A stretch of 64,000 bases of DNA from Frankiaceae bacterium. GTDB taxonomy: Bacteria; Actinomycetota; Actinomycetes; JAFAQI01. Of the stretch, positions 1 through 64,000 are shown piece after piece (the stretch's first letter is position 1; each line of letters opens with the position of its first letter). The stretch is from assembly GCA_025929315.1 (NCBI GenBank), contig JAICMI010000003.1, forward strand, positions 132 through 64,131, written 5' to 3'. The position numbers and the translations under genes are program-made. The notes under the pieces are model-generated. The model searched no databases. It had not been told where the DNA came from and was given only the letters and a program-made list of their open reading frames with translations.

Positions 1-60
1 GAACAGCAGGTTCAGCCATCTTGCTAGCCCCCAGGGGGAACATGGCACCCGCTGGCTGGA

Positions 61-474
61 GTGCCCACGAATACGTGGACGCTCGCTGCTGAGCAATACG
101 ACTATACCGGTCAATGGGTGCGTCCCCACCTCGATCGAGCGATTAGTTCAGGCCGCCGGTGTCGTCTGACAGATGTGCGGACGACAGACCATCTGTGGCC
201 GCCGGCCGGCCCACGCTCGGTCGTCGTACGGGTCCACGGTGGCTCACCTGACGAGCGTGCGCACCTGTGCGCGCAGGTACGACGCCTGCTCCGGGACGGC
301 GGGATCGACGTCGTCACCTGCGACCTCCGCGACGCGGTTCCTGACCTCGGCGCGATCGACGCTCTCGCTCGCCTTCAGCTCACCGCGAAGCGACTGGGCG
401 GCCGCATCCGGCTGCGTGCCACCGCGCCGGATCTCACCGAGCTCATCGACTGGGTCGGCGTCCCGAGGCGCTAG
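61..474 (+). CDS. STAS-domain-like protein (possible anti-sigma-factor antagonist), hypothetical
   Basis: 137-aa ORF with GTG start. The C-terminal half (VVTCDLRDAVPDLGAIDALARLQLTAKRLGGRIRLRATAPDLTELIDWVG) follows the STAS pattern by eye. It ends 4 nt inside the convergent sigma gene. Confidence 0.4.
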   Translation: MPTNTWTLAAEQYDYTGQWVRPHLDRAISSGRRCRLTDVRTTDHLWPPAGPRSVVVRVHGGSPDERAHLCAQVRRLLRDGGIDVVTCDLRDAVPDLGAIDALARLQLTAKRLGGRIRLRATAPDLTELIDWVGVPRR

Positions 475-1436
475 CCGGCGTAGGTCGGCGGCAGACCGAA
501 ACGCGCGAACAACGTGGTGTCGAAGTCGATGAAGTGGTGCAGGTGCGACACCCGCCCACCGGAGATCTCGATGACCTGGATCGCCCACGGCCGGTAGACG
601 CCGTCGTCGCCGAGCTTGTAGTGCCCGAAGGCCGGCATGTCGTTGGCAACCACCGGCACCAGGTGCGAGTTCTTGCAGCCGATGCCGTGGCCCAAGTAGA
701 AGTCGTGGATGTCGCTGGTGCCTTGGATCCACATCTCGAACGGAGGCATCGAGAAGCTGGCGTCCTCGTGCAGGAGTGAGACGAGCGCGTCAATGTCGTA
801 GGCCTCGAACGCAGCAACGTAACGGCCCAACAACGCCTTGTCCTCGTCGCCGAGCGAGCTCATCCGGCTCGTCTCGACCGACTCGGTGTCCGCCAGCGTC
901 GCGCGGGCGCGTTGAAGAGCACTGTTGACGGACGCGACGGTCGTGTCGAGCAGCTCCGCGACCTCGGTCGCCTGCCACGCCAGCACCTCGCGCAGGATCA
1001 GGACCGCGCGCTGCTTCGGTGGCAAATGCTGAAGCGCGGCGATGAACGCAAGCCGGATCGTGTCCTGCGCCACCGCGCGTTCGGCCGGGTCGACGTCGGC
1101 AGCCGGGATCGGCTCGATCCAGGTCGCTTCCGGAAGGATCTTCTCGGGCGGCGTCGAGGACGGGACCGGAGCGGAGAGGTCCATCGGCAGCGCGCGGCGC
1201 TGACGGCTGCGCAGGCTGTCGAGGCACACGTTGGTCGCGATGCGGTAGAGCCACGAGCGCACGGACGAGCGGCCCTCGAAGGAGTCAGCCGCCTGCCAGG
1301 CGCGGACCATCGTCTCCTGTACGGCGTCATCGGCATCGAACGTCGAGCCGAGCATGCGGTAGCAGTAGCCGATGAGCTCGGACCGGTGCGCCTCGAAGTC
1401 GAGCGTGGCTGTCCCGGACTCCATGACATCGCTCAT
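471..1436 (-). CDS. ECF RNA polymerase sigma factor, SigG/TIGR02960-like, with C-terminal NTF2/SnoaL-like extension
   Basis: 321 aa. Sigma-70 region 2 and 4 motifs are present (ELIGYCYRMLGS, DADDAVQETMVRAW, SWLYRIATNVCLD). A C-terminal extension of about 150 aa follows (YVAAFEAYDIDALVSLLHEDASFSMPP...). ATGA start/stop overlap with the upstream VOC gene at 1433-1436. Confidence 0.9.
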   Translation of the reverse strand: MSDVMESGTATLDFEAHRSELIGYCYRMLGSTFDADDAVQETMVRAWQAADSFEGRSSVRSWLYRIATNVCLDSLRSRQRRALPMDLSAPVPSSTPPEKILPEATWIEPIPAADVDPAERAVAQDTIRLAFIAALQHLPPKQRAVLILREVLAWQATEVAELLDTTVASVNSALQRARATLADTESVETSRMSSLGDEDKALLGRYVAAFEAYDIDALVSLLHEDASFSMPPFEMWIQGTSDIHDFYLGHGIGCKNSHLVPVVANDMPAFGHYKLGDDGVYRPWAIQVIEISGGRVSHLHHFIDFDTTLFARFGLPPTYAG

Positions 1437-1774
1437 GAGCGCTCCCCAACCGGTTGCATCACCTGAACATAGTTGCCGTCGGGGTCGACGAGCGTCCCGA
1501 TTCGGCCGAGTGGGGTCGATTCGACCTCCCGCACCCAGACGACCTCGTGATCGATCAGGCGTCCCTCGATCGCAGCGATGTCGTCGACGGCGAAGGTGAG
1601 GATCAGACGTCCCGGCTCAGCGCTTCGCGCGGCCACATCCCGCTTGTCGATCAGGACGCGCAGGCCGCCGTAGTCGAGCATGCCGTCCGGGTCCGTGGGC
1701 GCGCCGAAGACGCCTGCGTACCACTCCCGCAGGCGCAGCGGATCGGCGCTGCCGACGAGCACGACGCCTCGCAC
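1433..1774 (-). CDS. VOC (glyoxalase/bleomycin-resistance/dioxygenase) family protein
   Basis: 113 aa. Small beta-alpha-beta-beta-beta-type sequence ending in the typical VOC C-terminus LVDPDGNYVQVMQ. Translationally coupled to the sigma gene. Confidence 0.75.
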   Translation of the reverse strand: MRGVVLVGSADPLRLREWYAGVFGAPTDPDGMLDYGGLRVLIDKRDVAARSAEPGRLILTFAVDDIAAIEGRLIDHEVVWVREVESTPLGRIGTLVDPDGNYVQVMQPVGERS

Positions 1775-1845
1775 ATGGATGTAGACGTCCGCTGGGGGTG
1801 AAACTCATCGATGCCCTGCGTGTCCCGTCATGGCGTCCGGGCAGG

Positions 1846-3459
1846 ATGCACCCTGTGTCTGACGCCGTCGTCATCGGAGCAGGACCCAACGGACTCGTCG
1901 CCGCCAACGTGCTGGCCGACGCCGGCTGGGACGTGCTCGTGCTCGAGGAGCAGCCCGAACCCGGCGGTGCGGTTCGTTCCTACGACGGGCCGGCACCCGG
2001 TTACGTCGGCGACTGGTGCAGCGCGTTCTACCCGCTCGCGATTGCCTCTCCGGCGATTCAGCGGCTGCGCCTGGAGGAGCACGGCCTGCGCTGGACGCAC
2101 GCACCGAGCGTGCTTGCGCATCCGATGCCCGACGGCAGCGCCGCCGTTCTGTATCGCGACCTCGAGCGCACCGTCTCCGGTCTCGACAAGCTGAGCAACG
2201 GAGACGGCGCCGCATGGCGTCGCCTCTACGCCGAGTGGGAGCACATCGGCGACGCGTTGCTGGCTGCGTTGTTCACTCCGTTCCCTCCGGTCAAGGCGGG
2301 CCTTCGCCTCGCGAAGCGGCTGGGTGCTCCCGGGATGTTGCGCTTCGCGCGACAGTCGTTGTTGCCGGTACGACGCCTCGCGAAAGAGGAGTTCAGCGGC
2401 GCCGGTGCCGCGCTGCTGCTCGCGGGCTCGGCACTGCATGCCGATCTGAGTCCGGAGGCGGCCGGCAGTGGAACCTTCGGCTGGCTGCTCGCGATGCTCG
2501 GGCAGCACTTCGGTTTCCCGGTGCCGGTCGGCGGAGCGGGTCAGCTCACCACCGCGCTCGTCCGTCGTCTGGAGAGCCGCGGCGGCCGCCTCGAGTGCAA
2601 CGCACCCGTGCGCGAGATCGTCGTACGAAGCGGGCGCGCAGTCGGCGTGCGCACGGCCGATGGACGCACCTTCGACGCAAGACGTGCTGTGCTTGCCGAC
2701 GTCGTCGCCCCGCAGCTCTACGGCGACCTCGTCGCGTGGGAACACCTGCCCGCTCGGCTGCGCGACGACATCCGCCGGTTCGAGTGGGACTTCGCGACGT
2801 TCAAGGTGGACTGGGCACTCGATGCGCCCGTGCCCTGGGCGGCAGAGGGTGCCGTCGGCGCGGGGACGGTGCACGTCGCCGCCGACCTCGACGAGCTGTC
2901 GGCGTTCGCCCAGCAGGTGTCAACCGGCTACGTGCCGGACCGGCCTTTCCTGCTGGTCGGACAGATGACGACAGCAGACTCAACGCGGTCGCCCGCGGGG
3001 ACCGAGTCGCTCTGGGCATACACGCACGTGCCGCGCGAGGTGGTCGGCGATGCGGGCGGCCGGCTCGACGGTCGATGGGACCAGGGCGAGCAGTCCGAGT
3101 TCACCGACCGCATCGAGGCGCAGCTCGAACGGATGGCGCCCGGTTTCGGCGAACACATCGTCGCGCGCAAGGTCAGCGCCCCGCCGGCGATCCAGGCACA
3201 TGACGCGGGCCTCGTCGATGGTGCCCTCAACGGCGGCACAACTGGCATTCACCAACAGCTGGTGTTCCGCCCCACCCCAGCGCTGGGTCGACCCGAGACG
3301 CCGGTGACCGGCCTCTACCTCGCGTCGGCGTCCGCGCATCCGGGCGGCGGCGTGCACGGGGCGTGCGGTTCGAACGCGGCACGTGCGGCGTTACGGGCGC
3401 ATCGGGTCCGGATGCAGTCGGTGGGTGCGTGGGCTACCCGCAAGGCCATCGGGCGATAG
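1846..3459 (+). CDS. NAD(P)/FAD-dependent oxidoreductase, phytoene desaturase (CrtI)-like family
   Basis: N-terminal Rossmann motif VVIGAGPNGLVAANVLADAGWDVLVLEE, about 540 aa. Start placed at ATG 1846; the ORF-track ATG 1798 is also possible. Confidence 0.85.
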   Translation: MHPVSDAVVIGAGPNGLVAANVLADAGWDVLVLEEQPEPGGAVRSYDGPAPGYVGDWCSAFYPLAIASPAIQRLRLEEHGLRWTHAPSVLAHPMPDGSAAVLYRDLERTVSGLDKLSNGDGAAWRRLYAEWEHIGDALLAALFTPFPPVKAGLRLAKRLGAPGMLRFARQSLLPVRRLAKEEFSGAGAALLLAGSALHADLSPEAAGSGTFGWLLAMLGQHFGFPVPVGGAGQLTTALVRRLESRGGRLECNAPVREIVVRSGRAVGVRTADGRTFDARRAVLADVVAPQLYGDLVAWEHLPARLRDDIRRFEWDFATFKVDWALDAPVPWAAEGAVGAGTVHVAADLDELSAFAQQVSTGYVPDRPFLLVGQMTTADSTRSPAGTESLWAYTHVPREVVGDAGGRLDGRWDQGEQSEFTDRIEAQLERMAPGFGEHIVARKVSAPPAIQAHDAGLVDGALNGGTTGIHQQLVFRPTPALGRPETPVTGLYLASASAHPGGGVHGACGSNAARAALRAHRVRMQSVGAWATRKAIGR

Positions 3460-3930
3460 CTCGTCGTACTCGGTCTCGATCAGCTTCGCGAGCCGGTCGA
3501 GCATCCGCCTGTTGCGAATCCGCAACCCGACGTCGACGAGCATGTTATGCAAGTGCGCCCCCGGCCCGCTGAGCGGATGCTCGTCGAGGACCACGACCGT
3601 GTATTCGCCCCACGACCGGATCTCGAACAAGAGCCTGGCCGTGCCGATACGGCCGGCGTGAATCTCGAGCTCGAGCATGTTGGGCGGGTCGATGTTGCGC
3701 ACCGTGGTGCGGTCATCGATCGTCAACGAACCGATACCGAAGGTGAAGTGCAGCTCGCTGCCTACCGCCGGCCAGTCGTCATCGACGGCACGTATTCGCT
3801 TCGTCCCGACAACCCACTCCGCGTAGCGCTCTCCCTTGCTCAGGAAGTCCCAGACCTGCTCGGGCGCACGCTTCACCAGCACGTTGAGCATCGCCACGCA
3901 CCTCGGCATGCCCGCGATTTCTCTGGACAC
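3391..3930 (-). CDS. SRPBCC (START/polyketide-cyclase-like) family protein
   Basis: 179-aa ORF. The sequence VLVKRAPEQVWDFLSKGERYAEWV ... ELHFTFG is typical of SRPBCC ligand-binding proteins. The start may be an internal Met at 3909 or 3891. The 3' end overlaps the convergent oxidoreductase gene by 69 nt. Confidence 0.7.
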   Translation of the reverse strand: MSREIAGMPRCVAMLNVLVKRAPEQVWDFLSKGERYAEWVVGTKRIRAVDDDWPAVGSELHFTFGIGSLTIDDRTTVRNIDPPNMLELEIHAGRIGTARLLFEIRSWGEYTVVVLDEHPLSGPGAHLHNMLVDVGLRIRNRRMLDRLAKLIETEYDELSPDGLAGSPRTHRLHPDPMRP

Positions 3931-3949
3931 ACGCGGGAAGAACTCTGTT

Positions 3950-4276
3950 ATGCCTCAATCAGCCTGGAGCAAGAAACGCGAACGGCAGTACGAGCACATC
4001 AAGGACGGCCTGGAGGACCAGGGCCGTTCGAAGAAGACCGCGAAGCAGATCGCTGCGCGCACCGTCAACAAGGAGCGCGCACGATCCGGCGAGGCCGAGG
4101 AGAAGAGCCGCTCGTCCGTCGACGACATCTCGTCGAGTCGTCGTGGTGGCCTGCGCTCACACAAGGGGTCCGGTGGTCGGACCAAGGAGCAGCTCTACAA
4201 CGAGGCCAAGAAGAAGGGCGTCGAGGGCCGTTCCAAGATGAACAAGGCCCAGCTCGAACGAGCAGTCGGCCGGTAG
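3950..4276 (+). CDS. Small basic protein with C-terminal Rho_N/SAP-like motif
   Basis: 108 aa from ATG 3950 (MPQSAWSKKRERQYEHIKD...). Lys/Arg-rich. The C-terminus TKEQLYNEAKKKGVEGRSKMNKAQLERAV resembles Rho N-terminal-domain proteins common in actinobacteria. Confidence 0.65.
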   Translation: MPQSAWSKKRERQYEHIKDGLEDQGRSKKTAKQIAARTVNKERARSGEAEEKSRSSVDDISSSRRGGLRSHKGSGGRTKEQLYNEAKKKGVEGRSKMNKAQLERAVGR

Positions 4277-4279
4277 CCC

Positions 4280-5227
4280 TCAGCCGGAGCTGCGCTGCCA
4301 CGGCGGGACGGGCGAGGGAATGCGCGCGAGCGCAGTGTCGACCCGGCCGAACCTTTCGCCCTCGCTGTTCCAGTCGAGCCCGGCGGCCGTCACTTCACCC
4401 CTGGTGCGGGCAACGTAGTTCCACCAGATCAGCACGGGTTCGTCGAACGGCACGCCACCGAGCAACAGCAGCCGGGCATCGTCCGTGGCGCTGACCGTGA
4501 GCTCGTCGCGGCCGAGACCCAGATATCCGAGCTGGCCAGGCGCGACGACCGTGTCGTCCACGGCGACCGTTCCGTCGATGACGACAACCGCGTACTCGAA
4601 CTCGGGTCGCAGCCCCCACGCCGAGACTCCGGCGCGCAGCACCGCGTCGATGCCGACCAGGTCGGTGTCTGCGCGGGCCGGTGACATGACGTCGCCGAAC
4701 TCGCCGACGAGCACGGTCGCCTCGCCCGCTCCCAGCGAAACCTGCGGCAGGTCAGCGTGGTGCTCGAAGGCGGGCGGTCCGTGGCGCGTCGCGTCCGGTT
4801 GCGCGACCCACAGCTGCATGCCGTGCAGGTCGCCGCGATATCCGCCGGTCGACTCCTCCGCGTGCGCAACACCGCGACCGGCCGTCATGAGATTGAGCTG
4901 CCCGGGCCTGACCATCTGCTCGGAGCCGAGCGAGTCACGATGAAGAAGCTCGCCGGCGACCAGCCACGTGACGGTGTGCAGTCCGATGTGCGGGTGCGGA
5001 CCGATGTCGACGCCGCGGAACTCGTCGACCGGCGTGGGACCCATGTGGTCGGCGAAACACCAGGCGCCGACGGTACGCCGTCCCCGCCGCGGCAGCACCC
5101 GTCGTACCGGCACATCACCGACCGTGGTCGCCCGTCCGTCGAGGACCTCGATCACAGGAGCGGTGGAATCATCTCCGGGAGTTGCGGGTTGGGCAGGAGT
5201 GTCAGTGACGTCGACAGGACCGCTCAT
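4280..5227 (-). CDS. Pirin family protein
   Basis: 315 aa. Cupin metal motif HPHIGLHTVTWLVAGELLHRDSLG and MTAGRGVAHAEES are present. Confidence 0.9.
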   Translation of the reverse strand: MSGPVDVTDTPAQPATPGDDSTAPVIEVLDGRATTVGDVPVRRVLPRRGRRTVGAWCFADHMGPTPVDEFRGVDIGPHPHIGLHTVTWLVAGELLHRDSLGSEQMVRPGQLNLMTAGRGVAHAEESTGGYRGDLHGMQLWVAQPDATRHGPPAFEHHADLPQVSLGAGEATVLVGEFGDVMSPARADTDLVGIDAVLRAGVSAWGLRPEFEYAVVVIDGTVAVDDTVVAPGQLGYLGLGRDELTVSATDDARLLLLGGVPFDEPVLIWWNYVARTRGEVTAAGLDWNSEGERFGRVDTALARIPSPVPPWQRSSG

Positions 5228-5993
5228 GGAGCCGATGATGCCTAATCAGCTGGACGTTCGCCGAGCCGGCGCCCGCTTCACCACGAAGATCGACTGGCTG
5301 GACTCGAAGCATTCCTTCTCGTTCGGCCATCACTACGACGCGGGCAACACCCACCACGGGCTGCTGCTGGTCAACAACGACGACGTGGTCGCGCCGGGGA
5401 TGGGATTCGAGACGCATCCCCACCGCGACATGGAGATCGTCACCTGGGTCCTGCAGGGTCAGCTCGTGCATCAGGACTCCGAAGGACACAACGGTGTGAT
5501 CTATCCCGGCCTGGCACAACGAATGAGCGCGGGCACCGGCATCTTGCACTCGGAGAAGAACGACGCGTGGCGCCTCACCGGCGCTGCGACTCATGACGAC
5601 CCGGTGCACTTCGTGCAGATGTGGGTCGTGCCCGACGAGGACGGCATCGAGCCCGGTTACGAGCAGCTGGAGATCGCTGCCGAGCTGCTGGCCGGGGGCC
5701 TGGTGCCGGTCGCGTCCGGCATGCCCCAGCACGACGGCGCGAGTGCGATCCGCATCAAGAACAGGTACGCCGCCTTGCACGCGGCGCGGCTGCAGCCCGG
5801 AGGGACAGTGACCCTGCCGGACGCGCCCTACTTGCATCTGTATGTGCCGCGGGGTGCGGTCGCGCTGGAAGGCGCCGGCGAACTGGCAACCGGTGACGCC
5901 GCGCGGCTGACCGGTGTGGGCGGTCAACGAGTGACCGCGACCGAACCGGCGGAGATCCTCGTGTGGGAGATGCACGCCACCCTGGCCGCCTGA
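5226..5993 (+). CDS. Pirin family protein (YhhW/quercetinase-like)
   Basis: Contains SFSFGHHYD, HPHRDMEIVTWVLQGQLVHQDSEG and MSAGTGILHSEKN. Start taken at ATG 5226 (MEPMMPN); 5235 or 5238 are also possible. Confidence 0.9.
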   Translation: MEPMMPNQLDVRRAGARFTTKIDWLDSKHSFSFGHHYDAGNTHHGLLLVNNDDVVAPGMGFETHPHRDMEIVTWVLQGQLVHQDSEGHNGVIYPGLAQRMSAGTGILHSEKNDAWRLTGAATHDDPVHFVQMWVVPDEDGIEPGYEQLEIAAELLAGGLVPVASGMPQHDGASAIRIKNRYAALHAARLQPGGTVTLPDAPYLHLYVPRGAVALEGAGELATGDAARLTGVGGQRVTATEPAEILVWEMHATLAA

Positions 5994-5996
5994 GGG

Positions 5997-6764
5997 CTAG
6001 GGAACCCAGGAAGCCTTCCGCTTCTCGAGGAAGGCAGCCATGCCTTCTTTGCCTTCATCCGACGTGAAGTGTCGACCGGAAAGCTCCAGCATCTGCGCAA
6101 GGTCGTCCTGCATCGACTCCGGCCGCTGCGCGCGCAGCATGGCCTTCGTGGCGGCGAGTGCGATGGGACCGCCGAGAGCGAGCATGTCGGTGTAGCGACG
6201 CACTTCATCGTTGAGGTGTTCACCCGGCACGACGCTGTTGAGCAGGCCGACCTGCACGGCCCGTGCCGCATCGAAGGTCTCGCCGGTGAGGAACAGCTCG
6301 TTGGCCGCGCGCGGCAGAAGCCGCGGCAGGACGGTGACGGAGATGACGGCCGGCACGACGCCGATCCGCACCTCCGTGAACGCGAACGACACCGGGTCCG
6401 CGGCGACCGCGATGTCGGCCGCGGCCACCAAACCGAGCCCGCCGGCGCGCGCCGGACCCGCAAGGCGCGCGACCACCGGCTTCGGTGAGTTCCAGATCGA
6501 CTCGAGGATGCGCGGGAACTCCTGCCCCGCCACCGCGCCCCCGCTCGCTTCTTTGAGATCCATGCCGGAGCAGAAGACCGGACCCGCATGCGTGAGCACG
6601 ATCACGCGCACCGAATCGTCCGCGAACGCCGCATCGAGATGACCGGCGAGCTCCTGCCGGAGCTGGGCGGACAAGGCATTGCGGTTGCTCTGCGAGTCCA
6701 GGGTGATGGTCGCGATGCCGCGCTCGACGTCAAGGTGCACGAGCTCTGTCATGAAGAGGGACAC
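5997..6764 (-). CDS. Enoyl-CoA hydratase/isomerase (crotonase) family protein
   Basis: 255 aa. Contains ITLDSQSNRNAL, VIVLTHAGPVFCSGMDL, and PVVARLAGPARAGGLGLVAAADI (oxyanion-hole region). Confidence 0.9.
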   Translation of the reverse strand: MSLFMTELVHLDVERGIATITLDSQSNRNALSAQLRQELAGHLDAAFADDSVRVIVLTHAGPVFCSGMDLKEASGGAVAGQEFPRILESIWNSPKPVVARLAGPARAGGLGLVAAADIAVAADPVSFAFTEVRIGVVPAVISVTVLPRLLPRAANELFLTGETFDAARAVQVGLLNSVVPGEHLNDEVRRYTDMLALGGPIALAATKAMLRAQRPESMQDDLAQMLELSGRHFTSDEGKEGMAAFLEKRKASWVP

Positions 6765-6861
6765 TAACCGGCGCCCGGCGGAGCACTGCCGTGTGTCATA
6801 CGCGCGAATGACAGGATGGCCACGAGCGCCGGATCACCGACATCACGGAGGGGCTGCACGC

Positions 6862-8295
6862 ATGACGGTGTTGGCGCACGCGTTCGGGCAGCGCTACGAC
6901 CTACCGATCCCGCTGTACTTGTTCGTCGGTGGTGGCGCGCTGGTCGTCATCGTGTCGTTCCTGCTGGTGCTCAACCGGGGTGACGTCGGCGGCGAGTCGC
7001 CGGCGCGCGACGTCCCTGACAGCGCGCACCTGCGCGGCCTGCACCCCGTCGCGGGCATGCTGGCCGTGCTCTGGCTCGCGTTCTTGTGCTGGTGCGCGAT
7101 CGCGGGCAACCAGGAGGTCGCCGAGAACATCATCGACACCTGGTTCTGGATCGTGGTCTGGGTCGCCGTGCCCTTGTCGGTCGCCATCATCGGTGACTGG
7201 ACCCAGCCCGTGAACCCGTTCGCCTTCCTCGCCAAGTTCGCCGACTCCGCGCGAGCGAGGCAGGCGATTCTCGGCGGGCCGCAACCGGTGCGGTGGCCGG
7301 GCTGGGTCGGCTGGTGGCCGGCCGCCATCGTCTTCTTCGTCGTCGCGTGCTTCGAGCTCATCTTCAACCTGTGGGCGACCACCCCGCACGTCACCGGCGA
7401 GCTGCTCGCGATCTACGCGGGCATCTCACTTCTCGGCGGTTTCTTGTTCGGCGAGGAGTGGTTGCGCCGCGGCGAGATGTTCACCGTGCTGTTCGACACC
7501 TGGGGCCGCCTCGGGTTCTTCCGCTTCGGAGCGCCCGGTCGACGCGGGTTCGCAGGCGGACTGGAGCCCGGCTTCTCCCGCCACCCGAGTCGCATCTCGT
7601 TCGTGTTGCTCATGCTCCTCAACGTCAACTACGACGGGCTGCTCTCGACGCCGCAGTGGAACAACGACGTGCTCCGCCATCTCTCGGGCAGCTACGGCAT
7701 CGCAGGGACCGGTCAGCAGCACTGGTTCCTCGTCCTTGCCTTCCTGGCCATGGCGATCGTGCTCGCAACCCTGCTGTTGGGGTTCGCCCACGGCTCGGCG
7801 AAGGCCGGCGAGCACCACACCCGGCCGCTGCGCTCACTCTCCGGCCTGCTGCCGAGCCTGGTGCCCATTGCCTTTGGCTATCTGCTGTCGCACTATCTCG
7901 GCTACCTGATCGTCAACGGTCAGCTGCTCTTCCCGTTGATCGGCAATCCACCCGGACTGGCGAGCTGGCCGATCCATTTGCCGTATCCGTTCAACGACGA
8001 CTACGAGCCCAACCACTCGTTCTTGCCCAACGCGTTCTACTGGTACGTCGCACTCGTCGTCATCATCGCCGTACACATCTTCGCCGTGATCATCGCGCAC
8101 CGGCACCTGATGCGGACCGCCGCGGACGAGCAGAAAAGCCGACGCAGCGAGCTGCCTTGGCTCGCCGCGATGGTCGGCTACACATGCCTGTCGCTGTGGC
8201 TACTCGCTCAGCCCTTCACCGAGACCTCGGCGACTACCTCCGGGAGCAGCGAAGAGTCGGTGGGACCGCCGGCAATCGTCTTGTCCTTGGGGTGA
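6862..8295 (+). CDS. Polytopic membrane protein, unknown function
   Basis: 477 aa from ATG 6862 (MTVLAHAFGQRYDLPIPLYLFVGGGALVVIVSF), with at least 10 hydrophobic segments. The upstream part of the ORF-track ORF overlaps the crotonase gene. The 3' end overlaps the convergent DMT gene by 88 nt. Confidence 0.7.
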   Translation: MTVLAHAFGQRYDLPIPLYLFVGGGALVVIVSFLLVLNRGDVGGESPARDVPDSAHLRGLHPVAGMLAVLWLAFLCWCAIAGNQEVAENIIDTWFWIVVWVAVPLSVAIIGDWTQPVNPFAFLAKFADSARARQAILGGPQPVRWPGWVGWWPAAIVFFVVACFELIFNLWATTPHVTGELLAIYAGISLLGGFLFGEEWLRRGEMFTVLFDTWGRLGFFRFGAPGRRGFAGGLEPGFSRHPSRISFVLLMLLNVNYDGLLSTPQWNNDVLRHLSGSYGIAGTGQQHWFLVLAFLAMAIVLATLLLGFAHGSAKAGEHHTRPLRSLSGLLPSLVPIAFGYLLSHYLGYLIVNGQLLFPLIGNPPGLASWPIHLPYPFNDDYEPNHSFLPNAFYWYVALVVIIAVHIFAVIIAHRHLMRTAADEQKSRRSELPWLAAMVGYTCLSLWLLAQPFTETSATTSGSSEESVGPPAIVLSLG

Positions 8296-9134
8296 CGGGT
8301 CGAGAGCACCGAGCCCGCGATGACGAGTGGGAAGCCGATCGCCATGCCGAGGGTGAAGTGCTCGCCGAGCACCGCGACACCGAGCACGATCGCGACCGCC
8401 GGATTGACATAGGTGATGACCGTCGCGCGCGTCGGCCCCACTTCGGCGATCAGCGCAAAGAAGACGACGAACGCCGCAGCGGTGCACACGACGGCGAGAC
8501 CAACCATCGACGCGATGACCTTGCCACCGACATGATGGGGAAGTGACACCGCTGCCGGCGCCGCCCACACGATGCTGGTGATGGCCAGCGAAGCGGTGGT
8601 CACACCGACCGCCGGGAGGTCGGCCAACCGACGCGTCAAGACCAACGGACCGGCCGCATAGCCGAGTGCGGTGAGCAGTACGGCGAGGACGGCGAGGCCG
8701 TTGACGTGACCGAGCTGTAGCCCGACAAGAGAAATGACCCCGGCGAATCCCAGTCCGAGTCCGAACAGACGCACGCGGTCGAAGACCTCCGTGCTGCCGA
8801 CGAGGCGCGACAGCACGACACCGAACAGCGGCACCGCCGCGATCAACAGACCGGCCAGGGCGCTCGACAAGTGCTCCTCCGCTGTCGAGAGCAGCCACCA
8901 CGGCGCCGTCACTTCGATGACGGTGAACAACAGCAACGGCTTCCATCGGCGGAAAACCTCACCGAGGGCACCTCGCCTGAACGCGATCGGCAACAGCAAC
9001 AACGTTGCCCCCGCCGTGCGGAAGAAGACGACCGCCTCGGGGCTGAGGTCACGCACCGCGACACGGATCAGGAGATAAGGAACTCCCCAGATCACGCACA
9101 TCGCCGCGAAGAGGACCGACCCCCGCCTCGACAC
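8208..9134 (-). CDS. EamA/DMT superfamily transporter
   Basis: 308 aa with about 10 TM segments. N-terminus FAAMCVIWGVPYLLIRVAV is typical of EamA-domain permeases. Confidence 0.85.
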   Translation of the reverse strand: MSRRGSVLFAAMCVIWGVPYLLIRVAVRDLSPEAVVFFRTAGATLLLLPIAFRRGALGEVFRRWKPLLLFTVIEVTAPWWLLSTAEEHLSSALAGLLIAAVPLFGVVLSRLVGSTEVFDRVRLFGLGLGFAGVISLVGLQLGHVNGLAVLAVLLTALGYAAGPLVLTRRLADLPAVGVTTASLAITSIVWAAPAAVSLPHHVGGKVIASMVGLAVVCTAAAFVVFFALIAEVGPTRATVITYVNPAVAIVLGVAVLGEHFTLGMAIGFPLVIAGSVLSTRHPKDKTIAGGPTDSSLLPEVVAEVSVKG

Positions 9135-9155
9135 GCGTCGTACTCCTTCCGCCGC

Positions 9156-9287
9156 TCAGGAGCGGTTTCGATACCAGCCCTCGGTCGGGTCCTGGGCCGT
9201 CGGCCTGGAATCCGCACCGAAGATCGGCGCCAGCACGGCGATCGCGATCAGGATCCCCACCGCCACTGCCAGCCCCAACGCGCTCAT
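9156..9287 (-). CDS. Small single-TM protein (43 aa), hypothetical
   Basis: Hand-translated: MSALGLAVAVGILIAIAVLAPIFGADSRPTAQDPTEGWYRNRS. Too short for the ORF track. Its ATG overlaps the TGA of the upstream small ORF (ATGA at 9284-9287). It ends 21 nt upstream of the DMT gene start. Confidence 0.45.
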   Translation of the reverse strand: MSALGLAVAVGILIAIAVLAPIFGADSRPTAQDPTEGWYRNRS

Positions 9288-9493
9288 CGGCAGCCTGCCA
9301 CGCACGCCGTCGTGCCGAGTGCCGCGCCGGGTCGGCGGCGGAGCCGCTGAGCGTCAAGCCACGCTACAAGCCGCCCGCGCTCGCGGCGGCGGTTTCGAGC
9401 CACGACCACGACACCGGTCCGCGTCCTCGCGGCGCGAAGCAGGTCGTCACGGTGCGCCTGAGCCATCGCCTGTGCGATGCCCGGATGCGTCAT
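9284..9493 (-). CDS. Small Arg-rich protein (69 aa), hypothetical
   Basis: MTHPGIAQAMAQAHRDDLLRAARTRTG... is the C-terminal part of ORF-track ORF 9284..9958, taken from ATG 9493. The N-terminal motif resembles a recurrent small actinobacterial protein type. Translationally coupled to the 43-aa ORF. Confidence 0.4.
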   Translation of the reverse strand: MTHPGIAQAMAQAHRDDLLRAARTRTGVVVVARNRRRERGRLVAWLDAQRLRRRPGAALGTTACVAGCR

Positions 9494-9577
9494 CGCGATC
9501 ACCTCCACACGCAACCCTGCGGCACGAGGCCCGATCGCACGAGTGGCTCTATTGACACTGTCCGTAAGATTAGTGCC

Positions 9578-10555
9578 ATGCACACAGTAGCGGTGGCGGT
9601 CGTCAGCGGGACGGCCCAGTTCGAGCTCGCCGTCGCCTGCGAGGTCTTCGGCATCGACCGGTCCTGGATGTTCGACGACTGGTACGAGTTCAAGCTGTGC
9701 GCCGCCGAGCCGGGCACCGTGCGCACCGCGCAAGGACTGATCCTCGACACCCCGTTCGGCATCGACGACCTGGTGACGGCTGACACGGTGATCGTCCCCG
9801 CGGCCAGCGAGACCAGCGGTCAGCCCGCCCGGCTGCTGGCCGCCCTGCAACAGGCTTATGCCAACGGCGCGCGGATCGCGTCGATCTGCACCGGCGCGTT
9901 CGTGCTCGCAGAGGCCGGGTTGCTCGACGGCCGGCGCGCCACCACTCACTGGGCTCACGCCGCCGATCTCGCCGAACGGTTCCCCGCGGTCGACGTCGAT
10001 CCCAACGTCCTCTACGTCCAGGACGGCCGCATCTTCACCTCAGCGGGCACGGCCGCCGGCATCGACCTCTGCCTGCACATGTTGCGGCTCGACCTCGGCA
10101 CCGACGCGGCCAACGCCGTCGCGCGCCGCATGGTTGTGCCGCCGCACCGCGACGGCGGCCAGGCGCAGTATGTCGATGCGCCGTTGCCGCCCTGCGACAG
10201 CGACACACTCGCTCCGCTGCTCGACTGGGCGATGGAACGCCTCGACCAGCAGCTGACGCTTCGCGACCTCGCGCGCCAGTCCAACGTGAGTGTTCGCACC
10301 TTGGTACGACGCTTCACCTCGGCCACCGGGACGACACCGTTGCAGTGGCTGCTGATCCAACGAGTACGGCGTGCGCAGCATCTGCTCGAGAGCAGCGATC
10401 AGTCGGTCGAACGCATTGCGACGCTTGCCGGTTTCGGCACTGCGGCCAACCTTCGTCAGCACTTCACTCGCGTGGTCGGTGTTCCGCCGATGCACTACCG
10501 GCGAACGTTCCGCGGCGATCACCCGGAGCAAGGCGAGCAGCTGGTGTCCGCATAG
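9578..10555 (+). CDS. GlxA-family transcriptional regulator (DJ-1/PfpI domain + AraC-type HTH)
   Basis: 325 aa from ATG 9578 (MHTVAVAVVSGTAQFELAVACEVFG). The DJ-1 region includes IASICTGAFVLAEAGLLDGRRATTHW. C-terminal AraC HTH: LTLRDLARQSNVSVRTLVRRF ... FGTAANLRQHF. Confidence 0.9.
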   Translation: MHTVAVAVVSGTAQFELAVACEVFGIDRSWMFDDWYEFKLCAAEPGTVRTAQGLILDTPFGIDDLVTADTVIVPAASETSGQPARLLAALQQAYANGARIASICTGAFVLAEAGLLDGRRATTHWAHAADLAERFPAVDVDPNVLYVQDGRIFTSAGTAAGIDLCLHMLRLDLGTDAANAVARRMVVPPHRDGGQAQYVDAPLPPCDSDTLAPLLDWAMERLDQQLTLRDLARQSNVSVRTLVRRFTSATGTTPLQWLLIQRVRRAQHLLESSDQSVERIATLAGFGTAANLRQHFTRVVGVPPMHYRRTFRGDHPEQGEQLVSA

Positions 10556-10568
10556 AAGGACCGCGCAG

Positions 10569-11852
10569 TCAGGAAAGCTGGCCTGGATCGGCCACGAACA
10601 GTTTGTCGACGACGGCCTCGCAGACCGCAGCCGCCACGGTCGAGCCGTCCCGGCCGGCGCGAATCTGCTCAGCGAGCTGCGCGTCCGATTCGACACCTAG
10701 CGCAGCCAGTCGTTGTTGATGGCGCAACGCGAGCGCCGGTCCGAGTCGCAGCTCCCGTCGTACGACGTCCAAGGCGCGTGTCGTCACCCGCGCCAGGAAA
10801 TGGTCGCGTCCGGCCAGCGTCAGCCCGCCGACCCACTCCTGCACCGCCTCGAGCAGCTCATCCGCGGACGGCCGGTCGTGCGGTCCCCCACTTGCCGGGG
10901 CCAGCGGAGGCTTCGCCCGCGCAGCTGCTCTGACAAGGTCGGGATACAGGAGCTCGAGGACGTCGCGTTCGACCTCGCACACGCGGCGACCGATCGCGGC
11001 CAGCTCGACCGACCGCACCGCACCGGACAGATGCGTCGCCGCCTGCTGCACGCAGATCACGCCCCAGCGGGTCGTGCCGCAGAGCTCCCACCAGTTCAAT
11101 GCTGCGGCGTCGACCGACTCACCCCCGGCAGCGGCATAGGCGTCCAGCAGCTCTTGCCGGGTGCCCACGCCGGCGACCGGGTGCGGTCCGCCGAACCGCC
11201 AAGAGCGCACACACATCCAGCCGAGGTCCTCCACCGGGTCGCCGACATGTGCGAGCTCCCAGTCGAGAACGCCGACGAGTCCACTCGCGTCGACCATCCA
11301 GTTACCGAGGCGGAAGTCGCCGTGCACCACGGTCCGACGAGAGGACGGTCGGCGCGACGAGTCGAGCCGCAAGAGCGCCAGCTCCAGCGCCGGATGCGGC
11401 TCGCCGAGATTGTCGAGCATCGCGCGAAGCGTCGCCACCGGATCCGGATCCGTCGGCAGGTCGTCGACCTGATCGACCGCGACACCGCTGTGCAAGCGGG
11501 CGAGCGCGGTGGCGCACTGTTCGACGAGGCCCGCGCGTGCATTCGCGTAGGTCTCATCTCGCAGGATGCGTCGCGCGATCGTCTCGCCATCGAGGTGCTG
11601 CATGATGATCGACGCGTCGTCATCGTCGATGACCGCCGGCACCGGAACGCCTGCCCCGGCTGCCGCTCGGAGCAGTGCCGCCTCGCGCCGCATGGCGCCG
11701 GACCGCGGCGACCCGTCGGGGTCGCGGCGCAGCACCAGCGACCGGCCGTCGAGTGTGAACGACCACGTCTCTCGCGACGCGCCGCCGAGCATCCGGGTCA
11801 GGTCGCGGATCTCACCACCCAGCCGCGCCCCGAGCGCTTCCTCTAGGCCCAC
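10569..11852 (-). CDS. Phosphotransferase (APH/choline-kinase-like) family protein
   Basis: 427 aa. Kinase-like catalytic motifs VVHGDFRLGNWMVD and VLDWELAHVGDPVEDLGW are present. It overlaps the upstream acyl-CoA dehydrogenase gene by 10 nt. Confidence 0.85.
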   Translation of the reverse strand: MGLEEALGARLGGEIRDLTRMLGGASRETWSFTLDGRSLVLRRDPDGSPRSGAMRREAALLRAAAGAGVPVPAVIDDDDASIIMQHLDGETIARRILRDETYANARAGLVEQCATALARLHSGVAVDQVDDLPTDPDPVATLRAMLDNLGEPHPALELALLRLDSSRRPSSRRTVVHGDFRLGNWMVDASGLVGVLDWELAHVGDPVEDLGWMCVRSWRFGGPHPVAGVGTRQELLDAYAAAGGESVDAAALNWWELCGTTRWGVICVQQAATHLSGAVRSVELAAIGRRVCEVERDVLELLYPDLVRAAARAKPPLAPASGGPHDRPSADELLEAVQEWVGGLTLAGRDHFLARVTTRALDVVRRELRLGPALALRHQQRLAALGVESDAQLAEQIRAGRDGSTVAAAVCEAVVDKLFVADPGQLS

Positions 11853-13015
11853 GGCCAGGTCGATGGCTCGCTCGACAGCAGCTGTCGCGCGACCACCATG
11901 CGGTGCACCTCGTCCGGCCCGTCGTACAGCCGGGCGTAACGCGCCTCGCGGTACATGCGCTCGAGCGGAGTGTCGCCGGTCACGCCGAGTGCACCGTGCA
12001 CCTGGATCGCACGGTCTATGACGTCATGCAGGACGCGCGCTCCCCGAAACTTGATGAGGCTGATCTCAACACGCGCTTCGTCGCCGGTGTCCATCGCACG
12101 CGCAGCATCGAGTGTCATGAGTCGGGCACCCTGAATGTCAGCCGCCGACTCGGCGACGAACCGCTGGATCTCGCCCTTCTCCCGCAACAACGAGCCGTGT
12201 GCGTAGCGCGTGTTTGCGCGCTCGACCATCAGCTCGAACGCACGTTGTGCCTGGCCGAGCCAGCGCATGCAGTGGAAGATCCGCCCCGGTCCGAGTCGCT
12301 TCTGCGCGATGCGGAACCCCTTGCCGCGTTCTCCGAGCAGGTTGTCTCGGGGAACACGGACATCTCGGTAGAAGACCTCGCAATGATCGCCGTGCGTCGT
12401 ACCCATCGTCGGCACTGCGCGCGCGATGTCATAGCCGGGCGTATCGGTCGGCACGATGATGGCGGAGAACTTTGCATGCGGTGACTGCGCGTCAGGGTCG
12501 GTCATCGCGAAGACCGTCGTGAAGGCTGCGCGGTGCGCGCCCGTGGTGAACCACTTGTGGCCGTTGATGACCCACTCGTCTCCGTCGAGCACAGCCGTGG
12601 TCTGCATCTGTGTCGGGTCACTGCCGGCGACCTCGGGTTCGGTCAGGCCGACGCTCGGATAGACATCGCCTGCGACCAACGGCTTGAGGAAACGCTCGCG
12701 CTGCTCATCGGACGCGTAGAGATGCAGCATGATCGAGTCCTGCATCGACACGGACCCGACGGCGACCTGCCCCCACTCGGATCGCCCGATGATCTCGTTG
12801 AGATAGACGAAGTCCATGAACGGCAGACCGCCACCGCCGATCTCCGCGGGATGACCGAGAGCCCACAGGTCACGGCGTTTCGCTTCTGCCTTCAATGCTT
12901 CCAGGCGATCGGTTGCGCCGTCGCCCCCATCGACCAGGAGCGGCTCAGCGGGAATCACCTCGCCGTCGATGAACTCCTTCATGCGCCGGCGGAGGTCGGT
13001 CAAGCGGTCGGGCAT
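11843..13015 (-). CDS. Acyl-CoA dehydrogenase
   Basis: 390 aa. Contains GLTEPEVAGSDP, INGHKWFTTGA and RIQVHGALGVTGDTPLERMYREAR, typical of the ACAD fold. Confidence 0.9.
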   Translation of the reverse strand: MPDRLTDLRRRMKEFIDGEVIPAEPLLVDGGDGATDRLEALKAEAKRRDLWALGHPAEIGGGGLPFMDFVYLNEIIGRSEWGQVAVGSVSMQDSIMLHLYASDEQRERFLKPLVAGDVYPSVGLTEPEVAGSDPTQMQTTAVLDGDEWVINGHKWFTTGAHRAAFTTVFAMTDPDAQSPHAKFSAIIVPTDTPGYDIARAVPTMGTTHGDHCEVFYRDVRVPRDNLLGERGKGFRIAQKRLGPGRIFHCMRWLGQAQRAFELMVERANTRYAHGSLLREKGEIQRFVAESAADIQGARLMTLDAARAMDTGDEARVEISLIKFRGARVLHDVIDRAIQVHGALGVTGDTPLERMYREARYARLYDGPDEVHRMVVARQLLSSEPSTWPWA

Positions 13016-13024
13016 GCCCGGACT

Positions 13025-14143
13025 TTATGCCGACATGGCCCGCTGTCGAGGCGTCCGGGCTGTACGACGCCGACGCAGGATCGTCGGCGCGGGTCCGGGA
13101 TGTGCGAACAGATAGCCCTGACCAAGCGGCACGCGCGCGTTGCGCAGCGTCAACAGGTCCGCGCGTGACTCGATGCCTTCGGCGACCAACGTCGCGCCGA
13201 CGTCCTCCGCGAAGGACACGAGCGAGCGAACGAGTGCCTCGCGGCTGTGGTCCTCGCTGATCCCGCGGATGAGATGCGTGTCCAGCTTGATGATCTCGGG
13301 ACTGAGCTCGAGCACATGGCGGAAGCTCGCGAAACCCGCTCCGGCGTCGTCGACGGCGAGGCGAAGTCCGCGCGCACGGAGACCGCCGATGACGCGAAGG
13401 AGCAGGTCGTACTCGCGCACCACTTCGTGCTCGGTCACCTCGACGACAAGTCGATCCGCCGGCACGTCGGCGACGAGTCGTTCGAAGTCCTTGGACACCA
13501 GCGTCGCCGGTGACACGTTGACTGCAAGATATGGCGTCGCTTGGAACGCAGCGAGGTGGGCGAGAGCGCTTCGGACGCAGCTCAGCTCCAGCTCGTGCTG
13601 CAGGCCTGCGTGCGACGCGCGTTCCAACCAGACGTTGGGCGGTTCATAAGGCGACGTCTGGAACCGCGCCAGCGCCTCGTAGCCGACCGGCGTGCCGAGT
13701 GGCTTGTCGAGCGCGACGATCGGCTGCAGATGCATCTCCAGTGCGTCGCCGGCGGCGATGACGTCCCGCACGGTAACGGCGAGCTGCGAGGCGGCCAGCT
13801 GACGCGCGGCCGCGTCAGGCCCTGTCTCGAGGGAGGCGCCGCCCGTGCGCGCCATTTCCTCGACGACGGCCAACGCGTCAGCCAGCCGACCTTGCAGCTC
13901 GGACACCACTCCGGGCGGGAACTCCAGCGCGAACAGGTGCCGGGTCTGTGCAAATGCCGTTTCGATGTCCCCGGACAGCCGCTCGAGCCGGTCTCGCGCC
14001 GGCGCCGGCAACGTGCGTTGGATCGCCCCTACCTCGTCCCAGTGCCGTCGCCATGCCTGGAGCAACGACGACAGGGACTCGAGTGGCTGCGGCGGAGCGG
14101 GCTGCACGCGAGCCGCTCGTCGTCGAGCCATGTCAACTCCCAT
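13025..14143 (-). CDS. EAL-domain protein (putative c-di-GMP phosphodiesterase) with uncharacterised N-terminal domain
   Basis: Contains LQPIVAL...GYEALARF, NVSP, EVTEH, DDAGAGFASF, IKLD and VAEGIES. Start placed at ATG 14143 (GGAG lies 5 nt upstream); 14131 or 14254 are alternatives. Confidence 0.85.
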   Translation of the reverse strand: MGVDMARRRAARVQPAPPQPLESLSSLLQAWRRHWDEVGAIQRTLPAPARDRLERLSGDIETAFAQTRHLFALEFPPGVVSELQGRLADALAVVEEMARTGGASLETGPDAAARQLAASQLAVTVRDVIAAGDALEMHLQPIVALDKPLGTPVGYEALARFQTSPYEPPNVWLERASHAGLQHELELSCVRSALAHLAAFQATPYLAVNVSPATLVSKDFERLVADVPADRLVVEVTEHEVVREYDLLLRVIGGLRARGLRLAVDDAGAGFASFRHVLELSPEIIKLDTHLIRGISEDHSREALVRSLVSFAEDVGATLVAEGIESRADLLTLRNARVPLGQGYLFAHPGPAPTILRRRRTARTPRQRAMSA

Positions 14144-14245
14144 GACGCTCCGGGGAATGAGCGCTTTTGCGTCGATTGGCAGTATGGCACCAATGTCACG
14201 ATCTGTAATCACTTGAATGCCCGCTGTGGTGCGTGACAATGCGTC

Positions 14246-15322
14246 GTGGCGCAAAATTCACCCGTTGAGCCGAGCGCCGATCGACGGCGTCTCGAGGACT
14301 TGTTGGTACGTCTGGGTGCCACCGAGGCCGAGGCCCGGACGGCCGTGGCGGGCCCCGGTGGTGGCGATCTCGCGCTCGAGCTCAACCTTCGGTCGGGACC
14401 GCCGCTGACCCTGGCGGAGGCCACCGAGCGCACAGGCCTCAGCGGCGAAGACTTCGTACGCCTGCTGCATGCACTCGGACTCGTGCCGCCGGCGCCCGGC
14501 ACACCCGCGGTGCCGCGCGACGTCGTCGACGCGATCCCTGTCATCAGCGACGCGGCAGGGCTGCTGGGCGAGGAGACCGCGCTGGGCATCGCACGCGTCG
14601 TCGGCTCCACGTCGAGTCGCATCGCCGAGGCGCTGGTGGACGCCTTCCGCACCGAGTTCGAGGTGCCGAGCCTCACCGCCGGGACCTCCTACGCCGACGT
14701 CGTCGAGCAGTACGTCGACCTCACGCGCGCCGCGCTGCCGCCGTTCCTCGGCCTTCTGGCGGCGGTCATCAAGGCGCATCTGGTCAAGGTCTCCTACGGC
14801 GCCTGGACGCCGGACGCCCAGAACCAAGCCGCCCGGCGCGATCTGTTCGTGGGCTTCGTCGACCTCGTCGGTTACACCGCGCTTTCCCGAACCCTGACGC
14901 CCCGCGACCTCACGACACTCCTCGCCCGTTTCGAGGATCTCGTTGCCGACGTGGTCACGGCCGGCACCGGCCGACTGGTCAAGCTCATCGGTGACGGCGC
15001 GATGTTCGTGTGCGACACCCCGATGGCCGGTTGCCGGGTTGCTCTGGCCCTGTGTGATCGACTCGCCCTCGCCGAAACGCTGCCGCCGGCACGCGTCGGC
15101 GCCGACTTCGGCTCGGTCCTCAGCCTGTACGGCGACTACTACGGCGACGTCGTCAACCGAGCGGCGCGCCTGGTCGCCCTGGCCAATCCGGGCACGGTGG
15201 TGGTGTCCGACAGCGCGGCTGCCGGGCTCGACAACAAGTCCTTCGGTCTCGAGCGGCTTCCGGCGCAAGCCCTCAAGGGTTTCCATGCACCAGCCGTCAC
15301 CTATCGACTGTTGCCCGGCTGA
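14246..15322 (+). CDS. Class III adenylate cyclase with Rv1264/Rv2212-like N-terminal regulatory region
   Basis: 358 aa, GTG start. The catalytic core contains FVGFVDLVGYTALS, VKLIGDGAMFVCD and GDVVNRAARLVALANPGTVVVS. The N-terminal region of about 190 aa is laid out like the mycobacterial pH- and lipid-responsive cyclases (by eye). Confidence 0.85.
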   Translation: MAQNSPVEPSADRRRLEDLLVRLGATEAEARTAVAGPGGGDLALELNLRSGPPLTLAEATERTGLSGEDFVRLLHALGLVPPAPGTPAVPRDVVDAIPVISDAAGLLGEETALGIARVVGSTSSRIAEALVDAFRTEFEVPSLTAGTSYADVVEQYVDLTRAALPPFLGLLAAVIKAHLVKVSYGAWTPDAQNQAARRDLFVGFVDLVGYTALSRTLTPRDLTTLLARFEDLVADVVTAGTGRLVKLIGDGAMFVCDTPMAGCRVALALCDRLALAETLPPARVGADFGSVLSLYGDYYGDVVNRAARLVALANPGTVVVSDSAAAGLDNKSFGLERLPAQALKGFHAPAVTYRLLPG

Positions 15323-15374
15323 CCCGTCGACCTCCCTGGCGATTCGCCCGTATTCGTGGTGCATTGTTAGGGCT

Positions 15375-15390
15375 TGTGACGCAGGTCACA
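15375..15390. promoter_or_regulatory. Perfect CRP-type palindrome TGTGA-N6-TCACA
   Basis: TGTGACGCAGGTCACA lies in the 102-bp gap between the cyclase stop and the transporter operon. It is centred about 42 bp upstream of GTG 15425. A GGAGG RBS is at 15413-15417. Confidence 0.55.
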
Positions 15391-15424
15391 CCCTGCGCGC
15401 CGCCGTCCGACCGGAGGCCGACTC

Positions 15425-17236
15425 GTGCCCAGCAACCCCCTGCTCGGGAAGTTCGGACCGCTCGTCCTTCTCGCTGTCGTCCAACTCGTGCTGGTGCTCG
15501 CCGCACCGTCCACGGCACCAACCGCCAACAGTGCCAGTGCGCTGTCGCCGTACGGCACGACCAGTGACGGGACGGTGGCAGGCCCCGCCGGCAGCGCTGC
15601 AGTGCCGGGCGCGGCCACGACAGCCGCGGGCCCGGCCGGCACCGTGGCGGGCGGCTCGTCCGCTGCCGGCGGCGCCGTGGTCGCCGGTGGCGCGCGCGGC
15701 GGCCAGAGCGCGGGAGGCGCAGTGGCCGGAGTAGGTGGCGACACCTCGCACTGCGTCAACGGGCGGCAGTTCGACCCGTCGATCGACTACTTCGCTCCGC
15801 CGTGCGTCCCCGGCGCACTCGGCGCCGCCAACGTGAACAACGGCGGCGCGACCTGGCCGGGTGTCACCGACAAGCAGATCGAGCTGGTCGTCTATGTCGC
15901 GGACTACGGCGCCGAGGTCGACCAGATCCTCAAGGCACAAGGTCTCTACTACAACGCGAGCGACGCAAAGACGTGGAACGCGGCGTACGCCAAGTTCATC
16001 AACTCGCACTACCAGCTCTACGGCCGGTCGTTGCACGTCGACACCGTGCAAGGTGGCTGCCGCACCGTGCCGCCGGACTACCCGTGCCTCATCAAGGACA
16101 TGGACTCGATCGTCGCCAAGTACCACCCCTACGGCGTCCTGTGGGACACAACGGTCTGCTCGGCCTGCTTCGCCGAGCTGTCGCGCCTACATGTCGTCAA
16201 CTTCGGCGGCAGTGGATTCTCCGACGCGTTCCACAACGCCAACATGCCTTACTCGTACGACGCCGGTGAGTCCTCGACGCGCATCGAGCTCGGCCTCGCG
16301 CAGTGGTGGTGCAACCAGATGACGAGCCAAGGGGGCTCGGGCCGAACAGCGATCTTCGCCGGTGACCAGAACCGGGCTGAGGACTTCCGCAAGAGACCGC
16401 GCGTGCTCGGTGTCATCAGCACCAACGACCCGGACAACGAGGACACCGTCAAGAAGGTCCTCTATCCCGCGCTGCAGAAGGGTTGCGGCGAGCAGGTCAA
16501 GCACGAGTACTTCTACGCCCAGGACATCAACACCGCGACGCAACAGTCACAGGCGGCAGCCGCGGCGATGAACACGCCGAACAGCCCGGCAACGAGCGTC
16601 GTCTGCTTGTGTGACCCCGTCGCCCCGCAGTTCGGTCAGAACGCGTTCGCCACGGACAACTACTGGCCCGAGTCGATCATGGCCAGTGATCAGACGATGG
16701 ACTGGGACTCCAACGCCCAGACCTACTCCCAAGGCGGGCAGAGTCCAGGACTTTCGTGTCCCAACCCGGGCAAGGGCTGTCCGTGGGACAACGCCATCGG
16801 TCTCGGCGCCGAGGGCGCGCAGGAGAACCCCAACAACATGCCCGCCGTCAAGGTCTATCGACTCGCCAGTGGCCAGAAGGGACTGCCCAAGAACGGGCAA
16901 CCACCGGCGCTGACGATCGTCTGGGCCAACCTCAGCATGTTCGCCAGCCTCATCGAGAACACCGGCCCGCTGCTGACCCCCGCCCGCATGCAGGCCGCTG
17001 CCCCTCATATGGGCTTGCGCGGCGGCGGCAGGACCGGCCACGAGCAGCGCGGGTTCGACGGCAGCAGCTGGTGCTGGACGCAGGACTTCCGCGTTGCCTA
17101 CTGGGACAAGAACAGGAAGAGTCCCTTCAACGGTGAGAACGGCACTTACGTCTCGATCGAAGGGCAGCGGTTCACCCTCGGCCACTTCCCGAGGATCAAC
17201 CAGCCGCCGGCTCCTGTCGCCGCCAACCGTTCATGA
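15425..17236 (+). CDS. Membrane-anchored, Cys-rich periplasmic-binding-protein-like protein (ABC cassette 1, component 1)
   Basis: 603 aa. An N-terminal hydrophobic helix is followed by about 90 aa of Ala/Gly/Ser/Thr linker and then a globular domain. GVTDKQIELVV resembles the LivK-type SBP N-terminus. Paralogue of 30077..31780. ATGA overlap with the permease gene. Confidence 0.75.
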   Translation: MPSNPLLGKFGPLVLLAVVQLVLVLAAPSTAPTANSASALSPYGTTSDGTVAGPAGSAAVPGAATTAAGPAGTVAGGSSAAGGAVVAGGARGGQSAGGAVAGVGGDTSHCVNGRQFDPSIDYFAPPCVPGALGAANVNNGGATWPGVTDKQIELVVYVADYGAEVDQILKAQGLYYNASDAKTWNAAYAKFINSHYQLYGRSLHVDTVQGGCRTVPPDYPCLIKDMDSIVAKYHPYGVLWDTTVCSACFAELSRLHVVNFGGSGFSDAFHNANMPYSYDAGESSTRIELGLAQWWCNQMTSQGGSGRTAIFAGDQNRAEDFRKRPRVLGVISTNDPDNEDTVKKVLYPALQKGCGEQVKHEYFYAQDINTATQQSQAAAAAMNTPNSPATSVVCLCDPVAPQFGQNAFATDNYWPESIMASDQTMDWDSNAQTYSQGGQSPGLSCPNPGKGCPWDNAIGLGAEGAQENPNNMPAVKVYRLASGQKGLPKNGQPPALTIVWANLSMFASLIENTGPLLTPARMQAAAPHMGLRGGGRTGHEQRGFDGSSWCWTQDFRVAYWDKNRKSPFNGENGTYVSIEGQRFTLGHFPRINQPPAPVAANRS

Positions 17237-19428
17237 GCGGCTACGGGTTGACCGTTCCGCCGTCGTTCAGCAGCGCGGTGGATCGCGTCACCGCACTGGC
17301 CAGCAGTGACCGGCGAGCCGCTCTTTACGGCCGCCGGGCGCTGCTGTCGCTCGCCTTCGTGTTCGCGGTCGACAAGGTTTTCGGACTGACGCCGTTCTTG
17401 TTCGTCAACGGGCTCGCTCTCGGCGCGCTCTACGGCATCATCGGCGTGGCCCTGGTGCTCACCTATCGCACCAGCCGCATCATCAACTTCGCCGCGGCCG
17501 CGGTAGGCGCCGTACCCGCCATCACAGCGGTGCTCTTGTCGACGGCCGACCACGTCAACTACTTGCTGACGATGCCGATCGCGATCATCGGCGGTCTGCT
17601 CAGCGGCGCGCTCACCGAGATCTTCGTACTGCGTCGGTTCAGGACTGCGTCTCGGCTGATCGTCACCGTGGTGTCGATCGGCATTGCGCAGTCCTTCGCG
17701 GCTCTCGGGTTCTTCATCCCGGTGTGGTTCGGCGAGAGGGCGACCGGGGTGCCCAAGGTGGCGACGCCTTGGCAGAACCTGCAGTACCACAACTCCCGCG
17801 GTGAGCCGATCCTGACCGGCAACCAGGTCTTCGCGTTTGCGATGGTGCTGCTGCTGACGTTCGGCCTGATGATCTTCCTGAAGCGCAGCCGGATGGGCAT
17901 TGCCCTGCGCGCGTCATCGGAGAACAGTGACCGAGCCGCGCTGCTCGGCGTACCGGTCAACCGCGTCAACACGATTGCCTGGGCGCTCGCGGGACTGATG
18001 TCGGCGATGGCGATCTTCGCGATCGCTCCTTTGTACGGCGTCCCCAGCGACGCGACGCTCGGCTACGACACGCTGCTCTACGGCCTCGCAGCCGCGGTCG
18101 TGGCCCGGATGGAGAACCTCGGCCTCGCCCTGCTGATGGGCCTGGGCATCGGCCTGCTCATCGACACATCCGTCGCCCACACCGGGACCAACGACATCGC
18201 GCAAGCGTTGATGCTGCCGGTGATTCTCGTATCACTGCTCACACAACGGCGATCACGATCACGAGCAGTCGACGCCAACGCGTCGAGCTGGCAGACCATC
18301 AGCGTCTTCCGGCCGATTCCGCTGGAGCTGCGCGCGCTGCCCGAGGTGCAGCGCATGCGCATGGCCCTTTTCGCCGTCACTGCGGGCGTTGCGATCGGGC
18401 TGCCTTACTTCGTGAGCGACGCCACGATGCCCGGCCTGCAGATCCTGCCGATCATCGGCCTCATCGCGGTCTCGCTGGTCATCCTCACCGGCTGGGCCGG
18501 GCAGATCAGTCTCGGGCAGTACGGGCTGGTCGGCATCGGCGCTGCCGCAGCCGGCGGCCTGATCGGGCGGCACAACATCGACTTCTTCGCCGCTATCGGC
18601 ATCGGGATCGCTGCCGGCGCGATCACCGCCGTGATCATCGGCCTGCCGGCCGTCCGGATGCAGGGTCTCTACCTGGCGGTGACCACGCTCGCGTTCGGTT
18701 ACGCGATGCAGTTCTACGTTCTCAACAGTCACTACTGGATCGGGCGGCATCTGCTGCCGGACCAGCTGGCGGCGAGCATCCGCCGGCCGATGCTCTACGG
18801 CAAGTTCGCACTCGAAGGCAGCCGTGGTGGCGAACGCGCCTTCTACTTCCTGTGTCTCGGTTTTCTGGTGCTCGGACTCGCCGCTGCGGCGTCGTTCCGT
18901 CGTCAGCACAGCGGACGCATGCTCATCGCGCTCCGGGACAACCAACGGGCGGCGTCGTCCTACGCGATCGCACCGGTCCGGACCCGACTGTCCGCCTTCG
19001 CCATCTCGGGAGGTTTCGCAGGTTGCGCCGGCGTGCTGTTCGCCTACCAACAGCACCAGGTGCTGCCCGGGACCTACGACGTCTACAGCGCGATCGCGTT
19101 GTTCCTGGCTGCAGCTGTCGGTGGCCTCGGGTCACTCGCGTTCGGCACGCTGTCGGTCGTCGCGTTCCAGGCGACGATCCTGTGGGGACCGATGGCCTGG
19201 CACCACCTCGGGAACACGTTCTCGTCGGTGGTCCCGTTGCTGCTGACGGGCCCGCTGCTCGTGCTCAACCTCTACGCCAACCCCGGCGGCCTGGCCGGAT
19301 GGGCGTTCGCCAAGCGCGACGACTGGCTGCGCGGGCTGGCGGACCGGCACAGGATTCACGTTCCCTCTCTCGTCGCCGACAGCCTCGTCGAGGAAACCCG
19401 CATGCCCGAACCGGAGCTGGCGAAGTGA
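17233..19428 (+). CDS. Branched-chain-amino-acid-type (HAAT) ABC permease, fused LivH-like + LivM-like halves
   Basis: 731 aa. N-terminal half: LALGALYGIIGVALVLTYRTSRIINFA. C-terminal half: SLVILTGWAGQISLGQYGLVGIGAAAAG. Confidence 0.9.
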   Translation: MSGYGLTVPPSFSSAVDRVTALASSDRRAALYGRRALLSLAFVFAVDKVFGLTPFLFVNGLALGALYGIIGVALVLTYRTSRIINFAAAAVGAVPAITAVLLSTADHVNYLLTMPIAIIGGLLSGALTEIFVLRRFRTASRLIVTVVSIGIAQSFAALGFFIPVWFGERATGVPKVATPWQNLQYHNSRGEPILTGNQVFAFAMVLLLTFGLMIFLKRSRMGIALRASSENSDRAALLGVPVNRVNTIAWALAGLMSAMAIFAIAPLYGVPSDATLGYDTLLYGLAAAVVARMENLGLALLMGLGIGLLIDTSVAHTGTNDIAQALMLPVILVSLLTQRRSRSRAVDANASSWQTISVFRPIPLELRALPEVQRMRMALFAVTAGVAIGLPYFVSDATMPGLQILPIIGLIAVSLVILTGWAGQISLGQYGLVGIGAAAAGGLIGRHNIDFFAAIGIGIAAGAITAVIIGLPAVRMQGLYLAVTTLAFGYAMQFYVLNSHYWIGRHLLPDQLAASIRRPMLYGKFALEGSRGGERAFYFLCLGFLVLGLAAAASFRRQHSGRMLIALRDNQRAASSYAIAPVRTRLSAFAISGGFAGCAGVLFAYQQHQVLPGTYDVYSAIALFLAAAVGGLGSLAFGTLSVVAFQATILWGPMAWHHLGNTFSSVVPLLLTGPLLVLNLYANPGGLAGWAFAKRDDWLRGLADRHRIHVPSLVADSLVEETRMPEPELAK

Positions 19429-21047
19429 GCGCATTGTTGACGTGTCGCGGAGTCGACGTCGCCTACGACAAGGTGCAGGTGCTGTTCGGCGTCGACCTCG
19501 ACGTGCACGAAGGCGAGATCGTCGCACTGCTCGGCACCAACGGCGCGGGCAAGTCGACGATGCTCAAGGCGATCTCGGGCCTCGTGCAACCCATTGCGGG
19601 ACACATCGAGTTCGACGGGCGAGACATCACCAAGTGCACGCCGCAGGAGACAACCGCGCTGGGCATCGTGCAAGTACCGGGCGGCAAGGCCGTCTTCCCG
19701 ACGTTGACCGTCGCGGAGCACTTCAAGGCCGGGTGCTGGCTCTATGCGAAGCAGTCCAACGACGAGGTGGCGCAGCGCACCGCCAAGGTCATCGAGATGT
19801 TCCCGCGGCTGCAGGAACGCTGGAACCAGCTGGCGGGCGACCTGTCCGGCGGCGAGCAGCAGCAGCTCGCACTCGGCATGGCGTTCGTCGCGCGGCCGCG
19901 GCTTCTCGTCATCGACGAGCTGTCGCTGGGTCTCGCTCCGGTCATCGTCGAGCGGTTGCTCGACGCCGTACGCGCTATTCATGCCGAAGGTGCGACGGTC
20001 GTTCTCGTCGAGCAGTCGGTCAACGTCGCACTGACCATTGCCACGCGCGCCTACTTCATGGAGAAGGGCCAGGTGCGGTTCGAGGGCCCGACTACGGATC
20101 TCCTCGCCCGGGACGATGTCCTGCGTTCGGTGTTCCTCGCCCGTGCCAACCACAGTCTTGACAGCAAGAGCAAGAACGGCCAGGCCCGCACTCGCTCGCG
20201 CGCCAGGAAAGCTGCCGAGACAGTGGCCCGGCCGGAGGCGCTGGCGGTGCGCCACCTCAGTCACACCTTCGGCGGCATCTCCGCGGTCAACCAGGTGACC
20301 TTCTCGGTCCACGCCGGCGAGATCCTCGGGCTGATCGGACCGAACGGCGCCGGCAAGACCACGATCTTCGACATCATCTCGGGCCATCTGCCGACGCAGC
20401 GCGGTCACATCGTCCTGGGTGACAAGGACATCAGTCACTGGGCGCCGGAACGACGCGCCGCGGCGGGTCTCGGGCGCTCATTCCAGGACGCGCGCATCTT
20501 CCCGTCGCTGACCGTCGCCGAGAACATCGCGCTGGGACTTGAACGACACATCGCCGTGCGCGACCACGTGTCGGCGTTGTTCGGCACCCCCGCCATCCGC
20601 GAGTCCGAGATGGACGTTGCCTTCACCGTGGGCGACTTGATCGAGCTGATGGGGCTGGGTGCGTTCCGCGACAAGTTCGTCGCCGAGCTCTCGACGGGCT
20701 CGCGCCGCATCGTCGACCTGGCGATGTCGATCGCACACGACCCGGCCGTGCTGCTGCTCGATGAGCCGTCCAGCGGCATCGCACAGAAGGAGACCGAGGC
20801 GCTCGGTCCGTTGCTGCAGCGCATTCGCGAGGAGACGGGTTGCGCGATGCTCGTCATCGAGCACGACATGCCGCTCATCACCTCGCTGTCGGACTCGATC
20901 GTCGCGCTCGACCTCGGCGCCGTACTCGTTCAAGGGCCGCCGGAACGCGTGCTCGCGGACGAACGGGTGGTCACCGCCTACCTGGGCGGCGATCCCGCAA
21001 CGATCCGGCGCAGCACCGCACGTGAAGCAGAAAAGGTGGGGGCCTGA
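19425..21047 (+). CDS. ABC ATPase, two fused cassettes (LivF-like then LivG-like)
   Basis: 540 aa from GTG 19425 (GTGA overlap with the permease stop). Two Walker A motifs (GTNGAGKST, GPNGAGKTT), two LSGGEQQ/LSTGSRR signatures and two Walker B motifs are present. The ORF-track ORF 18852..21047 has a spurious N-terminal part. Confidence 0.9.
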   Translation: MSALLTCRGVDVAYDKVQVLFGVDLDVHEGEIVALLGTNGAGKSTMLKAISGLVQPIAGHIEFDGRDITKCTPQETTALGIVQVPGGKAVFPTLTVAEHFKAGCWLYAKQSNDEVAQRTAKVIEMFPRLQERWNQLAGDLSGGEQQQLALGMAFVARPRLLVIDELSLGLAPVIVERLLDAVRAIHAEGATVVLVEQSVNVALTIATRAYFMEKGQVRFEGPTTDLLARDDVLRSVFLARANHSLDSKSKNGQARTRSRARKAAETVARPEALAVRHLSHTFGGISAVNQVTFSVHAGEILGLIGPNGAGKTTIFDIISGHLPTQRGHIVLGDKDISHWAPERRAAAGLGRSFQDARIFPSLTVAENIALGLERHIAVRDHVSALFGTPAIRESEMDVAFTVGDLIELMGLGAFRDKFVAELSTGSRRIVDLAMSIAHDPAVLLLDEPSSGIAQKETEALGPLLQRIREETGCAMLVIEHDMPLITSLSDSIVALDLGAVLVQGPPERVLADERVVTAYLGGDPATIRRSTAREAEKVGA

Positions 21048-22198
21048 TGAGCGACGGACGACACCGCGCGCCACGCACGCGGCTTAATGTTCTGCAGCGC
21101 ATAGGGGCAGCAGCGGTTCTGCTCGGCGCCGGCGGCTTGGGCGCGGCGATGTGGCCGACGGCGGCCGCCGCGGACGCGCCGGTGCAGACCGCTTGGTACA
21201 ACGCGTTGTCCGGTGGCGGTCAAGCTGTCCCCGACCCGGCGACCCCGGCCGGCGGCTTGCACGTCTCGGTTGCCTCCGGACAGGTCCTCGCCTTCGCGGC
21301 GATGCAGTACGCCCTCGCCGAAGGCTCGACGGCCACCATCGAGCTCAAGATCAGCAACCTCACCGCGACGCCCGTCATCAACCCGACCTCGCCGACCACC
21401 GACCCCGCCGCCTACGTCGTTGCCTGTCCGATCAGCGGCACGTGGACGGCCGGGGACGACCAGCCGATGGACGCGGCGCCGAAGTACGACTGCACTCGCT
21501 CGATTCCCGGCAACCTGTCCTCCGACCAGACGACGTTGACCTTCCTCGCGGACGCCTCGATCGAAACCCTGCCGGGTCAGCTCAGTCTCGCGATCGTGCC
21601 TGTTGTCACCGATGAGATCCCCGGTGTCGGGACGCCGGCCCCGGCGGACACCACCCAGCCGTTCTCGCTCGACGTCGCCAAGCCGGATGCCTCATCGCTG
21701 ATCGTCACGGGCACATCGGCCCTGCCACCACCACCGGCGCCGCCGAAGACGGCCACGACGGGCGCCACGTCCACGGCGACGAAGGGATCGGCCGCCGGTG
21801 CCGGTGCAAGCAGCGGGTCGTCGAGCGTCAACCTTCCGGGCTCGCTGACCAGCAACTCGGCGTCGACGTCGACGGACGCCGGCACGAGCCCGGTCGTCGC
21901 GCCGACCAACCAGGCGCCGGCGGCCGCCCCGGCCGCCGCGACGTCATCCACGAACGACCGTGCGCACAACGTGGCACTCGCGATGCTCCTGCTGATCGGC
22001 ATCGGCGTCGTCGGGATGAGCAGCGGTCAGATGCAGCGAGCGCCGCGGCTGCTCGGCGGCGCGGGGCGTCACGCCGCAATGACCACCGGTGCAGCCGCAG
22101 CGGCAACGGCCGCTGCAGTTCCGGTGGGCGTCTACGGCAACCGAGGCCTCGGCCGCTTCAACAAACCCCGCACCGAACCCGCCCGCCCCCTCACCTGA
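21047..22198 (+). CDS. Secreted, C-terminally membrane-anchored Ala/Pro/Ser/Thr-rich protein, unknown function (cassette 1, component 4)
   Basis: 383 aa. Signal-like N-terminus (AAAVLLGAGGLGAAMWPTAAAADA), then a conserved globular region (AWYN, VVAC), a low-complexity tract, a TM helix (VALAMLLLIGIGVVGMS) and a basic tail (RGLGRFNKPR). Paralogue of 23852..24943. Its start overlaps the ATPase stop by 1 nt. Confidence 0.7.
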   Translation: MSDGRHRAPRTRLNVLQRIGAAAVLLGAGGLGAAMWPTAAAADAPVQTAWYNALSGGGQAVPDPATPAGGLHVSVASGQVLAFAAMQYALAEGSTATIELKISNLTATPVINPTSPTTDPAAYVVACPISGTWTAGDDQPMDAAPKYDCTRSIPGNLSSDQTTLTFLADASIETLPGQLSLAIVPVVTDEIPGVGTPAPADTTQPFSLDVAKPDASSLIVTGTSALPPPPAPPKTATTGATSTATKGSAAGAGASSGSSSVNLPGSLTSNSASTSTDAGTSPVVAPTNQAPAAAPAAATSSTNDRAHNVALAMLLLIGIGVVGMSSGQMQRAPRLLGGAGRHAAMTTGAAAAATAAAVPVGVYGNRGLGRFNKPRTEPARPLT

Positions 22199-22203
22199 AC
22201 ACG

Positions 22204-22265
22204 GTTGAGTGCGACGTTTTGTACCTTGCAATAGCCGTTGAGAGGTACGAAACGTCGCACTCAAC
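22204..22265. terminator. Bidirectional hairpin terminator between convergent operons
   Basis: GTTGAGTGCGACGTTTTGTACCT (22204-22226) pairs with AGGTACGAAACGTCGCACTCAAC (22243-22265). This gives a 23-bp stem with one G-U pair and a 16-nt loop. It sits in a locally AT-rich 72-bp gap between stop 22198 (+) and stop 22271 (-). Confidence 0.7.
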
Positions 22266-22270
22266 AATGG

Positions 22271-23842
22271 CTAGAGGTGGGTACGGAGGGTTTTGCGGTC
22301 GAGCTTGAAGACGCTGGTGAGTGGCAGTGCGTCGACGATGCGGACGTCGCGCGGGTACTTGGCCGCGGACAGCCGTCCCTTGGCGTAGGTGACGATCTCG
22401 TCCGACGTCAGGGTTGCGCCCGGCCGCAGCTGCACGAACGCGACGACCTCCTCGCCCATCCGCGAGTCGGGCTTGCCGACCACGCCGGCGCCGACGATGT
22501 CGGGGTGCTCGACGAGTGCGTCCTCCACATCACGCGGATAGACGTTGATGCCGCCGCGGATGATGAGGTCCTTGATGCGGTCGACGACGTACAAGTAGCC
22601 GTCCTCGTCGAACCTGCCGACGTCGCCGGTGTGGAACCAGCCGTCGCGGATGGCCTCGGCGGTCGCGTCCGGTGACTTCCAGTAGCCGGTCATGATGTTG
22701 GGCCCCCGTGCGCAGATCTCACCGTCCTCGCCCGGCGCCGCCTCGGTGCCGTCGGCCTTAACGAGCTTGAGCTCACACAGCGGCAGCGGCTTGCCGACAC
22801 TTCCGATGCGCGACTCGCCGGGCCGGTTGGCCGCGAGCGAACCACCGGTCTCGGTGCAGCCGTAGCCCTCGGTGATCTCGACCTGGGGCAACCGCTTCTG
22901 GATCTCCTCGGCGATCTCCGGGGAAAGCGGGCCGCCGCCGCTGCCGAGCCGGGTCAGCGACGACAGGTCGTAGTCCTCGAGCGGCTGCGCGAGCAGCATC
23001 TGGATCATCGACGGCACCAGCGCACTCGCGTGGATCTGATGCTTCTGCGTGAGCTCGAGGAAGCCAACCGGGTCGAACCAGCGCATCATCACCGTCGTTC
23101 CGGCCTCGGTCGCATGCGCGCCGGCGACGGTGAGCATCAGGCCGTAGACGTGGGACAACGGCAGCGGTAGCAACCCGCGCGACGACGGTTCTCGCTCGGT
23201 CTCCTTGCCCGATGCGGTCAACTGCCACGCGGCCGCTGACAGCGAGTCGTGACTCAACATCACGCCCTTGGATCGGCCGGTCGTGCCGCCGGTGTACATC
23301 AGAGCCGCGAGCTCAGTCGGGTCGCAGTCGACCAGCTCTCCCTCGGGTGCCTGCTCCAGCTCAGCGAGGTCGAGCATCGGGATGCTCGTGCCGGCGGCGG
23401 CCTGGCCGACTCCACCCGGCGCGTCCCCGACAACGATCCCGCGCAATGTCGGGACGCCGGCCGCGGAAGCGATCACCTTGGGCAGGAAGTCGGGCGTTGT
23501 CACGATGTACGACGCCTCGCTGTCGACGAGCACGTGCCGCAGTTCGTCCTCACTGAGCAGGAAGAGCACCGGGGTGGTGACCCCACCCGCCCGCCACACC
23601 GCGCTGTAGGTCAGCCCGACCTCGGGGCAGTTGGCCATGCACACGACGACACGCTCGCCCGGCGCGAGACCGGCGTCGCGAAAACCCTGCGACAACCGGC
23701 GGGTGCGCTCGGCGAGCTGCAGGCCCGTGAACGACTGATCCTCGAAGTAGAGCCGAGACTCCGCACCGTTGCGCTCGGCCGCGCGCTCACCGAGCACCTG
23801 AAGGCTCGTGCCGGTCGGGTTCGTGATCATCTCGGTCGTCAT
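22271..23842 (-). CDS. AMP-dependent acyl-CoA synthetase/ligase (FadD-like)
   Basis: 523 aa. AMP-binding motifs LMYTGGTTGRSKGV, TEGYGCTETG, GWFHTGDVG and DRIKDLIIRGGINV are present. It starts 9 nt downstream of the preceding gene on the same strand. Confidence 0.9.
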   Translation of the reverse strand: MTTEMITNPTGTSLQVLGERAAERNGAESRLYFEDQSFTGLQLAERTRRLSQGFRDAGLAPGERVVVCMANCPEVGLTYSAVWRAGGVTTPVLFLLSEDELRHVLVDSEASYIVTTPDFLPKVIASAAGVPTLRGIVVGDAPGGVGQAAAGTSIPMLDLAELEQAPEGELVDCDPTELAALMYTGGTTGRSKGVMLSHDSLSAAAWQLTASGKETEREPSSRGLLPLPLSHVYGLMLTVAGAHATEAGTTVMMRWFDPVGFLELTQKHQIHASALVPSMIQMLLAQPLEDYDLSSLTRLGSGGGPLSPEIAEEIQKRLPQVEITEGYGCTETGGSLAANRPGESRIGSVGKPLPLCELKLVKADGTEAAPGEDGEICARGPNIMTGYWKSPDATAEAIRDGWFHTGDVGRFDEDGYLYVVDRIKDLIIRGGINVYPRDVEDALVEHPDIVGAGVVGKPDSRMGEEVVAFVQLRPGATLTSDEIVTYAKGRLSAAKYPRDVRIVDALPLTSVFKLDRKTLRTHL

Positions 23843-23851
23843 GGGTGTCCT

Positions 23852-24943
23852 TTACAGATGCGGAGCGGGGCCAACGCGTTCGCGGCGAAAGCGTCCCACT
23901 CCGCCCGAGCCTGCCGCGGCAGCGCCCCGGCCACTGCTGCCACGGTCGGGTGCGCGCAGCCTGCCACCTGCGAGTGCGGTCGCCGCTGTCGCGGGCGCCG
24001 CGACGGGCGCGCGGTTGCGCATCAGCAACGCGTAACCCAGGACCTCGGCCGCGATGACGATAAAGGCGATGATCCGGCGGTCGCCAGTGCTGAGGCCGGA
24101 CGACGTCGTCGCTGCCGCCGGCTGTGCAGCAATCGGCTGACCGGACTGGTCCCCTGCGACCACAGGCGCTACATCGGTCGTGGGTGACGTCGTCGTACCA
24201 CTGCCGGGCAGCGCACCTGACACAGCCGAGGGTGGATTGGCAACGGCGGTGCCGCCGACGGGAGCAGTGCCTGAGCTGCCCGCACCGCCACCAACGGGCG
24301 TGGAACCGGTTCCGGCGCCGAACGATGGTGCAGCCGCGCCGACGCCGCCGCTGTCCTTGACCGCCAACGTGCTGTCGTTCGGTGGCTTGAACACCACCCG
24401 GTCGACCGGGCCGGGCAGGAGCACCACTTGGAGCTTGTTGTGCAGCACCAGCTTGGCAACATCGCTGAAAACGACGTCAGTGCCTTTGAGCTTGCCGGGC
24501 ACGCAGGCGTTGCCGTCGTAGGGCGGTACATGTGACCACGGCCCGTTGTCGTCGGAGGTGAACGTCTCGGTTGCCCGGCACGCGACCACGGAGACCTGCG
24601 GCGGCGCCGTCCCGTCGATCGCGAGGGTCAGGGCGCCGACGAGTGACGACGGCGGCAGCTCGAATGAGACTCCCGCAACCGCCTGACTGCCCGCGGGCGC
24701 CGTACCCAGCACGCTGGGGATCGGTGCCGGGTTGGAGCCCTGCACCAGCAGGTCGCCTTGCTTGACGTCCGGCGGTGCCGGTGGCACCGGCGCGGGATCA
24801 CCGAGGTTGGCCGCGTTCCACCATGCGCTGACGTCCGGTGCCTGAGCCACCACCGGTGACGGCGCGATGAACATGACAGCCGCCACCGTGCTCGACGACA
24901 GGAGACCGAGCGCGACAAAGCGACGGGCGAGCTTCGACCTCAT
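23852..24943 (-). CDS. Secreted, C-terminally membrane-anchored protein, unknown function (cassette 2, component 4)
   Basis: 363 aa. Signal-like N-terminus (FVALGLLSSSTVAAVMFIAPSPVVAQA), then AWWN and VVAC motifs, a Gly/Ala/Thr/Ser-rich tract, a TM helix (IIAFIVIAAEVLGYALLM) and a basic tail (GGVGRFRRER). ATGA overlap with the ATPase gene. Confidence 0.7.
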   Translation of the reverse strand: MRSKLARRFVALGLLSSSTVAAVMFIAPSPVVAQAPDVSAWWNAANLGDPAPVPPAPPDVKQGDLLVQGSNPAPIPSVLGTAPAGSQAVAGVSFELPPSSLVGALTLAIDGTAPPQVSVVACRATETFTSDDNGPWSHVPPYDGNACVPGKLKGTDVVFSDVAKLVLHNKLQVVLLPGPVDRVVFKPPNDSTLAVKDSGGVGAAAPSFGAGTGSTPVGGGAGSSGTAPVGGTAVANPPSAVSGALPGSGTTTSPTTDVAPVVAGDQSGQPIAAQPAAATTSSGLSTGDRRIIAFIVIAAEVLGYALLMRNRAPVAAPATAATALAGGRLRAPDRGSSGRGAAAAGSGGVGRFRRERVGPAPHL

Positions 24944-27852
24944 GTGCTCACCTTCGCAGTCCCCGACCGTTCGATCGCCGACCGGTCGGTCCCCAGGTAA
25001 GAACCCACCACGAGCGGATCCTCGAGCACCTTGTCAGGCGGGCCGGAGCAGATGACACGCCCTTGGTCGAGTGCCATCAGTCGGTCCGAGATCGACGAGA
25101 TCAACGGCATGTCGTGCTCGATGACCAGCAACGCGCAACCGGTCTCGTCACGGATCTGCCGCAGCAACGGGCCGAGTGCCTCGGTCTCGCGCTGGGCGAT
25201 GCCACTGGACGGTTCGTCGAGGATGAGTACGGCGGGGTCATGCGCGAGCGCCATCGCGATGTCGACGACTCGACGCGATCCGGTCGACAGCTCACTCACA
25301 AACTTGTCACGGAACGCGCCCAGACCCATGAGATCGACCAGGTCCGCGACGGACCAGGCGATGTCGTCCTCCTGCTCGCGCGCCGCGGGAAGACCGAGCG
25401 CACATGCGGCATGGTCACGAATCGTAAGGTGTCGCTCGAGCGCAGTGGCCAGGTTCTCGGCGACCGTGAGCGACGCGAAGATGCGCGCGTCCTGGAACGA
25501 CCGACCCAGACCCATGCGAGCGCGCGCATCCGGCGGCAGGTCGGTCACGTCGTAGTCGCCGAGCAGCACCTGTCCCCGCGTGGGCGCCTGGAAACCGGAA
25601 AGGACGTCGAACAACGTCGTCTTGCCGGCCCCGTTGGGCCCGATCAGCCCGAGGATCTCTTTGTCAGTGACCGCGACGTCGACCTCGTCGAGTGCTCGGA
25701 TCCCGCCGAACGTGACCGAGACGGCCTTGGCCTCGAGCAGCTTGGGTCGTTCGAGGTCGGCGATCGCCTCCTTCGTACGACGAGTGCGTGTCGTCGCCTT
25801 CGCTCTGGGCGCGGACTTCTTCGTGGCGCCGGCCAGGAAGATCGAGCGCATGACGTCATCGCGGTTGAGGAGATCGGCGGTGGGGCCGGAGAACCGCACC
25901 TCCCCCTTCTCGAGGAAGTAGGCGCGGTCCGCGACGGTCAGCGCGACGTTGACCGACTGCTCGACGAGCACGACGGTCGTGCCCTGGGCGTTGATCTCGC
26001 GCACGGTGTCGAGCAGCTGCTCCACGATCGTCGGTGCGAGACCGAGCGAGAGCTCGTCGATGAGCAACAGTCGTGGCTTGGTGATGAATGCCATGCCGAG
26101 GGCGAGCATCTGCTGCTCGCCGCCGGAGAGGTTGCCCGCGAGCTGACCGCGGCGTTCGCGCAACCGCGGGAAGCGCGTCAGCACGCCGTCGATCTCGCGC
26201 TGCGCGGTGGCCTTGTCGGTGATCAGCCAGGAGGCGACCTCGAAGTGCTCGTCGACGGTCAGGGTCGGGAACACACCCTTGCCGCCGGGCATCTGTGCGA
26301 TCCCGTGCTTGGCCGATGTCACGGCGTCGGCATGTGTCACGTCGACGCCGTCGAACAGCACCACACCACCGGTCGGGTCGACCAGGCCTGTGATCGCCTT
26401 GAGCAGCGTCGACTTGCCGGCCCCGTTGGTGCCGAGGAGAGCGACGATCTCGCCGCGGTGCACTTCGAAGTCCACCCCGAACAGGACCTGCACGCCGTCG
26501 TAAGCGACGGTCACGCCCTGGCAGTGCAGCAGGATGTCGTCCTGCGCACCGTCGAGCCGCTGCTGGCGCACCTTGGTGATGAACGCGAGCGAGTCGAGCG
26601 CCGCCTGTGCATCACGGCCCACAAATCGGCTCGCGGTTGCGAGGATCGTGCCGCCGATGATCCAGAACGGCGCAGTCGCGCCAAAACCGATCCGGATGCC
26701 GTGGTCGTCGGCAATGGACGAGACCGGAAGGATGATGAACAGCACCCACACGCCGGCCACCAGGAACAAGAACGACCAGGCGAATGACAACGACCGCACC
26801 CGGGCCGGAGAGACGAACGCTTGAGTCATGAAGAACGGCGGTGTGAACATGCCGCCGACGAACGATGCGAGCAGCGTCATCACGACAGCCGAGGCAAGGT
26901 TGGGCATCGCGCACAGGACGGGGATGAGGATCCCGACACCGACAAGTGAGATCCCAGCCCACTTGATCGGCTCACCGAGACTGCGCCGCACCAGAACCTG
27001 CGTCCACCTGCCGGACACCAGGATGCCGGCAAACGCTGCGGCACCGTTTGCGGCAACGACGATGCCGCGACCCAGCTCCCCGAGCCCGAAAGCGTCGTGA
27101 AGCAGGATCGGCACATAGAAGGCGAGCGGGATGAAGCCCGCGCCGATGAAGAAGAACGCGCTGAACTGCCGCTTGAGCGTGGGTACGGCGAAGAGCGTCC
27201 GCCGCGCCTCTCCGAACGGAATCGGGGCCTCCCGCGCCGCCACCTCCGCAGCAGTCGGGTCGTCCGTCTCACCGCGCATCGGTTCGCGCAACCGGAGACT
27301 AACGAGGGCGGTGATCAGGATCGGGACGATGAGGACCATGAAGGCAACGCGCCAGCTGGTCTGCCACGCGACCACACCGGCGACGGCCGGCCCGGCGATG
27401 TAGGCGGCTCGCTCGGAGAACCGATGCACGGTGTAGACGGCGGGTCGGTCCTTCGGCAGGTAGTAGTCCGACAGCAGCGACGAGTGGATCGGGTCGTTGA
27501 CGACGCGGCCGATGCCGTTGCCGAGTCGGAAGAAGACCAGAGCGACCAGCCCGTAGGCGAAACCGGTGAGGAAGGAGAACAGGCCCGCGAGGAGCGCGCC
27601 GATCGTCACGAACCACTTACGTGGCAAGCGGTCGCCGTAGTAGCCGAGCGGGACCGCCGCCAGCAGCACCACTGACAGGTTGGCGATGACCAGGATGCCG
27701 AAGGCCCGGTCGGTCAGATGGAACGCGGCCTGGATGTTGGGCGCCAGGACGGCGAACGCGGCGCTGTCCCACTCGTCGAAGAAGAACAGCAGCGACAGGA
27801 TCATGAGCGGGAACAGCGGCAGCCCGCTGGTCAACCGCCGCAACCCGTTCAC
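24940..27852 (-). CDS. Tripartite fusion: 12-TM MFS-like domain + LivF-like + LivG-like ABC ATPase cassettes
   Basis: Single uninterrupted 970-aa ORF. Residues 1 to about 430 carry about 12 hydrophobic helices with MFS-like motifs (GYYGDRLPRKW, FFRLGNGIG). From about residue 445 come two full ABC cassettes (GTNGAGKST ... LSGGEQQ; GPNGAGKTT ... LSTGSRR). GTGA overlap with the permease stop. Confidence 0.85.
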   Translation of the reverse strand: MNGLRRLTSGLPLFPLMILSLLFFFDEWDSAAFAVLAPNIQAAFHLTDRAFGILVIANLSVVLLAAVPLGYYGDRLPRKWFVTIGALLAGLFSFLTGFAYGLVALVFFRLGNGIGRVVNDPIHSSLLSDYYLPKDRPAVYTVHRFSERAAYIAGPAVAGVVAWQTSWRVAFMVLIVPILITALVSLRLREPMRGETDDPTAAEVAAREAPIPFGEARRTLFAVPTLKRQFSAFFFIGAGFIPLAFYVPILLHDAFGLGELGRGIVVAANGAAAFAGILVSGRWTQVLVRRSLGEPIKWAGISLVGVGILIPVLCAMPNLASAVVMTLLASFVGGMFTPPFFMTQAFVSPARVRSLSFAWSFLFLVAGVWVLFIILPVSSIADDHGIRIGFGATAPFWIIGGTILATASRFVGRDAQAALDSLAFITKVRQQRLDGAQDDILLHCQGVTVAYDGVQVLFGVDFEVHRGEIVALLGTNGAGKSTLLKAITGLVDPTGGVVLFDGVDVTHADAVTSAKHGIAQMPGGKGVFPTLTVDEHFEVASWLITDKATAQREIDGVLTRFPRLRERRGQLAGNLSGGEQQMLALGMAFITKPRLLLIDELSLGLAPTIVEQLLDTVREINAQGTTVVLVEQSVNVALTVADRAYFLEKGEVRFSGPTADLLNRDDVMRSIFLAGATKKSAPRAKATTRTRRTKEAIADLERPKLLEAKAVSVTFGGIRALDEVDVAVTDKEILGLIGPNGAGKTTLFDVLSGFQAPTRGQVLLGDYDVTDLPPDARARMGLGRSFQDARIFASLTVAENLATALERHLTIRDHAACALGLPAAREQEDDIAWSVADLVDLMGLGAFRDKFVSELSTGSRRVVDIAMALAHDPAVLILDEPSSGIAQRETEALGPLLRQIRDETGCALLVIEHDMPLISSISDRLMALDQGRVICSGPPDKVLEDPLVVGSYLGTDRSAIERSGTAKVST

Positions 27853-30074
27853 AACTTGCTCCCGGTTGTGCTGCTCACCCGGCGCGACTCGGTCGCGACG
27901 CCCACCTTCTTGACGTGGTCGGCAGCCGAGCGCAGCACGGCCTGGTCGGCCGACTCGTCGTGCTCGGCATCGACCCGCGAGTCGGCGACGAGGCTTGGCA
28001 CATGGATGCCGTGTCGGGCCGCGAGCCAGCGTAGGAGGCCGTCGCGCGCCTGCTGGGCGGCTTGCGCGAGACCACCAGGGAACACCAACAGCACGATGGA
28101 GACACCGACACCGCTGGCCAGGACGCTCAGCTTTGCGTTGCCGAAATAGCCGATGGCGGTCAGGCCGATCGTGCCGAGCACCGCGCCCGGCAGCGACGTG
28201 AGCCCGCCGACGACGGCATACAAGAACGCGATGAGGCTGATGTCCATCGTGAAGCTCCCAGGGTCGACCTGGGACTGGTAGGCCGAGAGCGCACCGGCCA
28301 GAGCGGCGATGGCGCCGGCGATCGCGAACGCGGACAGACGCGTCACTGTCGCATCGACGCCGAACGCCTGCGCCGCCCGTTGGTTGTCACGCAGCCCGAT
28401 GAAGAGGCGGCCGGACCGGCTGTGACGCAACGACCACGCCGACAGGCAACAGAGCACCAGCATGATGAGACAGAAGTAGTAGAACCGCGTGTCCGACGTG
28501 AGGTCGATGCGGCCGTACAGCATCGGTTTGGTGACGTAGCTGCCGTCCGGCGGCAACAGCCAGCCGAACCGCTCGCGGCTCAGTCCGGCATATTGCACAG
28601 CAGCACCGAAACCCAGGGTGACCACCGCGAGGAACAGACCGGGCACGCGCAGCGCGGGGATGCCGATCAGCACGGCGACGACAGCCCCGGCGACGATCGC
28701 GGCGGCGAGCGTGACGAAGAAGTCCTGGTGGTTGCGCGTCGCCAGCCCGCCTGCCACAGCGGCACCCACGCCGGCGAAGGCGTACTGCCCGAGCGAGATC
28801 TGACCGGCCCAGCCCGAGAGGACCACCAGCGACACCGCGACCATGCCAGCGATCGCCGCCTGCGTACAGAACGCGGCCCGGGACGTGCCCACGATGTAGG
28901 GCGCAGCCAACCCAAGGGCGCCGAGCAGTCCGAGCGCGCCGTAACGAGCACGGTGGATCTCGCGAAGGTGGCGCAGCTCGAGCGGAATGGGCCGGAACTC
29001 CTGCAGCGCCTTGAACGACGCCACGCCGGTGTCGAAGGCGCGTGACATCCGTCGCCGCTGGAAGAGCAACGCCGCGAGGATCACCGGCAGCATGAGGGCG
29101 GCAGCGTCGTCAGGTCGGCTCGAGCCCGCAAACGCGGCCTGCTGGATCATGCCGACGCCGATGCCCGCCGCGAACGCGACCGGCAGGCTCTCCATCCGCG
29201 CGACGACGGCAGCCGCCAGGCCGTAGAGCAGCACCAGCGGCGACACGCTGCCGCCCGCGGGCACCGAGGTCACCGGGGCCTGCAAGTAGACCGCCACGCC
29301 GGAACAAATGCCGGCCAACACCCAGACGATCGTCGACAGCCGGGCGACGGGCACACCGAGCAGCGACGCCCGGTCCGCGTTCTCGGCCGACGCGCGGATG
29401 GCGATGCCGGCGCGGGTGTAGCGCAGGAATGCGGCCAGCCCGGTGCAGATCACGGCCGTCGCGACGACGATCGCGAAGTAGTCGCCGTTGAAGATGATGC
29501 CGCCGATCGTCACCTTGAAGTTGGTGTAGGGCGTCGGGAAGTTGAAGGGCAGGCCCGGCTGACCGCCGATCCACCGCGGCAGGTTGAGCTCGAGGTAGAC
29601 GAAGATCTGCGCGAGACCGATCGTGAACACCGTCGCGATCAGCCGCGGCGAGTTGGTGAACCGACGCATGACCAGCTCGACGACACCCCCGACCAGCGCC
29701 GAGCCGACGAGCATCACCGCGACCGACACCGGATAAGGCCAGTTGCGGTTGGTCACCAGCAAGAGCGCCGTGACAGCAGGGACAAGGCCAAGTCCGGCGT
29801 GGGCAAAGTTGATGATGCGGTTGGCGCGGTAGACGAGGATCAGCCCGAACGCAAGCAATGCGTAGAGCATGCCGAGGATCGCGCCGTTGATGAGGATGCC
29901 GAGCGAGACACCTGTCGGCAGCGGGATGCCGAGTGGGTGTGAGTACTGGGACCGGCCGAACATGAGCTCGAGCAGGAGTGCAAGAGCAAGCGGCCACGCG
30001 ACGTGGATGCTCGCGGTACGCAGCCACCTCGGCACCGTGACGCCGCCGGGCAGCGCCGGAACTAGTGTTGTCAC
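27849..30074 (-). CDS. HAAT-type ABC permease, fused LivH-like + LivM-like halves
   Basis: 741 aa from GTG 30074 (VTTLVPALPGG...), 2 nt after the upstream stop. Contains AILGMLYALLAFGLILVYRANRIINFA and SLVVLSGWAGQISLGQYAFAGVGAAVAG. The ORF-track start at 30290 lies inside the upstream gene. Confidence 0.9.
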   Translation of the reverse strand: MTTLVPALPGGVTVPRWLRTASIHVAWPLALALLLELMFGRSQYSHPLGIPLPTGVSLGILINGAILGMLYALLAFGLILVYRANRIINFAHAGLGLVPAVTALLLVTNRNWPYPVSVAVMLVGSALVGGVVELVMRRFTNSPRLIATVFTIGLAQIFVYLELNLPRWIGGQPGLPFNFPTPYTNFKVTIGGIIFNGDYFAIVVATAVICTGLAAFLRYTRAGIAIRASAENADRASLLGVPVARLSTIVWVLAGICSGVAVYLQAPVTSVPAGGSVSPLVLLYGLAAAVVARMESLPVAFAAGIGVGMIQQAAFAGSSRPDDAAALMLPVILAALLFQRRRMSRAFDTGVASFKALQEFRPIPLELRHLREIHRARYGALGLLGALGLAAPYIVGTSRAAFCTQAAIAGMVAVSLVVLSGWAGQISLGQYAFAGVGAAVAGGLATRNHQDFFVTLAAAIVAGAVVAVLIGIPALRVPGLFLAVVTLGFGAAVQYAGLSRERFGWLLPPDGSYVTKPMLYGRIDLTSDTRFYYFCLIMLVLCCLSAWSLRHSRSGRLFIGLRDNQRAAQAFGVDATVTRLSAFAIAGAIAALAGALSAYQSQVDPGSFTMDISLIAFLYAVVGGLTSLPGAVLGTIGLTAIGYFGNAKLSVLASGVGVSIVLLVFPGGLAQAAQQARDGLLRWLAARHGIHVPSLVADSRVDAEHDESADQAVLRSAADHVKKVGVATESRRVSSTTGSKL

Positions 30075-30076
30075 GT

Positions 30077-31780
30077 TCAGACCGAGGGGGGCATGTTCGG
30101 CTCGCCCTTGGGGATCTGGTTGACCTGGTAGCGCCGGCCGCCGTTCAGCGGCACGTAGGCGCCGTTGCGCCCGTTGGTCGTCGACTTCCTGCTGGTGCTG
30201 TAGTAGACCTCGCGGATGTCGGAGATCCCGGTGTAGTCGTTCTTGCCGAACTTGACGTAAAACAGCGACGGGTCGTGCCACTTGGCCCACTCGTCATATC
30301 CCGGCGTGGTGAGCATGCCGTATTCATACGTCAGCGGCGTCAGCTTGGGACCGGCCGCCATGATGCCGCCGGACAGCGTGAGGAAGTAGGTCGTCAACAG
30401 GTTGGCGTTGGCGTTGGGGTTACCGGACTTGCCCTCGGCCTTCCAGATCCTGCCTGCGTCGGTCTGACCGATGGGCTTCGTCGTACCGAGGTCCGACGGC
30501 CCGAACGCGTGCGCCCACTCCGACTGGTCGTAGGTCTGCGCCAGCGCGTCGTAGTCGAGCAGGCCGCCACCGGCGATGACGTTCTCCGGGTACCAGTTCT
30601 GCGACGCTGCTGCTTTAGTCCCGTACGCCGGGGCTATGGGGTCGGCCATCCACAGTGCCGTTGTGGCACCGGCGGCCTTGTACTTCGACACGTTGGTCGT
30701 CGACTGCTGCGCCGCTGTCGCCGTGTTGGACGAGTAGGGACCGTCGACGACTGCACTTGAACCGGCACAGCCCTTGATGATGCTTTCGAGGTGGTGCGCT
30801 GCCGGCGTCGTTGTCGCAGTGTCCGGGTAGATGACCACGACCTTGCGCGTCTTGGTCTTGAGCGACGCCTGACCCGCGAACCGCGCCGGCTTGCCGGCCA
30901 ACCGGTTGCAGTACCACGTGCCCGTGATCTGGGCCTGGGTGTCGCCGCCCATGAACAGGTCGTAGTGGTAGGGCCGCAGGCTGTCGTCGAACGAGTCGGA
31001 GAAGCCCCAGCCGCCCCAGTTGACGACGCCCTTGCGCGACAGCTCATCGTGGAACGCCGGCTCGTTCGTGTTGCTCGCGTAGAACAACGCGAACGGGTGG
31101 TAGTTGGAGACGAGGCTGTCGGCATCGCTGCGGAAGCACGAGTCGACGGGCGGTGCGATGTCGCAGTTGCCGTGAACGTAGATCGGCACGATCTTGCGGC
31201 CATAGAGCTGGTAGTGCTTGTTGATCCAGTCGGCCACCAGCAGGAACTGCTGCTTCTCCGCGTCCGGCGGGGTGTAAGTACCTGTCTCTCGCAGGATGGC
31301 GTCGACCGCCGCGTTGTCCTTCGGGCGATACATGATGACCTTGATCGTCGTGGAGGTCACACCGGCCCAGGTGGCGCCGCCGTTGTCCCCGCCCGCCCAG
31401 GTGGCGACGCACGGCGGGTGCTCGTTGAGGCCGGTGATGCAGAACGGCTTGCCGGTCGTCGTGCCGCTCGCCGGGGGTGCCACCCCGCGTTGCTTGGCGG
31501 CAGTGCCGCCGCTGGCGCCGACCGGCGTCGTACCGGTGGAACCGACCGAGCCCGGCGTGCTTGACGAGCCACCCGCGGCACCGGGCGTCGTCGCACCGGG
31601 TGCCGTCGCACCGGGAAGCGTCGGAGCGGACGACGACTGCGCGGCCGGCGAACCTCCGCTGAACTGACCGCCGATCGGTCCGTTGGCCGACGACCCACCC
31701 TTGGACGGGGCGACGACCACCAGCACGATCTGCGCCATCACGAGCAGAGCGAACGGCGCATATCGACGAAGTCCGGTCAC
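30077..31780 (-). CDS. Membrane-anchored, Cys-rich periplasmic-binding-protein-like protein (cassette 2, component 1)
   Basis: 567 aa, GTG start preceded by GGAGGG. An N-terminal helix (FALLVMAQIVLVVVAPS) is followed by about 100 aa of low-complexity linker. GVTSTTIKVIMY, INKHYQLYGRK and VVNWGGWGFSDSF align by eye with 15425..17236. Confidence 0.75.
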   Translation of the reverse strand: MTGLRRYAPFALLVMAQIVLVVVAPSKGGSSANGPIGGQFSGGSPAAQSSSAPTLPGATAPGATTPGAAGGSSSTPGSVGSTGTTPVGASGGTAAKQRGVAPPASGTTTGKPFCITGLNEHPPCVATWAGGDNGGATWAGVTSTTIKVIMYRPKDNAAVDAILRETGTYTPPDAEKQQFLLVADWINKHYQLYGRKIVPIYVHGNCDIAPPVDSCFRSDADSLVSNYHPFALFYASNTNEPAFHDELSRKGVVNWGGWGFSDSFDDSLRPYHYDLFMGGDTQAQITGTWYCNRLAGKPARFAGQASLKTKTRKVVVIYPDTATTTPAAHHLESIIKGCAGSSAVVDGPYSSNTATAAQQSTTNVSKYKAAGATTALWMADPIAPAYGTKAAASQNWYPENVIAGGGLLDYDALAQTYDQSEWAHAFGPSDLGTTKPIGQTDAGRIWKAEGKSGNPNANANLLTTYFLTLSGGIMAAGPKLTPLTYEYGMLTTPGYDEWAKWHDPSLFYVKFGKNDYTGISDIREVYYSTSRKSTTNGRNGAYVPLNGGRRYQVNQIPKGEPNMPPSV

Positions 31781-31802
31781 GTGAGTCCCTCCGAGGGCTG
31801 GA

Positions 31803-32405
31803 TCAGAGCACGTTCAGCAAGTTGGACACGAGGGTGTAGATGGCCTGCTCGGTCTCCTCGACGGTGAAGCCGAGCTCCCCCCGCAGCGACTCCCAGGTGG
31901 ACCAGGTCGTGGCCACCTGCAGTGCTGCGAAGACCGATCGTCGCGACCCGGCCGGCTGCGCCGAGAGCTCGGACCCTACGACGCGTTCGAGCTGCTCGCG
32001 TGCTGCGTCCAGCAGCCGGTCCCGGTTGCGCCGGACCTGCGGTGAGAACGGCTCCTGCAGCCGCGCGGCCCGCCACACGGGCGCGAGGGCTTCGTACATC
32101 TGCCCGCGCTGTTCGACGAGCTGACGCAGGCGGTCAGGCAACGGGCCGCCGGCGTCGATCGGCGTGACGTAGCGCAGCGCGATCTCGTAGTCACGCTGGC
32201 CGGCCTCGATGAGCAGCGACTCCAGGTCGTTGAAGTGCTGCCAGACGGTACGAAGTGAGACGCCGGCGCGCTCGGCCACCCGCGGCGCCGTCGGCCGCAG
32301 GTCGCCGTCGTGGTGCAGGGAGCGGAGAGCGTCGACGATCGCCCGCCGAGTACGGGCGGATCGGGCGAGTCGCCCGTCCTGGAGCACAGCCTCCGTTGAC
32401 GCCAC
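31803..32405 (-). CDS. TetR/AcrR-family transcriptional regulator
   Basis: About 200 aa from GTG 32405 (VASTEAVLQDGRLARSARTRRAIVDAL...). HTH region: TAPRVAERAGVSLRTVWQHFNDLESL. It stops 22 nt before the binding-protein gene start. Confidence 0.85.
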   Translation of the reverse strand: MASTEAVLQDGRLARSARTRRAIVDALRSLHHDGDLRPTAPRVAERAGVSLRTVWQHFNDLESLLIEAGQRDYEIALRYVTPIDAGGPLPDRLRQLVEQRGQMYEALAPVWRAARLQEPFSPQVRRNRDRLLDAAREQLERVVGSELSAQPAGSRRSVFAALQVATTWSTWESLRGELGFTVEETEQAIYTLVSNLLNVL

Positions 32406-32414
32406 ATCCGCCTT

Positions 32415-32433
32415 ATAGCACTCTGCGTGCAAT
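32415..32433. promoter_or_regulatory. Candidate TetR operator (imperfect inverted repeat)
   Basis: ATAGCAC-TCTGC-GTGCAAT, with 6 of 7 positions complementary. It lies in the 86-bp divergent gap between the TetR start (32405) and the hydrolase start (32492). Confidence 0.3.
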
Positions 32434-32491
32434 CTTCGATACCGAGGTTGGGCGCACTCCCGCGTGCATCTGACCCTCTCGGGAGGCATCT

Positions 32492-33421
32492 ATGTCCTGG
32501 CCGGACACGGCTCGTTTGCGCTGGACCCCGACCCTCCGGGTCCCGTCCGACGACGGCACCGAGATCGCCGTCGAGATCCTCGGCGACGGGCATCCTGGAC
32601 CGACGCTCGTGCTGGCCCACGGCTGGACGTTCTCGAGCCGGTCGTGGCACTACCAGCGGATGCTGGCCGAGCGTTATCGCCTGGTGCTGATGGACCATCG
32701 CGACCACGGCGAGTCCGGCGCGGGGCCACGGGAGAACCGGACGGTCGACCAGATCGGGCGCGACCTCGCCGCCGTCCTCGACGCCACGTGCGAGAACAAG
32801 GACGTCGTGCTGGTCGGGCACTCGATGGGCGGCATGACCATCATGTCGCTCGCCGCGCAGCAGCCCGAGCGGTTCGGCAAGCAAGTAAAGGGCGTCGCGT
32901 TGCTCGACACGAGCGGACGGCGCGAGCCGGACAACCAGTTCGGGCTGCGCGGACCGCTGGCCAAGCTGTTCATCGGACAGTGGAAGTCCTCGCTCGCGTT
33001 GATGGTCTCGGATCCGGAGAAAGCCGAGCGGGCACGTCGCTCGGGGTCGGGCGTCTCCGTCGCGATCAGCAGGTTCCTCAACCTCGGCAAGGGCGCGGAC
33101 AAACGGCTCGCGAAGTTCACCGAGGCGATGTCCGCGCAGACCAAGGCGCAGGTCGTCGGCGACTTCTGGCTGACGCTCGACACGCACGACAAGATCGATG
33201 CATTGAAAGTCCTTGCCGACATCCCCACCCTCGTCCTCGTAGGCGACCGCGACCGGCTCACGCCGCCCGTCGACGCTCGCACTCTGGCCGCGGCAATTCC
33301 CGGTGCACGGCTGGTCGAGCTCCGTGGTGCCGGACACTGCGCGATGCTCGAGCAGCCGGAAGCGGTCAACGCCGCGATCCGTGACCTGGTCACACAGGTG
33401 GTTGCGGGGAGGAGCGCGTGA
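32492..33421 (+). CDS. Alpha/beta-fold hydrolase (putative esterase)
   Basis: 309 aa. Contains LVLAHGW, the nucleophile elbow VGHSMGG, and C-terminal GDRDRLTP ... GAGHCAMLEQPE. Confidence 0.9.
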   Translation: MSWPDTARLRWTPTLRVPSDDGTEIAVEILGDGHPGPTLVLAHGWTFSSRSWHYQRMLAERYRLVLMDHRDHGESGAGPRENRTVDQIGRDLAAVLDATCENKDVVLVGHSMGGMTIMSLAAQQPERFGKQVKGVALLDTSGRREPDNQFGLRGPLAKLFIGQWKSSLALMVSDPEKAERARRSGSGVSVAISRFLNLGKGADKRLAKFTEAMSAQTKAQVVGDFWLTLDTHDKIDALKVLADIPTLVLVGDRDRLTPPVDARTLAAAIPGARLVELRGAGHCAMLEQPEAVNAAIRDLVTQVVAGRSA

Positions 33422-34908
33422 GCGACCACCGGGTTGTGATCATCGGTGCCGGCTTCGGCGGGATCGGTGCGTCGATCAAGCTCGCCGAGCAGGGCATCGA
33501 ACACGTCATCCTCGAAAAGCTGGACGACGTCGGGGGCACCTGGCTCGCCAACCAATACCCGGGATGCCGTTGCGACGTCCCGTCGCACCTGTACTCGTTC
33601 TCGTTCGCGCTCAACCCGGAGTGGTCGGACAGCTACTCGCTCCAGCCGGAGATCTGGCGATATCTCAAGAAGGTGGCAGTCGACCACGGCGTCGTAGAAC
33701 GCGTTCGTTTCGGCTGCAAGGTCGACGCGGCGCGCTGGGACGACGAGGCGAAGCAGTGGCGGCTCGAGACGTCGGCCGGCTCGATGACCACGGACGTGCT
33801 GATCGTGGCCCATGGCTTTCTGTCGGAGCCGTCGATCCCGCACTTCGAGGGCATCGAGACGTTCGCCGGTCAGGTGATGCACTCCGCGGAGTGGGACCCG
33901 TCGTACGACGTGACCGGCAAGCGGGTGGGCGTGATCGGGACAGGCGCGTCGGCGGTGCAGATCGTGCCGGAGATCCACAAGCAAGCAACATCCCTGTCGG
34001 TGTTCCAGCGAACGGCCGCGTGGATCCTGCCGCACCGGGGCCGCACGATCCGGCCGTGGGAGCACGAGCTCTATCGACGCGTGCCGGCGGTGCAGCGAGC
34101 GGTCCGCGGGTTTCACTACTGGTCGTCGGAGTTCCTCGCCGTCCCCGCGCTCATGAAGCCGGCCGGCGGCAAGCTGCTGAAGAAGCTGGCGGTCAAGCAC
34201 CTCGAGACACAGGTGCCCGACCCTGAGCTGCGCGCGAAGCTGATCCCGTCGTTCAAGCCCGGATGCAAGCGGCTGACGCCATCGAACGAATACCTGCCGG
34301 CGATCGCGTCACCGATGACGACGCTGGTGACGTCGGGCATCGACCGGATGGTGCCCGAGGGCATCGTCACCGCGGACGGTGTGACGCATCAGCTCGACGT
34401 CATCATCCTCGCGACCGGTTTCCGGGTGACGGACAACACGTTCCCGGAACTCGTCATCGGCCGTGACGGTCGGACCATGCGACAGACATGGGACGAGGAC
34501 GGGTTGGGCGCCTACAACGGGACGACGTTCGCCGGGTTCCCCAACTTCTTCATGCTGGCCGGGCCCAACACCGGTATCGGGCACACGTCGCTCGTCTACA
34601 TGATCGAGGCGCAGCTCCCCTACGTTCTCGATGCGCTTCGACTCATGAAGGAGCGCGGCATCGCCTCCATCGACGTCCGCCCTGACGTGCAGGCGTCGTA
34701 CAACGAGCTGCTGCAACGCAAGCTGTCACCCACCGTGTGGAACACAGGTGGCTGCAAGAGCTGGTACCTCGACAAGAACGGCTTCAACACCACGATCTGG
34801 CCGGACTACACCTTCAAGTTCGCCCGGCGGCTGGAGCGGTTTGACGTCGAGTCCTACTACCAAGAGCTGACGCCCACAACAGAACGAAAGCTGGCCGCGA
34901 TCTCATGA
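33418..34908 (+). CDS. Flavin-dependent (Baeyer-Villiger-type, EthA-like) monooxygenase
   Basis: 496 aa. Contains VIIGAGFGGIG, the BVMO fingerprint FAGQVMHSAEWD (FxGxxxHxxxW[PD]), and a second Rossmann motif VGVIGTGASAVQ. GTGA overlap with the hydrolase gene. Confidence 0.9.
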   Translation: MSDHRVVIIGAGFGGIGASIKLAEQGIEHVILEKLDDVGGTWLANQYPGCRCDVPSHLYSFSFALNPEWSDSYSLQPEIWRYLKKVAVDHGVVERVRFGCKVDAARWDDEAKQWRLETSAGSMTTDVLIVAHGFLSEPSIPHFEGIETFAGQVMHSAEWDPSYDVTGKRVGVIGTGASAVQIVPEIHKQATSLSVFQRTAAWILPHRGRTIRPWEHELYRRVPAVQRAVRGFHYWSSEFLAVPALMKPAGGKLLKKLAVKHLETQVPDPELRAKLIPSFKPGCKRLTPSNEYLPAIASPMTTLVTSGIDRMVPEGIVTADGVTHQLDVIILATGFRVTDNTFPELVIGRDGRTMRQTWDEDGLGAYNGTTFAGFPNFFMLAGPNTGIGHTSLVYMIEAQLPYVLDALRLMKERGIASIDVRPDVQASYNELLQRKLSPTVWNTGGCKSWYLDKNGFNTTIWPDYTFKFARRLERFDVESYYQELTPTTERKLAAIS

Positions 34909-35945
34909 CCACAATGCGAGCCGCCCGTTTCAACGCAGAGGCGAAGTCGCTGGAGGTGCGCGAGGTTCCTGTCCCGGAGCCGTTGCCGCACGAGGTGCTG
35001 GTCAAGGTGCAGGCCTGCGGCGTCTGCCTGTCCGACGTACACCTCATCGACGGCTCGCTGCCGGGGCCGTTGCCCGAGGTCACCCCCGGACATGAGCCGG
35101 CAGGCGTGATCGAGGCGGTCGGTGCCGCGGTGCCGATGTGGCAGCCCGGTCAGCGCGTGCTCATGGCTGCGGGCCGGCCGTGTCTCGCGTGCGTCAACTG
35201 CGCAAGCGGCAGCACCGAACGCTGCCTCAACTTCGAGATCATGGGCTTCAACTACGACGGTGCCTGGGCGGACTACATCGTCGTTCCCTACGCGGCGCTC
35301 GTAGCGGTGCCCGACTCGATCCCGATCGAGCAGGCGGCGATCCTCGCGGACGCCGTGTCGACGCCCTACGCGGCCATCACGGACCGCGCGCAAGTGCGGC
35401 CGGGCGAGGCGGTCGGTGTCTGGGGCGTCGGCGGCCTGGGTGTGCACGCCGTGAAGATTGCGCGCATGATCGGCGCCGCGCCGATCGTCGCGCTCGACCC
35501 GCTCCCCGAAGCGCGCGAGCGCGCCTTGAAGGCCGGCGCGGACATCGCCATCGACCCGCGACTCGACGACGCCGTCGCGCAAGTGCGTGCCGTCACCGGT
35601 GGTGTGGGCCTCGACGCGGCCTTCGACATCGTCGGGTCGTCGAGCATCCTCGCTCAGGCGGAGACGTGCCTCGCCGCACGCGGTCGCCTGGTCATGGTCG
35701 GCATCTCGTGGGAGCCGACATCACTCGGCCCAGGAGTGTTGTTCTCGGTGCAGTCGCAGACGCTCATGGGGCACCTCGGCTATCGCCGGGAGCACCTCGA
35801 CACATTGGTACGCCTCGTCGAGACGGGCCGACTCGACGTGAGCGACTCGATCTCTGCGCAGCTGCCGCTCGACGACATCGTCGACGCCGTGGACCAGCTC
35901 GCGACGAAGCGCGGCAACCCGATCCGCCTCGTCATCAACCCCTAG
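34905..35945 (+). CDS. Zinc-dependent alcohol dehydrogenase (MDR family)
   Basis: 346 aa. Contains CGVCLSDVH, GHEPAGVI and GVWGVGGLGVHAVKIA. ATGA overlap with the BVMO gene. Confidence 0.9.
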   Translation: MTTMRAARFNAEAKSLEVREVPVPEPLPHEVLVKVQACGVCLSDVHLIDGSLPGPLPEVTPGHEPAGVIEAVGAAVPMWQPGQRVLMAAGRPCLACVNCASGSTERCLNFEIMGFNYDGAWADYIVVPYAALVAVPDSIPIEQAAILADAVSTPYAAITDRAQVRPGEAVGVWGVGGLGVHAVKIARMIGAAPIVALDPLPEARERALKAGADIAIDPRLDDAVAQVRAVTGGVGLDAAFDIVGSSSILAQAETCLAARGRLVMVGISWEPTSLGPGVLFSVQSQTLMGHLGYRREHLDTLVRLVETGRLDVSDSISAQLPLDDIVDAVDQLATKRGNPIRLVINP

Positions 35946-35952
35946 CGATTCG

Positions 35953-36405
35953 TCAGGTGGTCGGCGGGCTGGCGGCGGCTTCGCGCAGCCGCTTGGCCAG
36001 ACCTGCCAGGAGCTTGCGAGACAGGCCGGGCACGTCGTCGATGGCGGCGTAGAACTCACGGCTGGAGAGCAAGACGGCCTGGGTGTCGCGGAGAGCCGTG
36101 ACGGTGGCGGTGCGCGGCCCGGGGTCGAGCAGCGCCTGCTCGCCCACGTAAGCCCCCCCACCGAGCTTGGCGAGGGTCTCGCCGCCGCTGGTGATGCCGA
36201 CCTCGCCGTCGATGATCACGTAGAACTCGTGGCCCGGCTCACCCTCGGTCATGAGCACGTCGCCGCCGCGGAAGTCGACGATCTCGGCGTGCCGGGCCAG
36301 CCGGTCGAGCTCCTTGTCCGTGCAAGCGGAGAACAGCGCCACCTGGGCCAGCAGCTTCTGCCGGTCGTGCTTTCCGGACATTCCGGCCCCCTCTGGGCGA
36401 GACAC
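35953..36405 (-). CDS. Stand-alone cyclic-nucleotide-binding domain protein
   Basis: About 142-150 aa. The cNMP-binding beta-barrel pattern is present (FRGGDVLMTEGEPGHEFYVIIDGEV ... GGGAYVGEQALLDPGPRTATVTA). No DNA-binding or other output domain follows. Confidence 0.85.
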   Translation of the reverse strand: MSRPEGAGMSGKHDRQKLLAQVALFSACTDKELDRLARHAEIVDFRGGDVLMTEGEPGHEFYVIIDGEVGITSGGETLAKLGGGAYVGEQALLDPGPRTATVTALRDTQAVLLSSREFYAAIDDVPGLSRKLLAGLAKRLREAAASPPTT

Positions 36406-36455
36406 GTCGATGCGCGATGCGAGGCCAGTCTCCGCGCCCGCTCGGAGGTTGTCAC

Positions 36456-36490
36456 CTGTGGTTCAGGTCGCGCGTCAGCGGGAACCACAG
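36456..36490. repeat. 9-bp inverted repeat CTGTGGTTC-N17-GAACCACAG
   Basis: Read directly from the sequence. It lies in the 171-bp divergent gap between the cNMP-binding gene and the membrane-protein gene. Confidence 0.5.
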
Positions 36491-36506
36491 TGTGAGATGC
36501 GCCACC
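36491..36506. promoter_or_regulatory. Weak CRP-like site TGTGA-N6-CCACC
   Basis: TGTGAGATGCGCCACC matches 8 of 10 consensus positions, with the GTG/CAC core retained. It directly abuts the inverted repeat. Confidence 0.25.
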
Positions 36507-36576
36507 GTTCCATGTAACGCCAATTGCCGTTATATTACGGAGAGGTTCTGGCCCCCGAGTCGAGAGGGCTCGTCGC

Positions 36577-38472
36577 ATGACTGCACCGCTTGTCCCCGCA
36601 CTGACCGCCGCCGGGTTCGCCCCTGCGCGCGGGTTCCCACCCAACCAGGTGATCCCGGCGACGATCGTCGCCGTGCTGCTCACCCTGGGCGTCGTGTACG
36701 GCGCCGTCCGCTACCGGCAGGGCCGGTTCGCGGCGCTGGACCGAGTGGGCGCAGCCGTGGAGCGGCACAGCGGCCTTCCGGCCTGGGCGGCGCTGCCGTC
36801 CCTGGTCACGTCGCTGAGCCTGCTGACGGCAGTGTTCGGCTTCTACTGGGACGTCGCCTGGCACATCGACAAGGGCCGGGACAACGGGCCGTTCTCCACG
36901 CCCGCGCACTACCCGATCATCATCGGGTTGCTCGGCATCGCGATCGCCGGCGTAATGGCCGTCGTCCTCGACAAGGACGACCATCCCAGCGGCATCAAGC
37001 TCCGGCAGGGCTGGCGGGTCAGTGTCGGCGGCGCGCTCCTGTTGCTTTGCGGTCTCATCGCGCTCGCCGGCTTCCCGCTCGACGACGTCTGGCACACCCT
37101 GTTCGGTCAGGACGTCACGCTGTGGGGCCCGACGCACATCCAGATGATCGGTGGCGCCTCGCTCGCCACGCTGGCGACCTGGATGTTGGAGGAGGAGGGC
37201 GCGCGACGCCATCCGGAGCTGCTCGCCGCCGCGCATCGCCGCCGCGGTCCGACGTCGCTTCTCACCCGAGGCTCGACCATCATCGCGGCCGGCTCGTTCC
37301 TCGTGGGTCTCTCAACGCTGCAGGGCGAGTTCGACTTCGGCGTGCCGCAGTTCCGCGCGATCTATCACCCGATCCTCATCATGCTCGCCGCCGGCATCGG
37401 CCTGGTCTGCGCGCGTGTGCGCGGCGGTCGTGGTGCGGCGCTGGGTGCGGCGCTCTTCTTCATCTTCCTGCGTGGACTACTGACTCTCGTCATCGTCGGG
37501 CTCGGCCGCAGCACGCTGCACTTCCCGCTCTATCTCGCCGAAGCCGTCCTGGTCGAGCTCGCCGCAGTCGTCGTGAGCACTCGCCGCCAGGTGCTGTTCG
37601 GTGCAGTCAGCGGCTTCGCGATCGGGACGATCGGGCTCGCCGCGGAGTGGGGCTGGAGCCACGTCTGGATGCCGCTGCCCTGGAAGTCCGCCATGTGGCC
37701 CGAAGGCGCGGTTCTCGGTTTCATCGCCGCGCTTGCGGGCGGTGTTCTCGGTGGCCTCGCCGGCCGCGCCCTGCTGCCGGTTGACGCTCCGCGTCAACGC
37801 TCGCCACGGCTCGTCGTACCGCTGGCGTGGGCAGGTACGCTCGCGGTCATCGCCATTGCGATGCCCATGAGCTCACACAGCAACTACAAGGCGACGGTCA
37901 CACTGACTGACGCCAGCCCGGCGCCGCACCGGACCGTCAACGCGACGGTGAAGCTCGATCCGCCGGAGGCCGGCGACAACGCAACGTGGTTCAACCTAAC
38001 CTCCTGGCAGGGCGGCACCGGCACCTACAACGGCCAGATCGTCGGCCAGTGGGTGGTGCCGATGAAGCCAGTCGCCGGCTCGCCCGGCGTCTACCGGTCG
38101 ACTACCCCGGTGCCGGTCTATGGCAAGTGGAAGACGTTGCTGCGGCTCGGCACGGTCGGCAGCCTGCAGGCGGTGCCGATCTACATGCCGGCCGACCCGG
38201 CGATCCCGGCCAAGGGTGTCAAGGCGCTGCCGTCGTTCACCCGGTCGTTCGTCGCCGACAAGAAGGTGCTGCAACGCGAAGCCGTCGGCGGGCCCGTCAA
38301 CCTCGAGCGCGCTGCCTATGCGCTGCTCGGACTCATCGCGCTGATCTGGATCGCGTCGGTCGCGTTCGGCTTGCGCCGACTCGACCAGCTGCCGCGACGC
38401 AACAGTGGCAGCTGGACTCGCGGGTTGTTCGGACGCCCTCATGCGCCTCGTCGTAGGTCAGTGCCCGCTTAG
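36577..38472 (+). CDS. Large polytopic membrane protein with C-terminal extracytoplasmic domain, unknown function
   Basis: 631 aa with at least 12 hydrophobic segments. Repeated Trp-His motifs occur (FYWDVAWHIDKGRD, LDDVWHTLFGQD). A non-hydrophobic domain of about 170 aa precedes a final TM helix. Confidence 0.7.
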   Translation: MTAPLVPALTAAGFAPARGFPPNQVIPATIVAVLLTLGVVYGAVRYRQGRFAALDRVGAAVERHSGLPAWAALPSLVTSLSLLTAVFGFYWDVAWHIDKGRDNGPFSTPAHYPIIIGLLGIAIAGVMAVVLDKDDHPSGIKLRQGWRVSVGGALLLLCGLIALAGFPLDDVWHTLFGQDVTLWGPTHIQMIGGASLATLATWMLEEEGARRHPELLAAAHRRRGPTSLLTRGSTIIAAGSFLVGLSTLQGEFDFGVPQFRAIYHPILIMLAAGIGLVCARVRGGRGAALGAALFFIFLRGLLTLVIVGLGRSTLHFPLYLAEAVLVELAAVVVSTRRQVLFGAVSGFAIGTIGLAAEWGWSHVWMPLPWKSAMWPEGAVLGFIAALAGGVLGGLAGRALLPVDAPRQRSPRLVVPLAWAGTLAVIAIAMPMSSHSNYKATVTLTDASPAPHRTVNATVKLDPPEAGDNATWFNLTSWQGGTGTYNGQIVGQWVVPMKPVAGSPGVYRSTTPVPVYGKWKTLLRLGTVGSLQAVPIYMPADPAIPAKGVKALPSFTRSFVADKKVLQREAVGGPVNLERAAYALLGLIALIWIASVAFGLRRLDQLPRRNSGSWTRGLFGRPHAPRRRSVPA

Positions 38473-39839
38473 GCGTTCGTGAGCTTGACCAGCTCGGCGA
38501 GTGAGTCGTCGAGATGGGTGAGCAGGCGCTGCAAGTGCGGCACGCTGCGCCGGCAGCCGATCAGCCCGAACTCCAGGTTGTCGACGTAGCTCGTCACGGT
38601 GATGTTGAGCGCCTGGTAGTTCGTCGGGATCGACAACGGATAGACGCCGGTCAAGCGAGCGCCGTTGAAGTAGAGCGGCGCCTTGGGGCCCGGCACGTTG
38701 GAGATGATCAGGTTGAACGGCGGGGGCGCGAGCTGCGCGAGCACGCCCGGCGCCATCGAGAGTGTGAGCGGCGCCATCATCGCCGCACTGATCGCGGTCG
38801 CCTGCAGCTGGTTGAGTCCGCCGAAGAGGTCCTTGCCGCGCTGCATCGACTCGTGAATCGCGGCGAGACGCTCGACCGGGTCCTCGACGTTGGTCGCGAG
38901 GTTGCACAGGATCGTGCCGACCGCGTTGCCCGTGTCCTCACCGCTGTCCTCACTGCGCAACGACACGGGTGTCATGGCCGTGAGCGGGGCATCCGGCAAC
39001 GCACCGAGCTCGAGCAGGTAGGCACGCAGGGCACTCGAGCACATGGCGAGTACGACGTCGTTGACCGTGGCGCCGGCTGCCTTGCCGACTGCGCGGACCT
39101 GCTCGAGCGGCCACGACTGCGCGGCGAAGCGCCGCGCTCCCGTGATGGGGACGTTGAGCATGCTCTTCGGCGCTTGCATCGGAAGGGTCGCGGCGTGCTC
39201 GCGAAGCGCCTGGTTGGCCAGCCGCAGGACCGTCGGGGTGAGCCGGGCGAGATCGCTGACGCCGCGCGCGGCCGCCAGCGGCATCCCCAGGAGGTTGCTG
39301 CCGCCGGACTCAGTACGAGGCTTGCGGGGGCGGGGCGACCAGAAGGCCGGCGTGGACTCATCCGCCGTCGGGCTCAAGGACCGCTGGAGCAACCGCAGTC
39401 CGGACACTCCGTCCATGACCGCGTGGTGGAGCTTGGTGTAGACCGCGAAGCGGTTGCCCTCGAGGCCCTCGATGACGTGGCACTCCCACAGCGGACGCTG
39501 CCGGTCGAGCAAGGACCCGTGCAGGCGCGAGGCCAGCGCGAGCAGCTCGCGGACCCGACCCGGCTCCGGAAGGGCGGAGTGGCGCACGTGGTGCTCGATG
39601 TCGACGTCGTCGTCGTAGGTCCACGCCCATTGCCCGAGCGTCGTCAAAGACCGGTAGGGCCGCATGCGGAACAGCGGCGCGACGTCGGTCGCCGTGAGCA
39701 TCTCTTCGTAGGTCTGCCGGATGAGCGAACGATCGGCGCCCTCGGGCAGATCGAACAGCTGCAAGGAACCGACGTGCATCGGTTGTTCGCGCGACTCAGG
39801 GATGATGAACAAGGAGTCGTTGGGCGCCATCAGCGGCAT
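38469..39839 (-). CDS. Wax ester synthase/diacylglycerol acyltransferase (WS/DGAT)
   Basis: 456 aa. The catalytic HHxxxDG motif is present (LHHAVMDGVSG). N-terminus: DSLFIIPESREQPMHVGSLQLF. C-terminal NVPGP motif also present. Confidence 0.9.
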   Translation of the reverse strand: MPLMAPNDSLFIIPESREQPMHVGSLQLFDLPEGADRSLIRQTYEEMLTATDVAPLFRMRPYRSLTTLGQWAWTYDDDVDIEHHVRHSALPEPGRVRELLALASRLHGSLLDRQRPLWECHVIEGLEGNRFAVYTKLHHAVMDGVSGLRLLQRSLSPTADESTPAFWSPRPRKPRTESGGSNLLGMPLAAARGVSDLARLTPTVLRLANQALREHAATLPMQAPKSMLNVPITGARRFAAQSWPLEQVRAVGKAAGATVNDVVLAMCSSALRAYLLELGALPDAPLTAMTPVSLRSEDSGEDTGNAVGTILCNLATNVEDPVERLAAIHESMQRGKDLFGGLNQLQATAISAAMMAPLTLSMAPGVLAQLAPPPFNLIISNVPGPKAPLYFNGARLTGVYPLSIPTNYQALNITVTSYVDNLEFGLIGCRRSVPHLQRLLTHLDDSLAELVKLTNA

Positions 39840-39893
39840 CGACCGAGTCTACCCAGAGGCCTCGCCGTCTGTCGGTGGTCGTATGGTCCGCGC

Positions 39894-40739
39894 ATGAGCG
39901 ACAAGCCGGTCCCGATTCAGCGCGCCGCCCACAAGGTGCTCGAGCCGCTGCACACGATGGTCTACTTCGTTCCGGAAGCAGGCGAGCGCTACACGGCCGC
40001 CGGCATCTCCAACGGACGAAGCGGCTACTTCGCGAGCCGCTCTGCGCCGATGGGTGTGGTGCCGGCCGAGGTCGTCATCTCGACTTTCTACAACTTCTCG
40101 CCGGGCCTGGTGCGAAAGGCCATTCCGTCGTGCTGGGAAAACTCATCCCCCGAGGCGATGCTCGAGGCGCGGTACGACGCCGTCGACGCAGCCTGGACGC
40201 GACTTCTCGGCGAGGCCGAGCTGAAGTCCGACGAGATGGCCGAAGCAGCCGCTCTCGGTCGCGAGGCGTGCAGCGCGATCGGCGACGAGATCGTCGGGCG
40301 ACCGCTCTACGCCGGACACGCATCGCTTCCGTGGCCGCAGGCCGAACACTTGCAGCTGTGGCACGCCGCGACACTGCTGCGTGAGCACCGCGGAGACGGG
40401 CACATCGCGGCGCTCGTCCTGTCGGGCCTCAGCGGGCTCGAAGCGTCCGTCTCCTACGTCGCCTACGGAAGCGCGTTCAACGAGGAGCTGCAGCGCAAGA
40501 CGCGCGGCTACAGCGAAGAGGAGTGGGCGCAGGCCAAGGTCGGTCTCCAGAGCCAGGGCATCTTCGACGCGGACAACCAGTTCACCGAACACGGTCGCCA
40601 GCAACGCGAGGAGATCGAGGCGCAGACCGACGCAGCTGCCAGGACGCCGTACGAGCATCTCGGCGAGGAACGCACCCAACGGCTGATGGAACTGGTTCGC
40701 CCGTGGGCGCGGTCGATCACCAAGCAGGTGTTCGGATGA
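39894..40739 (+). CDS. Conserved hypothetical protein (resembles the SCO6745-type family)
   Basis: 281 aa from ATG 39894 (MSDKPVPIQRAAHKVLEPLHTMVYFVPEAGERY...). The upstream 460 codons of ORF-track ORF 38514..40739 are antisense to the WS/DGAT gene and are rejected. Confidence 0.65.
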   Translation: MSDKPVPIQRAAHKVLEPLHTMVYFVPEAGERYTAAGISNGRSGYFASRSAPMGVVPAEVVISTFYNFSPGLVRKAIPSCWENSSPEAMLEARYDAVDAAWTRLLGEAELKSDEMAEAAALGREACSAIGDEIVGRPLYAGHASLPWPQAEHLQLWHAATLLREHRGDGHIAALVLSGLSGLEASVSYVAYGSAFNEELQRKTRGYSEEEWAQAKVGLQSQGIFDADNQFTEHGRQQREEIEAQTDAAARTPYEHLGEERTQRLMELVRPWARSITKQVFG

Positions 40740-41554
40740 GTCAGCCGCGGTTCGACGGAAAGGTCGCGTGGATCACGGGCGGCGCGGGCGGCTTCGGTGC
40801 AGGTGTCGCCCGTCGACTTGCAGCGCACGGCGCGACCGTCGTCGTGAGCGACATCGACAGCGACAACGGCGAGCTCGTCGCCAAGGAGACCGGTGGCGAG
40901 TTCGTGCCGTGCGATGTGACGTCGTACGACGACAACCTCGCCGCCGTACAGCACGTCGTCGACGGGCACGGCAGGCTCGACATCGCTTTTCTCAACGCGG
41001 GTGTGACAACCGGCGTCGGTGTGGGTGACGACTTCGACCTCGCGCTCTACCGGAAGGCGATGTCGGTCAACCTCGACGGCGTGGTGTTCGGTATGCACGC
41101 CGCGATCAAGGCGATGAGTGGTCGCGGTGGTCAGATCGTCGCTACGGCAAGTCTCGCCGGCTTGACCGGCACACCTTTCGACCCGATCTATGGGACCAAC
41201 AAGCACGGCGTGGTCGGGCTTGTGCGTTCGGCCGGTCCGGCGCACACCGGCGACGGCATCTTCATCAACGCGATCTGTCCCGGCTTCGCCGACACCAACA
41301 TCGTGAGTCCTCAGGCACGGGCGGCGCTTTCGAGCATCGGAGTCCCGTTGCTCGACGTCGAGGATGTCGTCGACGCGTTCATCTCGGCGGTGACGAGCGG
41401 CGAGGCCGGCCAGTGCTGGTACATCCAGCCGGGCCGACCACATGAGGCCTTCCGCTTCCGCAACGTGCCGGGACCGCGGGATGACTCCGGCGGCTCTGTC
41501 TCTGACCGTGCCGGCGACGTGCAGTCAACGCTGACGGAGCGTCGCGCCCACTAG
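40736..41554 (+). CDS. Short-chain dehydrogenase/reductase (SDR)
   Basis: 272 aa from ATG 40736 (ATGA overlap with the previous stop). Contains TGGAGGFG, NAGV and YGTNKHGVVG (YxxxK). Confidence 0.9.
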   Translation: MSQPRFDGKVAWITGGAGGFGAGVARRLAAHGATVVVSDIDSDNGELVAKETGGEFVPCDVTSYDDNLAAVQHVVDGHGRLDIAFLNAGVTTGVGVGDDFDLALYRKAMSVNLDGVVFGMHAAIKAMSGRGGQIVATASLAGLTGTPFDPIYGTNKHGVVGLVRSAGPAHTGDGIFINAICPGFADTNIVSPQARAALSSIGVPLLDVEDVVDAFISAVTSGEAGQCWYIQPGRPHEAFRFRNVPGPRDDSGGSVSDRAGDVQSTLTERRAH

Positions 41555-41576
41555 TCAACAAGGAATATTTGACTAG
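41551..41576. promoter_or_regulatory. AT-rich palindrome CTAGTCAA-N10-TTGACTAG
   Basis: Perfect 8-bp arms. It starts inside the SDR stop codon region and ends 31 bp upstream of the pirin ATG (AGGAGG RBS at 41597-41602). Confidence 0.35.
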
Positions 41577-41607
41577 GCAAGTACCTTGAGCCTCGTAGGA
41601 GGTTCAC

Positions 41608-42564
41608 ATGCCCGCTGTCACCGTTGACGACATCACCACACTCGACCGCGTACCGGCTCCCGCGCCGGACGCGCGGCAGCGACGCGTTCGTTCGGTCACC
41701 ACCGCCCCGGGCGGTTTCGAAGGCGAGGGGTTCCCGGTGCGACGGGCCTTTGCCGGAGTCGACCTCGGGCTGCTCGATCCGTTCATCCATCTCGACCAGA
41801 TGGGTGAGGTCGACTATGCGCCGGGCGAGCCGAAGGGCACGCCGTGGCACCCGCACCGCGGGTTCGAGACCGTCACCTACCTCGTCGACGGCGTCTTCGA
41901 GCACCAGGACTCCAACGGCGGCGGCGGTCTCATCACCAACGGTGACACCCAGTGGATGACGGCCGGCCAGGGCATCCTGCACATCGAGAAGCCGCCGGAG
42001 GAGCTCGTCACGTCCGGCGGGTTGTTCCACGGCGTGCAGCTCTGGGTCAACCTGCCCAAGGCACAGAAGTGGGTGGAGCCGCGTTACCAGGATCTGCGCG
42101 GCAGCTCCGTCGTACTTCTCGGCTCATCCGACGGCGGCACACTCGTGCGCGTCATCGCCGGCGACATCGCCGATCACCGCGGTCCCGGGTCCACCTACAC
42201 ACCGATGACGATGCTGCACGCGACCGTCTCTTCCGGCGCCGAGATCACCTTGCCGTGGCGGGAGGACTTCAACGCTCTCGCCTACGTGCTCGCCGGCGAC
42301 GGCTACGCAGGTCCGGAGCGCAACCCGATCCACACCGGCCAGCTCGTCGTCTTCGGTCCGGGTCAAGCGCTCACCGTCAGCGCGAATGCGCAGCAGGAGA
42401 GCCGGCACCCCAACCTCGAAGTACTTTTCCTCGGCGGTCGCCCGATCCGCGAACCAGTCGCGTGGGGTGGCCCGTTCGTGATGAACACCAAGGCCGAGGT
42501 GCTGCAGGCGTTCGAGGATTTCCAAGCCGGCCGTCTCGGCGCAATCCCGGCGCAGCACAGCTGA
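41608..42564 (+). CDS. Pirin family protein
   Basis: 318 aa. Contains HPHRGFETVTYLVDGVFEHQDSNG and MTAGQGILHIEKP. It is the third pirin paralogue in the window. Confidence 0.9.
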   Translation: MPAVTVDDITTLDRVPAPAPDARQRRVRSVTTAPGGFEGEGFPVRRAFAGVDLGLLDPFIHLDQMGEVDYAPGEPKGTPWHPHRGFETVTYLVDGVFEHQDSNGGGGLITNGDTQWMTAGQGILHIEKPPEELVTSGGLFHGVQLWVNLPKAQKWVEPRYQDLRGSSVVLLGSSDGGTLVRVIAGDIADHRGPGSTYTPMTMLHATVSSGAEITLPWREDFNALAYVLAGDGYAGPERNPIHTGQLVVFGPGQALTVSANAQQESRHPNLEVLFLGGRPIREPVAWGGPFVMNTKAEVLQAFEDFQAGRLGAIPAQHS

Positions 42565-42566
42565 CG

Positions 42567-44987
42567 TCAGTCGCGTCCCAGCAACGCAGCCTGCACACCT
42601 GACTCGACGTCGTCGTAGGGCAACCCGCTCCCGACGAGGTCGACGCTGCGCAGCGCCGCACGCACGCTGTTGAGGTACGACGACGCCGCCGCGGACAGCG
42701 ACGCGCCGTCGGTGTAAAGCAGCGGGCCGCGAACGTTCGCCAACCGGAACGACGCCGAGAGGCCGGCGATCTTCTGAGCGCTGTTCACCACCACGACGTG
42801 TGCCGCTGTCCGGAAGAACCGCTGCGCGATCGACGCAGCGACGGCGACCGGATCAGCTCCGCTCACCGGGATCTGTTTCACGTCCTTGTGATGCCTGAGC
42901 CAGGCCGCGGTCTCGGGAGCCGGCGAGCCGTTCTGCGTCAGCAGAACGACGCCGTGCCTGCGAGCAGCCGCGGCACCTGCAACCCACGCCGATGTCGCGT
43001 CGGCGACGTCAACCTCGAACGCGGTCCTGACCTGGCGGGCCTTGGCGACCGTCCGCGCAACTGACCGGGCAACAGCGGCAGGCGTAGCGCCGTCGCGACG
43101 TACGACTCGGTAGCCCAAGTCGTGCAGCGACGTGCGCACAGAGTCGCTGATGGCGGACGTCGCACCCAGCAGATAGACCGTGCCTCCTGCCGGTAGGACG
43201 CGTTGGATCTCGGTCGCCGTCGCATTCGGCAGCGAGCCGGGCCGCGTCAGCAGAACGGGCCCATGCAGAGCGCCTGCGAGCGGCGCTGCCGCGAACGCGT
43301 TGGCCAGCATGCCCTTCTGTCGCACCAGGACGACTCCGTGCGCCGCGCCGTTGCCGAAGGTAGCCGTCGACGTCGCGATCGCTGTCACCAGGCGAGATCC
43401 GCCCGCGATGCGATGCACCTTCGTCGTGACCGTCGAGGCAGGACCACGGCCGGAGCGGCTGAGAGCACTGACGCTGGCGGTGTATTCGACGCCCGGCTGC
43501 AGCCCGGAGACCGTCGCGGTGCGCGCATCTCTGCCGACCCTGGTCGACAGACCACCGGGCTGCAGGACGACGCGGTAGCCGCGTACGCCGGCAACACCCG
43601 TCCGTGCCGGCGGCGGCTGCCAACCGACCGTCGCGCTGTCGGCAGTCGTCTGCGCGGTGACCTCGGTCGGTGGACCCGGCGGCAGGATCACCTGGAACCA
43701 TTCGCTGCGAAGCCCGAACGCATAGCGGAACTCGGAGCCGGTGAGATCCACGGACCCGCTGGTTCCCTGCAGGGTCAACGTCGAGACCCGCCCGCCCCAC
43801 TGACCGTTCCCGTCCCGACCAGTCACGACGAGCGCTTGCAGCGTTCCGATCTGCGCGCCGTAGGCCTGTTGAATCAGCCGCGCCGACACCGAGCCTGCCC
43901 AGCTGTGTACGGAGCTCGGCACCAGCCCGTCGTATGGATCCTGTTGCGCCGGGAGATATGGCTGCCCGCCGTTGACGGTCCAACCGCCGTCCGACGACGA
44001 GAACTGCGTGAAGGCCGGATGCCCGTCGCCGTCGACCAGGATGTCGCCGGTCTGCGCGCTGGCGTCCTCAGTCGCTTTCACCGCCGCCGTCGTCGACGCG
44101 TACTCGTGCCCCTTCCCGCTGTAGACCTGGTCGCGCGTGTCGTCGTAGACGTCGTAGTAGTGCTTGTTCTTCGGATGCGCGATCTCGTACGACGCATAGG
44201 TGCGGGCCGCCACTGACTGAGCCTCGAGCGCAGCGGGTGCCCACGACGCGGGCATCTCACTCGGCACGACCGACAGAAGGTAGGAGTCGAGTGGCAGGAC
44301 GTTGACGACGTAGATGTGCGAGCCGGTGAACGCCGCCCGCAGCAACCCGCGATAGGCCGCCACTCCCGTGCTCCGCACGAGGTTGGTGGCGTTGCCGCCG
44401 TCGAAGCTGATGTTGCCGTCGAGCGGCTTGGACCAGGCCGGATCGCAGCCGTCAACGGTCGGCCGAGCAGTCCAGGTGTCACCGTCGGCGCTTGCCTGCA
44501 GCCGCAGTCGTGTCCCGTCGGCAGTGGAGACGACGCGTGCGCGCCACTGCGTCACCGATGTCTGTCCGTCATCGATCGAGTCGGGAAGGACGCAGTCAGG
44601 TACGCCGTCGACCGACGTCATCGCGGTGAGCTTCGCCGCGCCGCGCGGTGCGACGACAAGAGTCGTGGTCGAGGTGCTGTGCAGCAGCACCCGGACGTTG
44701 GTCGACAGCGGTGTGCCGGCGAGCGTGGTGTGCGGGTAGTAGAAGTCGACGATCTGCTGGTAGGTCAGGCCGCGGACCTTGGCCGCACCGTAGGCGCCGT
44801 ACTGCGACATCCCGTGCCCGTGGCCCCAGCCGTGACCGCGCAGCGTGAAGACGCCGTTCGGCGGCACGGGGAAGACCTGTCCCGTCCGCGCCCCGGCCGG
44901 GGCAGCGACGCCCAGGCCGAGCGCCCCGGCGACGACCGCCAGTGCAGCCACGACCGCAGTGCGCCGGACCGGGGACATGAGACTCAC
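42567..44987 (-). CDS. SpoIID/LytB-domain protein with FN3-like and C-terminal cell-wall-binding repeat region
   Basis: 806 aa with a signal peptide. The SpoIID core contains GHGHGMSQYGA and AQSVAARTYASYE ... DQVYSG. The C-terminal region shows repeated LLT...G...P patterns like putative cell-wall-binding repeats. Confidence 0.8.
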   Translation of the reverse strand: MSLMSPVRRTAVVAALAVVAGALGLGVAAPAGARTGQVFPVPPNGVFTLRGHGWGHGHGMSQYGAYGAAKVRGLTYQQIVDFYYPHTTLAGTPLSTNVRVLLHSTSTTTLVVAPRGAAKLTAMTSVDGVPDCVLPDSIDDGQTSVTQWRARVVSTADGTRLRLQASADGDTWTARPTVDGCDPAWSKPLDGNISFDGGNATNLVRSTGVAAYRGLLRAAFTGSHIYVVNVLPLDSYLLSVVPSEMPASWAPAALEAQSVAARTYASYEIAHPKNKHYYDVYDDTRDQVYSGKGHEYASTTAAVKATEDASAQTGDILVDGDGHPAFTQFSSSDGGWTVNGGQPYLPAQQDPYDGLVPSSVHSWAGSVSARLIQQAYGAQIGTLQALVVTGRDGNGQWGGRVSTLTLQGTSGSVDLTGSEFRYAFGLRSEWFQVILPPGPPTEVTAQTTADSATVGWQPPPARTGVAGVRGYRVVLQPGGLSTRVGRDARTATVSGLQPGVEYTASVSALSRSGRGPASTVTTKVHRIAGGSRLVTAIATSTATFGNGAAHGVVLVRQKGMLANAFAAAPLAGALHGPVLLTRPGSLPNATATEIQRVLPAGGTVYLLGATSAISDSVRTSLHDLGYRVVRRDGATPAAVARSVARTVAKARQVRTAFEVDVADATSAWVAGAAAARRHGVVLLTQNGSPAPETAAWLRHHKDVKQIPVSGADPVAVAASIAQRFFRTAAHVVVVNSAQKIAGLSASFRLANVRGPLLYTDGASLSAAASSYLNSVRAALRSVDLVGSGLPYDDVESGVQAALLGRD

Positions 44988-45111
44988 GGTACGAGGAATC
45001 GACCCGAATTCCGGTCATCTGAACCCTCTGAGGCCGATTCCGCGCATGGAAGGCTGCCTGAAACGACCCTTCAGGTAGGGGTGCCTAGCATGGTCCCGCG
45101 AGAGGAAGGCT

Positions 45112-46608
45112 GTGTCAGAGCCGGCGACGATGAGCTCAGGACCCGCGCCGGCAGCAGGCCGGACGCGGTTGCGTCGCGTGCTCACGTGGATCGCGCTGGG
45201 CCTGGCCGTCGTCCTGGTCGTCGCCGCAGCCGGGGGCTATCTCCTCTATCGGCACCTCAACGGCAACCTGGCGCACGCCCAGATCCTCGACGAACCCGGC
45301 CACAGCAAGCCCACTGCCGGCCTCGGCCACTCCGAGAACATCCTGCTGATGGGATCGGACACCCGAGACTTCGCCGGTGGCGCAAAGTTCGGGTCGGAGA
45401 TCGCCGGCGCGCGGTCGGACACGACGATCCTCGTGCACATCGGTGCAGATGGTCAGCACGCGACGCTGGTCAGCATCCCGCGTGACACCTACGCACACAT
45501 CCCGGCGTGCAAGACCGCCAACGGCGAGTCGTCGCCGCAATGGAACAAGTTCAATGTCGCGTTCACCATCGGCGGGCCGTCTTGCACCATCGCGCTGGTC
45601 GAGAACCTCACACATCTGCGCATCGACCACTTCGTCGTCGTCAACTTCGCCGGGTTCCAGCGCATGGTCGACGCGCTGAACGGCGTCAACGTGTGTCTCA
45701 CTCACCCGATCGACGACCCGGTGCGCACCAACCCCGTCACCGGCGGCAAGATCGGCAGTGGTCTCGTCATCAGCGCCGGCCGACACACCTTGGACGGCAA
45801 GCAGGCGCTCGGCTTCGTACGGTCCCGTTATGCAGTCGGTGACGGCAGCGACCTGGGGCGGATCAAGAACCAGCAGGTGTTCCTGTCATCGATGATTCGC
45901 AAGGCGACAAGCACCGGACTGATCCTGCACCCGTTCAGCCTCTACCACTTCCTGGACGCCGCCACGAAGTCGATCGAAACCGATCCGGGCTTCGGTCTGC
46001 CACAGCTCAAGAGCCTTGCCGGCAAGCTCCACGGGCTCAAGCCCGGCAAGGTCGGCCTGCTGACCGTTCCGCTGTCGAACCCCAACGCCTACGTGCCCAT
46101 CGGGGGCGTGCAGGCTTCGGTCGTCTACTGGGACAAGGCACGCGCCAAGGCGTTGTGGCAAGCGCTGCAGACCGACGGGCCGCTGCCCGGCACCGAGCTC
46201 AAGCCGAAGCCCACCCCCTCGCCGGGCGCTACGAAGCTGACGGTCCCACCGAGCCAGATCCACGTGCGCGTCCTCAACGGGACAGGCGAGGTCGGCATCG
46301 CACACAAGGTCGCGGACCAGCTGACCAGTCGAGGCTTCGTCATCGATGGCGTCGGTGACGCAGACAACGCGAACTACACGACCACAACCATCCGCTACGG
46401 CGTCGACCGCAACGAGTCGTCGCAGACACTGGCCGCATCCGTTCCCGGTGCCGACCGACAGCAGGATGGAACCCTCGGAACGACGCTCGAGCTCATCGTC
46501 GGGAGCAACTACAACGGCACCACGTCGGTGACGGTCAGCTCGCCCAACCCGACGCCGACTCCGTCATTGGACGTCGTCACCGCGGCAAAAGACCGATGTA
46601 CCGCCTGA
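45112..46608 (+). CDS. LytR-CpsA-Psr (LCP) family protein with LytR_C-like C-terminus
   Basis: 498 aa with an N-terminal TM helix. Contains NILLMGSDTRD, SDTTILVHI, LVSIPRDTY and RIDHFVVVNFAGF. The C-terminus has VRVLNGTGEVGIA. Confidence 0.9.
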   Translation: MSEPATMSSGPAPAAGRTRLRRVLTWIALGLAVVLVVAAAGGYLLYRHLNGNLAHAQILDEPGHSKPTAGLGHSENILLMGSDTRDFAGGAKFGSEIAGARSDTTILVHIGADGQHATLVSIPRDTYAHIPACKTANGESSPQWNKFNVAFTIGGPSCTIALVENLTHLRIDHFVVVNFAGFQRMVDALNGVNVCLTHPIDDPVRTNPVTGGKIGSGLVISAGRHTLDGKQALGFVRSRYAVGDGSDLGRIKNQQVFLSSMIRKATSTGLILHPFSLYHFLDAATKSIETDPGFGLPQLKSLAGKLHGLKPGKVGLLTVPLSNPNAYVPIGGVQASVVYWDKARAKALWQALQTDGPLPGTELKPKPTPSPGATKLTVPPSQIHVRVLNGTGEVGIAHKVADQLTSRGFVIDGVGDADNANYTTTTIRYGVDRNESSQTLAASVPGADRQQDGTLGTTLELIVGSNYNGTTSVTVSSPNPTPTPSLDVVTAAKDRCTA

Positions 46609-47572
46609 CAGTGGACAGAAAGCCAGCACCCCACGAGCCATGCATCGTCGGATAGATCAGCGGCAGCCACAGTGCCGCGCGGAGCGACAGGCCGCGCGCG
46701 GTGGCAACGCTGCCTGCAAGGACTCCGGCGAGATAGCCGGCAGGTATCAGCAGTCCCCAGAGCAACGGATGCACGGCGATGCCGACCACGCCCAGCAGCA
46801 GCCCGACGGCGAAGGCTACGAGCGCCGTAGGCGGTGCGAGATATCTCAGGTTGACGGTGTCCGGATGCTGACGCATCACCTCGCCCCGCCACTTGCCGTA
46901 GTTGAAGTACTGGCGCGCCAGCTGTTCGACCGACCCGCGGGGCCGGTAGGAGACCTTCAACGCCGGGGTGAACCAGATCAAGCCACCGGCCCGGCGCAGC
47001 CGGTAGTTCATCTCCCAGTCCTGCGCGCGGGTGAACACCTCGTCGTACCCGCCGACCGCGTCGAGTGCGCTGCGGCGGAAGACGCCGAGGTAGACGGTGT
47101 CGGCCGGACCCTCCTCGCCACCGACGTGGAACGGCGCGTTGCCGACGCCGAACCTGCTCGTCATGGCACGCGCGACCGCGCGCTCGAAGGGAGTGCGACC
47201 CTCGGCGCCCATGAGCCCGCCGACGTTGACCGCGCCGGTGCGCTCCAGCGCCTCGACCGCCACCCGCAGATAGTCGTCGGGCAGCTCGGCGTGCCCGTCG
47301 ACGCGGGCGACGACCGGGAACTTCGTCAGCGCGAGAGCTTTGTTCAGACCCTCGGGCGTGCGCCCGGACGGGTTGTCGACGCACTTCACCCGCGGATCCG
47401 TCGCCGCGAGCTCATGCGCCACCGCGTCAGTGGCATCTCGCGACGGGCCGAGTGCGATCACCAGCTCGATGTCGCCGGGGTAGTCCTGGTCGAGCACAGA
47501 GGCCACGGCGTCGCGAAGATGCCGCTCCTCGTTGAGGACCGTCAGCACCGCCGAAACACCTGGCCAATTCAT
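46577..47572 (-). CDS. Family 2 glycosyltransferase with C-terminal TM segments
   Basis: VSAVLTVLNEERHLRDAVASVLDQDYP and VDNPSGRTPEGLNKAL are present. Start placed at ATG 47572 (MNWPGV); the ORF-track start is 47641. The 3' end overlaps the convergent LCP gene by 32 nt. Confidence 0.85.
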   Translation of the reverse strand: MNWPGVSAVLTVLNEERHLRDAVASVLDQDYPGDIELVIALGPSRDATDAVAHELAATDPRVKCVDNPSGRTPEGLNKALALTKFPVVARVDGHAELPDDYLRVAVEALERTGAVNVGGLMGAEGRTPFERAVARAMTSRFGVGNAPFHVGGEEGPADTVYLGVFRRSALDAVGGYDEVFTRAQDWEMNYRLRRAGGLIWFTPALKVSYRPRGSVEQLARQYFNYGKWRGEVMRQHPDTVNLRYLAPPTALVAFAVGLLLGVVGIAVHPLLWGLLIPAGYLAGVLAGSVATARGLSLRAALWLPLIYPTMHGSWGAGFLSTVRRYIGLLPR

Positions 47573-47655
47573 GGCGTCGGCACGGTAACGCACGGGTATG
47601 CAGTCAGGCGTGGCGCAGCGCGCTACACACGTATGACTCACCTAGCCTGGTCGCC

Positions 47656-49212
47656 ATGACCGAGCCGGAAGACGGGAACGGTCCGGCTCCCGCTGAACGC
47701 CGCCTGCCGCCCGAACTGGACCCGCGCGGGCCGCGCCCGAGCGCGACTCGACCGAAGGGACCCGGGTCGGCGCGGCCGAAGACGGCGAAGTCGGCCAGGA
47801 GCCGGCGCAAGCGGATCCTCACATGGGTGGCCGCCATCGTGGCCGGCGTCGTGCTTGTCACATCCGTCACGAGCTGGGCCTTCCTTCAGCACCTGCTCAA
47901 CAACATCACGCACACCGACGTCTTCGGCGGACTCCAGGACCGGCCCGGCGGAGGTGTCAAGGGCGACCTCAACATCCTGCTCGTCGGGTCCGACTCGCGG
48001 TCCGGGCTGACCGACGCGCAGAAGAAGGAATTTCACGTGGGGCACGACGTCGGCCGGCGGTCCGACACGATGATCCTGCTGCACATCCCCCGTGGCGGAG
48101 GGCGCGCGGTCCTGGTCAGCCTGCCGCGCGACTCGCTCGTCACGATCCCCCGGCACAGGGACGCGTCCGGTCACTGGGTGCCTGCAGCGCAGAACAAGCT
48201 GAACACGTCCTACTCGTTCGGCGGACCGAAGCTGACCGTCAACACGATCGAATACAACACACACGTCCGCATCGACCATTACATCGAGGTCAACTTCCTC
48301 GGCTTCGTCAACATCGTCAACGCACTGGGGGGCGTCACGGTCTGCACGCCGACGCCGATCCACGATCCGGTGCACCGGCTGCCGACCGGTGGTTTCGGCG
48401 GCAGCGGTCTCGAGCTGCCCGCGGGCAAGAGCGAGCTCAACGGCGCGCGCGCCCTCGAGTACGTGCGCGCACGCGAGTTCGATCCCAGCGCCGACCTGGG
48501 CCGCATCCAACGGCAGCAGAAGTTCCTCGCCGCCATGATGCAAAAGGCGCAGAGCGCCGGACTGCTGATCAACCTGCCGCGGCTCTACAGCCTGATCGGC
48601 GCGGTCGGCAAGTCGCTCACCACCGACAACAACTTCGGGGTCAAGCAGCTGAAAGACCTCGCCAGCAACCTGCACAACATGTCGCCGGCGCATGTGGAGA
48701 TGTTGACCGTGCCGCTCGAACCCGGCAGCTTCAACATGGGCGCCATCGGCAACGTCGTGAAGTGGGACCCTGCCAAGTCCAAGCGGCTGTTCCACGACCT
48801 CACCGAGGACATCCCGCTCACCAAGCCGGGCAAGAAGTCCAAGGTCACGATCGCGCCGGGCAGCATCTCCGTCGAGGTCCTCAACTCGACGAGCAAGAAC
48901 GGGTTCGCCGCGACCGCCGCCGACGACCTGGCCCGGATGGGCTTCCGCATCTCGCGGACCGGCAACTCACCCAAGGGTTCGGATCCGTCCCACACCATCA
49001 TTCGCTATGGCCCGGAACGCGCCGACTCCGCCAAGACAGTTGCTGCGGCGATCCCGGGTGCGACGTTGAAGCTCGACTCGAGTTTCGGTTCAGGCCTGCA
49101 GGTGCAGCTGGGTTCCAACTACTCGGGCGTCCAGCCGGTGCATGTCGTCGCAGGCGGCCAGAGCGGCTCACTCGCCTCACCACGGACGGCAGCGCAGGAC
49201 ATCTGCACCTAG
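47656..49212 (+). CDS. LCP family protein (second copy) with LytR_C-like C-terminus
   Basis: 518 aa. Contains NILLVGSDSR, SDTMILLHI, LVSLPRDSL and RIDHYIEVNFLGF. The C-terminus has VEVLNSTSKNGFA. Confidence 0.9.
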   Translation: MTEPEDGNGPAPAERRLPPELDPRGPRPSATRPKGPGSARPKTAKSARSRRKRILTWVAAIVAGVVLVTSVTSWAFLQHLLNNITHTDVFGGLQDRPGGGVKGDLNILLVGSDSRSGLTDAQKKEFHVGHDVGRRSDTMILLHIPRGGGRAVLVSLPRDSLVTIPRHRDASGHWVPAAQNKLNTSYSFGGPKLTVNTIEYNTHVRIDHYIEVNFLGFVNIVNALGGVTVCTPTPIHDPVHRLPTGGFGGSGLELPAGKSELNGARALEYVRAREFDPSADLGRIQRQQKFLAAMMQKAQSAGLLINLPRLYSLIGAVGKSLTTDNNFGVKQLKDLASNLHNMSPAHVEMLTVPLEPGSFNMGAIGNVVKWDPAKSKRLFHDLTEDIPLTKPGKKSKVTIAPGSISVEVLNSTSKNGFAATAADDLARMGFRISRTGNSPKGSDPSHTIIRYGPERADSAKTVAAAIPGATLKLDSSFGSGLQVQLGSNYSGVQPVHVVAGGQSGSLASPRTAAQDICT

Positions 49213-49288
49213 ATGCCCATCCGACCTTCACGCCACATGTGCCGCGTTTCAGCCCGGGAACTGAAGCGTGTCGACATACCTTCGTGAC

Positions 49289-50344
49289 ATGGCCCGCACC
49301 ACCCGCACCGCTGTCGGCACTCTTGCTCTCGTCATGGCCGTGGTCGGCGCGCTGGCCGGCTGCAGCGGCGGACACAAAGACACTCCGACGACGCCGACTG
49401 CCGCCACGTCCTCCACCCCGACCCCGTCGGCGACCGTGGCACCCGTGGTGAAGACCTGCCCGCTGACGGGTCTGCCGCCGAAGTCCGGGCAGAGGGTCAA
49501 CAGGGTCGCGTTGGCCGTCAAGGTCGACAACGTCAGCGAGGCCCGTCCGCAGGCGGGACTCGACCATGCTGACGTCGTGTTCGAGGAGACCGTCGAGGGC
49601 GGCCTCACCCGGCTGATGGCGATCTTCCAGTGCGACTCGGCGACGACGGTCGGCCCGATCCGATCCGCGCGCACGAGCGACGGTGACATCCTGCGCCTGC
49701 TCGACGGCGCAGTGCTCGGATACTCCGGCTCCAACGACTCCGTCGGCGCCAGCCTCGCGGCAAACAGCGGCGCCGCGCTGATCTCGTGGGACCACACGCC
49801 GCAGTACTTCCACGTCGACCCGAGCCGGCCGGCGGTGCACAACGTCATGGGGTCGACCAAGACGCTGCTCGCGGCCGGCATGTCGCGCAACAAGAAGCTC
49901 AACGCACCGCGCCGGCTCTTCAGCTACGGCGACATCAAGCTTCCGGGCACGGCGATCAAGAACGCTGCGATGACATGGTCCTCGTCCGCCAACGCGTCGT
50001 GGCACCGCCACGGCAAGGTCTGGCAGCGGACGCAAAACGGCACAGCGGACGTCCTCGCCGACGGCCACCGCGTGACGGCGCACAACGTGGTGATCATGTC
50101 GATCGCGGTCGCCAACACCGGGCTCCACGACGTACTCGGCAACGCTTCGCCGGACGACGTGGTCACGGGCCACGGCAAGGTCTGGTTGCTCCGCGACGGA
50201 CACGTCTTCCGCGGCACCTGGAGCCGGCCGACCCGCGCCGACAAGATGGTGCTCAAGGACAAGCAGGGTCGGATCCTGCCGCTGACCCCCGGCAACACCT
50301 GGGTCGAGCTGTTGACCCGGCCGAGGACGCCCAGCTTCTCCTGA
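49289..50344 (+). CDS. DUF3048-like lipoprotein
   Basis: A lipobox is present (LAGCSGG). CPLTGL...RVALAVKVDNVSEARPQAGLDHADVVFEETVEGGLTRLMAIF is typical of DUF3048. Start at ATG 49289 (MARTTRT); 49268 is also possible. Confidence 0.8.
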   Translation: MARTTRTAVGTLALVMAVVGALAGCSGGHKDTPTTPTAATSSTPTPSATVAPVVKTCPLTGLPPKSGQRVNRVALAVKVDNVSEARPQAGLDHADVVFEETVEGGLTRLMAIFQCDSATTVGPIRSARTSDGDILRLLDGAVLGYSGSNDSVGASLAANSGAALISWDHTPQYFHVDPSRPAVHNVMGSTKTLLAAGMSRNKKLNAPRRLFSYGDIKLPGTAIKNAAMTWSSSANASWHRHGKVWQRTQNGTADVLADGHRVTAHNVVIMSIAVANTGLHDVLGNASPDDVVTGHGKVWLLRDGHVFRGTWSRPTRADKMVLKDKQGRILPLTPGNTWVELLTRPRTPSFS

Positions 50345-50371
50345 GATGTCCGGCTTGGACTCCGCCGGTCG

Positions 50372-50387
50372 AGTGACCTGGCTCACG
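50372..50387. promoter_or_regulatory. CRP-like palindrome AGTGA-N6-TCACG
   Basis: AGTGACCTGGCTCACG has a perfect GTGA-N6-TCAC core (8 of 10 against consensus). It lies 69-84 bp upstream of the SsgB-like ATG. Confidence 0.3.
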
Positions 50388-50455
50388 TGCCGTCACCCCC
50401 GCGCTCACGGCTCGTTGTTGCAGGTGTCCGAGCCGCACGCCCGCAGGAGCCGAAG

Positions 50456-50881
50456 ATGCTGCAGCACCCCGCCCGCACCATCACCACGCCATTGCCGTTG
50501 ATCGTCACGACCGGCACCGGCGAGGCCACTCTCGATGCCGAGCTGCGCTACGACCCGGCCGACCCCTTCGCGGTCTCGCTCGCGATCGGCGTCGAGTGCG
50601 GTGACCCGGTCGTCTGGATCTTCGCCCGCGACCTGCTCTCCGCCGGCGTCGGATCGCCGCAGGGTGAGGGCGACATCACGATCGAGCCCGACTTCGCCAG
50701 CGACATGGACTCCGACGAGCGGATGCTGCGCCTCACTCTCGCCACCGACTGCCTCGCCACCATGCTCGTCCCGTCCGGACCGGTGGTCGAGTTCCTGGTC
50801 GAGACGTTCACCGTCGTACCGACCGGTTCCGAGCTGGACCGGGTCGACCTCGACGCCGAGATCGCCGCGCTGCTGAGCTGA
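50456..50881 (+). CDS. ssgB: SsgA-family sporulation/cell-division protein (SsgB-like)
   Basis: 141 aa from ATG 50456 (RBS GCAGGAG). LRYDPADPFAVSLAIG...VVWIFARDLL...GEGDI aligns by eye with Streptomyces SsgB (LRYDTADPYAV...VEWVFARDLL...GTGDV). Confidence 0.8.
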   Translation: MLQHPARTITTPLPLIVTTGTGEATLDAELRYDPADPFAVSLAIGVECGDPVVWIFARDLLSAGVGSPQGEGDITIEPDFASDMDSDERMLRLTLATDCLATMLVPSGPVVEFLVETFTVVPTGSELDRVDLDAEIAALLS

Positions 50882-50888
50882 ACGCGAG

Positions 50889-51344
50889 CTAGAGGCGCTC
50901 GGCCTGATGACGCTCGGCGAGCTGCCGCACGTGCTTGGGCAGCCGGCCGGTCGCAAGGTCTCCGACGCTGACGTTCTCGAGCACCTCACGAAGGCTGCCG
51001 CGCACCGCCATCCAGACATCCCGTAGCGCTTCTGCCGGCCCCGGGTAGCTCAGCTGCGACAGGCTCAGGTCTCGCACGTTGGCCAACGGGCCGTCGACCA
51101 CCCGAATGACGTCGGCAAGGGCGATCTGTGCCGGTGGCCGGCTGAGCATGTAACCGCCGTCGCGACCCCGCACCGAGCGAACCAGTTGACCGTTGCGCAG
51201 CTCGCGCAAGATGCCGAGCAGGAAGTTGAGCGGGATGTCCTGCGCGTCGGCGATGTCCTCGGCCTTGACGGCGCCCGCGTCGTAGTGGCCGGCCAGCTCC
51301 GCCATCGCGCGGATGGCGTAGTCAGACTTCGCTGAGATGCGCAC
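50889..51344 (-). CDS. Rrf2-family transcriptional regulator
   Basis: 151 aa from GTG 51344 (VRISAKSDYAIRAMAELA...). The winged-HTH region is IPLNFLLGILRELRNGQLVRSVRGRDGGYML. It overlaps the upstream TauE gene end by 23 nt. Confidence 0.85.
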   Translation of the reverse strand: MRISAKSDYAIRAMAELAGHYDAGAVKAEDIADAQDIPLNFLLGILRELRNGQLVRSVRGRDGGYMLSRPPAQIALADVIRVVDGPLANVRDLSLSQLSYPGPAEALRDVWMAVRGSLREVLENVSVGDLATGRLPKHVRQLAERHQAERL

Positions 51345-52248
51345 GGGGCTCAGTCTCGCGCGTGGCGGTCTCGGAGGGCTGCTTCGGCACGCCAAAGCCG
51401 AGCCGGCGCAGGATCGCCGGCAGTGCAAGGAGTACGACGCAGGCAACGGCCGCAGCCACCCCGGTGATCGTGGACGGGGCGTCGAGCAGCTTCATGGCTG
51501 ATGCGAGGAGCACCGCTGCGAGCACGGGCCGCAGCCAGTTCGTCGTCGTACGCGACGAGATCTGAGCGCCGATGAAAACGCCGGGGAGCGCGCCGATGAG
51601 CAGCGAGGTGGTGGTGTCGAAGGAGACGTGGCCGAAGAAGACATGGCCGAGCGCGGCAGCGCCCACGAGCGGCACGGCTTGCACGAGGTTGGTGCCGACG
51701 AGAACGCGGTTGGAGACCTGGGGATAGAGCCACATCAGGGCGACGATGATCATCGAGCCGGACCCGACCGAGGTCATGCCGACCACGAGACCCCCGAGCA
51801 GGCCGACGATGACTGTCGGCAGCCGGCGGACCGGGGTGGCGAGGCCGTCGCCCGTGACCTCGTCCCGGTGGATCAGCTCGCGCAGGACCATCGATCCGAA
51901 TGCCAACAACAGAGCGACGCCCAGCCCCAGCTTGATCCGATCCGCGAGCGTGTCACCGTTGCCGAGCGCGTTGAGGACGAAGACCCCCGCGAAGGCGGCC
52001 GGCGCGGCTGGGACCAGCAACCACTTCACGATCTGCTTGTGCACGGTCGCCGCTCTCCAGTGGACCGCGCCACCGACGGGCTTCATGAACAGCGAGGTGA
52101 CGAGGTCGCTCGAGACGGCGGTAGCCGGGTTGGTGTGGAAGAGGAGCACCAGGATCGGCGTCATCAGAGCGCCGCCACCCATGCCGGTGAGACCCACGAG
52201 CACGCCGACGATCAGTCCGGCGACGGACAGCAGGAGATCGACGTGCAC
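51322..52248 (-). CDS. TauE/SafE-family (sulfite-exporter-type) membrane protein
   Basis: 308 aa, GTG start, about 8 TM segments. Two repeated G-rich halves are present (LVGLTGMGGGALMTPILV; GLLGGLVVGMTSVGSGSMIIV). Confidence 0.85.
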   Translation of the reverse strand: MHVDLLLSVAGLIVGVLVGLTGMGGGALMTPILVLLFHTNPATAVSSDLVTSLFMKPVGGAVHWRAATVHKQIVKWLLVPAAPAAFAGVFVLNALGNGDTLADRIKLGLGVALLLAFGSMVLRELIHRDEVTGDGLATPVRRLPTVIVGLLGGLVVGMTSVGSGSMIIVALMWLYPQVSNRVLVGTNLVQAVPLVGAAALGHVFFGHVSFDTTTSLLIGALPGVFIGAQISSRTTTNWLRPVLAAVLLASAMKLLDAPSTITGVAAAVACVVLLALPAILRRLGFGVPKQPSETATRETEPRAHLSEV

Positions 52249-52301
52249 GATGGCGATCCCTTATGACGGGTATCTAGAGCGATTTTGTCTAGTCACTTCT
52301 G

Positions 52302-52330
52302 AGATTACTTCCCCGGACGGGGCAGTTCAA
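52302..52330 (-). promoter_or_regulatory. Candidate sigma-A-type promoter TTGAAC-N17-TAATCT for the TauE/Rrf2 operon
   Basis: On the minus strand the -35 TTGAAC is at 52330-52325 and the -10 TAATCT at 52307-52302. These lie in an AT-rich 86-bp gap. A small inverted repeat (CTAGA-N9-TCTAG, 52274-52292) lies just downstream. Confidence 0.3.
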
Positions 52331-52334
52331 GCAC

Positions 52335-52775
52335 CTAGTCGCGGCCACGCCACAGGATCACGGCGCCGGTGACGGCCGCCACGGCGCCGACGGCGAGGAG
52401 CACCCGGTCGACGCGGAGGCGCCGGGAGATCGCGTAGGACCCGGTGCCTGTCCACGCCGAACCGCCCTCCCCCTCGGCGATGGCCCGGACGGCACGGTGC
52501 CGGCCGGCCTCGTGCGCATGACCCGCTGCGGCAGGTGGGGCGTCGAGAACTGCCGCGGGCGCGTGTCCGTTGCTGCTGCTGTGGCCGTTGAGCACGGACG
52601 AGACGCTCTGCTTGACGGCGTGCGCCCCGCGGCTCGCCGCACGTTTGGGGCTGATGCGGTCGGCGATCGCGTCGATGGTGTCGGCCAGCTCCGCGCGGGT
52701 TTGCTCGATCTCACGCTGGATCTGGTCCGGGTTGCGCTGAGCCACGTCGCCTCCGTCGGGCTGCTCCGTTGTCAC
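52335..52775 (-). CDS. DUF3618-like protein with C-terminal TM helix
   Basis: 146 aa. NPDQIQREIEQTRAELADTIDAIADRISPKR is the characteristic DUF3618 N-terminus. A C-terminal hydrophobic helix is present. Confidence 0.7.
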   Translation of the reverse strand: MTTEQPDGGDVAQRNPDQIQREIEQTRAELADTIDAIADRISPKRAASRGAHAVKQSVSSVLNGHSSSNGHAPAAVLDAPPAAAGHAHEAGRHRAVRAIAEGEGGSAWTGTGSYAISRRLRVDRVLLAVGAVAAVTGAVILWRGRD

Positions 52776-52807
52776 GTCGATCCTCCCACTCCGGCTACGG
52801 TCGGGGT

Positions 52808-53275
52808 ATGCGCCTGTCCCCTGGTGACCTTGCCCCCGACTTCGAGCTCCTAGACGCGGACGAGCAGCCCGTATCGCTGATGCAGTTGCGTGGCGAGCGC
52901 GTCGTCATCTACTTCTACCCTGCCGCGCTGACTCCTGGCTGCACGACACAGGCATGCGACTTCCGCGACAACCTGGCGGTGCTCAAGGGCGCCGACACCG
53001 CGGTGATCGGCGTCTCGCCCGACCAGCCGGCCAAGCTGCGCGAGTTCCGCGAGAAGCACGGGCTGACGTTCCCGCTGCTGTCGGATCCGGACCACAAAGT
53101 GCTCGAGGCGTTCGGCGCCTGGGGCGAGAAGAAGCTCTACGGCAAGACCGTCACGGGTGTGATCCGCTCGACGGTCGTCGTCAATGGCAAGGGTGAGGTC
53201 GAGGAGGCGTTCTACAACGTCAAGGCGACCGGCCACGTCGCCAAGCTGCTGCGGGACCTCAAGCTCGCTTCATGA
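52808..53275 (+). CDS. bcp: Thiol peroxidase Bcp (peroxiredoxin)
   Basis: 155 aa from ATG 52808. GDLAPDFEL is present, and FYPAALTPGCTTQACDF contains the peroxidatic Cys motif. VIGVSPD is also present. Confidence 0.9.
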   Translation: MRLSPGDLAPDFELLDADEQPVSLMQLRGERVVIYFYPAALTPGCTTQACDFRDNLAVLKGADTAVIGVSPDQPAKLREFREKHGLTFPLLSDPDHKVLEAFGAWGEKKLYGKTVTGVIRSTVVVNGKGEVEEAFYNVKATGHVAKLLRDLKLAS

Positions 53276-54487
53276 CCTGCCGCGCCCGATCACGTGACGG
53301 GCAAGGTCGCGGACCAGTGCGGGGTCAGTCAGGAGTACGCCGAGTGCCCAGCGCGGGGAGAAGTCGGACGCGAACACACGCGCGGCCTGGGTCGCCGTCA
53401 ACCGATCGAGGCGGCGGATCGCGCGGTCCCAGTCCTCGTCGTGATAGTTCGCGATGCGCTTGTTGACGGCGTAGGAGATGGTCATGTCGCGGCGGGTGTG
53501 GCGACGCCAGGCACGGGGATAGGACGCGAGCCCGTGGGGCGTGAAGTCGCCACCCGCCTCGACGAGTGAACGGCCGGCGAAGCGACCAGCTTCGATCGCG
53601 TAGCGAATGCCTTCGCCCAGCAGGGTTGATCCCTGGCCGGCCGCATCTCCGACGACGACGAGACCGCGGCCGACGAGCTGGGTCGCCCGCGGTGGGATGA
53701 CGGGCATCAGGCCGCTGTGCATCTCGATGGCGCTCGCCGGGCTGGCCGGTCCGATGCGGGTGCGGAACTCGTCCAGCAAGCGATCGAGCAGCGCGCGGGG
53801 CTCCGCAACACTGTCGGGACGCAGGACCCCGACACCGAGGCGCACCCGCTCCTCGCCGCACGGGAACGCCCACCCATAACCGCCGGGAGCGATGTCATCG
53901 CCGAGCCAGAAGATAGCTTCGTCGTGGTCGTAGCCGGTCGCGCGAAGCTCGACTTCGAGCCCGACGGCGCTGCGTTCGTTGCCGGGACGCAGCCCGGCGC
54001 CACGGGCGAGAAAACCGGTGTGGCCGCTGGCATCGACGACGACGTGGCTCGTCAGCTCGTGCGGTCCGCGGAACGGATCACGCGTGCGCACACCGCGCAC
54101 GCGGCCATCGTGCTCGAGCAAACCCTCGACCTGGGCTTTGAGCCGGATCTCGGCACCTGCGTCCACCGCTTGCGCACCGAGCCACTGGTAGGTGCGCCGT
54201 ACATCGAGAACGCAACCGACCGGACGCCGATATGTCTTGACCACTTCGGTGCTGGGGCCGACCACGCGGATGCGGTGCACCGGATGCCAGCAACTCGACG
54301 GAACGCCGAGACGTTTGAGCGGCTTGATGAAGCTGCCGCCACTGGTGCGCACAGGTTCACCGATCGCGTGCGAGCGTTCGCACACGACGACGCGCAGGCC
54401 CCCGCGCGCGGCTTCGGCAGCAGTCGCGAGGCCGGCGGGACCGCCGCCGACGACGACGACATCCGCCGTGTCGCTGCGCCCACTCAC
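53270..54487 (-). CDS. FAD-dependent oxidoreductase, geranylgeranyl-reductase family
   Basis: 405 aa. The N-terminus carries VVVVGGGPAGLATAAEAARGGLRVVVCER. GDAAGQGSTLLGEGIRYA is also present. Confidence 0.85.
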   Translation of the reverse strand: MSGRSDTADVVVVGGGPAGLATAAEAARGGLRVVVCERSHAIGEPVRTSGGSFIKPLKRLGVPSSCWHPVHRIRVVGPSTEVVKTYRRPVGCVLDVRRTYQWLGAQAVDAGAEIRLKAQVEGLLEHDGRVRGVRTRDPFRGPHELTSHVVVDASGHTGFLARGAGLRPGNERSAVGLEVELRATGYDHDEAIFWLGDDIAPGGYGWAFPCGEERVRLGVGVLRPDSVAEPRALLDRLLDEFRTRIGPASPASAIEMHSGLMPVIPPRATQLVGRGLVVVGDAAGQGSTLLGEGIRYAIEAGRFAGRSLVEAGGDFTPHGLASYPRAWRRHTRRDMTISYAVNKRIANYHDEDWDRAIRRLDRLTATQAARVFASDFSPRWALGVLLTDPALVRDLARHVIGRGRS

Positions 54488-54496
54488 GCGCCGACA

Positions 54497-55177
54497 CTAA
54501 TCGGCGAAGCGCAAGCCCGTGACCGGGTGGAGCTCGAGATCGTCCGGAGCCATGCCGGTCTGGCCGTGGAAGTAGTCGAAGAAGCCGACGCCGCGGACGA
54601 CGACACGACGGTTCGTCGGCTTGAAGTCGCTGGTCACACTGAAGTGGGAGTCCGCCCAGGCTCGCGCCGTTCGGACCGCGGTCTTGACGGGGCTGATTTT
54701 TGCAACGCACGACGGGTTCGGGATCTCTGCGATCAGCGTTCGGCCGGCGTGGTCCTGAAGGACAAGGTGGTAGTCGCCGTCCGCCTCACGGACGTAGTCG
54801 ACCAGGCGCGCGTCTACGCGGTAGGTGGTGAGCTCCACCGGAGCTACTCGACCCGTCTGGGGGCGGTACGACGGCGTCTTTCGGGTGCGCAGGTAGCGGA
54901 TCGAGGCGTCACGTGGCTTGGTCGCGATGTGAAGCCGATCGTCATCGGTTGCCGTCTTGACGGTCCAGCGTTCGGTGCCACACGCGCTGAGGGCCAGTGA
55001 CAGCTGAGCGCGCCCCACCGCGTCATGCCGGAAGTAGACAGCCAACGGATCTGTGATGGTCGCTCCGCGGGTCGCGGATTGACGACTCGTAGCCGCAAAG
55101 CTCGGAGAACCAAGGACTAATGCGACGACAGCGGCGCAGCAGCCGCCAATCACCCTCGCGCCTTTCACGATCAGCAC
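54497..55177 (-). CDS. Secreted hypothetical protein
   Basis: 226 aa. It has a signal-like N-terminus (GGCCAAVVALVLGSPSFAA) and conserved-looking blocks (EADGDYHLVLQD, GVGFFDYFHGQTGMAPDDLELHPV). No family is confidently recognised. Confidence 0.6.
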   Translation of the reverse strand: MLIVKGARVIGGCCAAVVALVLGSPSFAATSRQSATRGATITDPLAVYFRHDAVGRAQLSLALSACGTERWTVKTATDDDRLHIATKPRDASIRYLRTRKTPSYRPQTGRVAPVELTTYRVDARLVDYVREADGDYHLVLQDHAGRTLIAEIPNPSCVAKISPVKTAVRTARAWADSHFSVTSDFKPTNRRVVVRGVGFFDYFHGQTGMAPDDLELHPVTGLRFAD

Positions 55178-55248
55178 GGTACGTAACTACGGGAGCTCGT
55201 ATGACCGAATCGGGACGAAATGACCTGAACGGACTACGTCCCTGCTCG

Positions 55249-55321
55249 TAGGGTCGGTGGGACTCGAACCCACACTGGGACGCCCCTAAAACGTCTGCCT
55301 CTACCTTTGGGCTACGACCCC
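55249..55321 (-). tRNA. tRNA, 73 nt, anticodon UAG (Leu by anticodon) but class-I length; isotype uncertain
   Basis: Minus-strand cloverleaf: GGGGUCG-UA-GCCC-AAAGGUAG-AGGC-A-GACGU-UUUAGGG-GCGUC-CCAGU-GUGGG-UUCGAGU-CCCAC-CGACCCU-A. The T-arm is perfect with a GUUCGAGU loop. G1-U72, C13-A22 and U31-G39 are non-Watson-Crick. No CCA is encoded. Confidence 0.7.
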
Positions 55322-56002
55322 GCAACGCCTCCAGGGTAGAAGCAGGGAGCGCTCAACGCGGACCGGTCGGACAGACGCCGGCACCACGTGGGCGTCTGCG
55401 CGTGGCAGTTCGGGCACAGAAAGCGCAGATTCTCGGGCCTGTTGTCCAGCCAGTCGCCACTGCGGTGATCAACGATGAGCCGCAGGGGGCGACCCTGCCA
55501 CGTGGTGCCACAACTGCACTGCTCGCATATCTCCGGCACGCCGATCTCGGTCAGGGCACGGCGCAGGCGCTTGGCATCCTCGCGGTAAGAGCCCGCAGCA
55601 CGAACGCGTAGTACCTGCTCCGGCCGCAGCCGGCGACGGGCCGGCCTTCCTCGTTGATGCGCCTGCCCCAGGAAATGGCCGGTATCAAGCCCACTCGCCT
55701 TGATTCTCCGGGCGATATAGGCCTGCGAGCCCCCCCGCCAAAGGAATGCCGAGCTTTCGCATCACCCCCGCGATCGACGTGGACTCGGCGACGGCGCGCA
55801 CCAGATCCTCGGGTGAGTACAACCGCCTGTGCGAATGTCTCCAATGGCTTGTGTCAACCTGCCACCGCTTCAATCGGTCGCGCCATCGCTTACGGGTGAG
55901 TTGGTCAAGCGGCTCCCCCATCTTTGTGAGGAACTCGGTCATGTTCGTGGACGCGGCTACGGTCGCCACGACCAGTGCGCGCTCTGGCATCTCGCTCGGC
56001 AT
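55312..56002 (-). pseudogene. HNH endonuclease gene disrupted by a frameshift in a G7 run
   Basis: The N-terminal frame (ATG 56002 or 55990: ...STNMTEFLTKMGEPL...RLKRWQVDTSHW...STSIAGVMRKLGIPLAGG) stops at 55685. After the C7/G7 run at 55720-55726 a second frame continues (SQAYIARRIKASGLDTGHF...). That frame runs into the HNH core LIVDHRSGDWLDNRPENLRFLCPNCHAQT. Removing one G restores a single ORF. Confidence 0.6.
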
Positions 56003-56045
56003 CGGCCCACGAAACAAGTGCGGTACGACGGTTTTTCTGCGCTTC

Positions 56046-56669
56046 CTACGGAGCTGTGGACAGCAGCTCGTCCAGCAGCGGCAACAAGGAGCGGAAGGCC
56101 GCGCCACGGTGGCTGATCGCGTCCTTCTCTGCCGCTGACATCTCCGCGGTCGTGCGGCTCTCCCCCATCGGTACGAAGATCGGGTCGTAACCGAAGCCTC
56201 CGGCACCGCGTGGCGCCCGAAGCAGGGAGCCTTCGACACGTCCCTCGACGACGACCTCACGTCCGTCGGGCGTCGCCGCGGCCGCGGCACACACGAATGC
56301 GGCACCGCGGCGCTCGTCCGGCACATTCTCGATCTGCTCGAGCACGAGCTGGAGGTTGGCGGCATCGTCGCGCGCCCGGCCGGCCCAGTAGACCGACAGC
56401 ACTCCTGGCATCCCGTTCAACGCATCAACGGCGATGCCGCTGTCGTCCGCGATCGCCACGAGACCGGTCGCAGCGGCAGCGGCGTGGGCCTTGAGCAATG
56501 CGTTCTCGGCAAAGGTTGCGCCGGTTTCAGCAACCTCACCGGCATCCGGAAACTCGTCGAGTCCGATCAGCGTGATGCCCGACGGCGCGAGGATGCGTCG
56601 CAGCTCGTCGACCTTGTGCGCGTTCCGCGTGGCAAGGACCACGCGTCGCGACGACGCGTCCGGGCTCAC
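56046..56669 (-). CDS. rdgB: Non-canonical purine NTP pyrophosphatase RdgB/HAM1
   Basis: 207 aa. Contains [47 protein letters not shown] and GGFGYDPIF. Confidence 0.9.
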
Positions 56670-57424
56670 ATGCCCGTCGGGTCGGTCACGCCGCGCGGAC
56701 GACGCGGCGTCGACAACGACTGCTGTTGCACGGCAGTCAGCTCTGCGCAGCCCTTGACCGCGAGATCGACAAGCCCATCGAGCAGCTTGCGGTCGAATGG
56801 CTCACCCTCGGCGGTCCCCTGAACTTCGACGAAGCGACCGTCGCCCGTGCACACGACGTTCATGTCCGTCTCGGCAGCGACATCTTCTTCGTAGCAAAGG
56901 TCAAGTCGTGGGCCGTCCGCGAAGAGACCAACGGAGACGGCGCTGATCGAGGCAACCAGGGGCTCTCCGGCGAGCGCACCGCGGCCGCGAAGGTAGTCAA
57001 CGGCGTCCGCGAGGGCGACATAGGCACCGGTGATCGCCGCTGTCCGGGTGCCACCGTCGGCCTGCAACACGTCGCAGTCGAGCACGATCGTGTTCTCGCC
57101 CAGAGCTTTGTAGTCGATGCATGCGCGCAGCGAGCGGCCGACGAGCCGAGAGATCTCGTGCGTGCGGCCGCCGATCCGGCCCTTGACCGACTCACGGTCC
57201 GAGCGGGTATGGGTCGAACGGGGCAGCATCGCGTACTCGGCCGTCACCCAGCCGAGGCCGCTGCCTTTGCGCCAGCGCGGCACACCCTCGGTCACCGATG
57301 CGGCGACAAGCACTCGGGTGCGGCCGAACTCGACCAGCACCGAGCCCTCGGCGTGGTCCAGCCAGTCGCGATTGATGGTTACCGGCCGCAGCTCGTCCGG
57401 CTGCCGTCCGTCCGGGCGTGACAT
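56666..57424 (-). CDS. rph: Ribonuclease PH
   Basis: 252 aa from ATG 57424 ([39 protein letters not shown]). [14 protein letters not shown] and [14 protein letters not shown] are present. ATGA-type overlap with rdgB. Confidence 0.95.
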
Positions 57425-57447
57425 GCGGACCTCTCGAAGTGGTGGAT

Positions 57448-58193
57448 TCAGATGTCGTAGACGGCGCCGGCCTCGACGATCGAAAGGTTGCCGTCGTAGA
57501 CCTGCTCCGCCTCCGCGAGCGTACGGCTCGCGTCGCCCCACGGCACCAGGTGGGTGAGCAACAGTCGCCCGACACCCGCCCAGCTCGCGTGCTCCGCCGC
57601 CTGCTTGCCCGTCAGGTGAATGTTCGGTGGGTTGGGGTCACCCTCGAGATAGGACGCCTCGCACAGGAACACGTCGACGTCTCGCGCCAACGTGACCAGC
57701 TCATCGCTGACTCCGCTGTCCGCGCTGTAAGCGAGGGTGCGACCTCCGGCGGTGATGCGCATGCCATAGGTCTCGATGGGGTGGTTGACCGTGCCGAGGT
57801 CGATGTCGAACGGACCGATGCCGATCCGACCAGGGCCGCCCACGGGATGGAAGTCGTATACCGCAGACAGCAGGTCGTCCACCGGTCGACCGAACGCGCC
57901 GGCAATGTGCGCTTCGACGTCGCTCGGACCATGTACGGGGACCGGACCCGGGGATCCGTCCGGGTGGTAGCGGCGTGCGTAGGTGTAGGTGATCAGATCG
58001 AGGTAGTGGTCGCCGTGAAGATGACTGAGCATCACGGCGTCGATGTCGAGCAGTCCACACGACCGTTGCAGCGCACCCGTTGAGCCGTTGCCTGCGTCGA
58101 TCAGCAGCCGGAAGCCGTCATGCTCGAGCAGGTACGACGAGCACGCGGCGTCGGGTCCGGGAAAGGTGCCGGCGCACCCGACGATCGTGAGCT

Positions 58194-58197
<4 letters not shown>
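57448..58197 (-). CDS. MBL-fold metallo-hydrolase (Rv1339-like)
   Basis: 249 aa. LLIDAGNG is present, along with the metallo-beta-lactamase motif [12 protein letters not shown]. Its position between rph and murI matches M. tuberculosis. Confidence 0.85.
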
Positions 58198-60335
<2,138 letters not shown>

Positions 60336-60396
60336 ATTGTCGCAACCCGCGATGAGCGCGGGACATTCCGGACCGCCGGGGCGGTCCAGCGGCCAC

Positions 60397-60606
60397 TCAC
60401 GGACCGAAGATCACCAGGCAGGCACGCTGCTCGGCGTCGTTCAACTGCTGCTGTGACAACCGCGGGCACATGAGCCGGGAGGACTGCGGGCCGCTGACGG
60501 CTGGTGAGCGCGTCGCTCCGACCGACGAGGTGCTTGCCATCGCCGGGACAACGCTCGCGGCCGCCATGCCGACGGCAACCCCGGCCAGTACAAGACGACG
60601 GCTCAT
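60397..60606 (-). CDS. Small secreted Cys-containing protein (69 aa), hypothetical
   Basis: MSRRLVLAGVAVGMAAASVVPAMASTSSVG...MCPRLSQQQLNDAEQRACLVIFGP. ATG at 60606 is preceded by GGGAG 7 nt upstream. It has a signal-peptide-like N-terminus and two Cys in the mature part. It fills the mec-cysO gap. Confidence 0.45.
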   Translation of the reverse strand: MSRRLVLAGVAVGMAAASVVPAMASTSSVGATRSPAVSGPQSSRLMCPRLSQQQLNDAEQRACLVIFGP

Positions 60607-60697
60607 GAGAACTCCCAGCTCGCGACATGTCGGACGTCCGCGATCGTCGTCGAGTGCAGAGAGGCCCGCAAGGGAGGTTGCCCTTCGTGAACGTCCG

Positions 60698-61102
60698 TCA
60701 GGTGACGCGGACCGGCTCCTCGGTGACCTCGCCGTCGACGATGCGAAAGCTCCGCAGCTCGACGGTCTCCTCGTCACGGGTCGACACCAGCACGTAGTGC
60801 GCCCCCGGCTCGCTCGCCAGCGAGATGTCCGTGCGCGACGGGTAGGCCTCCGTCGCCGTGTGCGAGTGGTAGATCACGACCGGCTCCTCGTCGCGCTCGT
60901 CCATCGCCTTCCAGACGCGGAACTGCTCCATTGCGTCGAACCGGTAGAACGTCGGCGACCGCTCGGCGTTGTCCATCGCGATGAACCGCTCCGGCCGGTC
61001 GCTGCCGGCCGGGCCGGCGATCACGCCACACGCCTCGTCGGGATGGTCGCGACGGGCGTGGGCGACGATGGCGTCGTACAGGTCCTGGCGCAGTTCGAGC
61101 AC
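60698..61102 (-). CDS. mec: JAMM/MPN+ metalloprotease (Mec-type, CysO C-terminal processing)
   Basis: 134 aa from GTG 61102 (VLELRQDLYDAIVAHARRDHPDEACGVIAG). The JAMM motif HSHTATEAYPSRTD is present. The rest of ORF-track ORF 60698..61777 overlaps the DUF2017 gene in another frame. Confidence 0.85.
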   Translation of the reverse strand: MLELRQDLYDAIVAHARRDHPDEACGVIAGPAGSDRPERFIAMDNAERSPTFYRFDAMEQFRVWKAMDERDEEPVVIYHSHTATEAYPSRTDISLASEPGAHYVLVSTRDEETVELRSFRIVDGEVTEEPVRVT

Positions 61103-61130
61103 GGCAGCGAGCGTACGGCGCCAGCGCGGG

Positions 61131-61676
61131 TCAGTCGTCCATCGCCGCGACGACCAGCCGGTCCTGCAAGGCGCTGAACCAGCCGTAGAAGTCGTAGAGC
61201 GCAGCGTGCGGGTCGTCCGCAGCCAGGTCGTCGCGCGCGTCCGGCCAGTCCTCGGTGATGTCCAACCGCGTGCCGAGCACGAGGCGGACGTCGTTGACCG
61301 CCTGCAGCCACATCCCGACGCCCTCGTCGAGATCCAGCTGTATCCGGTCGGCCGTGGCGACGTCGTCGAGCACCCGATCGATGGCCTCGGTCTTGCGCGC
61401 GCGCAGGTCCGCGTCGGTGAGCCGGCGGAACTCGGCGGACTGCTCGGTGTCGCCGTACGCGTCCGGCAGCAACCGCAGCAGGATCGGGTCCTGCGGCGTC
61501 TCCACCGGGCCGTCCGACATTCCGACAAGCGCAGCCAGCGGGTCAGCGTCCGCGGCGCCGTCGTCGTCAGCCGCCAGCAGCGCCCGCACGGCCCCGAGCA
61601 AGCTGGCGACGACGGTCCGCTCGGCCGCGTCGAGACGGACGACGACCTTGTCGCCGCGGCGCTTGATCGATCCCAC
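61131..61676 (-). CDS. DUF2017-like protein
   Basis: 181 aa, acidic. Its position between clpS and mec matches other actinobacteria as I recall them. No catalytic motif is recognised. Confidence 0.7.
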   Translation of the reverse strand: MGSIKRRGDKVVVRLDAAERTVVASLLGAVRALLAADDDGAADADPLAALVGMSDGPVETPQDPILLRLLPDAYGDTEQSAEFRRLTDADLRARKTEAIDRVLDDVATADRIQLDLDEGVGMWLQAVNDVRLVLGTRLDITEDWPDARDDLAADDPHAALYDFYGWFSALQDRLVVAAMDD

Positions 61677-61679
61677 GCG

Positions 61680-61991
61680 TCAGTCGTCCTGCTGCAACGT
61701 CGCCCAGAGACCGGCGGCGTGCAGTCGTGCGACGTCGATCTCCATCTGCTCGCGGGTACCCGACGACACGACCGCACGCCCTTTCTCGTGGACGTCGAGC
61801 ATCAGCTTGTGCGCCTTCTCCTTGCTGTAACCGAAGAGCTTCTGGAACACGTAGGTGACGTAGCTCATCAGGTTGATCGGGTCGTTCCACACGATGGCGA
61901 TCCATGGCCGGTCCGGCTCGACGACGTCCTCGTCACTCGGGGCCTCGAGCTCCTCGACCGTTGGTGTCGCCACGCCGACATGGTCGCGCAT
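61680..61991 (-). CDS. clpS: ATP-dependent Clp protease adaptor ClpS
   Basis: [46 protein letters not shown] is a near-canonical ClpS core. Start placed at ATG 61991; the ORF-track start 62036 is possible. Confidence 0.9.
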
Positions 61992-62049
61992 GAACGCCCT
62001 GGCGGAAAACCGCGAGGGACCCACGCCCGCGCTCACCTAGGGTGGGAGC

Positions 62050-63162
62050 GTGGCCGGCGAGAGCAGCATCGCGACGCCGCAACGCCGGGCCGACGCCCGC
62101 GTGTGGCTCGCGCTCTGGGTCGTCTACATCGTCTGGGGCTCGACCTACCTCGCGATCCGCCTCGGTGTGCGTCCCGCCCACGGCGCGCCCTTCCCGCCTC
62201 TCCTCTACGCCGGCTTCCGGTTCACGGTGGCGGGCGCCCTGATGCTCGCGTTCACCGTCCGCCGGCCGGCCGCCGACGGCCGCCCCGACCCGCTCGGGGC
62301 ACGCCAGTGGTTCGCCGGCGCAGTGATCGGCGTCGCACTGCTCCTCGGCGGCAACGGTTTGGTCTCCCTCGCCGAGAAACGCATCCCCTCCGGCATCGCG
62401 GCGCTCGTCGTGGCGACCGTCCCGATCTGGGCGGCCCTCCTCGGCGCCGTCAGCGGTCAGGAACGCATCACGCTTCGGCACGCTCTCGGCCTTGCGCTCG
62501 GCTTCTCCGGCGTTGCCGCCCTCGTCGCGGGCACCGGCTCCGGCCGGGTGCAGTTCACCGGCGTGCTCATCGTTCTTGCGGCGTCGTTGTCCTGGGCCGC
62601 CGGCTCCGTCTGGTCGCGCACCGCCCCGACGGTTCGCCGCCCCCTTGTCATGACCGGCATGGAGATGCTCGCCGGCGGTCTCGCCTGCTTCGCCGTCGGC
62701 TTTGCCGTAGGCGAGGGCCACGACCTTCATCTGGGCCGGACGTCGACGAGTGCCTGGCTTGCGCTCGGCTACCTCGCCGTCTTCGGCTCGCTGCTCGCCT
62801 ACACCGCCTACATCTGGCTGCTGAAGAACGCCGCTCTCTCGTTGGTGACGACCTACGCCTACGTCAACCCGTTGGTCGCGATCCTGCTCGGCATCGTGTT
62901 CGTCGACGAACCCTTCACCGCCCGCACCGTTCTCGCCACAGTGCTCATCACCCTCGGCGTCATCCTCATGGTGATGAGAAAAGGGGAAGCCCGAGGAGTG
63001 ACCCGCAGCGGCCGTGCTCGGGCGCGGAAGGCCAGCATTGACGGCATGGAGCGTCGTGTGCCGCCCCGGAAGGACCGTGTGACTTCGGCCGAAGGCCGAA
63101 CGGCACCAGGTCCGGAGGGGCGTCCGCACGACGCCGCAGAACAGGAAGCTGGCTGTCGGTGA
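62050..63162 (+). CDS. EamA/DMT superfamily transporter
   Basis: 370 aa with about 10 TM segments. LALWVVYIVWGSTYLAIRLGV is present. The hydrophilic C-terminal tail overlaps the next gene start (GTGA). Confidence 0.85.
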   Translation: MAGESSIATPQRRADARVWLALWVVYIVWGSTYLAIRLGVRPAHGAPFPPLLYAGFRFTVAGALMLAFTVRRPAADGRPDPLGARQWFAGAVIGVALLLGGNGLVSLAEKRIPSGIAALVVATVPIWAALLGAVSGQERITLRHALGLALGFSGVAALVAGTGSGRVQFTGVLIVLAASLSWAAGSVWSRTAPTVRRPLVMTGMEMLAGGLACFAVGFAVGEGHDLHLGRTSTSAWLALGYLAVFGSLLAYTAYIWLLKNAALSLVTTYAYVNPLVAILLGIVFVDEPFTARTVLATVLITLGVILMVMRKGEARGVTRSGRARARKASIDGMERRVPPRKDRVTSAEGRTAPGPEGRPHDAAEQEAGCR

Positions 63163-64000
63163 CGAGCACGGCTCTGCTCACGGATCACTACGAGCTGACG
63201 ATGGTGCAGGCCGCCCTGCAGAGCGGCGCGGCGGAGCGACGTTGTGTCTTCGAGGTCTTCGCCAGGTCACTGCCCGGCCGACGGCGCTACGGCGTCGTCG
63301 CGGGGCTCGGCCGTCTCGTCGAGGACCTGCCGCAGTTCCGGTACGACGCCGAGTCGCTGGAGTTCCTCGCGGCGACAGGAGTGATCGACCGCGCGACGTG
63401 TGAGTGGCTGTCGACGTACCGGTTCACCGGGTCGATCGACGGCTACGCGGAGGGTGAGGCCTACTTCCCCGGCTCACCGGTGCTCGTGGTCGAAGGCAGC
63501 TTCGCCGAGTGCGTCGTGCTCGAGACGCTGGTCCTGTCGGTGCTCAACCACGACAGCGCGATCTCGACAGCTGCTGCACGCATGGTGTGCGCAGCGGGCG
63601 ACCGGCCGTGCATCGAGATGGGCTCCAGGCGCACGCACGAGTGGGCTGCTGTCGCGAGCGCGCGCGCTGCGTACATCGCCGGCTTCACGGCCAGCTCCAA
63701 CCTCGCCGCCGGCAAGAAGTGGGGCGTGCCGACAACGGGCACTGCCGCTCATGCCTTCACCCTGGTGCACCACGACGAGGAAACGGCGTTCGCGAGTCAG
63801 GTCGACGCACTCGGCCGTGACACGACGCTGCTCGTCGACACCTACGACGTCGAGCAGGGGATCCGGCGAGCGGTCGGAGCCGCCGGCCCGGAGCTCGGCG
63901 CGATCCGGCTCGACTCGGGCGACCTGCTGCCGCTTGCGCATCGCGCCCGCCAGCTGCTCGACGAGCTCGGCGCGACGAAGACGCGCATCGTCGTCACGAG
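63159..64000 (+). CDS. pncB: Nicotinate phosphoribosyltransferase, 5' part (runs off the window)
   Basis: Hand-translated from GTG 63159: VTSTALLTDHYELTMVQAAL..., with GTAAHAF, LLVDTYD and IRLDSGD. There is no stop before 64000, so it is absent from the ORF track. Confidence 0.9.
   Translation, partial: MTSTALLTDHYELTMVQAALQSGAAERRCVFEVFARSLPGRRRYGVVAGLGRLVEDLPQFRYDAESLEFLAATGVIDRATCEWLSTYRFTGSIDGYAEGEAYFPGSPVLVVEGSFAECVVLETLVLSVLNHDSAISTAAARMVCAAGDRPCIEMGSRRTHEWAAVASARAAYIAGFTASSNLAAGKKWGVPTTGTAAHAFTLVHHDEETAFASQVDALGRDTTLLVDTYDVEQGIRRAVGAAGPELGAIRLDSGDLLPLAHRARQLLDELGATKTRIVVT

What the first reader, a model, noticed from the sequence alone, without database searches (positions are those of the whole stretch)
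14246..15424. Perfect CRP palindrome between an Rv1264-like adenylate cyclase gene and ABC operon 1
TGTGACGCAGGTCACA (15375-15390) matches the CRP/Crp consensus TGTGA-N6-TCACA at 10 of 10 positions and is fully palindromic. A crude expectation for a 10-position match in 64 kb is about 0.06 (64000/4^10, uncorrected for the high GC, which would lower it). It sits in a non-coding gap, centred about 42 bp upstream of the operon's GTG. The gene just upstream is a class III cyclase. Its N-terminal half resembles the regulatory domain of M. tuberculosis Rv1264/Rv2212, enzymes reported to respond to pH and fatty acids. The window also contains an Rv1339-like MBL hydrolase (57448-58197). The mycobacterial protein has been reported as a cAMP phosphodiesterase. 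A stand-alone cNMP-binding protein lies at 35953-36405. This suggests a local circuit: signal, then cAMP, then CRP, then the transporter.
Basis: partly seen in the sequence, partly recalled or inferred. Interest (0 to 1): 0.6.

Follow-up and report, generated by a model that had tools for sequence, protein, structure and literature searches.

The report
Conserved cAMP-regulator site before transporter genes
The perfect 16-base palindrome is almost certainly a real docking site for the cell's cAMP-sensing regulator (Crp), conserved in front of the same nutrient-importer genes in every relative examined. It is an ordinary kind of switch, and its position points to shut-off rather than switch-on.

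Summary
TGTGACGCAGGTCACA lies at 15375-15390 in the 102-bp gap between an Rv1264-type class III adenylyl cyclase gene and a LivHMGF-like ABC operon.

It is not a chance match:
- The incomplete 2.65-Mb genome assembly (MAG) encodes a Crp orthologue whose DNA-recognition helix is identical to that of M. tuberculosis Crp.
- 16 intergenic sites match the motif with 0-1 mismatch, against about 2.1 expected. That is the highest count among 30 scrambled control palindromes.
- An exact box precedes the orthologous first gene in all 11 same-family genomes and in one Frankiales MAG. One-mismatch versions occur in three more distant genomes.
- The ten consensus positions are 100% conserved, while the flanking intergenic DNA is 45-59% identical.

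The "cAMP, CRP, transporter" link is therefore well supported. A conserved Shine-Dalgarno sequence and start codon lie 16-30 nt downstream of the box. The box is therefore too close to them for a class I or class II activating position, and repression or a roadblock is more likely.

The cyclase link rests only on gene order (9 of 15 loci), and the genome has at least 13 cyclase-domain genes.

A near-identical second box (59064-59079) sits upstream of the operon formed by murI and the Rv1339-like phosphodiesterase gene. This suggests cAMP feedback. Overall this is a new member of a known kind, of modest interest.

The parts
15375..15390 (.). Crp/GlxR-type operator TGTGACGCAGGTCACA (perfect TGTGA-N6-TCACA)
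   Evidence: Present as an exact box in 11 of 11 same-family orthologous loci, and as an exact or 1-mismatch box in 4 further loci. The ten consensus positions are 100% conserved and the 16-bp box is 97% identical, against 45-59% in the flanks.
14246..15322 (+). Rv1264-type class III adenylyl cyclase (N-terminal regulatory domain plus catalytic domain)
   Evidence: PF00211. Best PDB match is Rv1264. The family profile aligns 10-333 with 1y10 24-346, E 3e-30. PF16701 is found in 8 of 32 homologues. D206, K246, D250, D297, N304 and R308 align with Rv1264 D222, K261, D265, D312, N319 and R323, and are invariant in alignment A4.
15330..15340 (+). Conserved block ACCTCCCTGGC at fixed spacing (45-48 nt) upstream of the box; function unknown (a promoter element, or an anti-SD-like RNA segment)
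   Evidence: 93% identity in 11 loci. Spacing. Unique in the genome except for one similar site. RNAalifold pairs it with the SD but finds no covariation.
15353..15366 (+). Second conserved block (TTCGTGGTGCATTG) 9 nt upstream of the box; a possible weak promoter element
   Evidence: 77% identity with fixed spacing to the box. It contains no canonical TANNNT hexamer.
15413..15417 (+). Shine-Dalgarno GGAGG of the first ABC gene
   Evidence: Present 7 nt before the GTG at 15425. GGAGG is present in the orthologues aligned, with variable spacing to the box (16-30 nt).
15425..17236 (+). 603-aa membrane-anchored protein, probably a divergent type I (LivJ-like) substrate-binding protein
   Evidence: No Pfam, NCBIfam or PDB sequence hit. 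The AF2 model is poor (pLDDT 49), but all top Foldseek hits are type I periplasmic binding proteins. The best is 4n03, E 8e-7.
17233..19428 (+). Fused LivH/LivM-type permease
   Evidence: PF02653, with LivH, LivM and UrtB/C NCBIfam matches.
19425..21047 (+). Fused double ABC ATPase (LivG/LivF-like)
   Evidence: Two PF00005 stretches plus PF12399. Gene model.
21047..22198 (+). Uncharacterised last gene of the operon
Evidence: No Pfam hit.
59064..59079 (.). Second Crp-type box TGTGACGCAGGTCACG (15 of 16 bases identical to the first) upstream of murI and the phosphodiesterase gene
   Evidence: A 0-1 mismatch box sits at the same place in 10 related genomes.
59032..59037 (-). Conserved -10 hexamer TACATT of murI; the GTG follows 7 nt later, so a leaderless start is predicted
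   Evidence: The box centre lies 47.5 bp upstream of the GTG at 59024.
58194..59024 (-). murI (glutamate racemase)
   Evidence: TIGR00067 at 237 bits, above its cut-off. The start was set from the conserved N-terminus.
57448..58197 (-). Rv1339-like MBL-fold cyclic-nucleotide phosphodiesterase; overlaps the end of murI by 4 bp
   Evidence: NF041851, E 9e-67, full length, below the curated cut-off. The order murI then PDE is kept in 25 of 26 related genomes.
35953..36381 (-). Stand-alone cNMP-binding protein
   Evidence: PF00027, E 2e-18 on the minus-strand translation.

Best explanation
The palindrome is a functional DNA operator for the cell's Crp/GlxR-type cAMP receptor protein. The Crp orthologue is encoded elsewhere in the genome, on contig C163. 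The operator belongs to the control region of the LivHMGF-like ABC importer operon at 15425-22198.

Shown here:
- The sequence is present and perfect.
- The genome has a Crp orthologue with an identical recognition helix.
- The motif is over-represented in intergenic DNA genome-wide.
- The box is strictly conserved in front of the orthologous operon, with or without the cyclase gene next to it.

Inferred:
- Because a conserved Shine-Dalgarno-led start codon follows only 16-30 nt after the box, the box must overlap the core promoter or lie just downstream of the transcription start.
- The spacing from box to SD varies between orthologues, whereas the spacing to two conserved upstream blocks is fixed.
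- Crp bound there would therefore hinder RNA polymerase and repress the importer when Crp is active (probability about 0.6). It would not work as a class II activator.

The neighbouring Rv1264-type cyclase is one of at least 13 possible cAMP sources. Its conserved adjacency suggests, but does not show, a functional link.

A twin box upstream of murI and the Rv1339-like phosphodiesterase gene sits just upstream of where the -35 region would be. It probably couples phosphodiesterase expression to Crp, giving negative feedback on cAMP (probability about 0.5).

The confidence given (0.8) is for the core claim, a functional Crp-family operator of the ABC operon. The sign of regulation is less certain, as stated above.
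For: - Exact box, with 0.06 expected per window.
- The Crp orthologue matches M. tuberculosis Crp (3h3u) at 281 bits, E 5e-83, over the full length. The segment GASRETVNKAL is identical.
- Genome-wide, intergenic exact sites number 4 against 0.055 expected, and 1-mismatch sites 12 against 2.05. There is no excess in coding DNA: 1 against 0.55, and 8 against 21.
- TGTGA ranks first of 30 same-composition control palindromes, with 16 sites against 0-7.
- Other predicted targets resemble known actinobacterial Crp/GlxR regulons: a WhiB-like gene, Rex, pckG, cell-wall hydrolases and a MenJ-like reductase.
- The box is exact in 11 of 11 same-family orthologous loci at 60-76% protein identity, and exact in Frankiales L044. 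It has 1 mismatch in G025, G026 and L040.
- Consensus positions are 100% conserved, against 45-59% for flanking intergenic columns.
- The box persists where the cyclase is absent (G008, G010, G025, G026, L040).
- Geometry: GGAGG and the conserved N-terminus MPSNPLLGKFGP fix the start codon. Box-to-SD spacing is 16-30 nt, and no TANNNT hexamer lies between them in any orthologue.
[quoted passage not shown] M. smegmatis Crp1 directly represses glpFKD, acsA1 and icl1 (PMC13720381).
Against: - No transcription start, binding or expression data exist for this uncultured organism.
- No recognisable promoter was found on either side of the box, so the placement of the box relative to the promoter is deduced only from the SD and start codon.
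- Two further Crp-family paralogues, with RQSVN recognition helices, could bind the same box.
- M. tuberculosis Crp binds many sites without transcriptional consequence (PMC4117774 abstract).
- The gene calls behind the intergenic statistics come from my own crude codon-usage gene finder.
Confidence: 0.8

Rival explanations
1. The box is a Crp-dependent activator site (class II-like): the signal raises cAMP, cAMP-Crp binds, and the importer is switched on.
For: - The box centre is 42.5 bp upstream of the GTG, which would equal about -41.5 if the mRNA were leaderless.
- No canonical -10 hexamer exists in the gap, and poor core promoters are typical of activator-dependent genes.
- Leaderless mRNAs occur in this genome, for example the predicted murI start.
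Against: - GGAGG sits 7 nt before the GTG in G000, and GGAGG is present in the orthologues aligned, so the mRNA has a leader.
- With a leader long enough to include the SD, the box centre can be no further upstream than about -22 in G000.
- Box-to-start spacing varies from -36.5 to about -50 among orthologues. This does not fit the face-of-helix requirement of class I or class II activation.
Confidence: 0.25
2. The box is real but is read mainly by one of the two other Crp/FNR-family paralogues (contigs C71 and C136), not by the Crp orthologue. In that case the signal might not be cAMP.
For: Two extra paralogues exist. Both have cNMP-binding and HTH_Crp_2 domains and RQSVN recognition helices. 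In M. tuberculosis, Cmr and Crp recognise overlapping motifs (PMC5758884 abstract).
Against: - The box is a perfect match to the motif established for Rv3676-type Crp, and the orthologue's recognition helix is identical.
- The other predicted targets (whiB-like, pck, cell-wall hydrolases) fit the Crp/GlxR regulon.
- The paralogues replace the Glu of the R-E-x-x-x-R/K recognition motif with Gln.
Confidence: 0.12
3. The conserved palindrome acts at the RNA level. It would form a hairpin in a long 5' leader or inter-cistronic RNA, with the upstream CCUCC block pairing to the SD to gate translation. It would not act as a protein-binding DNA site.
For: RNAalifold predicts a 6-bp hairpin from the palindrome and a CCUCC:GGAGG helix enclosing it. 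The ACCTCCC block is conserved at fixed spacing.
Against: - The covariation term is -0.02 kcal/mol. All hairpin pairs are invariant, with no compensatory change in 11 sequences.
- Variants of the ACCTCCC block (CCCCC, CGTCAC) are not compensated in the SD.
- There is no Rfam match.
- The same half-site sequence recurs, with different spacers, at about 16 unrelated intergenic sites. That is expected for a protein operator, not for a local RNA fold.
Confidence: 0.06
4. It is a chance palindrome with no function.
For: 0.06 expected per window is small but not negligible across a scan of many windows.
Against: The box is conserved in all 15 orthologous loci examined while the flanks diverge, and the motif is enriched in intergenic DNA genome-wide.
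Confidence: 0.01

Closest known systems
M. tuberculosis Crp (Rv3676) / M. smegmatis Crp1 operators, consensus TGTGA-N6-TCACA
   Same: - Same 16-bp palindrome.
- The regulator here matches Rv3676 at E 5e-83 and has an identical recognition helix.
- The predicted regulon overlaps known ones (whiB-like, cell-wall hydrolases, respiration and redox genes).
- Promoter-proximal sites that repress carbon-uptake and catabolic operons (glpFKD, acsA1, icl1) are documented (PMC13720381).
   Different: - The organism is an uncultured Mycobacteriales/Frankiaceae-like soil MAG, and nothing has been tested experimentally.
- The target is a LivHMGF-type importer with an atypical binding protein. I found no report of such a target.
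- The site is a perfect consensus, whereas most validated mycobacterial sites deviate from it.
Corynebacterium glutamicum GlxR regulon
   Same: Close homologue (4cyd/3r6s, E about 1e-79). It is a global dual regulator using TGTGA-N6-TCACA. pck and rpf-type targets are, to my knowledge, known there, and similar genes carry boxes here.
   Different: GlxR sites favour an AT-rich spacer (TGTGAnnTAnnTCACA, from my own knowledge). Here the spacers are GC-rich and extend the palindrome (TGTGAC-N4-GTCACA).
E. coli CRP class I / class II activation
   Same: Same core motif and the same protein family.
   Different: The class positions (-41.5, -61.5) cannot be met here, given the SD-led start codon 16-30 nt after the box and the variable spacing among orthologues.
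Crp control of cAMP phosphodiesterase genes (M. tuberculosis Rv0805)
   Same: - In the M. tuberculosis ChIP-seq table, a Crp site lies at -47.5 from the Rv0805 transcription start (PMC4117774 Table S3).
- The second box here lies 47.5 bp upstream of the predicted leaderless murI-PDE start.
- Rv1338 and Rv1339 transcripts fall 1.7-2-fold in the crp mutant during exponential growth (Table S4).
   Different: - The phosphodiesterase here is the Rv1339 (MBL-fold) type, not the Rv0805 type.
- Rv1338 did not appear among the ChIP peaks in the stored part of that table.
- The box upstream of murI is restricted to part of this family (10 of about 18 genomes) and is absent in 8 other families of the class.
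Rv1264 / Rv2212 pH- and fatty-acid-regulated adenylyl cyclases
   Same: Full-length profile homology covering the N-terminal regulatory domain, and all six catalytic residues.
   Different: - Sequence identity is low.
- The protein itself does not reach the PF16701 threshold.
- Regulation by pH or lipid is untested.
- I found no report of conserved pairing with a divergent EAL gene and a Crp-controlled importer.

Membership tests
Crp/GlxR-type operator | 16-bp inverted repeat matching TGTGA-N6-TCACA | tested here: met
   10 of 10 consensus positions at 15375-15390.
Crp/GlxR-type operator | Cognate Crp with a conserved DNA-recognition helix encoded in the genome | tested here: met
   The C163 orthologue matches 3h3u at E 5e-83, and GASRETVNKAL is identical.
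Crp/GlxR-type operator | Non-coding location in a gene's 5' region | tested here: met
   It lies in the 102-bp gap, with its centre 42.5 bp upstream of an SD-led GTG.
Crp/GlxR-type operator | The motif forms a regulon, shown by intergenic over-representation | tested here: met
   16 intergenic sites with 0-1 mismatch against 2.1 expected. It ranks first of 30 scrambled controls.
Crp/GlxR-type operator | Conservation in orthologous regulatory regions (phylogenetic footprint) | tested here: met
   15 of 15 orthologous loci with a readable upstream region carry a 0-1 mismatch box. Consensus positions are 100% conserved in 11 same-family loci.
Crp/GlxR-type operator | Crp binding (in vitro or in vivo), and the effect of cAMP on it | not testable with these tools
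   Needs EMSA, or ChIP in a surrogate host.
Crp/GlxR-type operator | Defined position relative to the transcription start | not testable with these tools
Consensus promoter scans found nothing.
Rv1264-type class III adenylyl cyclase | Class III catalytic domain with metal-binding Asp pair, Lys/Asp substrate pair and Asn/Arg transition-state pair | tested here: met
   PF00211. D206, D250, K246, D297, N304 and R308 align with Rv1264 D222, D265, K261, D312, N319 and R323, and are invariant in 32 homologues.
Rv1264-type class III adenylyl cyclase | N-terminal Rv1264-type regulatory domain (PF16701) | tested here: met
   The family profile aligns 10-333 with 1y10 24-346, E 3e-30. 8 of 32 homologues hit PF16701, but the window's own protein does not reach that threshold.
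Rv1264-type class III adenylyl cyclase | Activity regulated by pH or fatty acids | not testable with these tools
   Needs an enzyme assay.
Rv1339-type cyclic-nucleotide phosphodiesterase (NF041851) | Full-length match above the curated cut-off | tested here: inconclusive
   E 9e-67 over 1-249 of 253 profile positions, but 225 bits against a 400-bit cut-off.
Rv1339-type cyclic-nucleotide phosphodiesterase (NF041851) | Gene order murI then PDE, as for Rv1338-Rv1339 | tested here: met
   There is a 4-bp overlap with murI. The order is kept in 25 of 26 related genomes.

The most novel reading that the evidence does not exclude
The arrangement of cyclase, Crp box and importer (with the divergent EAL gene in some genomes) is a conserved, self-contained sensing cassette. 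In this reading an Rv1264-type, lipid- or pH-gated cyclase reports on the importer's substrate or its consequence. It then shuts its neighbouring importer through a Crp roadblock. A twin operator raises expression of murI and the Rv1339-type phosphodiesterase, which resets cAMP. The conserved anti-SD-like block would add a translational layer. Together this would be a compact cAMP homeostat wired to one transporter, in a lineage with many cyclases.
Probability: 0.12. Interest if true: 0.55.

Novelty: new member of a known kind. Interest (0 to 1): 0.3.

Why it matters
This is a clean, computationally well-supported Crp target in an uncultured soil actinobacterial family. It extends the Crp/GlxR regulon to a LivHMGF-type importer whose binding protein and fourth component have no family assignment. 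That gives a regulatory handle on what the transporter is for: it is probably shut off when Crp is active.

The twin box in front of murI and the Rv1339-type phosphodiesterase gene suggests Crp feedback on cAMP degradation. This can be tested in M. smegmatis or C. glutamicum, because the recognition helix is identical.

None of this changes current understanding of Crp. It is an ordinary, useful annotation.

Tried and rejected
- The sigma-70 consensus promoter scan of 14000-15700 found 0 sites.
- A TANNNT search in the upstream gaps of 13 orthologues found none near the box. Hand-searching for ECF- or SigF-like promoters gave nothing consistent. The transcription start therefore remains unknown.
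- Rfam on 15250-15500 gave no match.
- RNAalifold on 11 orthologous leaders predicted a hairpin and a CCUCC:GGAGG helix, but with no covariation. The RNA-element reading was rejected as the main explanation.
- A genome-wide search for the ACCTCCCTGGC block found it essentially unique, so it is not a recurrent motif.
- The 603-aa first gene has no Pfam, NCBIfam or PDB sequence hit. The AF2 model from 11 sequences was poor (pLDDT 49). Its Foldseek matches, all type I binding proteins, are used only as a lead.
- An in-frame mini-ORF ending at the TGA inside the box was noticed in several orthologues. I dismissed it: it has no SD, and it rests on only two independent lineages.
- The cyclase's own promoter region has only a 3-mismatch site, so Crp control of the cyclase is not supported.
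- The TetR-linked paralogous operon and 10 other paralogue loci carry no box.
Full report
**Observation.**
The sequence TGTGACGCAGGTCACA is at 15375-15390. It is the only exact TGTGA-N6-TCACA in the window, and dinucleotide shuffles give 0.06 per window. It lies between the stop codon of a plus-strand gene (14246-15322) and a GTG at 15425 that is preceded by GGAGG (15413-15417). The box centre is 42.5 bp upstream of the GTG. A one-mismatch search revealed a second, nearly identical site with the same spacer, TGTGACGCAGGTCACG, at 59064-59079.

**The organism and its regulator.**
- The window is part of a 2.65-Mb assembly of 179 contigs, 68% G+C, rated 68% complete.
- Named relatives are uncultured soil MAGs labelled Mycobacteriales, Frankiaceae or Frankiales.
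- The genome encodes three Crp-family proteins with an HTH_Crp_2 domain.
- One, on contig C163 (224 aa), matches M. tuberculosis Crp (3h3u and others) over its full length at E 5e-83 and C. glutamicum GlxR at about 1e-79. Its recognition-helix segment GASRETVNKAL is identical to the mycobacterial one.
- The other two are more distant (E about 1e-28 to 1e-32) and have RQSVN in that helix.

**Is the motif used genome-wide?**
- I called genes with a codon-usage model of my own (2692 genes, 93% coding).
- In the 7% of the genome that is intergenic there are 4 exact sites (0.055 expected from composition) and 12 one-mismatch sites (2.05 expected).
- Coding DNA shows no excess: 1 against 0.55, and 8 against 21.
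- As an empirical control I counted all 30 palindromes built from permutations of TGTGA. TGTGA ranks first with 16 intergenic sites. The others have 0-7, and none has more than one exact site.
- Genes next to these sites include a WhiB-like protein, Rex, GTP-dependent PEP carboxykinase, PafA, a MenJ-like reductase, two secreted cell-wall hydrolases, an MMPL transporter and a TetR regulator.
- This set resembles the published Crp/GlxR regulons (review PMC13720381).

**Phylogenetic footprint.**
- The first gene of the operon has orthologues at 60-76% protein identity in ten other same-family genomes with a readable upstream region. Every one of these loci, and G000 itself, has an exact TGTGA-N6-TCACA just upstream.
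- A Frankiales MAG also has an exact box. Two genomes of a neighbouring family and one more distant Actinomycetota MAG have one-mismatch boxes. Three still more distant orthologues have none.
- In the 11-sequence alignment the ten consensus positions are invariant and the 16-bp box is 97% identical.
- By comparison, the flanking intergenic columns are 45-59% identical and the neighbouring coding sequence 72-76%.
- Eleven TetR-linked paralogous loci, including the window's own second operon, lack a box. Three other paralogues in G003, G025 and G026 carry a 0-1 mismatch box.
- The box is thus a specific, selected feature of this operon's control region.

**To which gene does the box belong?**
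- The Rv1264-like cyclase lies directly upstream in 9 of the 15 box-bearing loci.
- In G008, G010, G025, G026 and L040 it is absent, yet the box remains with the ABC gene.
- In G008 and G010 the upstream genes are an AraC-family regulator and a hydrolase.
- The cyclase's own upstream gap has no good Crp site.
- The genome holds at least 13 cyclase-domain genes.
- The Crp-to-importer link is therefore strong. The link from this particular cyclase to Crp is only a synteny argument.

**Direction of regulation.**
- No canonical promoter was found, and no TANNNT hexamer lies in the gap of any orthologue except one far-upstream hit in G010.
- All orthologues share the N-terminus MPSNPLLGKFGP, and GGAGG is present in the orthologues aligned. 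The mRNA therefore has a leader, and its start must lie upstream of the SD.
- The box ends 16-30 nt before the SD, and that distance varies between orthologues.
- Two conserved blocks upstream, ACCTCCCTGGC (93% identity) and TTCGTGGTGCATTG, keep a fixed distance to the box.
- In G000 the box centre can therefore be no further upstream than about -22 from any transcription start. The box overlaps the core promoter or lies in the early transcribed region.
- M. smegmatis Crp1 directly represses glpFKD, acsA1 and icl1 from promoter-proximal sites (PMC13720381).
- I therefore favour repression or a roadblock (about 0.6) over the class II-like activation that the "42 bp upstream" remark suggests (about 0.25).
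- This is an inference.

**RNA-level rival.**
- RNAalifold folds the palindrome into a 6-bp hairpin and pairs the ACCUCC block with the SD.
- However, the covariation term is -0.02 kcal/mol, every hairpin pair is invariant, and variants of the upstream block are not compensated.
- There is no Rfam match.
- Invariant half-sites that recur at many unrelated loci with different spacers point to a protein operator.
- The anti-SD-like block remains unexplained.

**The neighbouring genes.**
- Cyclase: PF00211. The family profile aligns with Rv1264 across both domains (1y10 residues 24-346, E 3e-30). PF16701 is detected in 8 of 32 homologues, but not in this protein itself. The six catalytic residues are conserved.
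- Operon: the 603-aa anchored protein, a fused LivH/LivM permease, a fused double ATPase and a 383-aa protein without family.
- The 603-aa protein has no sequence-family hit. A low-confidence model (pLDDT 49) nevertheless matches only type I periplasmic binding proteins. The best match is a "fatty acid ABC transporter" binding protein, 4n03, E 8e-7, with TM-scores of only 0.25-0.37. This is a lead, not a finding.

**The second box.**
- 59064-59079 overlaps the stop codon of cysK (59075-60040, minus strand).
- It lies 26 nt upstream of a conserved TACATT hexamer, which is 7 nt from the murI GTG (59024). This is a typical leaderless arrangement, and it puts the box centre at about -47.5.
- murI overlaps the Rv1339-like phosphodiesterase gene by 4 bp. 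The gene order is kept in 25 of 26 related genomes.
- A 0-1 mismatch box occupies the same place in 10 genomes of this and the neighbouring family. It is absent in 8 other families of the class.
- In the M. tuberculosis ChIP-seq table, a Crp site lies at -47.5 of the phosphodiesterase gene Rv0805. Several other sites lie between -43.5 and -48.5 (PMC4117774 Table S3).
- Rv1338 and Rv1339 transcripts are 1.7-2-fold lower in the crp mutant during exponential growth (Table S4).
- Crp-dependent expression of a cAMP phosphodiesterase, giving negative feedback, is therefore plausible here. It has a precedent in kind, though not for the Rv1339 type.

**Verdict.**
It is a new member of a well-known kind. 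Interest is modest.

Noticed in passing
window 59064-59079 (with 59032-59037 and 57448-59024): A second Crp box, 15 of 16 bases identical to the first, lies about 47.5 bp upstream of a predicted leaderless operon of murI and the Rv1339-like phosphodiesterase gene. It is conserved in 10 related genomes and may provide Crp feedback on cAMP degradation.
   Followed up: yes
window 15330-15340: A conserved, non-palindromic block ACCTCCCTGGC sits at fixed spacing upstream of the box. It resembles the anti-SD end of 16S rRNA and could pair with the operon's GGAGG. There is no covariation, and its function is unknown.
   Followed up: partly
window 59041-59055: An inverted repeat GGAACC-CGT-GGTTCC lies between the murI box and the -10 hexamer. 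A related GAAC...GTTgCGG pattern appears in the relatives that carry the box. It could be a cysK terminator stem or another operator.
   Followed up: no
window 50372-50387 and 36491-36506: Two intergenic two-mismatch Crp-like sites: AGTGACCTGGCTCACG, upstream of the gene at 50456-50881, and TGTGAGATGCGCCACC, in the gap next to the cNMP-binding protein gene. At two mismatches the genome shows no intergenic excess (39 against 34 expected), so these are weak candidates.
   Followed up: partly
   Followed up: yes
L036 2841-2856 (G008); L018 1343-1380 (G026): Some relatives carry extra Crp-like boxes upstream of the main one. G008 has a second box 107 bp upstream. G026 has two more boxes 69 and 91 bp upstream.
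   Followed up: no
genome contigs C71 (about 16.0-16.7 kb) and C136 (about 9.1-9.8 kb): Two additional Crp-family paralogues have RQSVN recognition helices. The 68%-complete genome also has at least 13 class III cyclase-domain genes, a cAMP gene load like that of mycobacteria.
   Followed up: partly
window 15425-17236: The 603-aa first gene of the operon has no sequence family. A low-confidence structure model hits only type I periplasmic binding proteins, the best being a 'fatty acid ABC transporter' binding protein (4n03). Acyl-CoA dehydrogenase and acyl-CoA synthetase genes lie nearby.
   Followed up: partly
window 13025-14254 (minus): An EAL-domain protein is encoded divergently from the cyclase. 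The EAL-cyclase pair is also present in at least three relatives (L035, L037, L038).
   Followed up: partly

Follow-up and report, generated by a model that had tools for sequence, protein, structure and literature searches.

A putative HAAT-type ABC importer module with a conserved, predicted single-pass fourth component, duplicated in a Frankiaceae bacterium

On a Frankiaceae contig, two ABC transporter operons face each other, and each encodes a binding-protein-like protein (c1), a permease (c2), an ATPase (c3), and a fourth protein (c4). This raises the question of what such a pump would transport and what the fourth protein would contribute to it. We addressed it in a window of 64,000 nucleotides (the whole stretch of DNA that was analyzed), where p and m denote the plus- and minus-strand paralogs, and in related loci numbered from L001.

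Layout and paralogy of the two operons

Both operons and all of their ORFs were found where the first-pass annotation had placed them, and a letter-level check reproduced every gene junction exactly. In the plus-strand operon, the stop of c1p (17236) overlaps the ATG of c2p (17233) as ATGA, the stop of c2p (19428) overlaps the GTG of c3p (19425) as GTGA, and the stop of c3p shares 1 nt with the ATG of c4p (both at 21047). In the minus-strand operon, a 2-nt gap separates c1m (30077) from the GTG of c2m (30074) and is followed by a GTGA overlap between c2m and c3m (27849-27852) and an ATGA overlap between c3m and c4m (24940-24943). The c4 start codon overlaps the preceding gene by 1 to 4 nt in both operons. 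The flanking spacers on the minus strand are 9 nt from c4m to the acyl-CoA ligase gene and 22 nt from the TetR-like gene to c1m. This spacing suggests that each operon is co-transcribed and translationally coupled. Third-position GC is 0.84 to 0.90 in all genes, and its value of 0.84 in the N-terminal domain of c4m is a coding signal.

The same four types of component occur in the same order in both operons, as had been proposed. The paralogs share 32% identity for c1 (608 columns, E 6e-67), 45% for c2 (E 5e-140), 63% for c3 (E 0), and 30% over 97 residues for c4 (E 2e-7); at the sequence level, the paralogy of all four is far above chance. The outside components have diverged fastest (32% for c1 and 30% for c4 compared to 45% for c2 and 63% for c3), as expected if these are the parts that determine specificity.

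The operons do converge on one shared hairpin, a perfect 23-bp stem between the convergent stop codons (22204..22266). It has a ΔG of -49.1 kcal/mol compared to a shuffle mean of -19.3 (z = -10.4) and is unique within the window. The stem is GC rich, as in an intrinsic (rho-independent) terminator, but there is no T tract on either strand, and a terminator consensus scan gave no match. Hairpin terminators without a T tract have been reported in Actinomycetota, and terminator function is thus possible. At the syntenic locus L002, the hairpin is not conserved and is present as a mere remnant.

Permease, ATPase, and tethered receptor-like component

Profile searches suggested earlier gave matches to BPD_transp_2 in c2, to ABC_tran in c3, and to MFS_1 at the N terminus of c3m. 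The two permeases, c2p (17233..19428, plus strand, 731 aa) and c2m (27849..30074, minus strand, 741 aa), each contain two BPD_transp_2 stretches (E 1.3e-44 and 4.4e-55; PF02653 scores of 152.8 and 187.2 bits versus a 26.8-bit cutoff), in agreement with the description of c2p as a fused LivH/LivM protein. The N-terminal half of c2p most resembles UrtB/LivH and its C-terminal half LivM/UrtC in NCBIfam, and the halves score well under the UrtB, UrtC, LivH, and LivM equivalog cutoffs (about 70 bits compared to 250 to 379 bits). About 15 hydrophobic segments were counted in c2p, and c2m ends in the conserved C-terminal motif RHGIHVPSLVADS.

The ATPase c3p (19425..21047, plus strand, 540 aa) is of the fused LivF-LivG type, with two ABC_tran domains and a BCA_ABC_TP_C tail. 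Its N-terminal half resembles UrtE/LivF and its C-terminal half UrtD/LivG. The best NCBIfam models for c3 are UrtE, UrtD, LivF, and LivG, and the halves exceed the curated cutoffs for UrtE (321.7 versus 285.8 bits) and UrtD (312.7 versus 304.1 bits). The C-terminal two thirds of c3m (24940..26538, minus strand, residues ~439 to 970) has the same double-ATPase layout (ABC_tran twice, BCA_ABC_TP_C), so that a fused LivF/LivG ATPase, as proposed for the plus strand, is present in both operons. Against the 25.5-bit cutoff for BCA_ABC_TP_C, c3p scored above (27.8 bits) and c3m below (21.8 bits). Sequence evidence identifies c2 as the LivH-LivM translocation pathway and c3 as the LivF-LivG motor.

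The description of the 970-aa c3m as an ATPase was correct for this double motor and missed its N-terminal third (26563..27852, minus strand, residues 1 to 430), an MFS_1 permease domain fused to the ATPase. Its PF07690 score is 109 bits versus a 33.4-bit cutoff, with residues 19 to 363 covering profile positions 1 to 339 of 347, and a simple hydropathy scan found at least nine hydrophobic segments. The first-pass annotation had listed MFS_1 as a search to run, yet made no mention of an MFS fusion. The best PDB sequence matches of this domain are the Spinster homolog 6e8j (E 3.9e-9), Spns1, EfpA, and EmrB, and its subfamily matches are split between AAHS/ACS and Spinster-like transporters, all of them weak (E 4e-9 at best). 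The MFS-ATPase fusion is kept in L002 to L004 and L006, and a longer upstream ORF in L001 is consistent with it; the plus-strand copy and most family members have no such fusion.

The binding-protein-like components are c1p (15425..17236, plus strand, 603 aa), which is membrane anchored by one N-terminal transmembrane (TM) segment (residues 10 to 28), and c1m (30077..31780, minus strand, 567 aa), which has a TM segment at residues 8 to 23, a disordered linker at 23 to 92 (about 80 residues), and a globular part at 105 to 567. The 32% identity between them spans the whole globular part. A Peripla_BP_6 search had been recommended for c1, and it came back empty for both paralogs: neither matched any Pfam or NCBIfam model even at E <= 10, PF13458 included, and a profile of 62 c1 sequences matched no PDB chain at E <= 1. 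A precomputed PF13458 match exists in only some distant c1 relatives. AlphaFold nevertheless models c1m with a type-I periplasmic binding fold (pLDDT 83), as had been predicted for this component. Of the 571 PDB matches that Foldseek returned at E <= 0.001, those at the top, which include 4eyg, 4n0q, 4ey3, and 4n03, are all HAAT binding proteins (E about 1e-12, TM score 0.67 to 0.75). The nearest solved structures bind vanillate, 4-hydroxybenzoate, leucine, and fatty acid, and a urea binder is also among the top matches. TM prediction and the AlphaFold model agree on topology, and six invariant cysteines support an extracytoplasmic location. In the model, then, c1 has a receptor fold on the outer side of the membrane, anchored through its N-terminal helix and an extended flexible linker, and it may act as the substrate receptor.

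These features place the operons in the HAAT family (TC 3.A.1.4: LivJHMGF, BraCDEFG, and UrtABCDE), with which they share LivH- and LivM-type BPD_transp_2 permeases, LivF- and LivG-type ATPases with a BCA_ABC_TP_C tail, and, by model, the type-I (cluster B) binding-protein fold. They differ from it in several respects. The permeases are fused, as are the ATPases (in F-G order), and one copy is fronted by an MFS domain; the receptor is 520 to 610 aa long, helix anchored on a long linker, and unseen by the Peripla_BP_6 sequence profile; c4 is an extra conserved single-pass component; and the neighboring genes belong to lipid and CoA metabolism instead of amino-acid or urea metabolism. Among the top structural neighbors of c1 are the Rhodopseudomonas palustris importers of aromatic and aliphatic acids (CouPSTU and the binding proteins solved as 4eyg, 4ey3, 4evs, 4f8j, and 4jb0), together with 4n03, a fatty-acid binding protein of Thermomonospora curvata, all from HAAT systems that import organic acids. 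The acids taken up by these systems are then activated to CoA esters, which links the systems to CoA ligases. However, those binding proteins are about 360 to 390 aa, soluble or lipoproteins, and recognized by Pfam, their identity to c1 is only 10 to 14% in the structural alignments, and those systems have neither a c4-like partner nor an MFS fusion.

The fourth component and its family

Both c4 proteins have the same predicted architecture. c4m (23852..24943, minus strand, 363 aa) consists of a signal peptide (residues 1 to 34), a beta-sandwich (38 to 197), a disordered linker (200 to 283), a TM helix (286 to 309), and a cytoplasmic tail with GRLRAPDR followed by the C-terminal GVGRFRRERVGPAPHL. 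c4p (21047..22198, plus strand, 383 aa) has a signal peptide, a beta-sandwich, a low-complexity linker, a TM helix at 309 to 327, and a tail ending in GLGRFNKPRTEPARPLT. The tail ends share the conserved motif G-V-G-R-F-x-x-E-R-x-G-x-x-P-x-L, which was found again in several subfamilies and is missing from one large subfamily; coupling through the tail would therefore not be universal. The linker is a long Pro/Thr/Gly-rich stalk, and the invariant Cys122 with a second cysteine nearby supports an extracytoplasmic location. In the AlphaFold model of c4m, pLDDT exceeds 90 over most of residues 90 to 200 of the beta-sandwich, and the topology agrees with TM prediction. Modeling thus gives c4 as a predicted single-pass protein in which an extended, flexible linker joins a beta-sandwich outside to one helix and a short cytoplasmic tail bearing a conserved peptide.

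No Pfam or NCBIfam model matched c4 even at E <= 10. Its sole significant Foldseek match was the chondroitin-sulfate carbohydrate-binding module 8wab, which is weak (E 1.5e-4, TM score 0.58, 12% identity) and gives no indication of a ligand, and the ectodomain had no sequence match to carbohydrate-binding modules. When an HMM built from c4m-type sequences only was run against 338 ORF fragments of the window, c4p was the sole other match (E 1.4e-13), with a bias correction of 45.0 bits against a score of 45.4 bits that is due to the low-complexity linker. The family, which carries no annotation, has 1,236 or more clusters at 50% identity; every one encountered so far comes from high-GC soil contigs.

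The linkage of c4 to HAAT-type transporters, on which the earlier proposal depended, was borne out. Across 38 informative loci (4 from GTDB MAGs, 7 from distant c4 homologs, 2 from distant c1 homologs, and 25 from metagenomes), c4 adjoins transporter genes in 37, in six fusion architectures, and directly follows the LivF/LivG-type ATPase gene in 36. The whole cassette is kept in the four MAG loci. c4 comes after the ATPase gene in six of the seven loci from distant c4 homologs and after the binding-protein gene in the other (L011); it is present in both loci from distant c1 homologs and accompanies transporter genes in 24 of the 25 metagenome loci, which represent a different c4 subfamily. Orthologs of c4p occupy the same position in L002, L004, L006, and L007. 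Of the nine more distant loci read gene by gene (L005 to L013), five show a 4-nt overlap between the start of c4 and the stop codon before it. In the loci surveyed, c4 is thus a conserved family genetically linked to a HAAT-type pump, which suggests that it is an accessory subunit of that pump.

A comparable arrangement is known in Actinomycetota, where MmpS, a small protein that spans the membrane once and has a beta-sandwich outside the cytoplasm, is encoded beside the lipophile transporter MmpL and is needed by it. The proposed logic, an accessory to a polytopic transporter of lipophilic substrates, is the same. However, no sequence or fold match between MmpS and c4 was found. The helix of MmpS is N-terminal, whereas that of c4 is C-terminal and follows a cleavable signal peptide (the opposite orientation), the partner of MmpS is an RND pump rather than an ABC pump, and MmpS, unlike c4, has no conserved cytoplasmic C-terminal peptide.

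Gene neighborhood, candidate substrate, and competing readings

The minus-strand operon ends with a FadD-like acyl-CoA ligase gene (22271..23842, minus strand; AMP-binding, E 5.7e-82, and AMP-binding_C), whose best NCBIfam model is the long-chain-fatty-acid--CoA ligase PRK06187 (421 bits, below the 476-bit cutoff). The ligase gene follows c4m in L001 to L004 and is the last gene of the minus operon in each of the five genomes seen. The first gene of the unit (31803..32405, minus strand; the ORF is open up to 32489 and has alternative starts) had been called TetR. Its position and size fit that family, but TetR_N scored 21.9 bits, just below the 24-bit Pfam cutoff (E 1.5e-4), and the ScbR/BetI matches in NCBIfam are weak. 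Orthologs occur at the same place in L001, L003, and L004, and none was detected in L002. Divergent from it is an operon (32492..35945, plus strand; Pfam and NCBIfam assignments) with 4-nt overlaps at its junctions, encoding an alpha/beta hydrolase (32492-33421), a type I Baeyer-Villiger/FMO-like monooxygenase (BVMO; 33418-34908), and a Zn alcohol dehydrogenase (ADH; 34905-35945). The hydrolase-BVMO pair adjoins the cassette in L001 to L004, so that the association with CoA ligase and BVMO genes noted in the first-pass annotation extends to these loci. A WS/DGAT gene also lies near the window operons. The plus-strand operon lacks catabolic neighbors of its own; the gene just upstream of it encodes a class III nucleotidyl cyclase (14246..15322, plus strand; Guanylate_cyc, E 1.4e-11). 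A cyclase homolog adjoins the c1p ortholog in L002, and the cyclase is possibly co-regulated with the operon.

Other family members lie amid genes of CoA and lipid catabolism (thiolase, methylmalonyl-CoA mutase, P450, Rieske oxygenase, AMP-binding, WS/DGAT, and patatin). For instance, L009 neighbors Rieske oxygenase, P450, CoA-transferase, and AMP-binding genes, and L012 neighbors sterol-type genes. Housekeeping neighborhoods without lipid genes were found in L005 (between secDF and relA), L007, and L013, and a few members lie beside UbiA, PspC, and PIG-L genes; the substrate class may therefore differ between members. Because a TetR-like gene comes first, an acyl-CoA ligase gene last, and ADH, BVMO, and hydrolase genes lie divergently, we infer for the window system a lipophilic substrate (an alcohol, a ketone, a lactone, or a carboxylic acid) rather than an amino acid.

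We consider it reasonably probable that each operon encodes a binding-protein-dependent ABC importer of HAAT lineage (LivHMGF/Urt type), assembled from fused parts, with c4 as an accessory and a lipophilic substrate. c4 would either assist in the capture or transfer of a poorly soluble substrate on the outer side or couple the outside to the ATPase through its tail, by a logic comparable in both cases to that of MmpS with MmpL. In the minus copy, the MFS domain on the motor would add a second pathway, and its distant likeness to Spinster and AAHS transporters may point to amphipathic organic anions. The neighboring enzymes could convert a secondary alcohol to a ketone, an ester, and then an acid, which the ligase would activate, and the plus-strand copy would handle a substrate that is related but not the same. 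A bolder version, which we put forward tentatively and think more doubtful than probable, makes c4 an unrecognized class of obligatory ABC importer subunit. Its stalked beta-sandwich would join the tethered c1 in trapping substrates of low solubility, its C-terminal peptide would bind to the ATPase or to the tail of the permease and so physically link the two sides of the membrane, the MFS-fused polypeptide would be a hybrid of secondary and primary transporter, and the whole would form a widespread route of lipophile uptake in uncultured soil Actinomycetota, unrelated to Mce.

Other readings account for part of this evidence. These could be ordinary importers of amino acids, urea, or amides, the classical HAAT range, with coincidental lipid-type neighbors and a dispensable c4. 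The UrtE and UrtD scores of the ATPase halves, the leucine and urea binders among the top structural matches of c1, and the several members in housekeeping contexts agree with this. However, the permease halves fall far short of the Urt and Liv models, no amino-acid or urea binding-protein model recognizes c1, aromatic-acid and fatty-acid binders are among its best structural matches, and the ligase gene ends the minus operon in every genome seen, so that we find this reading quite unlikely. It is also improbable that c4 is a cell-surface protein, for example a stalked module that binds wall or polymer, which is transcribed with the pump genes and shares only their regulation. Its fold resembles carbohydrate-binding modules only, and its long stalk, rich in Pro, Thr, and Gly, is of a kind typical for domains displayed on the surface, but its place after the transporter genes is invariant across six fusion architectures, down to 26 to 35% identity, start/stop overlaps are frequent, and a conserved cytoplasmic peptide would be needless for mere display. 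An envelope-lipid flippase, exporter, or recycling machine instead of a nutrient importer, in which the Spinster-like MFS domain and the ABC unit would transport amphipathic lipids and the ligase would re-activate released fatty acids, is suggested by the lipid transporters Spns and EfpA as best PDB sequence relatives of the MFS domain, by the nearby WS/DGAT gene, and by the few members in housekeeping or cell-envelope neighborhoods. We regard it as very improbable, since the MFS fusion is missing from the plus copy and most family members and its weak matches are equally close to aromatic-acid symporters; moreover, all characterized BPD_transp_2 systems that use a type-I binding protein are, to our knowledge, importers.

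Finally, the module may already be characterized, as the same family as CamABCD, a system that we presume to be of HAAT type. CamABCD (ro04888-ro04885) of Rhodococcus jostii RHA1 is a four-gene actinobacterial ABC re-importer of steroid-acid metabolites that works alongside the MFS transporter CamM (PMC8399759, PMC6498646). Likened by description only, the two would share an ABC importer plus an MFS protein for lipophilic carboxylic acids that are then CoA-activated (PMC8399759, PMC6678751), and the Rieske/P450/CoA genes of L009 and the sterol-type genes of L012 fit as well. However, the CamM gene is separate and elsewhere in RHA1 (ro05792), whereas here the MFS domain is fused to the ATPase; no matching plasmid record was found; and neither Pfam nor NCBIfam has a model or a name for the c4 family. 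Identity with CamABCD thus seems unlikely. The earlier statement that the combination matches no characterized transporter stands insofar as Pfam, NCBIfam, and a literature search yielded no named family for the c1/c4 module and no relevant paper, and it is qualified by this comparison with CamABCD, made from descriptions.

In Actinomycetota, Mce systems are the main known route by which hydrophobic and lipid-derived compounds are taken up, and annotation routinely labels HAAT pumps as "branched-chain amino acid transporters." The locus indicates a large family of HAAT-derived pumps with a divergent tethered receptor, an unannotated c4, and varied fusions, often amid CoA and lipid-catabolic genes. 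Metagenome annotation probably mislabels c4-linked pumps as amino-acid transporters. It raises the question of what a single-pass beta-sandwich partner contributes to an ABC importer with a type-I receptor. It also provides a new domain family to define, c4, and candidate transporters for engineered uptake of ketones, esters, and fatty or steroid acids.

Gene order, paralogy, and surroundings of the two operons

Every open reading frame (ORF) named in the first-pass annotation was found where it had been placed, and the junctions matched exactly throughout both operons. On the plus strand, the genes for the binding-protein-like component 1 (c1p, 15425 to 17236), the fused permease component 2 (c2p, 17233 to 19428), the fused ATPase component 3 (c3p, 19425 to 21047), and the putative accessory component 4 (c4p, 21047 to 22198) are joined by ATGA or GTGA overlaps at 17233/17236 and 19425/19428 and by a 1-nt overlap at 21047. 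The minus-strand operon runs from a TetR-like gene (31803 to 32405) through c1m (30077 to 31780), c2m (27849 to 30074), c3m (24940 to 27852), and c4m (23852 to 24943) to an acyl-CoA ligase gene (22271 to 23842). Here a 22-nt gap separates the TetR-like gene from c1m and a 2-nt gap (30074/30077) separates c1m from c2m; ATGA or GTGA overlaps follow at 27849/27852 and 24940/24943, and a 9-nt gap precedes the ligase gene. The window has about 68% G+C, and third-position G+C of 0.84 to 0.90 backs every reading frame, including the c4m N-domain. Each operon is probably one transcription unit with translationally coupled core genes. The window is most closely related to metagenome-assembled genomes from soil that bear the labels Frankiales, Frankiaceae, or Mycobacteriales.

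The paralogues share 32% identity for c1 (E 6e-67), 45% for c2 (E 5e-140), 63% for c3 (E 0), and 30% over 97 residues for c4 (E 2e-7). In addition, when 338 ORF fragments of the window were searched with a hidden Markov model (HMM) made from c4m-type proteins only, c4p was the sole other match (E 1.4e-13); the low-complexity linker brings the bias correction for this match to the size of the score. Therefore, the earlier claim that the same four protein types occur in the same order in both operons is genuine. The faster divergence of c1 and c4 than of c2 and c3 would fit specificity-determining roles.

The convergent stop codons of the operons enclose a hairpin (22204 to 22266; dG -49.1 kcal/mol, z = -10.4) with a perfect, unusually long 23-bp stem and an extra inner 4-bp stem. 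It is a putative terminator; a T-tract was looked for at this hairpin and is absent. At the matching position, the related locus L002 retains only a 12-nt hairpin remnant (GTCGCACTCAAC), so the hairpin is not conserved there, and instead of a conserved terminator it may be a palindromic element gained recently. A repeated element was rejected, since only its own two arms occur within the window.

Cyclic-nucleotide signalling genes flank the locus (13025 to 15322 and 35953 to 36405). They encode an EAL-domain phosphodiesterase (13025 to 14254, minus strand), a class III cyclase (14246 to 15322, plus strand) that is encoded 102 nt ahead of c1p in the same orientation and also adjoins the c1p orthologue in L002, and a cNMP-binding protein (35953 to 36405, minus strand) right after an alcohol dehydrogenase gene. 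For two long plus-strand ORFs whose codon bias is good, Pfam and NCBIfam gave no match: 36577 to 38472 (631 aa, third-position GC 0.85), whose end overlaps a convergent WS/DGAT gene (38469 to 39839) by 4 nt, and 6679 to 8295 (538 aa, third-position GC 0.88). The 64-kb window also contains three pirin-family genes, two of them a divergent neighbouring pair within 4280 to 5993 (4280 to 5227, minus strand; about 5280 to 5993, plus strand) and the third at 41608 to 42564. A cell-wall and development cluster of a type common to sporulating actinomycetes (42567 to 50881) encodes a SpoIID/fn3/CWB2 protein, two LytR-CpsA-Psr paralogues, a GT2 glycosyltransferase, a DUF3048 protein, and an SsgA-family protein.

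Architecture of the four components

Features of the HAAT lineage are present in permease, ATPase, and receptor fold alike. In Pfam and NCBIfam searches, c2 showed two BPD_transp_2 stretches, the N half nearest UrtB/LivH and the C half nearest LivM/UrtC, and c3 showed two ABC_tran domains (N half UrtE/LivF-like, C half UrtD/LivG-like) and a BCA_ABC_TP_C tail. No solved relative of c2m was found among PDB sequences. Every stand-alone fused permease (in the window at 28004 and 19357, and in L001, L002, L004, and L007) carries at its C terminus the conserved motif R-H-x-[IL]-H-V-P-S-L-[VL]-A-D (RHGIHVPSLVADS). This motif is presumably cytoplasmic, and either the ATPase or the c4 tail could dock there. 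The 970-aa c3m had been described simply as an ATPase, which holds for the part with the two ABC_tran domains; its first ∼430 residues, left unmentioned, make up an MFS_1 permease domain (109 bits; cutoff 33.4 bits) with at least nine hydrophobic segments in a simple hydropathy scan. This domain gave weak, mixed matches to symporter models, including aromatic-acid/H+ and ACS types, and weak sequence matches to solved structures of Spinster homologues, Spns1, EfpA, and EmrB.

No Pfam or NCBIfam model matched c1p or c1m, even at E <= 10, which leaves c1 outside Peripla_BP_6 at the sequence level, and neither c1m alone nor a 62-sequence c1 profile matched a PDB chain. AlphaFold models c1m with confidence (mean pLDDT 83, 354 residues above 90): an N-terminal helix (residues 8 to 23) leads through a disordered stretch (23 to 92) to a globule of alternating beta and alpha elements that starts at about residue 105. 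In the Foldseek comparison, the model fell firmly within the type-I binding proteins of HAAT transporters, the fold expected from the first reading, at E about 1e-12 and target TM 0.67 to 0.75; proteins that bind vanillate, 4-hydroxybenzoate, p-coumarate, leucine, urea, or fatty acid are among its neighbours. Across the family, six cysteines are invariant and the N-terminal helix (RRYAPF...Q...PS) is nearly so, and c1 is ∼100 residues larger than a canonical binding protein. A type-I fold lacking any sequence match, combined with the N-terminal helix, marks the modelled c1 as a very divergent helix-tethered receptor.

Searches of c4 against Pfam, NCBIfam, and PDB sequences gave no match, the c4 profile returning noise from the PDB. 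In the AlphaFold model of c4m, a signal-peptide-like helix at the N-terminal end is followed by a beta-sandwich (residues 38 to 197; pLDDT above 90 across most of 90 to 200), a disordered linker rich in Gly, Pro, Thr, and Ala (200 to 283), a single membrane helix (286 to 309), and a cytoplasmic tail of ∼55 residues. The sole significant fold match in Foldseek was 8wab, a chondroitin-sulfate carbohydrate-binding module (E 1.5e-4, TM 0.58), which establishes, for the model, a jelly-roll-like sandwich and no function. Conserved in the family are AWW-N-x-x-N-x-G at the mature N terminus, GDLLVQGSN, an invariant cysteine, LLPG-x-x-DRVV, and, in the tail, GRLRPPDR and the extreme C-terminal G-[VIL]-G-R-F-x-x-E-R-x-G-x-x-P-x-L. 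This terminal peptide is also found in c4p (GLGRFNKPRTEPARPLT), in the homologues of L007, L012, and L013, and in the family proteins P0365, P0432, and P0433; one large subfamily is without it and has short GRRRPGE tails instead. P0365 was considered as a true ATPase-c4 fusion and rejected, as its junction resembles a frameshift. A full-library search with the N-domain HMM found 1,236 clusters (50% identity) at E <= 0.001, 720 of them at E <= 1e-10, and nearly all members are 280 to 400 aa long with the domain at about residues 25 to 195.

Linkage of component 4 to the pump

The first-pass annotation had staked its reading on synteny of c4 with HAAT-type transporters, and this linkage was found in 37 of 38 informative loci. 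The sample consists of metagenome contigs representing two c4 subfamilies and scattered distant members rather than a full genome census, and the conserved-stretch alignments used for the locus search (A3 and A5) each cover one subfamily only. Among close relatives, the order TetR-c1-c2-c3(+MFS)-c4-ligase, beside a hydrolase and Baeyer-Villiger monooxygenase (BVMO) pair, is kept in four representative-genome loci (L001 to L004), with no TetR detected in L002; in L001 the c4 frame was not called as a single ORF, and in L004 it is broken. The second, convergent operon also persists in L002 and L004, and the cyclase in L002. For distant homologues (26 to 38% identity), c4 directly follows transporter genes in all seven long-contig loci, in six of them after a LivF/LivG-type ATPase and in L011, where no separate second ATPase gene was called, after a binding-protein gene. 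A reverse search from distant c1 homologues gave two complete loci (L012 and L013) in which the unannotated gene after the ATPase matches the c4 profile (E 2e-35 and 2e-45). Finally, a metagenome scan for a different c4 subfamily yielded 28 loci, of which 25 were informative after exclusion of three without upstream DNA. In 24 of these, the gene immediately upstream on the same strand encodes a LivF-type ATPase, and ahead of it comes a large binding protein, a permease-ATPase fusion, or both; in the one exception, only 340 nt of upstream sequence is available.

The linkage persists through six fusion architectures: separate genes for the LivH-LivM (HM) and LivF-LivG (FG) fusions; the same with an MFS domain on FG; an HM+G fusion, then a binding protein, then F; c1, then HM+G, then F; HM+F+G in one protein; and an M+G fusion, then a binding protein, then F. 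In L013 (10662 to 14567), BPD_transp_2 and two ABC_tran domains are united in one 1,301-aa protein, which makes a complete HAAT translocator in a single chain; the c4 homologue encoded next has the C-terminal motif. A reduced cassette in L005 (5535 to 10987) lies in a housekeeping region between secD/secF and relA. A LivM-type half-permease and a LivG-type ATPase are joined there in one 687-aa protein; genes for a Peripla_BP_6 protein of 521 aa, a LivF-type ATPase, and c4 follow, and no LivH-type half was seen in the cassette. All fetched loci have 65 to 73% G+C. In tblastn, neither c1m nor a c4 from another subfamily nor the binding protein belonging to that c4 matched a PLSDB plasmid, and no annotated example from a cultured strain emerged in this way.

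Substrate and a possible mechanism

The ligase is an AMP-binding protein nearest to long-chain fatty-acid ligase models, below their cutoffs, and the TetR_N match of the TetR-like protein falls slightly short of the Pfam cutoff. Divergent from the TetR-like gene are genes for an alpha/beta hydrolase, a type I BVMO/FMO-like monooxygenase, and a Zn alcohol dehydrogenase, joined by 4-nt overlaps. A search for candidate operators between the TetR-like and hydrolase genes and ahead of c1p found no inverted repeat of at least 10 nt. By established biochemistry, alcohol dehydrogenase, BVMO, and hydrolase together convert a secondary alcohol via a ketone and an ester or lactone to an acid, a product that the presumably co-transcribed ligase could turn into its CoA ester. 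Genes for acyl-CoA dehydrogenase, enoyl-CoA hydratase, and WS/DGAT are also found near the operons. From this route, the ligase, and the neighbouring lipid and CoA genes, we therefore infer, for the minus-strand system alone, a lipophilic alcohol, ketone, or acid as the substrate. Other c4-family loci adjoin thiolase, methylmalonyl-CoA mutase, P450, Rieske oxygenase, CoA-transferase, AMP-binding, patatin, or sterol-type genes, and some lie in housekeeping neighbourhoods instead. In L012 (5472 to 16246), a c1-[permease+ATPase]-ATPase-c4 cassette is flanked by genes for FA_hydroxylase, 3-beta-HSD, and EBP (emopamil-binding protein/sterol isomerase), sterol-enzyme domains of a eukaryote-like kind. 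These neighbours hint at sterol-type substrates for some family members.

The locus encodes a HAAT-type translocator and motor, a receptor-fold protein (c1), and a beta-sandwich protein (c4), in conserved genetic linkage with one another. The models predict c1 and c4 to be extracytoplasmic on long flexible tethers, one anchored N-terminally and the other C-terminally. In such a complex, c1 would hand substrate to c2, and c4 may be an accessory subunit that helps in the capture or hand-over of a poorly soluble substrate. Alternatively, c4 might stabilise or regulate the complex via its helix and conserved tail. The motif at the end of c2 is a candidate docking partner, and the MFS fusion may provide a second pathway for a related amphipathic anion. 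The closest functional analogy for c4 would be MmpS with MmpL; no homology between c4 and MmpS was detected. One named system that might be related to the cassette, likened by description only, is CamABCD of Rhodococcus jostii, a four-gene importer of steroid-acid metabolites that acts with the MFS transporter CamM (PMC8399759, PMC6498646, PMC6678751). No published description of the c4 family or of the c1-c4 cassette was found in the literature searched. The main interest is the c4 family itself, a large unannotated family of putative accessory proteins, and the pumps that carry it are probably mis-annotated as amino-acid transporters.

Follow-up and report, generated by a model that had tools for sequence, protein, structure and literature searches.

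A Spinster-like MFS domain fused to the LivF-LivG ATPases of a binding-protein-dependent importer in Actinomycetota

In the window, the 64,000-nucleotide stretch of Frankiaceae DNA analysed here, one minus-strand reading frame of 970 aa (27852→24940) carries an MFS domain followed by two ABC ATPase cassettes of the LivF and LivG type. This MFS-LivF-LivG fusion is genuine, it is conserved, and purifying selection acts on it; its gene is co-transcribed and translationally coupled with the genes for a substrate-binding protein (SBP), a LivH-LivM permease, a single-pass membrane protein and an acyl-CoA ligase. Most likely, the MFS part is an active proton-driven carrier which stands next to the ABC importer and serves the same pathway for organic-acid uptake. 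Such an arrangement suggests that two transporter types have been built into one machine.

The initial annotation had described the frame 24940..27852 as uninterrupted. This holds for the minus strand, a detail not stated there, while the plus-strand frame contains many stops. The features of the operon, and of a paralogous operon in the same window, are as follows.

31803..32489, minus strand: probable regulator of the TetR family, encoded by the leading gene of the operon strand (weak TetR_N match)
30077..31780, minus strand: SBP with N-terminal TM anchor, low-complexity linker and divergent LivJ-type (Peripla_BP_6, type-1 PBP) fold (Pfam matches of homologues, AF2, Foldseek)
27849..30074, minus strand: permease of fused LivH and LivM, 741 aa with GTG 30074 as start (two BPD_transp_2 stretches)
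26632..27852, minus strand, aa 1-407: MFS domain, Spinster-like, 12 TM helices (Pfam, AF2, PDB sequence match)
26536..26631, minus strand, aa 408-439: linker of a long helix (408-433) and a short loop (AF2 DSSP)
25837..26535, minus strand, aa 440-672: NBD1, LivF/UrtE-type (Pfam, NCBIfam, motifs, Foldseek)
25744..25836, minus strand, aa 673-703: inter-NBD linker, basic and disordered (AF2 pLDDT)
24940..25743, minus strand, aa 704-970: NBD2, LivG/UrtD-type, with BCA_ABC_TP_C-like tail and stop codon (Pfam, NCBIfam, motifs)
23852..24943, minus strand: conserved membrane protein of 363 aa with a single pass (its start codon shares bases with the ATPase stop)
22271..23842, minus strand: acyl-CoA (fatty-acid-CoA) ligase family gene (AMP-binding and AMP-binding_C, Pfam)
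15425..22198, plus strand: paralogous operon without MFS (Pfam, NCBIfam), with the four genes below
15425-17236, plus strand: SBP
17233-19428, plus strand: LivHM
19425-21047, plus strand: LivF-LivG
21047-22198, plus strand: single-pass protein

Domain layout and authenticity of the fusion

The AF2 model of the whole protein (pLDDT 81, pTM 0.64) places behind the MFS domain a long helix (408-433, pLDDT about 70-85), NBD1 (440-672), a disordered stretch (675-694, pLDDT below 50) and NBD2 (704-955). By sequence inspection, the domain junction at nt ~26500-26600 reads as it had been quoted before. The first half of the MFS-NBD1 linker, with V411 and D414, is a feature of the MFS family, and D414 is kept in free MFS relatives, whose chains stop about 16 residues past TM12; the second half is specific for the fusion.

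The two cassettes with Walker A, signature and Walker B motifs proposed earlier were recovered by Pfam and NCBIfam in the order LivF then LivG. Pfam reports two ABC_tran domains (199 bits) and a weak C-terminal BCA_ABC_TP_C match; in NCBIfam, cassette 1 (aa 442-669) matches LivF/UrtE models and cassette 2 (aa 705-955) LivG/UrtD models. The motifs are GTNGAGKST, LSGGEQQ and LLLIDE in NBD1, where the motif residues are invariant among 64 homologues, and GPNGAGKTT, LSTGSRR and LILDEP with H913 in NBD2. NBD1 was also matched by Foldseek to 1ji0 with a TMt of 0.90. Since the cassettes miss the LivF and LivG equivalog cut-offs, they can be placed at family level only, and the Urt equivalog cut-offs are passed only by whole-protein scores which add both cassettes. 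A urea transporter of the UrtABCDE type was rejected: UrtB reaches 67 of the 250 bits required by the cut-off and UrtC 73 of 296, and the operon contains an acyl-CoA ligase instead of urease genes.

A fusion of this kind might be produced by a sequencing or assembly indel joining neighbouring MFS and livFG genes. The window is a MAG-type contig, and in a related long-read contig (L015), Liv and MFS genes are merged or split by frame changes. However, 11 independent contigs, which stem from different samples and sources (JGI, ENA, NCBI), have an open frame through MFS, LivF and LivG and over both junctions, with 975-1358 codons from stop to stop, which rules out such an artefact far better than chance; the stop or frameshift between MFS and ATPase that had been considered as a refutation is found in none of these assemblies. 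At least 120 full-length homologues exist, and no start codon at the junction is preceded by a convincing ribosome-binding site. The artefact is thus effectively refuted, and we assign it a negligible probability.

Operon context and distribution

The GTG start of the fusion at 27852 overlaps the stop of the permease gene (GTGA), and its own stop overlaps the ATG of the following gene (ATGA). The separate 741-aa permease of the initial annotation is confirmed if translation starts at the GTG at 30074. Its two BPD_transp_2 stretches (Pfam, E 6e-55) correspond to a UrtB/LivH-like and a UrtC/LivM-like half (NCBIfam). The binding protein encoded upstream has no Pfam match of its own; 6 out of 28 of its homologues match Peripla_BP_6 (best E 2.3e-9). 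Its AF2 model (pLDDT 86, pTM 0.84) finds exclusively LivJ-like SBPs as top Foldseek matches, the first being 4n03, annotated as 'fatty acid ABC transporter SBP' (E 1e-13, TMt 0.70). The E-values are nearly flat over binders of fatty acids, Leu, aromatic acids and urea, so that the substrate class is weakly supported; the LivJ fold of the SBP identifies the ABC system as an importer. With a BPD_transp_2 permease and a LivJ-fold binding protein adjoining the ATPase gene, the features of a HAAT importer are present.

The TetR-like gene precedes that of the binding protein by 22 nt and is kept at this place in L002, L003, L004 and L007; its TetR_N match (E 1.5e-4) lies under the Pfam cut-off, and that of the L022 homologue is weak as well. 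The single-pass protein has no Pfam or NCBIfam match. Homologues are found at the same position in L001-L007, L012 and L013, and it is a weak paralogue of the product of 21047-22198. The acyl-CoA ligase gene follows 9 nt behind. Its best NCBIfam model is long-chain-fatty-acid-CoA ligase, under the equivalog cut-offs, and the gene holds the same position in L001, L002, L003, L007 and L022. This linkage is limited to the Mycobacteriales/Frankiales group, the Acidimicrobiales/metagenome loci L006, L012 and L013 being without the ligase.

As had been noted before, the paralogous ATPase (19425-21047) lacks the MFS domain; across the ATPase part the two proteins share 63% identity. An equivalent divergent operon pair is found in L001 and L022. 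The same gene set without MFS in the paralogous operon indicates that the MFS is dispensable for such importers, which counts against the explanation we prefer below.

A search for the same domain order in other genomes, as suggested by the initial annotation, yielded at least 120 full-length homologues with 56-93% identity from Mycobacteriales, Frankiales and Acidimicrobiales MAGs, in two actinobacterial classes. The fusion architecture recurs across soil Actinomycetota, and MFS-LivF or MFS-LivF-LivG proteins occur in about 47 of the best 150 clusters at 50% identity. Automatic pipelines label them 'MFS transporter' or 'Liv ATPase/MFS permease'. The earlier view of the architecture as unusual is right in comparison to textbook type-I importers, but it is not unique and defines a conserved actinobacterial family. 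In the literature searched, no description of a fusion of MFS and ABC importer ATPase was found.

The module of SBP, LivHM, MFS-LivFG and single-pass protein is kept down to 36% MFS identity (L001-L007, L012, L013, L021-L023). In L009 and L016, MFS-LivF is accompanied by a separate LivG, and in L010 and L011 a free MFS gene lies behind the SBP, with LivH-M-F-G in a single ORF of 1224 aa. Three gene arrangements that join the same MFS clade to Liv genes argue for a functional rather than accidental link.

The MFS domain

Doubts whether the N-terminal region would score as MFS were removed by the profile search: MFS_1 (TC 2.A.1) matches aa 19-363 over profile positions 1-339 of 347 with 109 bits, well above the Pfam cut-off of 33.4 (E 3e-31). 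In the AF2 model (DSSP), 12 long helices with a pLDDT of 80-95 lie between residues 14 and 406, and the charged loop predicted to connect two six-helix halves corresponds to residues 188-223. Both termini of the domain are probably inside, as the N-terminus is basic and the NBDs are cytoplasmic. The TM2-TM3 loop carries motif A (consensus G-x-x-x-D-R/K-x-G-R-R/K, here G70-Y-Y-G-D74-R75-L-P-R78-K79), and TM4 contributes the motif B Arg (R109-L-G-N-G-I-G).

Invariant residues of the MFS domain are D26, D29, D74, R75, R78, R109, D129, Y131, R228, R262 and R353. Among 64 fusions, this invariance covers D26-E27-x-D29 of TM1, G70, D74-R75 and R78 of motif A, R109 of TM4, D129-Y-Y, R262 and R353. These residues, among them the D-E-x-D of TM1, motif A and the TM4 Arg, are kept equally in the cluster representatives of 56 free, 23 MFS-LivF and 26 MFS-LivF-LivG proteins. 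Between the window and L021, dN/dS amounts to 0.048 for the MFS part and to 0.062 and 0.079 for the NBDs, the highest value of all segments being that of the inter-NBD linker. Purifying selection on the MFS part is as strong as on the ATPase domains. A dN/dS of ~0.05, together with the retained family-invariant residues, points indirectly to a functional MFS, and on sequence grounds it is apparently a complete, working secondary transporter.

The closest solved MFS relatives are the lipid and amphiphile carriers Spns, EfpA and EmrB. The best PDB sequence match is 6e8j, the Spinster homologue of Hyphomonas (HnSpns; E 3e-9), with an alignment that is significant for the N-terminal half only; in it, D29 corresponds to Asp41 and R109 to Arg122. 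At the position of HnSpns Glu129, Arg116 is found in this MFS, and the coupling chemistry may therefore differ from that of Spinster.

Comparison with known systems and proposed function

Like E. coli LivJ/K-LivHMGF and the Urt system (HAAT, TC 3.A.1.4), the operon encodes BPD_transp_2 permease halves, LivF and LivG cassettes and a type-1 binding protein, and a BCA_ABC_TP_C-like tail is also common to both. In contrast to these systems, LivH is fused to LivM and LivF to LivG, with F before G, the binding protein has a TM anchor and has diverged beyond recognition by Pfam, and an extra single-pass protein is present. The main difference is the 12-TM MFS on the N-terminus of the ATPase, as soluble ATPases are the norm in HAAT systems. 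With the Spinster proteins (HnSpns, SPNS1, SPNS2; TC 2.A.1.49) the MFS domain shares the TM1 Asp, the TM4 Arg and the 'DYY(x)P' motif after TM4; to our knowledge, no Spinster protein is fused to ABC cassettes. OppD/DppD of Mycobacterium tuberculosis, the top Foldseek matches (E 4e-25 to 1e-22), likewise contain two NBDs of an SBP-dependent importer per chain, but they are soluble, without any membrane domain, and are members of the peptide/opine/nickel family rather than of HAAT. Two further systems are conceptual analogues without homology: ArsA-ArsB, a secondary membrane carrier with an ATPase which is not an ABC ATPase, and the TMD0 of ABCC proteins, an extra N-terminal membrane domain that comprises five helices and has no transporter fold. 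In LplT-Aas (lysophospholipid flippase and acyltransferase/acyl-ACP synthetase), an MFS is likewise joined to the cytoplasmic machinery of its own pathway, and an AMP-binding enzyme acts downstream (PMC8154325); here, the partner is the ABC ATPase pair of another transporter instead of an enzyme. MFS fusions listed in the same review are enzymatic, regulatory or signalling only (PMC8154325).

The explanation we favour, with a probability of roughly one in three (about 35%), is a functional MFS placed on the energiser of a HAAT importer as a second, pmf-driven route for the same class of acids. The 970-aa protein would be the subunit that energises a HAAT (Liv-type) importer dependent on a binding protein, with the LivF-LivG heterodimer in a single chain, and its N-terminus would form a complete and functional Spinster-like carrier. 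Both NBDs would dock on and power LivHM rather than the MFS, since they are fused to LivHM where the MFS is a free gene. A largely helical tether of ~20-30 residues would keep the MFS within a few nanometres of LivHM, and, judged by the tether length, both may form one membrane complex with a fixed 1:1 stoichiometry. The MFS would retain its own proton-coupled rocker-switch cycle and provide an entry or flip route, driven by the proton-motive force, for those amphipathic organic acids that the ATP-driven, high-affinity binding-protein route would import. Both routes would supply the acyl-CoA ligase, by which the substrate would be trapped. The organic-acid theme comes from this ligase, from the fatty-acid SBP as top match and from the lipid/amphiphile relatives of the MFS; direction of MFS transport and identity of the substrate are only what we infer.

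Three roles had been offered for the MFS part, and that of a passive anchor is disfavoured by the invariant cavity and gating residues and a dN/dS of ~0.05, whereas a second path and regulation are still viable. It is possible, if less probable than the second uptake route, that the ABC part imports and the tethered MFS exports. The cargo could be an excess of a toxic amphipathic acid (safety valve), a product set free from a conjugate after its import, or a capture molecule which the cell secretes and takes back loaded via the SBP route. Free relatives with ~33-35% identity adjoin TetR regulators (L014, L020), the usual setting of MFS efflux, and the operon itself starts with a TetR-like gene, but actinobacterial TetR regulators govern catabolic and uptake operons too. 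The exporters EmrB, EfpA and SPNS2 are among the best solved matches, and the acidic TM1 residues with the TM4 Arg presumably resemble the pattern of drug/H+ antiporters such as MdfA; however, the family consensus lacks a conserved antiporter motif C (GPxxGG, TM5), and in the loci compared no hydrolase or capture-molecule biosynthetic gene is conserved in the module. Rather doubtful is an MFS that does not transport and acts either as sensor/regulator (transceptor), gating the ATPases via the helical linker, or as a TMD0-like scaffold for assembly or targeting. The importer of the paralogous operon works without MFS, as expected of a modulatory add-on, and the conserved long linker helix runs straight into the first strand of NBD1 and could transmit conformational changes of the MFS. 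MFS transceptors and the chaperone-like UNC93B1 are precedents (PMC8154325). Against this, the separate MFS and NBDs in L010 and L011 argue that a mechanical link is not required, the invariant residues are identical to those of free relatives in non-Liv contexts, which are presumably transporters, and a dN/dS of 0.05 with intact cavity charges and motif A would not be expected of a mere scaffold.

The NBDs might also energise the MFS itself, alone or in alternation with LivHM, as an ATP-driven hybrid pump of the ArsA/ArsB kind, where the secondary carrier ArsB is taken over by the ATPase and becomes ATP-driven when ArsA binds. In many lineages the NBDs are indeed attached covalently and 1:1 to the C-terminus of the MFS. 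We regard this as highly improbable: a LivHM permease in need of these NBDs adjoins every fused gene examined, L011 combines a free MFS with NBDs that are part of the LivHM chain, residues of the proton-coupling type are retained, and the NBD groove of ABC transporters takes a coupling helix which MFS proteins do not have. Slightly less improbable, and still a long way behind the two-route uptake proposed above, is a coupling of both parts, in which ATP-driven closure of LivF-LivG would act through the conserved helical linker to gate or drive the rocker-switch of the MFS, or in which the MFS would capture a membrane-partitioned amphipathic substrate and pass it laterally to LivHM. If LivF-LivG closure drove the MFS, the protein would be a hybrid primary/secondary transporter, and either coupling, if true, would represent a new mode of ABC-MFS cooperation.

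The MFS-LivF-LivG fusion gene and its conservation

The initial annotation described an uninterrupted ORF of 970 aa at window positions 24940-27852. This was borne out, with the minus strand as coding strand; the plus-strand reading was rejected, its translation being riddled with stops. The gene is a member of a tightly packed minus-strand operon:

31803-32489, minus strand: TetR-like gene (weak match)
30077-31780, minus strand: 567-aa binding protein (SBP) with N-terminal TM anchor and low-complexity linker
27849-30074, minus strand: fused LivH-LivM permease (LivHM), 741 aa
24940-27852, minus strand: MFS-LivF-LivG fusion
23852-24943, minus strand: 363-aa single-pass protein without family match
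22271-23842, minus strand: acyl-CoA ligase of the fatty-acid-CoA ligase family, nine bases after the single-pass gene

The start of the fusion gene, a GTG at 27852, shares bases with the TGA that ends the permease gene upstream (GTGA), and its own stop TGA overlaps the ATG of the downstream gene (ATGA). The domain order proposed from the sequence was recovered by profile searches: a complete MFS domain at the N-terminus (Pfam MFS_1, aa 19-363, profile positions 1-339 of 347, scoring 109 bits with the cut-off at 33.4) is followed by two ABC_tran domains. Among the NCBIfam models, LivF/UrtE best match cassette 1 (aa 442-669) and LivG/UrtD cassette 2 (aa 705-955). An AlphaFold2 (AF2) model, based on an alignment of 64 homologues (pLDDT 81, pTM 0.64), contains the twelve long helices and the charged loop that had been expected to join the two MFS halves. 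Here, the MFS domain is followed by a 26-residue helix (408-433), the first ABC ATPase cassette (NBD1, 440-672), a disordered basic linker (675-694) and NBD2 (704-955). In Foldseek, the ATPase half came out close to OppD and DppD of M. tuberculosis, in which two NBDs are fused, and to the LivF-like 1ji0 (TMt 0.90). The paralogous ATPase at 19425-21047 indeed lacks the MFS domain and is 63% identical over the ATPase part. As internal start for a free LivFG protein only one in-frame GTG (V428) was found, without a convincing Shine-Dalgarno sequence.

The fusion is real and conserved. A search of 5.8 billion proteins delivered at least 120 full-length homologues of about 970-1050 aa, with 56-93% identity and an identical Pfam set, from Mycobacteriales, Frankiales, Jatrophihabitantaceae and Acidimicrobiales MAGs. 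A stop or frameshift between the MFS and ATPase parts had been named as the critical alternative; all 11 independent contigs (NCBI, ENA and JGI) read uninterrupted from the MFS part across both cassettes (975-1358 codons between stops), and we regard the probability of an artefact as negligible. Compared with the closest relative (L021), dN/dS is 0.048 for the MFS domain, 0.062 for NBD1 and 0.079 for NBD2, so the MFS domain is constrained as much as the catalytic domains; the linker between the NBDs shows a value of 0.26.

Judged by its sequence, the N-terminal part is a bona fide MFS_1 member with an intact family signature. Invariant in 64 fusions are D26, (E27) and D29 in TM1, D74, R75 and R78 in motif A, R109 in TM4, and in addition D129, Y131, R228, R262, G263, P349, R353 and D414. 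These positions are kept equally across representatives of free MFS, MFS-LivF and MFS-LivF-LivG proteins. In sequence, HnSpns, the Spinster homologue of Hyphomonas (6e8j, E 3e-9), is the nearest solved relative, ahead of SPNS1, EfpA, EmrB and SPNS2. Significant alignment with it covers the N-terminal half only, and the MFS domain is a possible member of the Spinster family. D29 and R109 correspond to Asp41 and Arg122 of HnSpns and the 'DYY(x)P' motif is common to both, whereas the position of Glu129 is occupied by Arg116 in the fusion. We take Asp41, Arg122 and Glu129 to be the residues of HnSpns discussed as coupling sites.

In public databases, homologues of the fusion carry automatic names covering one half only: 'MFS transporter' for some and 'branched-chain amino acid ATP-binding protein' for others. 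Full-text searches of part of the MFS literature yielded no account of a fusion between MFS and NBDs, and a TCDB entry may exist. The fusions compiled in a 2021 review on the structure and function of MFS proteins have enzymatic, regulatory or signalling partners (LplT-Aas, transceptors, UNC93B1), and ABC cassettes are not among them (PMC8154325). The fusion is widespread, a form of a known type of transporter that is apparently uncharacterised.

The operon pair and the type of importer

On the opposite strand, a paralogous operon (15425-22198, plus strand) has a matching set of four gene types but no MFS domain. The two four-gene Liv operons (15425-24943) are convergent, tail-to-tail, with one acyl-CoA ligase gene between them, an arrangement kept in two related MAGs (L001 and L022). 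The flanks (9452-15364 and 32492-35945) encode an acyl-CoA dehydrogenase, an APH-like kinase with DUF6285, an EAL-domain protein, an alpha/beta hydrolase, a flavin (Baeyer-Villiger-type) monooxygenase and a zinc alcohol dehydrogenase. As a setting, this is a generic one for the catabolism of lipids or hydrophobic compounds.

Both Liv operons end with a conserved protein without family match (23852-24943, minus strand; 21047-22198, plus strand), whose gene is translationally coupled to the ATPase gene. Each combines a signal peptide and an extracytoplasmic domain (about 170 aa, two Cys) with a linker rich in Pro, Ala, Ser and Thr, a single TM helix and a basic tail. We consider it probable that this single-pass protein is a fifth subunit of the Liv subfamily which has so far gone unrecognised.

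The 567-aa SBP itself has no match in Pfam or NCBIfam; Peripla_BP_6 matches were obtained in 6 of 28 homologues. Since a profile of the SBP family gave no meaningful match against PDB sequences, the fold was established by AF2 (pLDDT 86, pTM 0.84) and Foldseek, whose leading matches were all LivJ-fold binding proteins. The top match, 4n03 from Thermomonospora curvata, was deposited as binding protein of a fatty-acid ABC transporter. The two SBPs of the window (30077-31780, minus strand; 15425-17236, plus strand) share 31% identity and are divergent enough to be missed by Pfam and NCBIfam. Both are anchored by an N-terminal TM helix with a low-complexity linker of about 100 aa and have no lipobox.

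With a LivJ-like SBP, LivHM and NBDs, the system is therefore a complete binding-protein-dependent importer of the Liv-type ABC family (HAAT). ATPase, permease and SBP are placed in HAAT at the family level and are neither Liv nor Urt equivalogs. An assignment as urea transporter from the UrtD and UrtE equivalog scores was rejected: the permease halves fall far short of the Urt cut-offs, and both cassettes add up in those scores. The ATPase subunit of this type-I-like importer is not soluble and bears a whole secondary transporter, which is the defining departure.

Association of MFS and Liv genes in other genomes

An exhaustive HMMER search with the MFS part alone resulted in 152 clusters (50% identity) at E<=1e-30. 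Among the best 150 of these, typed with the window's own domains as reference, about 20 are MFS-LivF-LivG, about 27 MFS-LivF and about 45 full-length free MFS proteins, in addition to fragments. The module of SBP, LivHM, MFS-LivFG and single-pass gene is kept in loci L001-L007, L012, L013 and L021-L023, down to 36% MFS identity and including Acidimicrobiales; in L009 and L016 the order is LivHM, MFS-LivF, LivG. The closest free MFS proteins (48% identical, L010 and L011) are encoded by the last operon gene, with a start overlapping the stop of the SBP gene. In these two operons, one ORF of 1224 aa (L011: 2069-5743, plus strand) comprises LivH-LivM-LivF-LivG and is followed by a 158-aa ORF, the SBP and the free MFS. 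By its predicted domains, this ORF is the entire membrane and ATPase core of an HAAT importer in one polypeptide. At the level of gene architecture, this 'Rosetta-stone' pattern shows a functional partnership of this MFS clade with this kind of Liv system, and the partnership is independent of the partner to which the MFS domain is fused.

Distant free relatives (about 33-35% identity) are without Liv linkage and are located beside TetR genes in L014 and L020. In L017 (3561-8287), the start of a free MFS gene (about 35% identity) overlaps the stop of a 1147-aa POR+DUF6537 gene resembling indolepyruvate:ferredoxin oxidoreductase, a hint that the substrate of this branch is a 2-oxoacid or an aryl acid. 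In L018 (2-3620), a cut 782-aa ORF ends 4 bases before a free MFS gene (about 35% identity). At the distant MFS-LivFG locus L023, an amidase and a dimethylformamidase-like gene (DMFA2_C) take the place of the acyl-CoA ligase among the neighbours (2634-4118 and 13272-14660). Substrates may therefore differ among branches, with amides for that of L023.

A neighbour-joining tree of the MFS domains is star-like and poorly resolved with intermixed architectures, which suggests repeated fusion and fission; fusion events are not countable from it. Apparent 'LivH-LivM-MFS' (P0249), 'LivG-MFS' and 'LivM-MFS' fusions were not counted, as the sole case inspected shifts frame repeatedly. This 940-aa P0249 'LivH-LivM-MFS' (L015, 8001-13165, on a 2-Mb long-read contig) has several frame changes within LivM and MFS and is probably long-read indel noise, not a five-domain fusion.

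The role of the MFS domain

The NBDs would serve LivHM, because all fused genes examined adjoin LivHM and because L011 fuses the NBDs to LivHM and leaves the MFS free. Free MFS relatives end about 16 residues past TM12; therefore the fusion-specific tether to the first strand of NBD1 is only about 20-30 residues long. So short and mostly helical a tether would hold the MFS domain no more than a few nanometres from LivHM, in a 1:1 ratio. The co-transcribed ligase, the fatty-acid-binding top match of the SBP and the bias of the closest MFS structures towards lipids and amphiphiles weakly point to an amphipathic carboxylic acid as substrate.

An anchor, a second translocation path and a sensing or regulatory domain had been offered initially for the MFS part. 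A passive anchor would not be expected to retain the invariant residue set at a dN/dS of 0.05, and transport activity is predicted. Our tentative preference, with a probability of roughly 35%, is an autonomous proton-driven carrier that offers substrate a second route, by entry or flipping, into the same pathway with its trapping ligase. A valve directed outwards or an exporter of product, in line with the TetR linkage of the distant free relatives, is conceivable if doubtful, and a role as sensor, regulator or scaffold seems unlikely. We hold an NBD-gated or NBD-driven MFS domain, or lateral hand-off from MFS to LivHM, to be quite improbable, and MFS transport driven by the NBDs, taken by itself, to be more improbable still.

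ABC importers and MFS carriers, the two largest transporter classes, are regarded as independent machines with distinct energy sources. A conserved and selectively maintained fusion, together with the recurring association as separate genes, would imply a putative stable ABC-MFS supercomplex in soil Actinomycetota. The fusion is a finding that specialists in transport would not expect and that lends itself to direct tests. It also corrects automatic annotation, in which each current label describes half the protein. If confirmed, the supercomplex would be a tractable system for the coordination of ATP-driven and proton-driven transport on one substrate pathway and for testing the regulation of a secondary carrier by NBD motions. 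It would also give access to the substrates of a large uncharacterised Liv-type branch with divergent anchored SBPs and a single-pass subunit.
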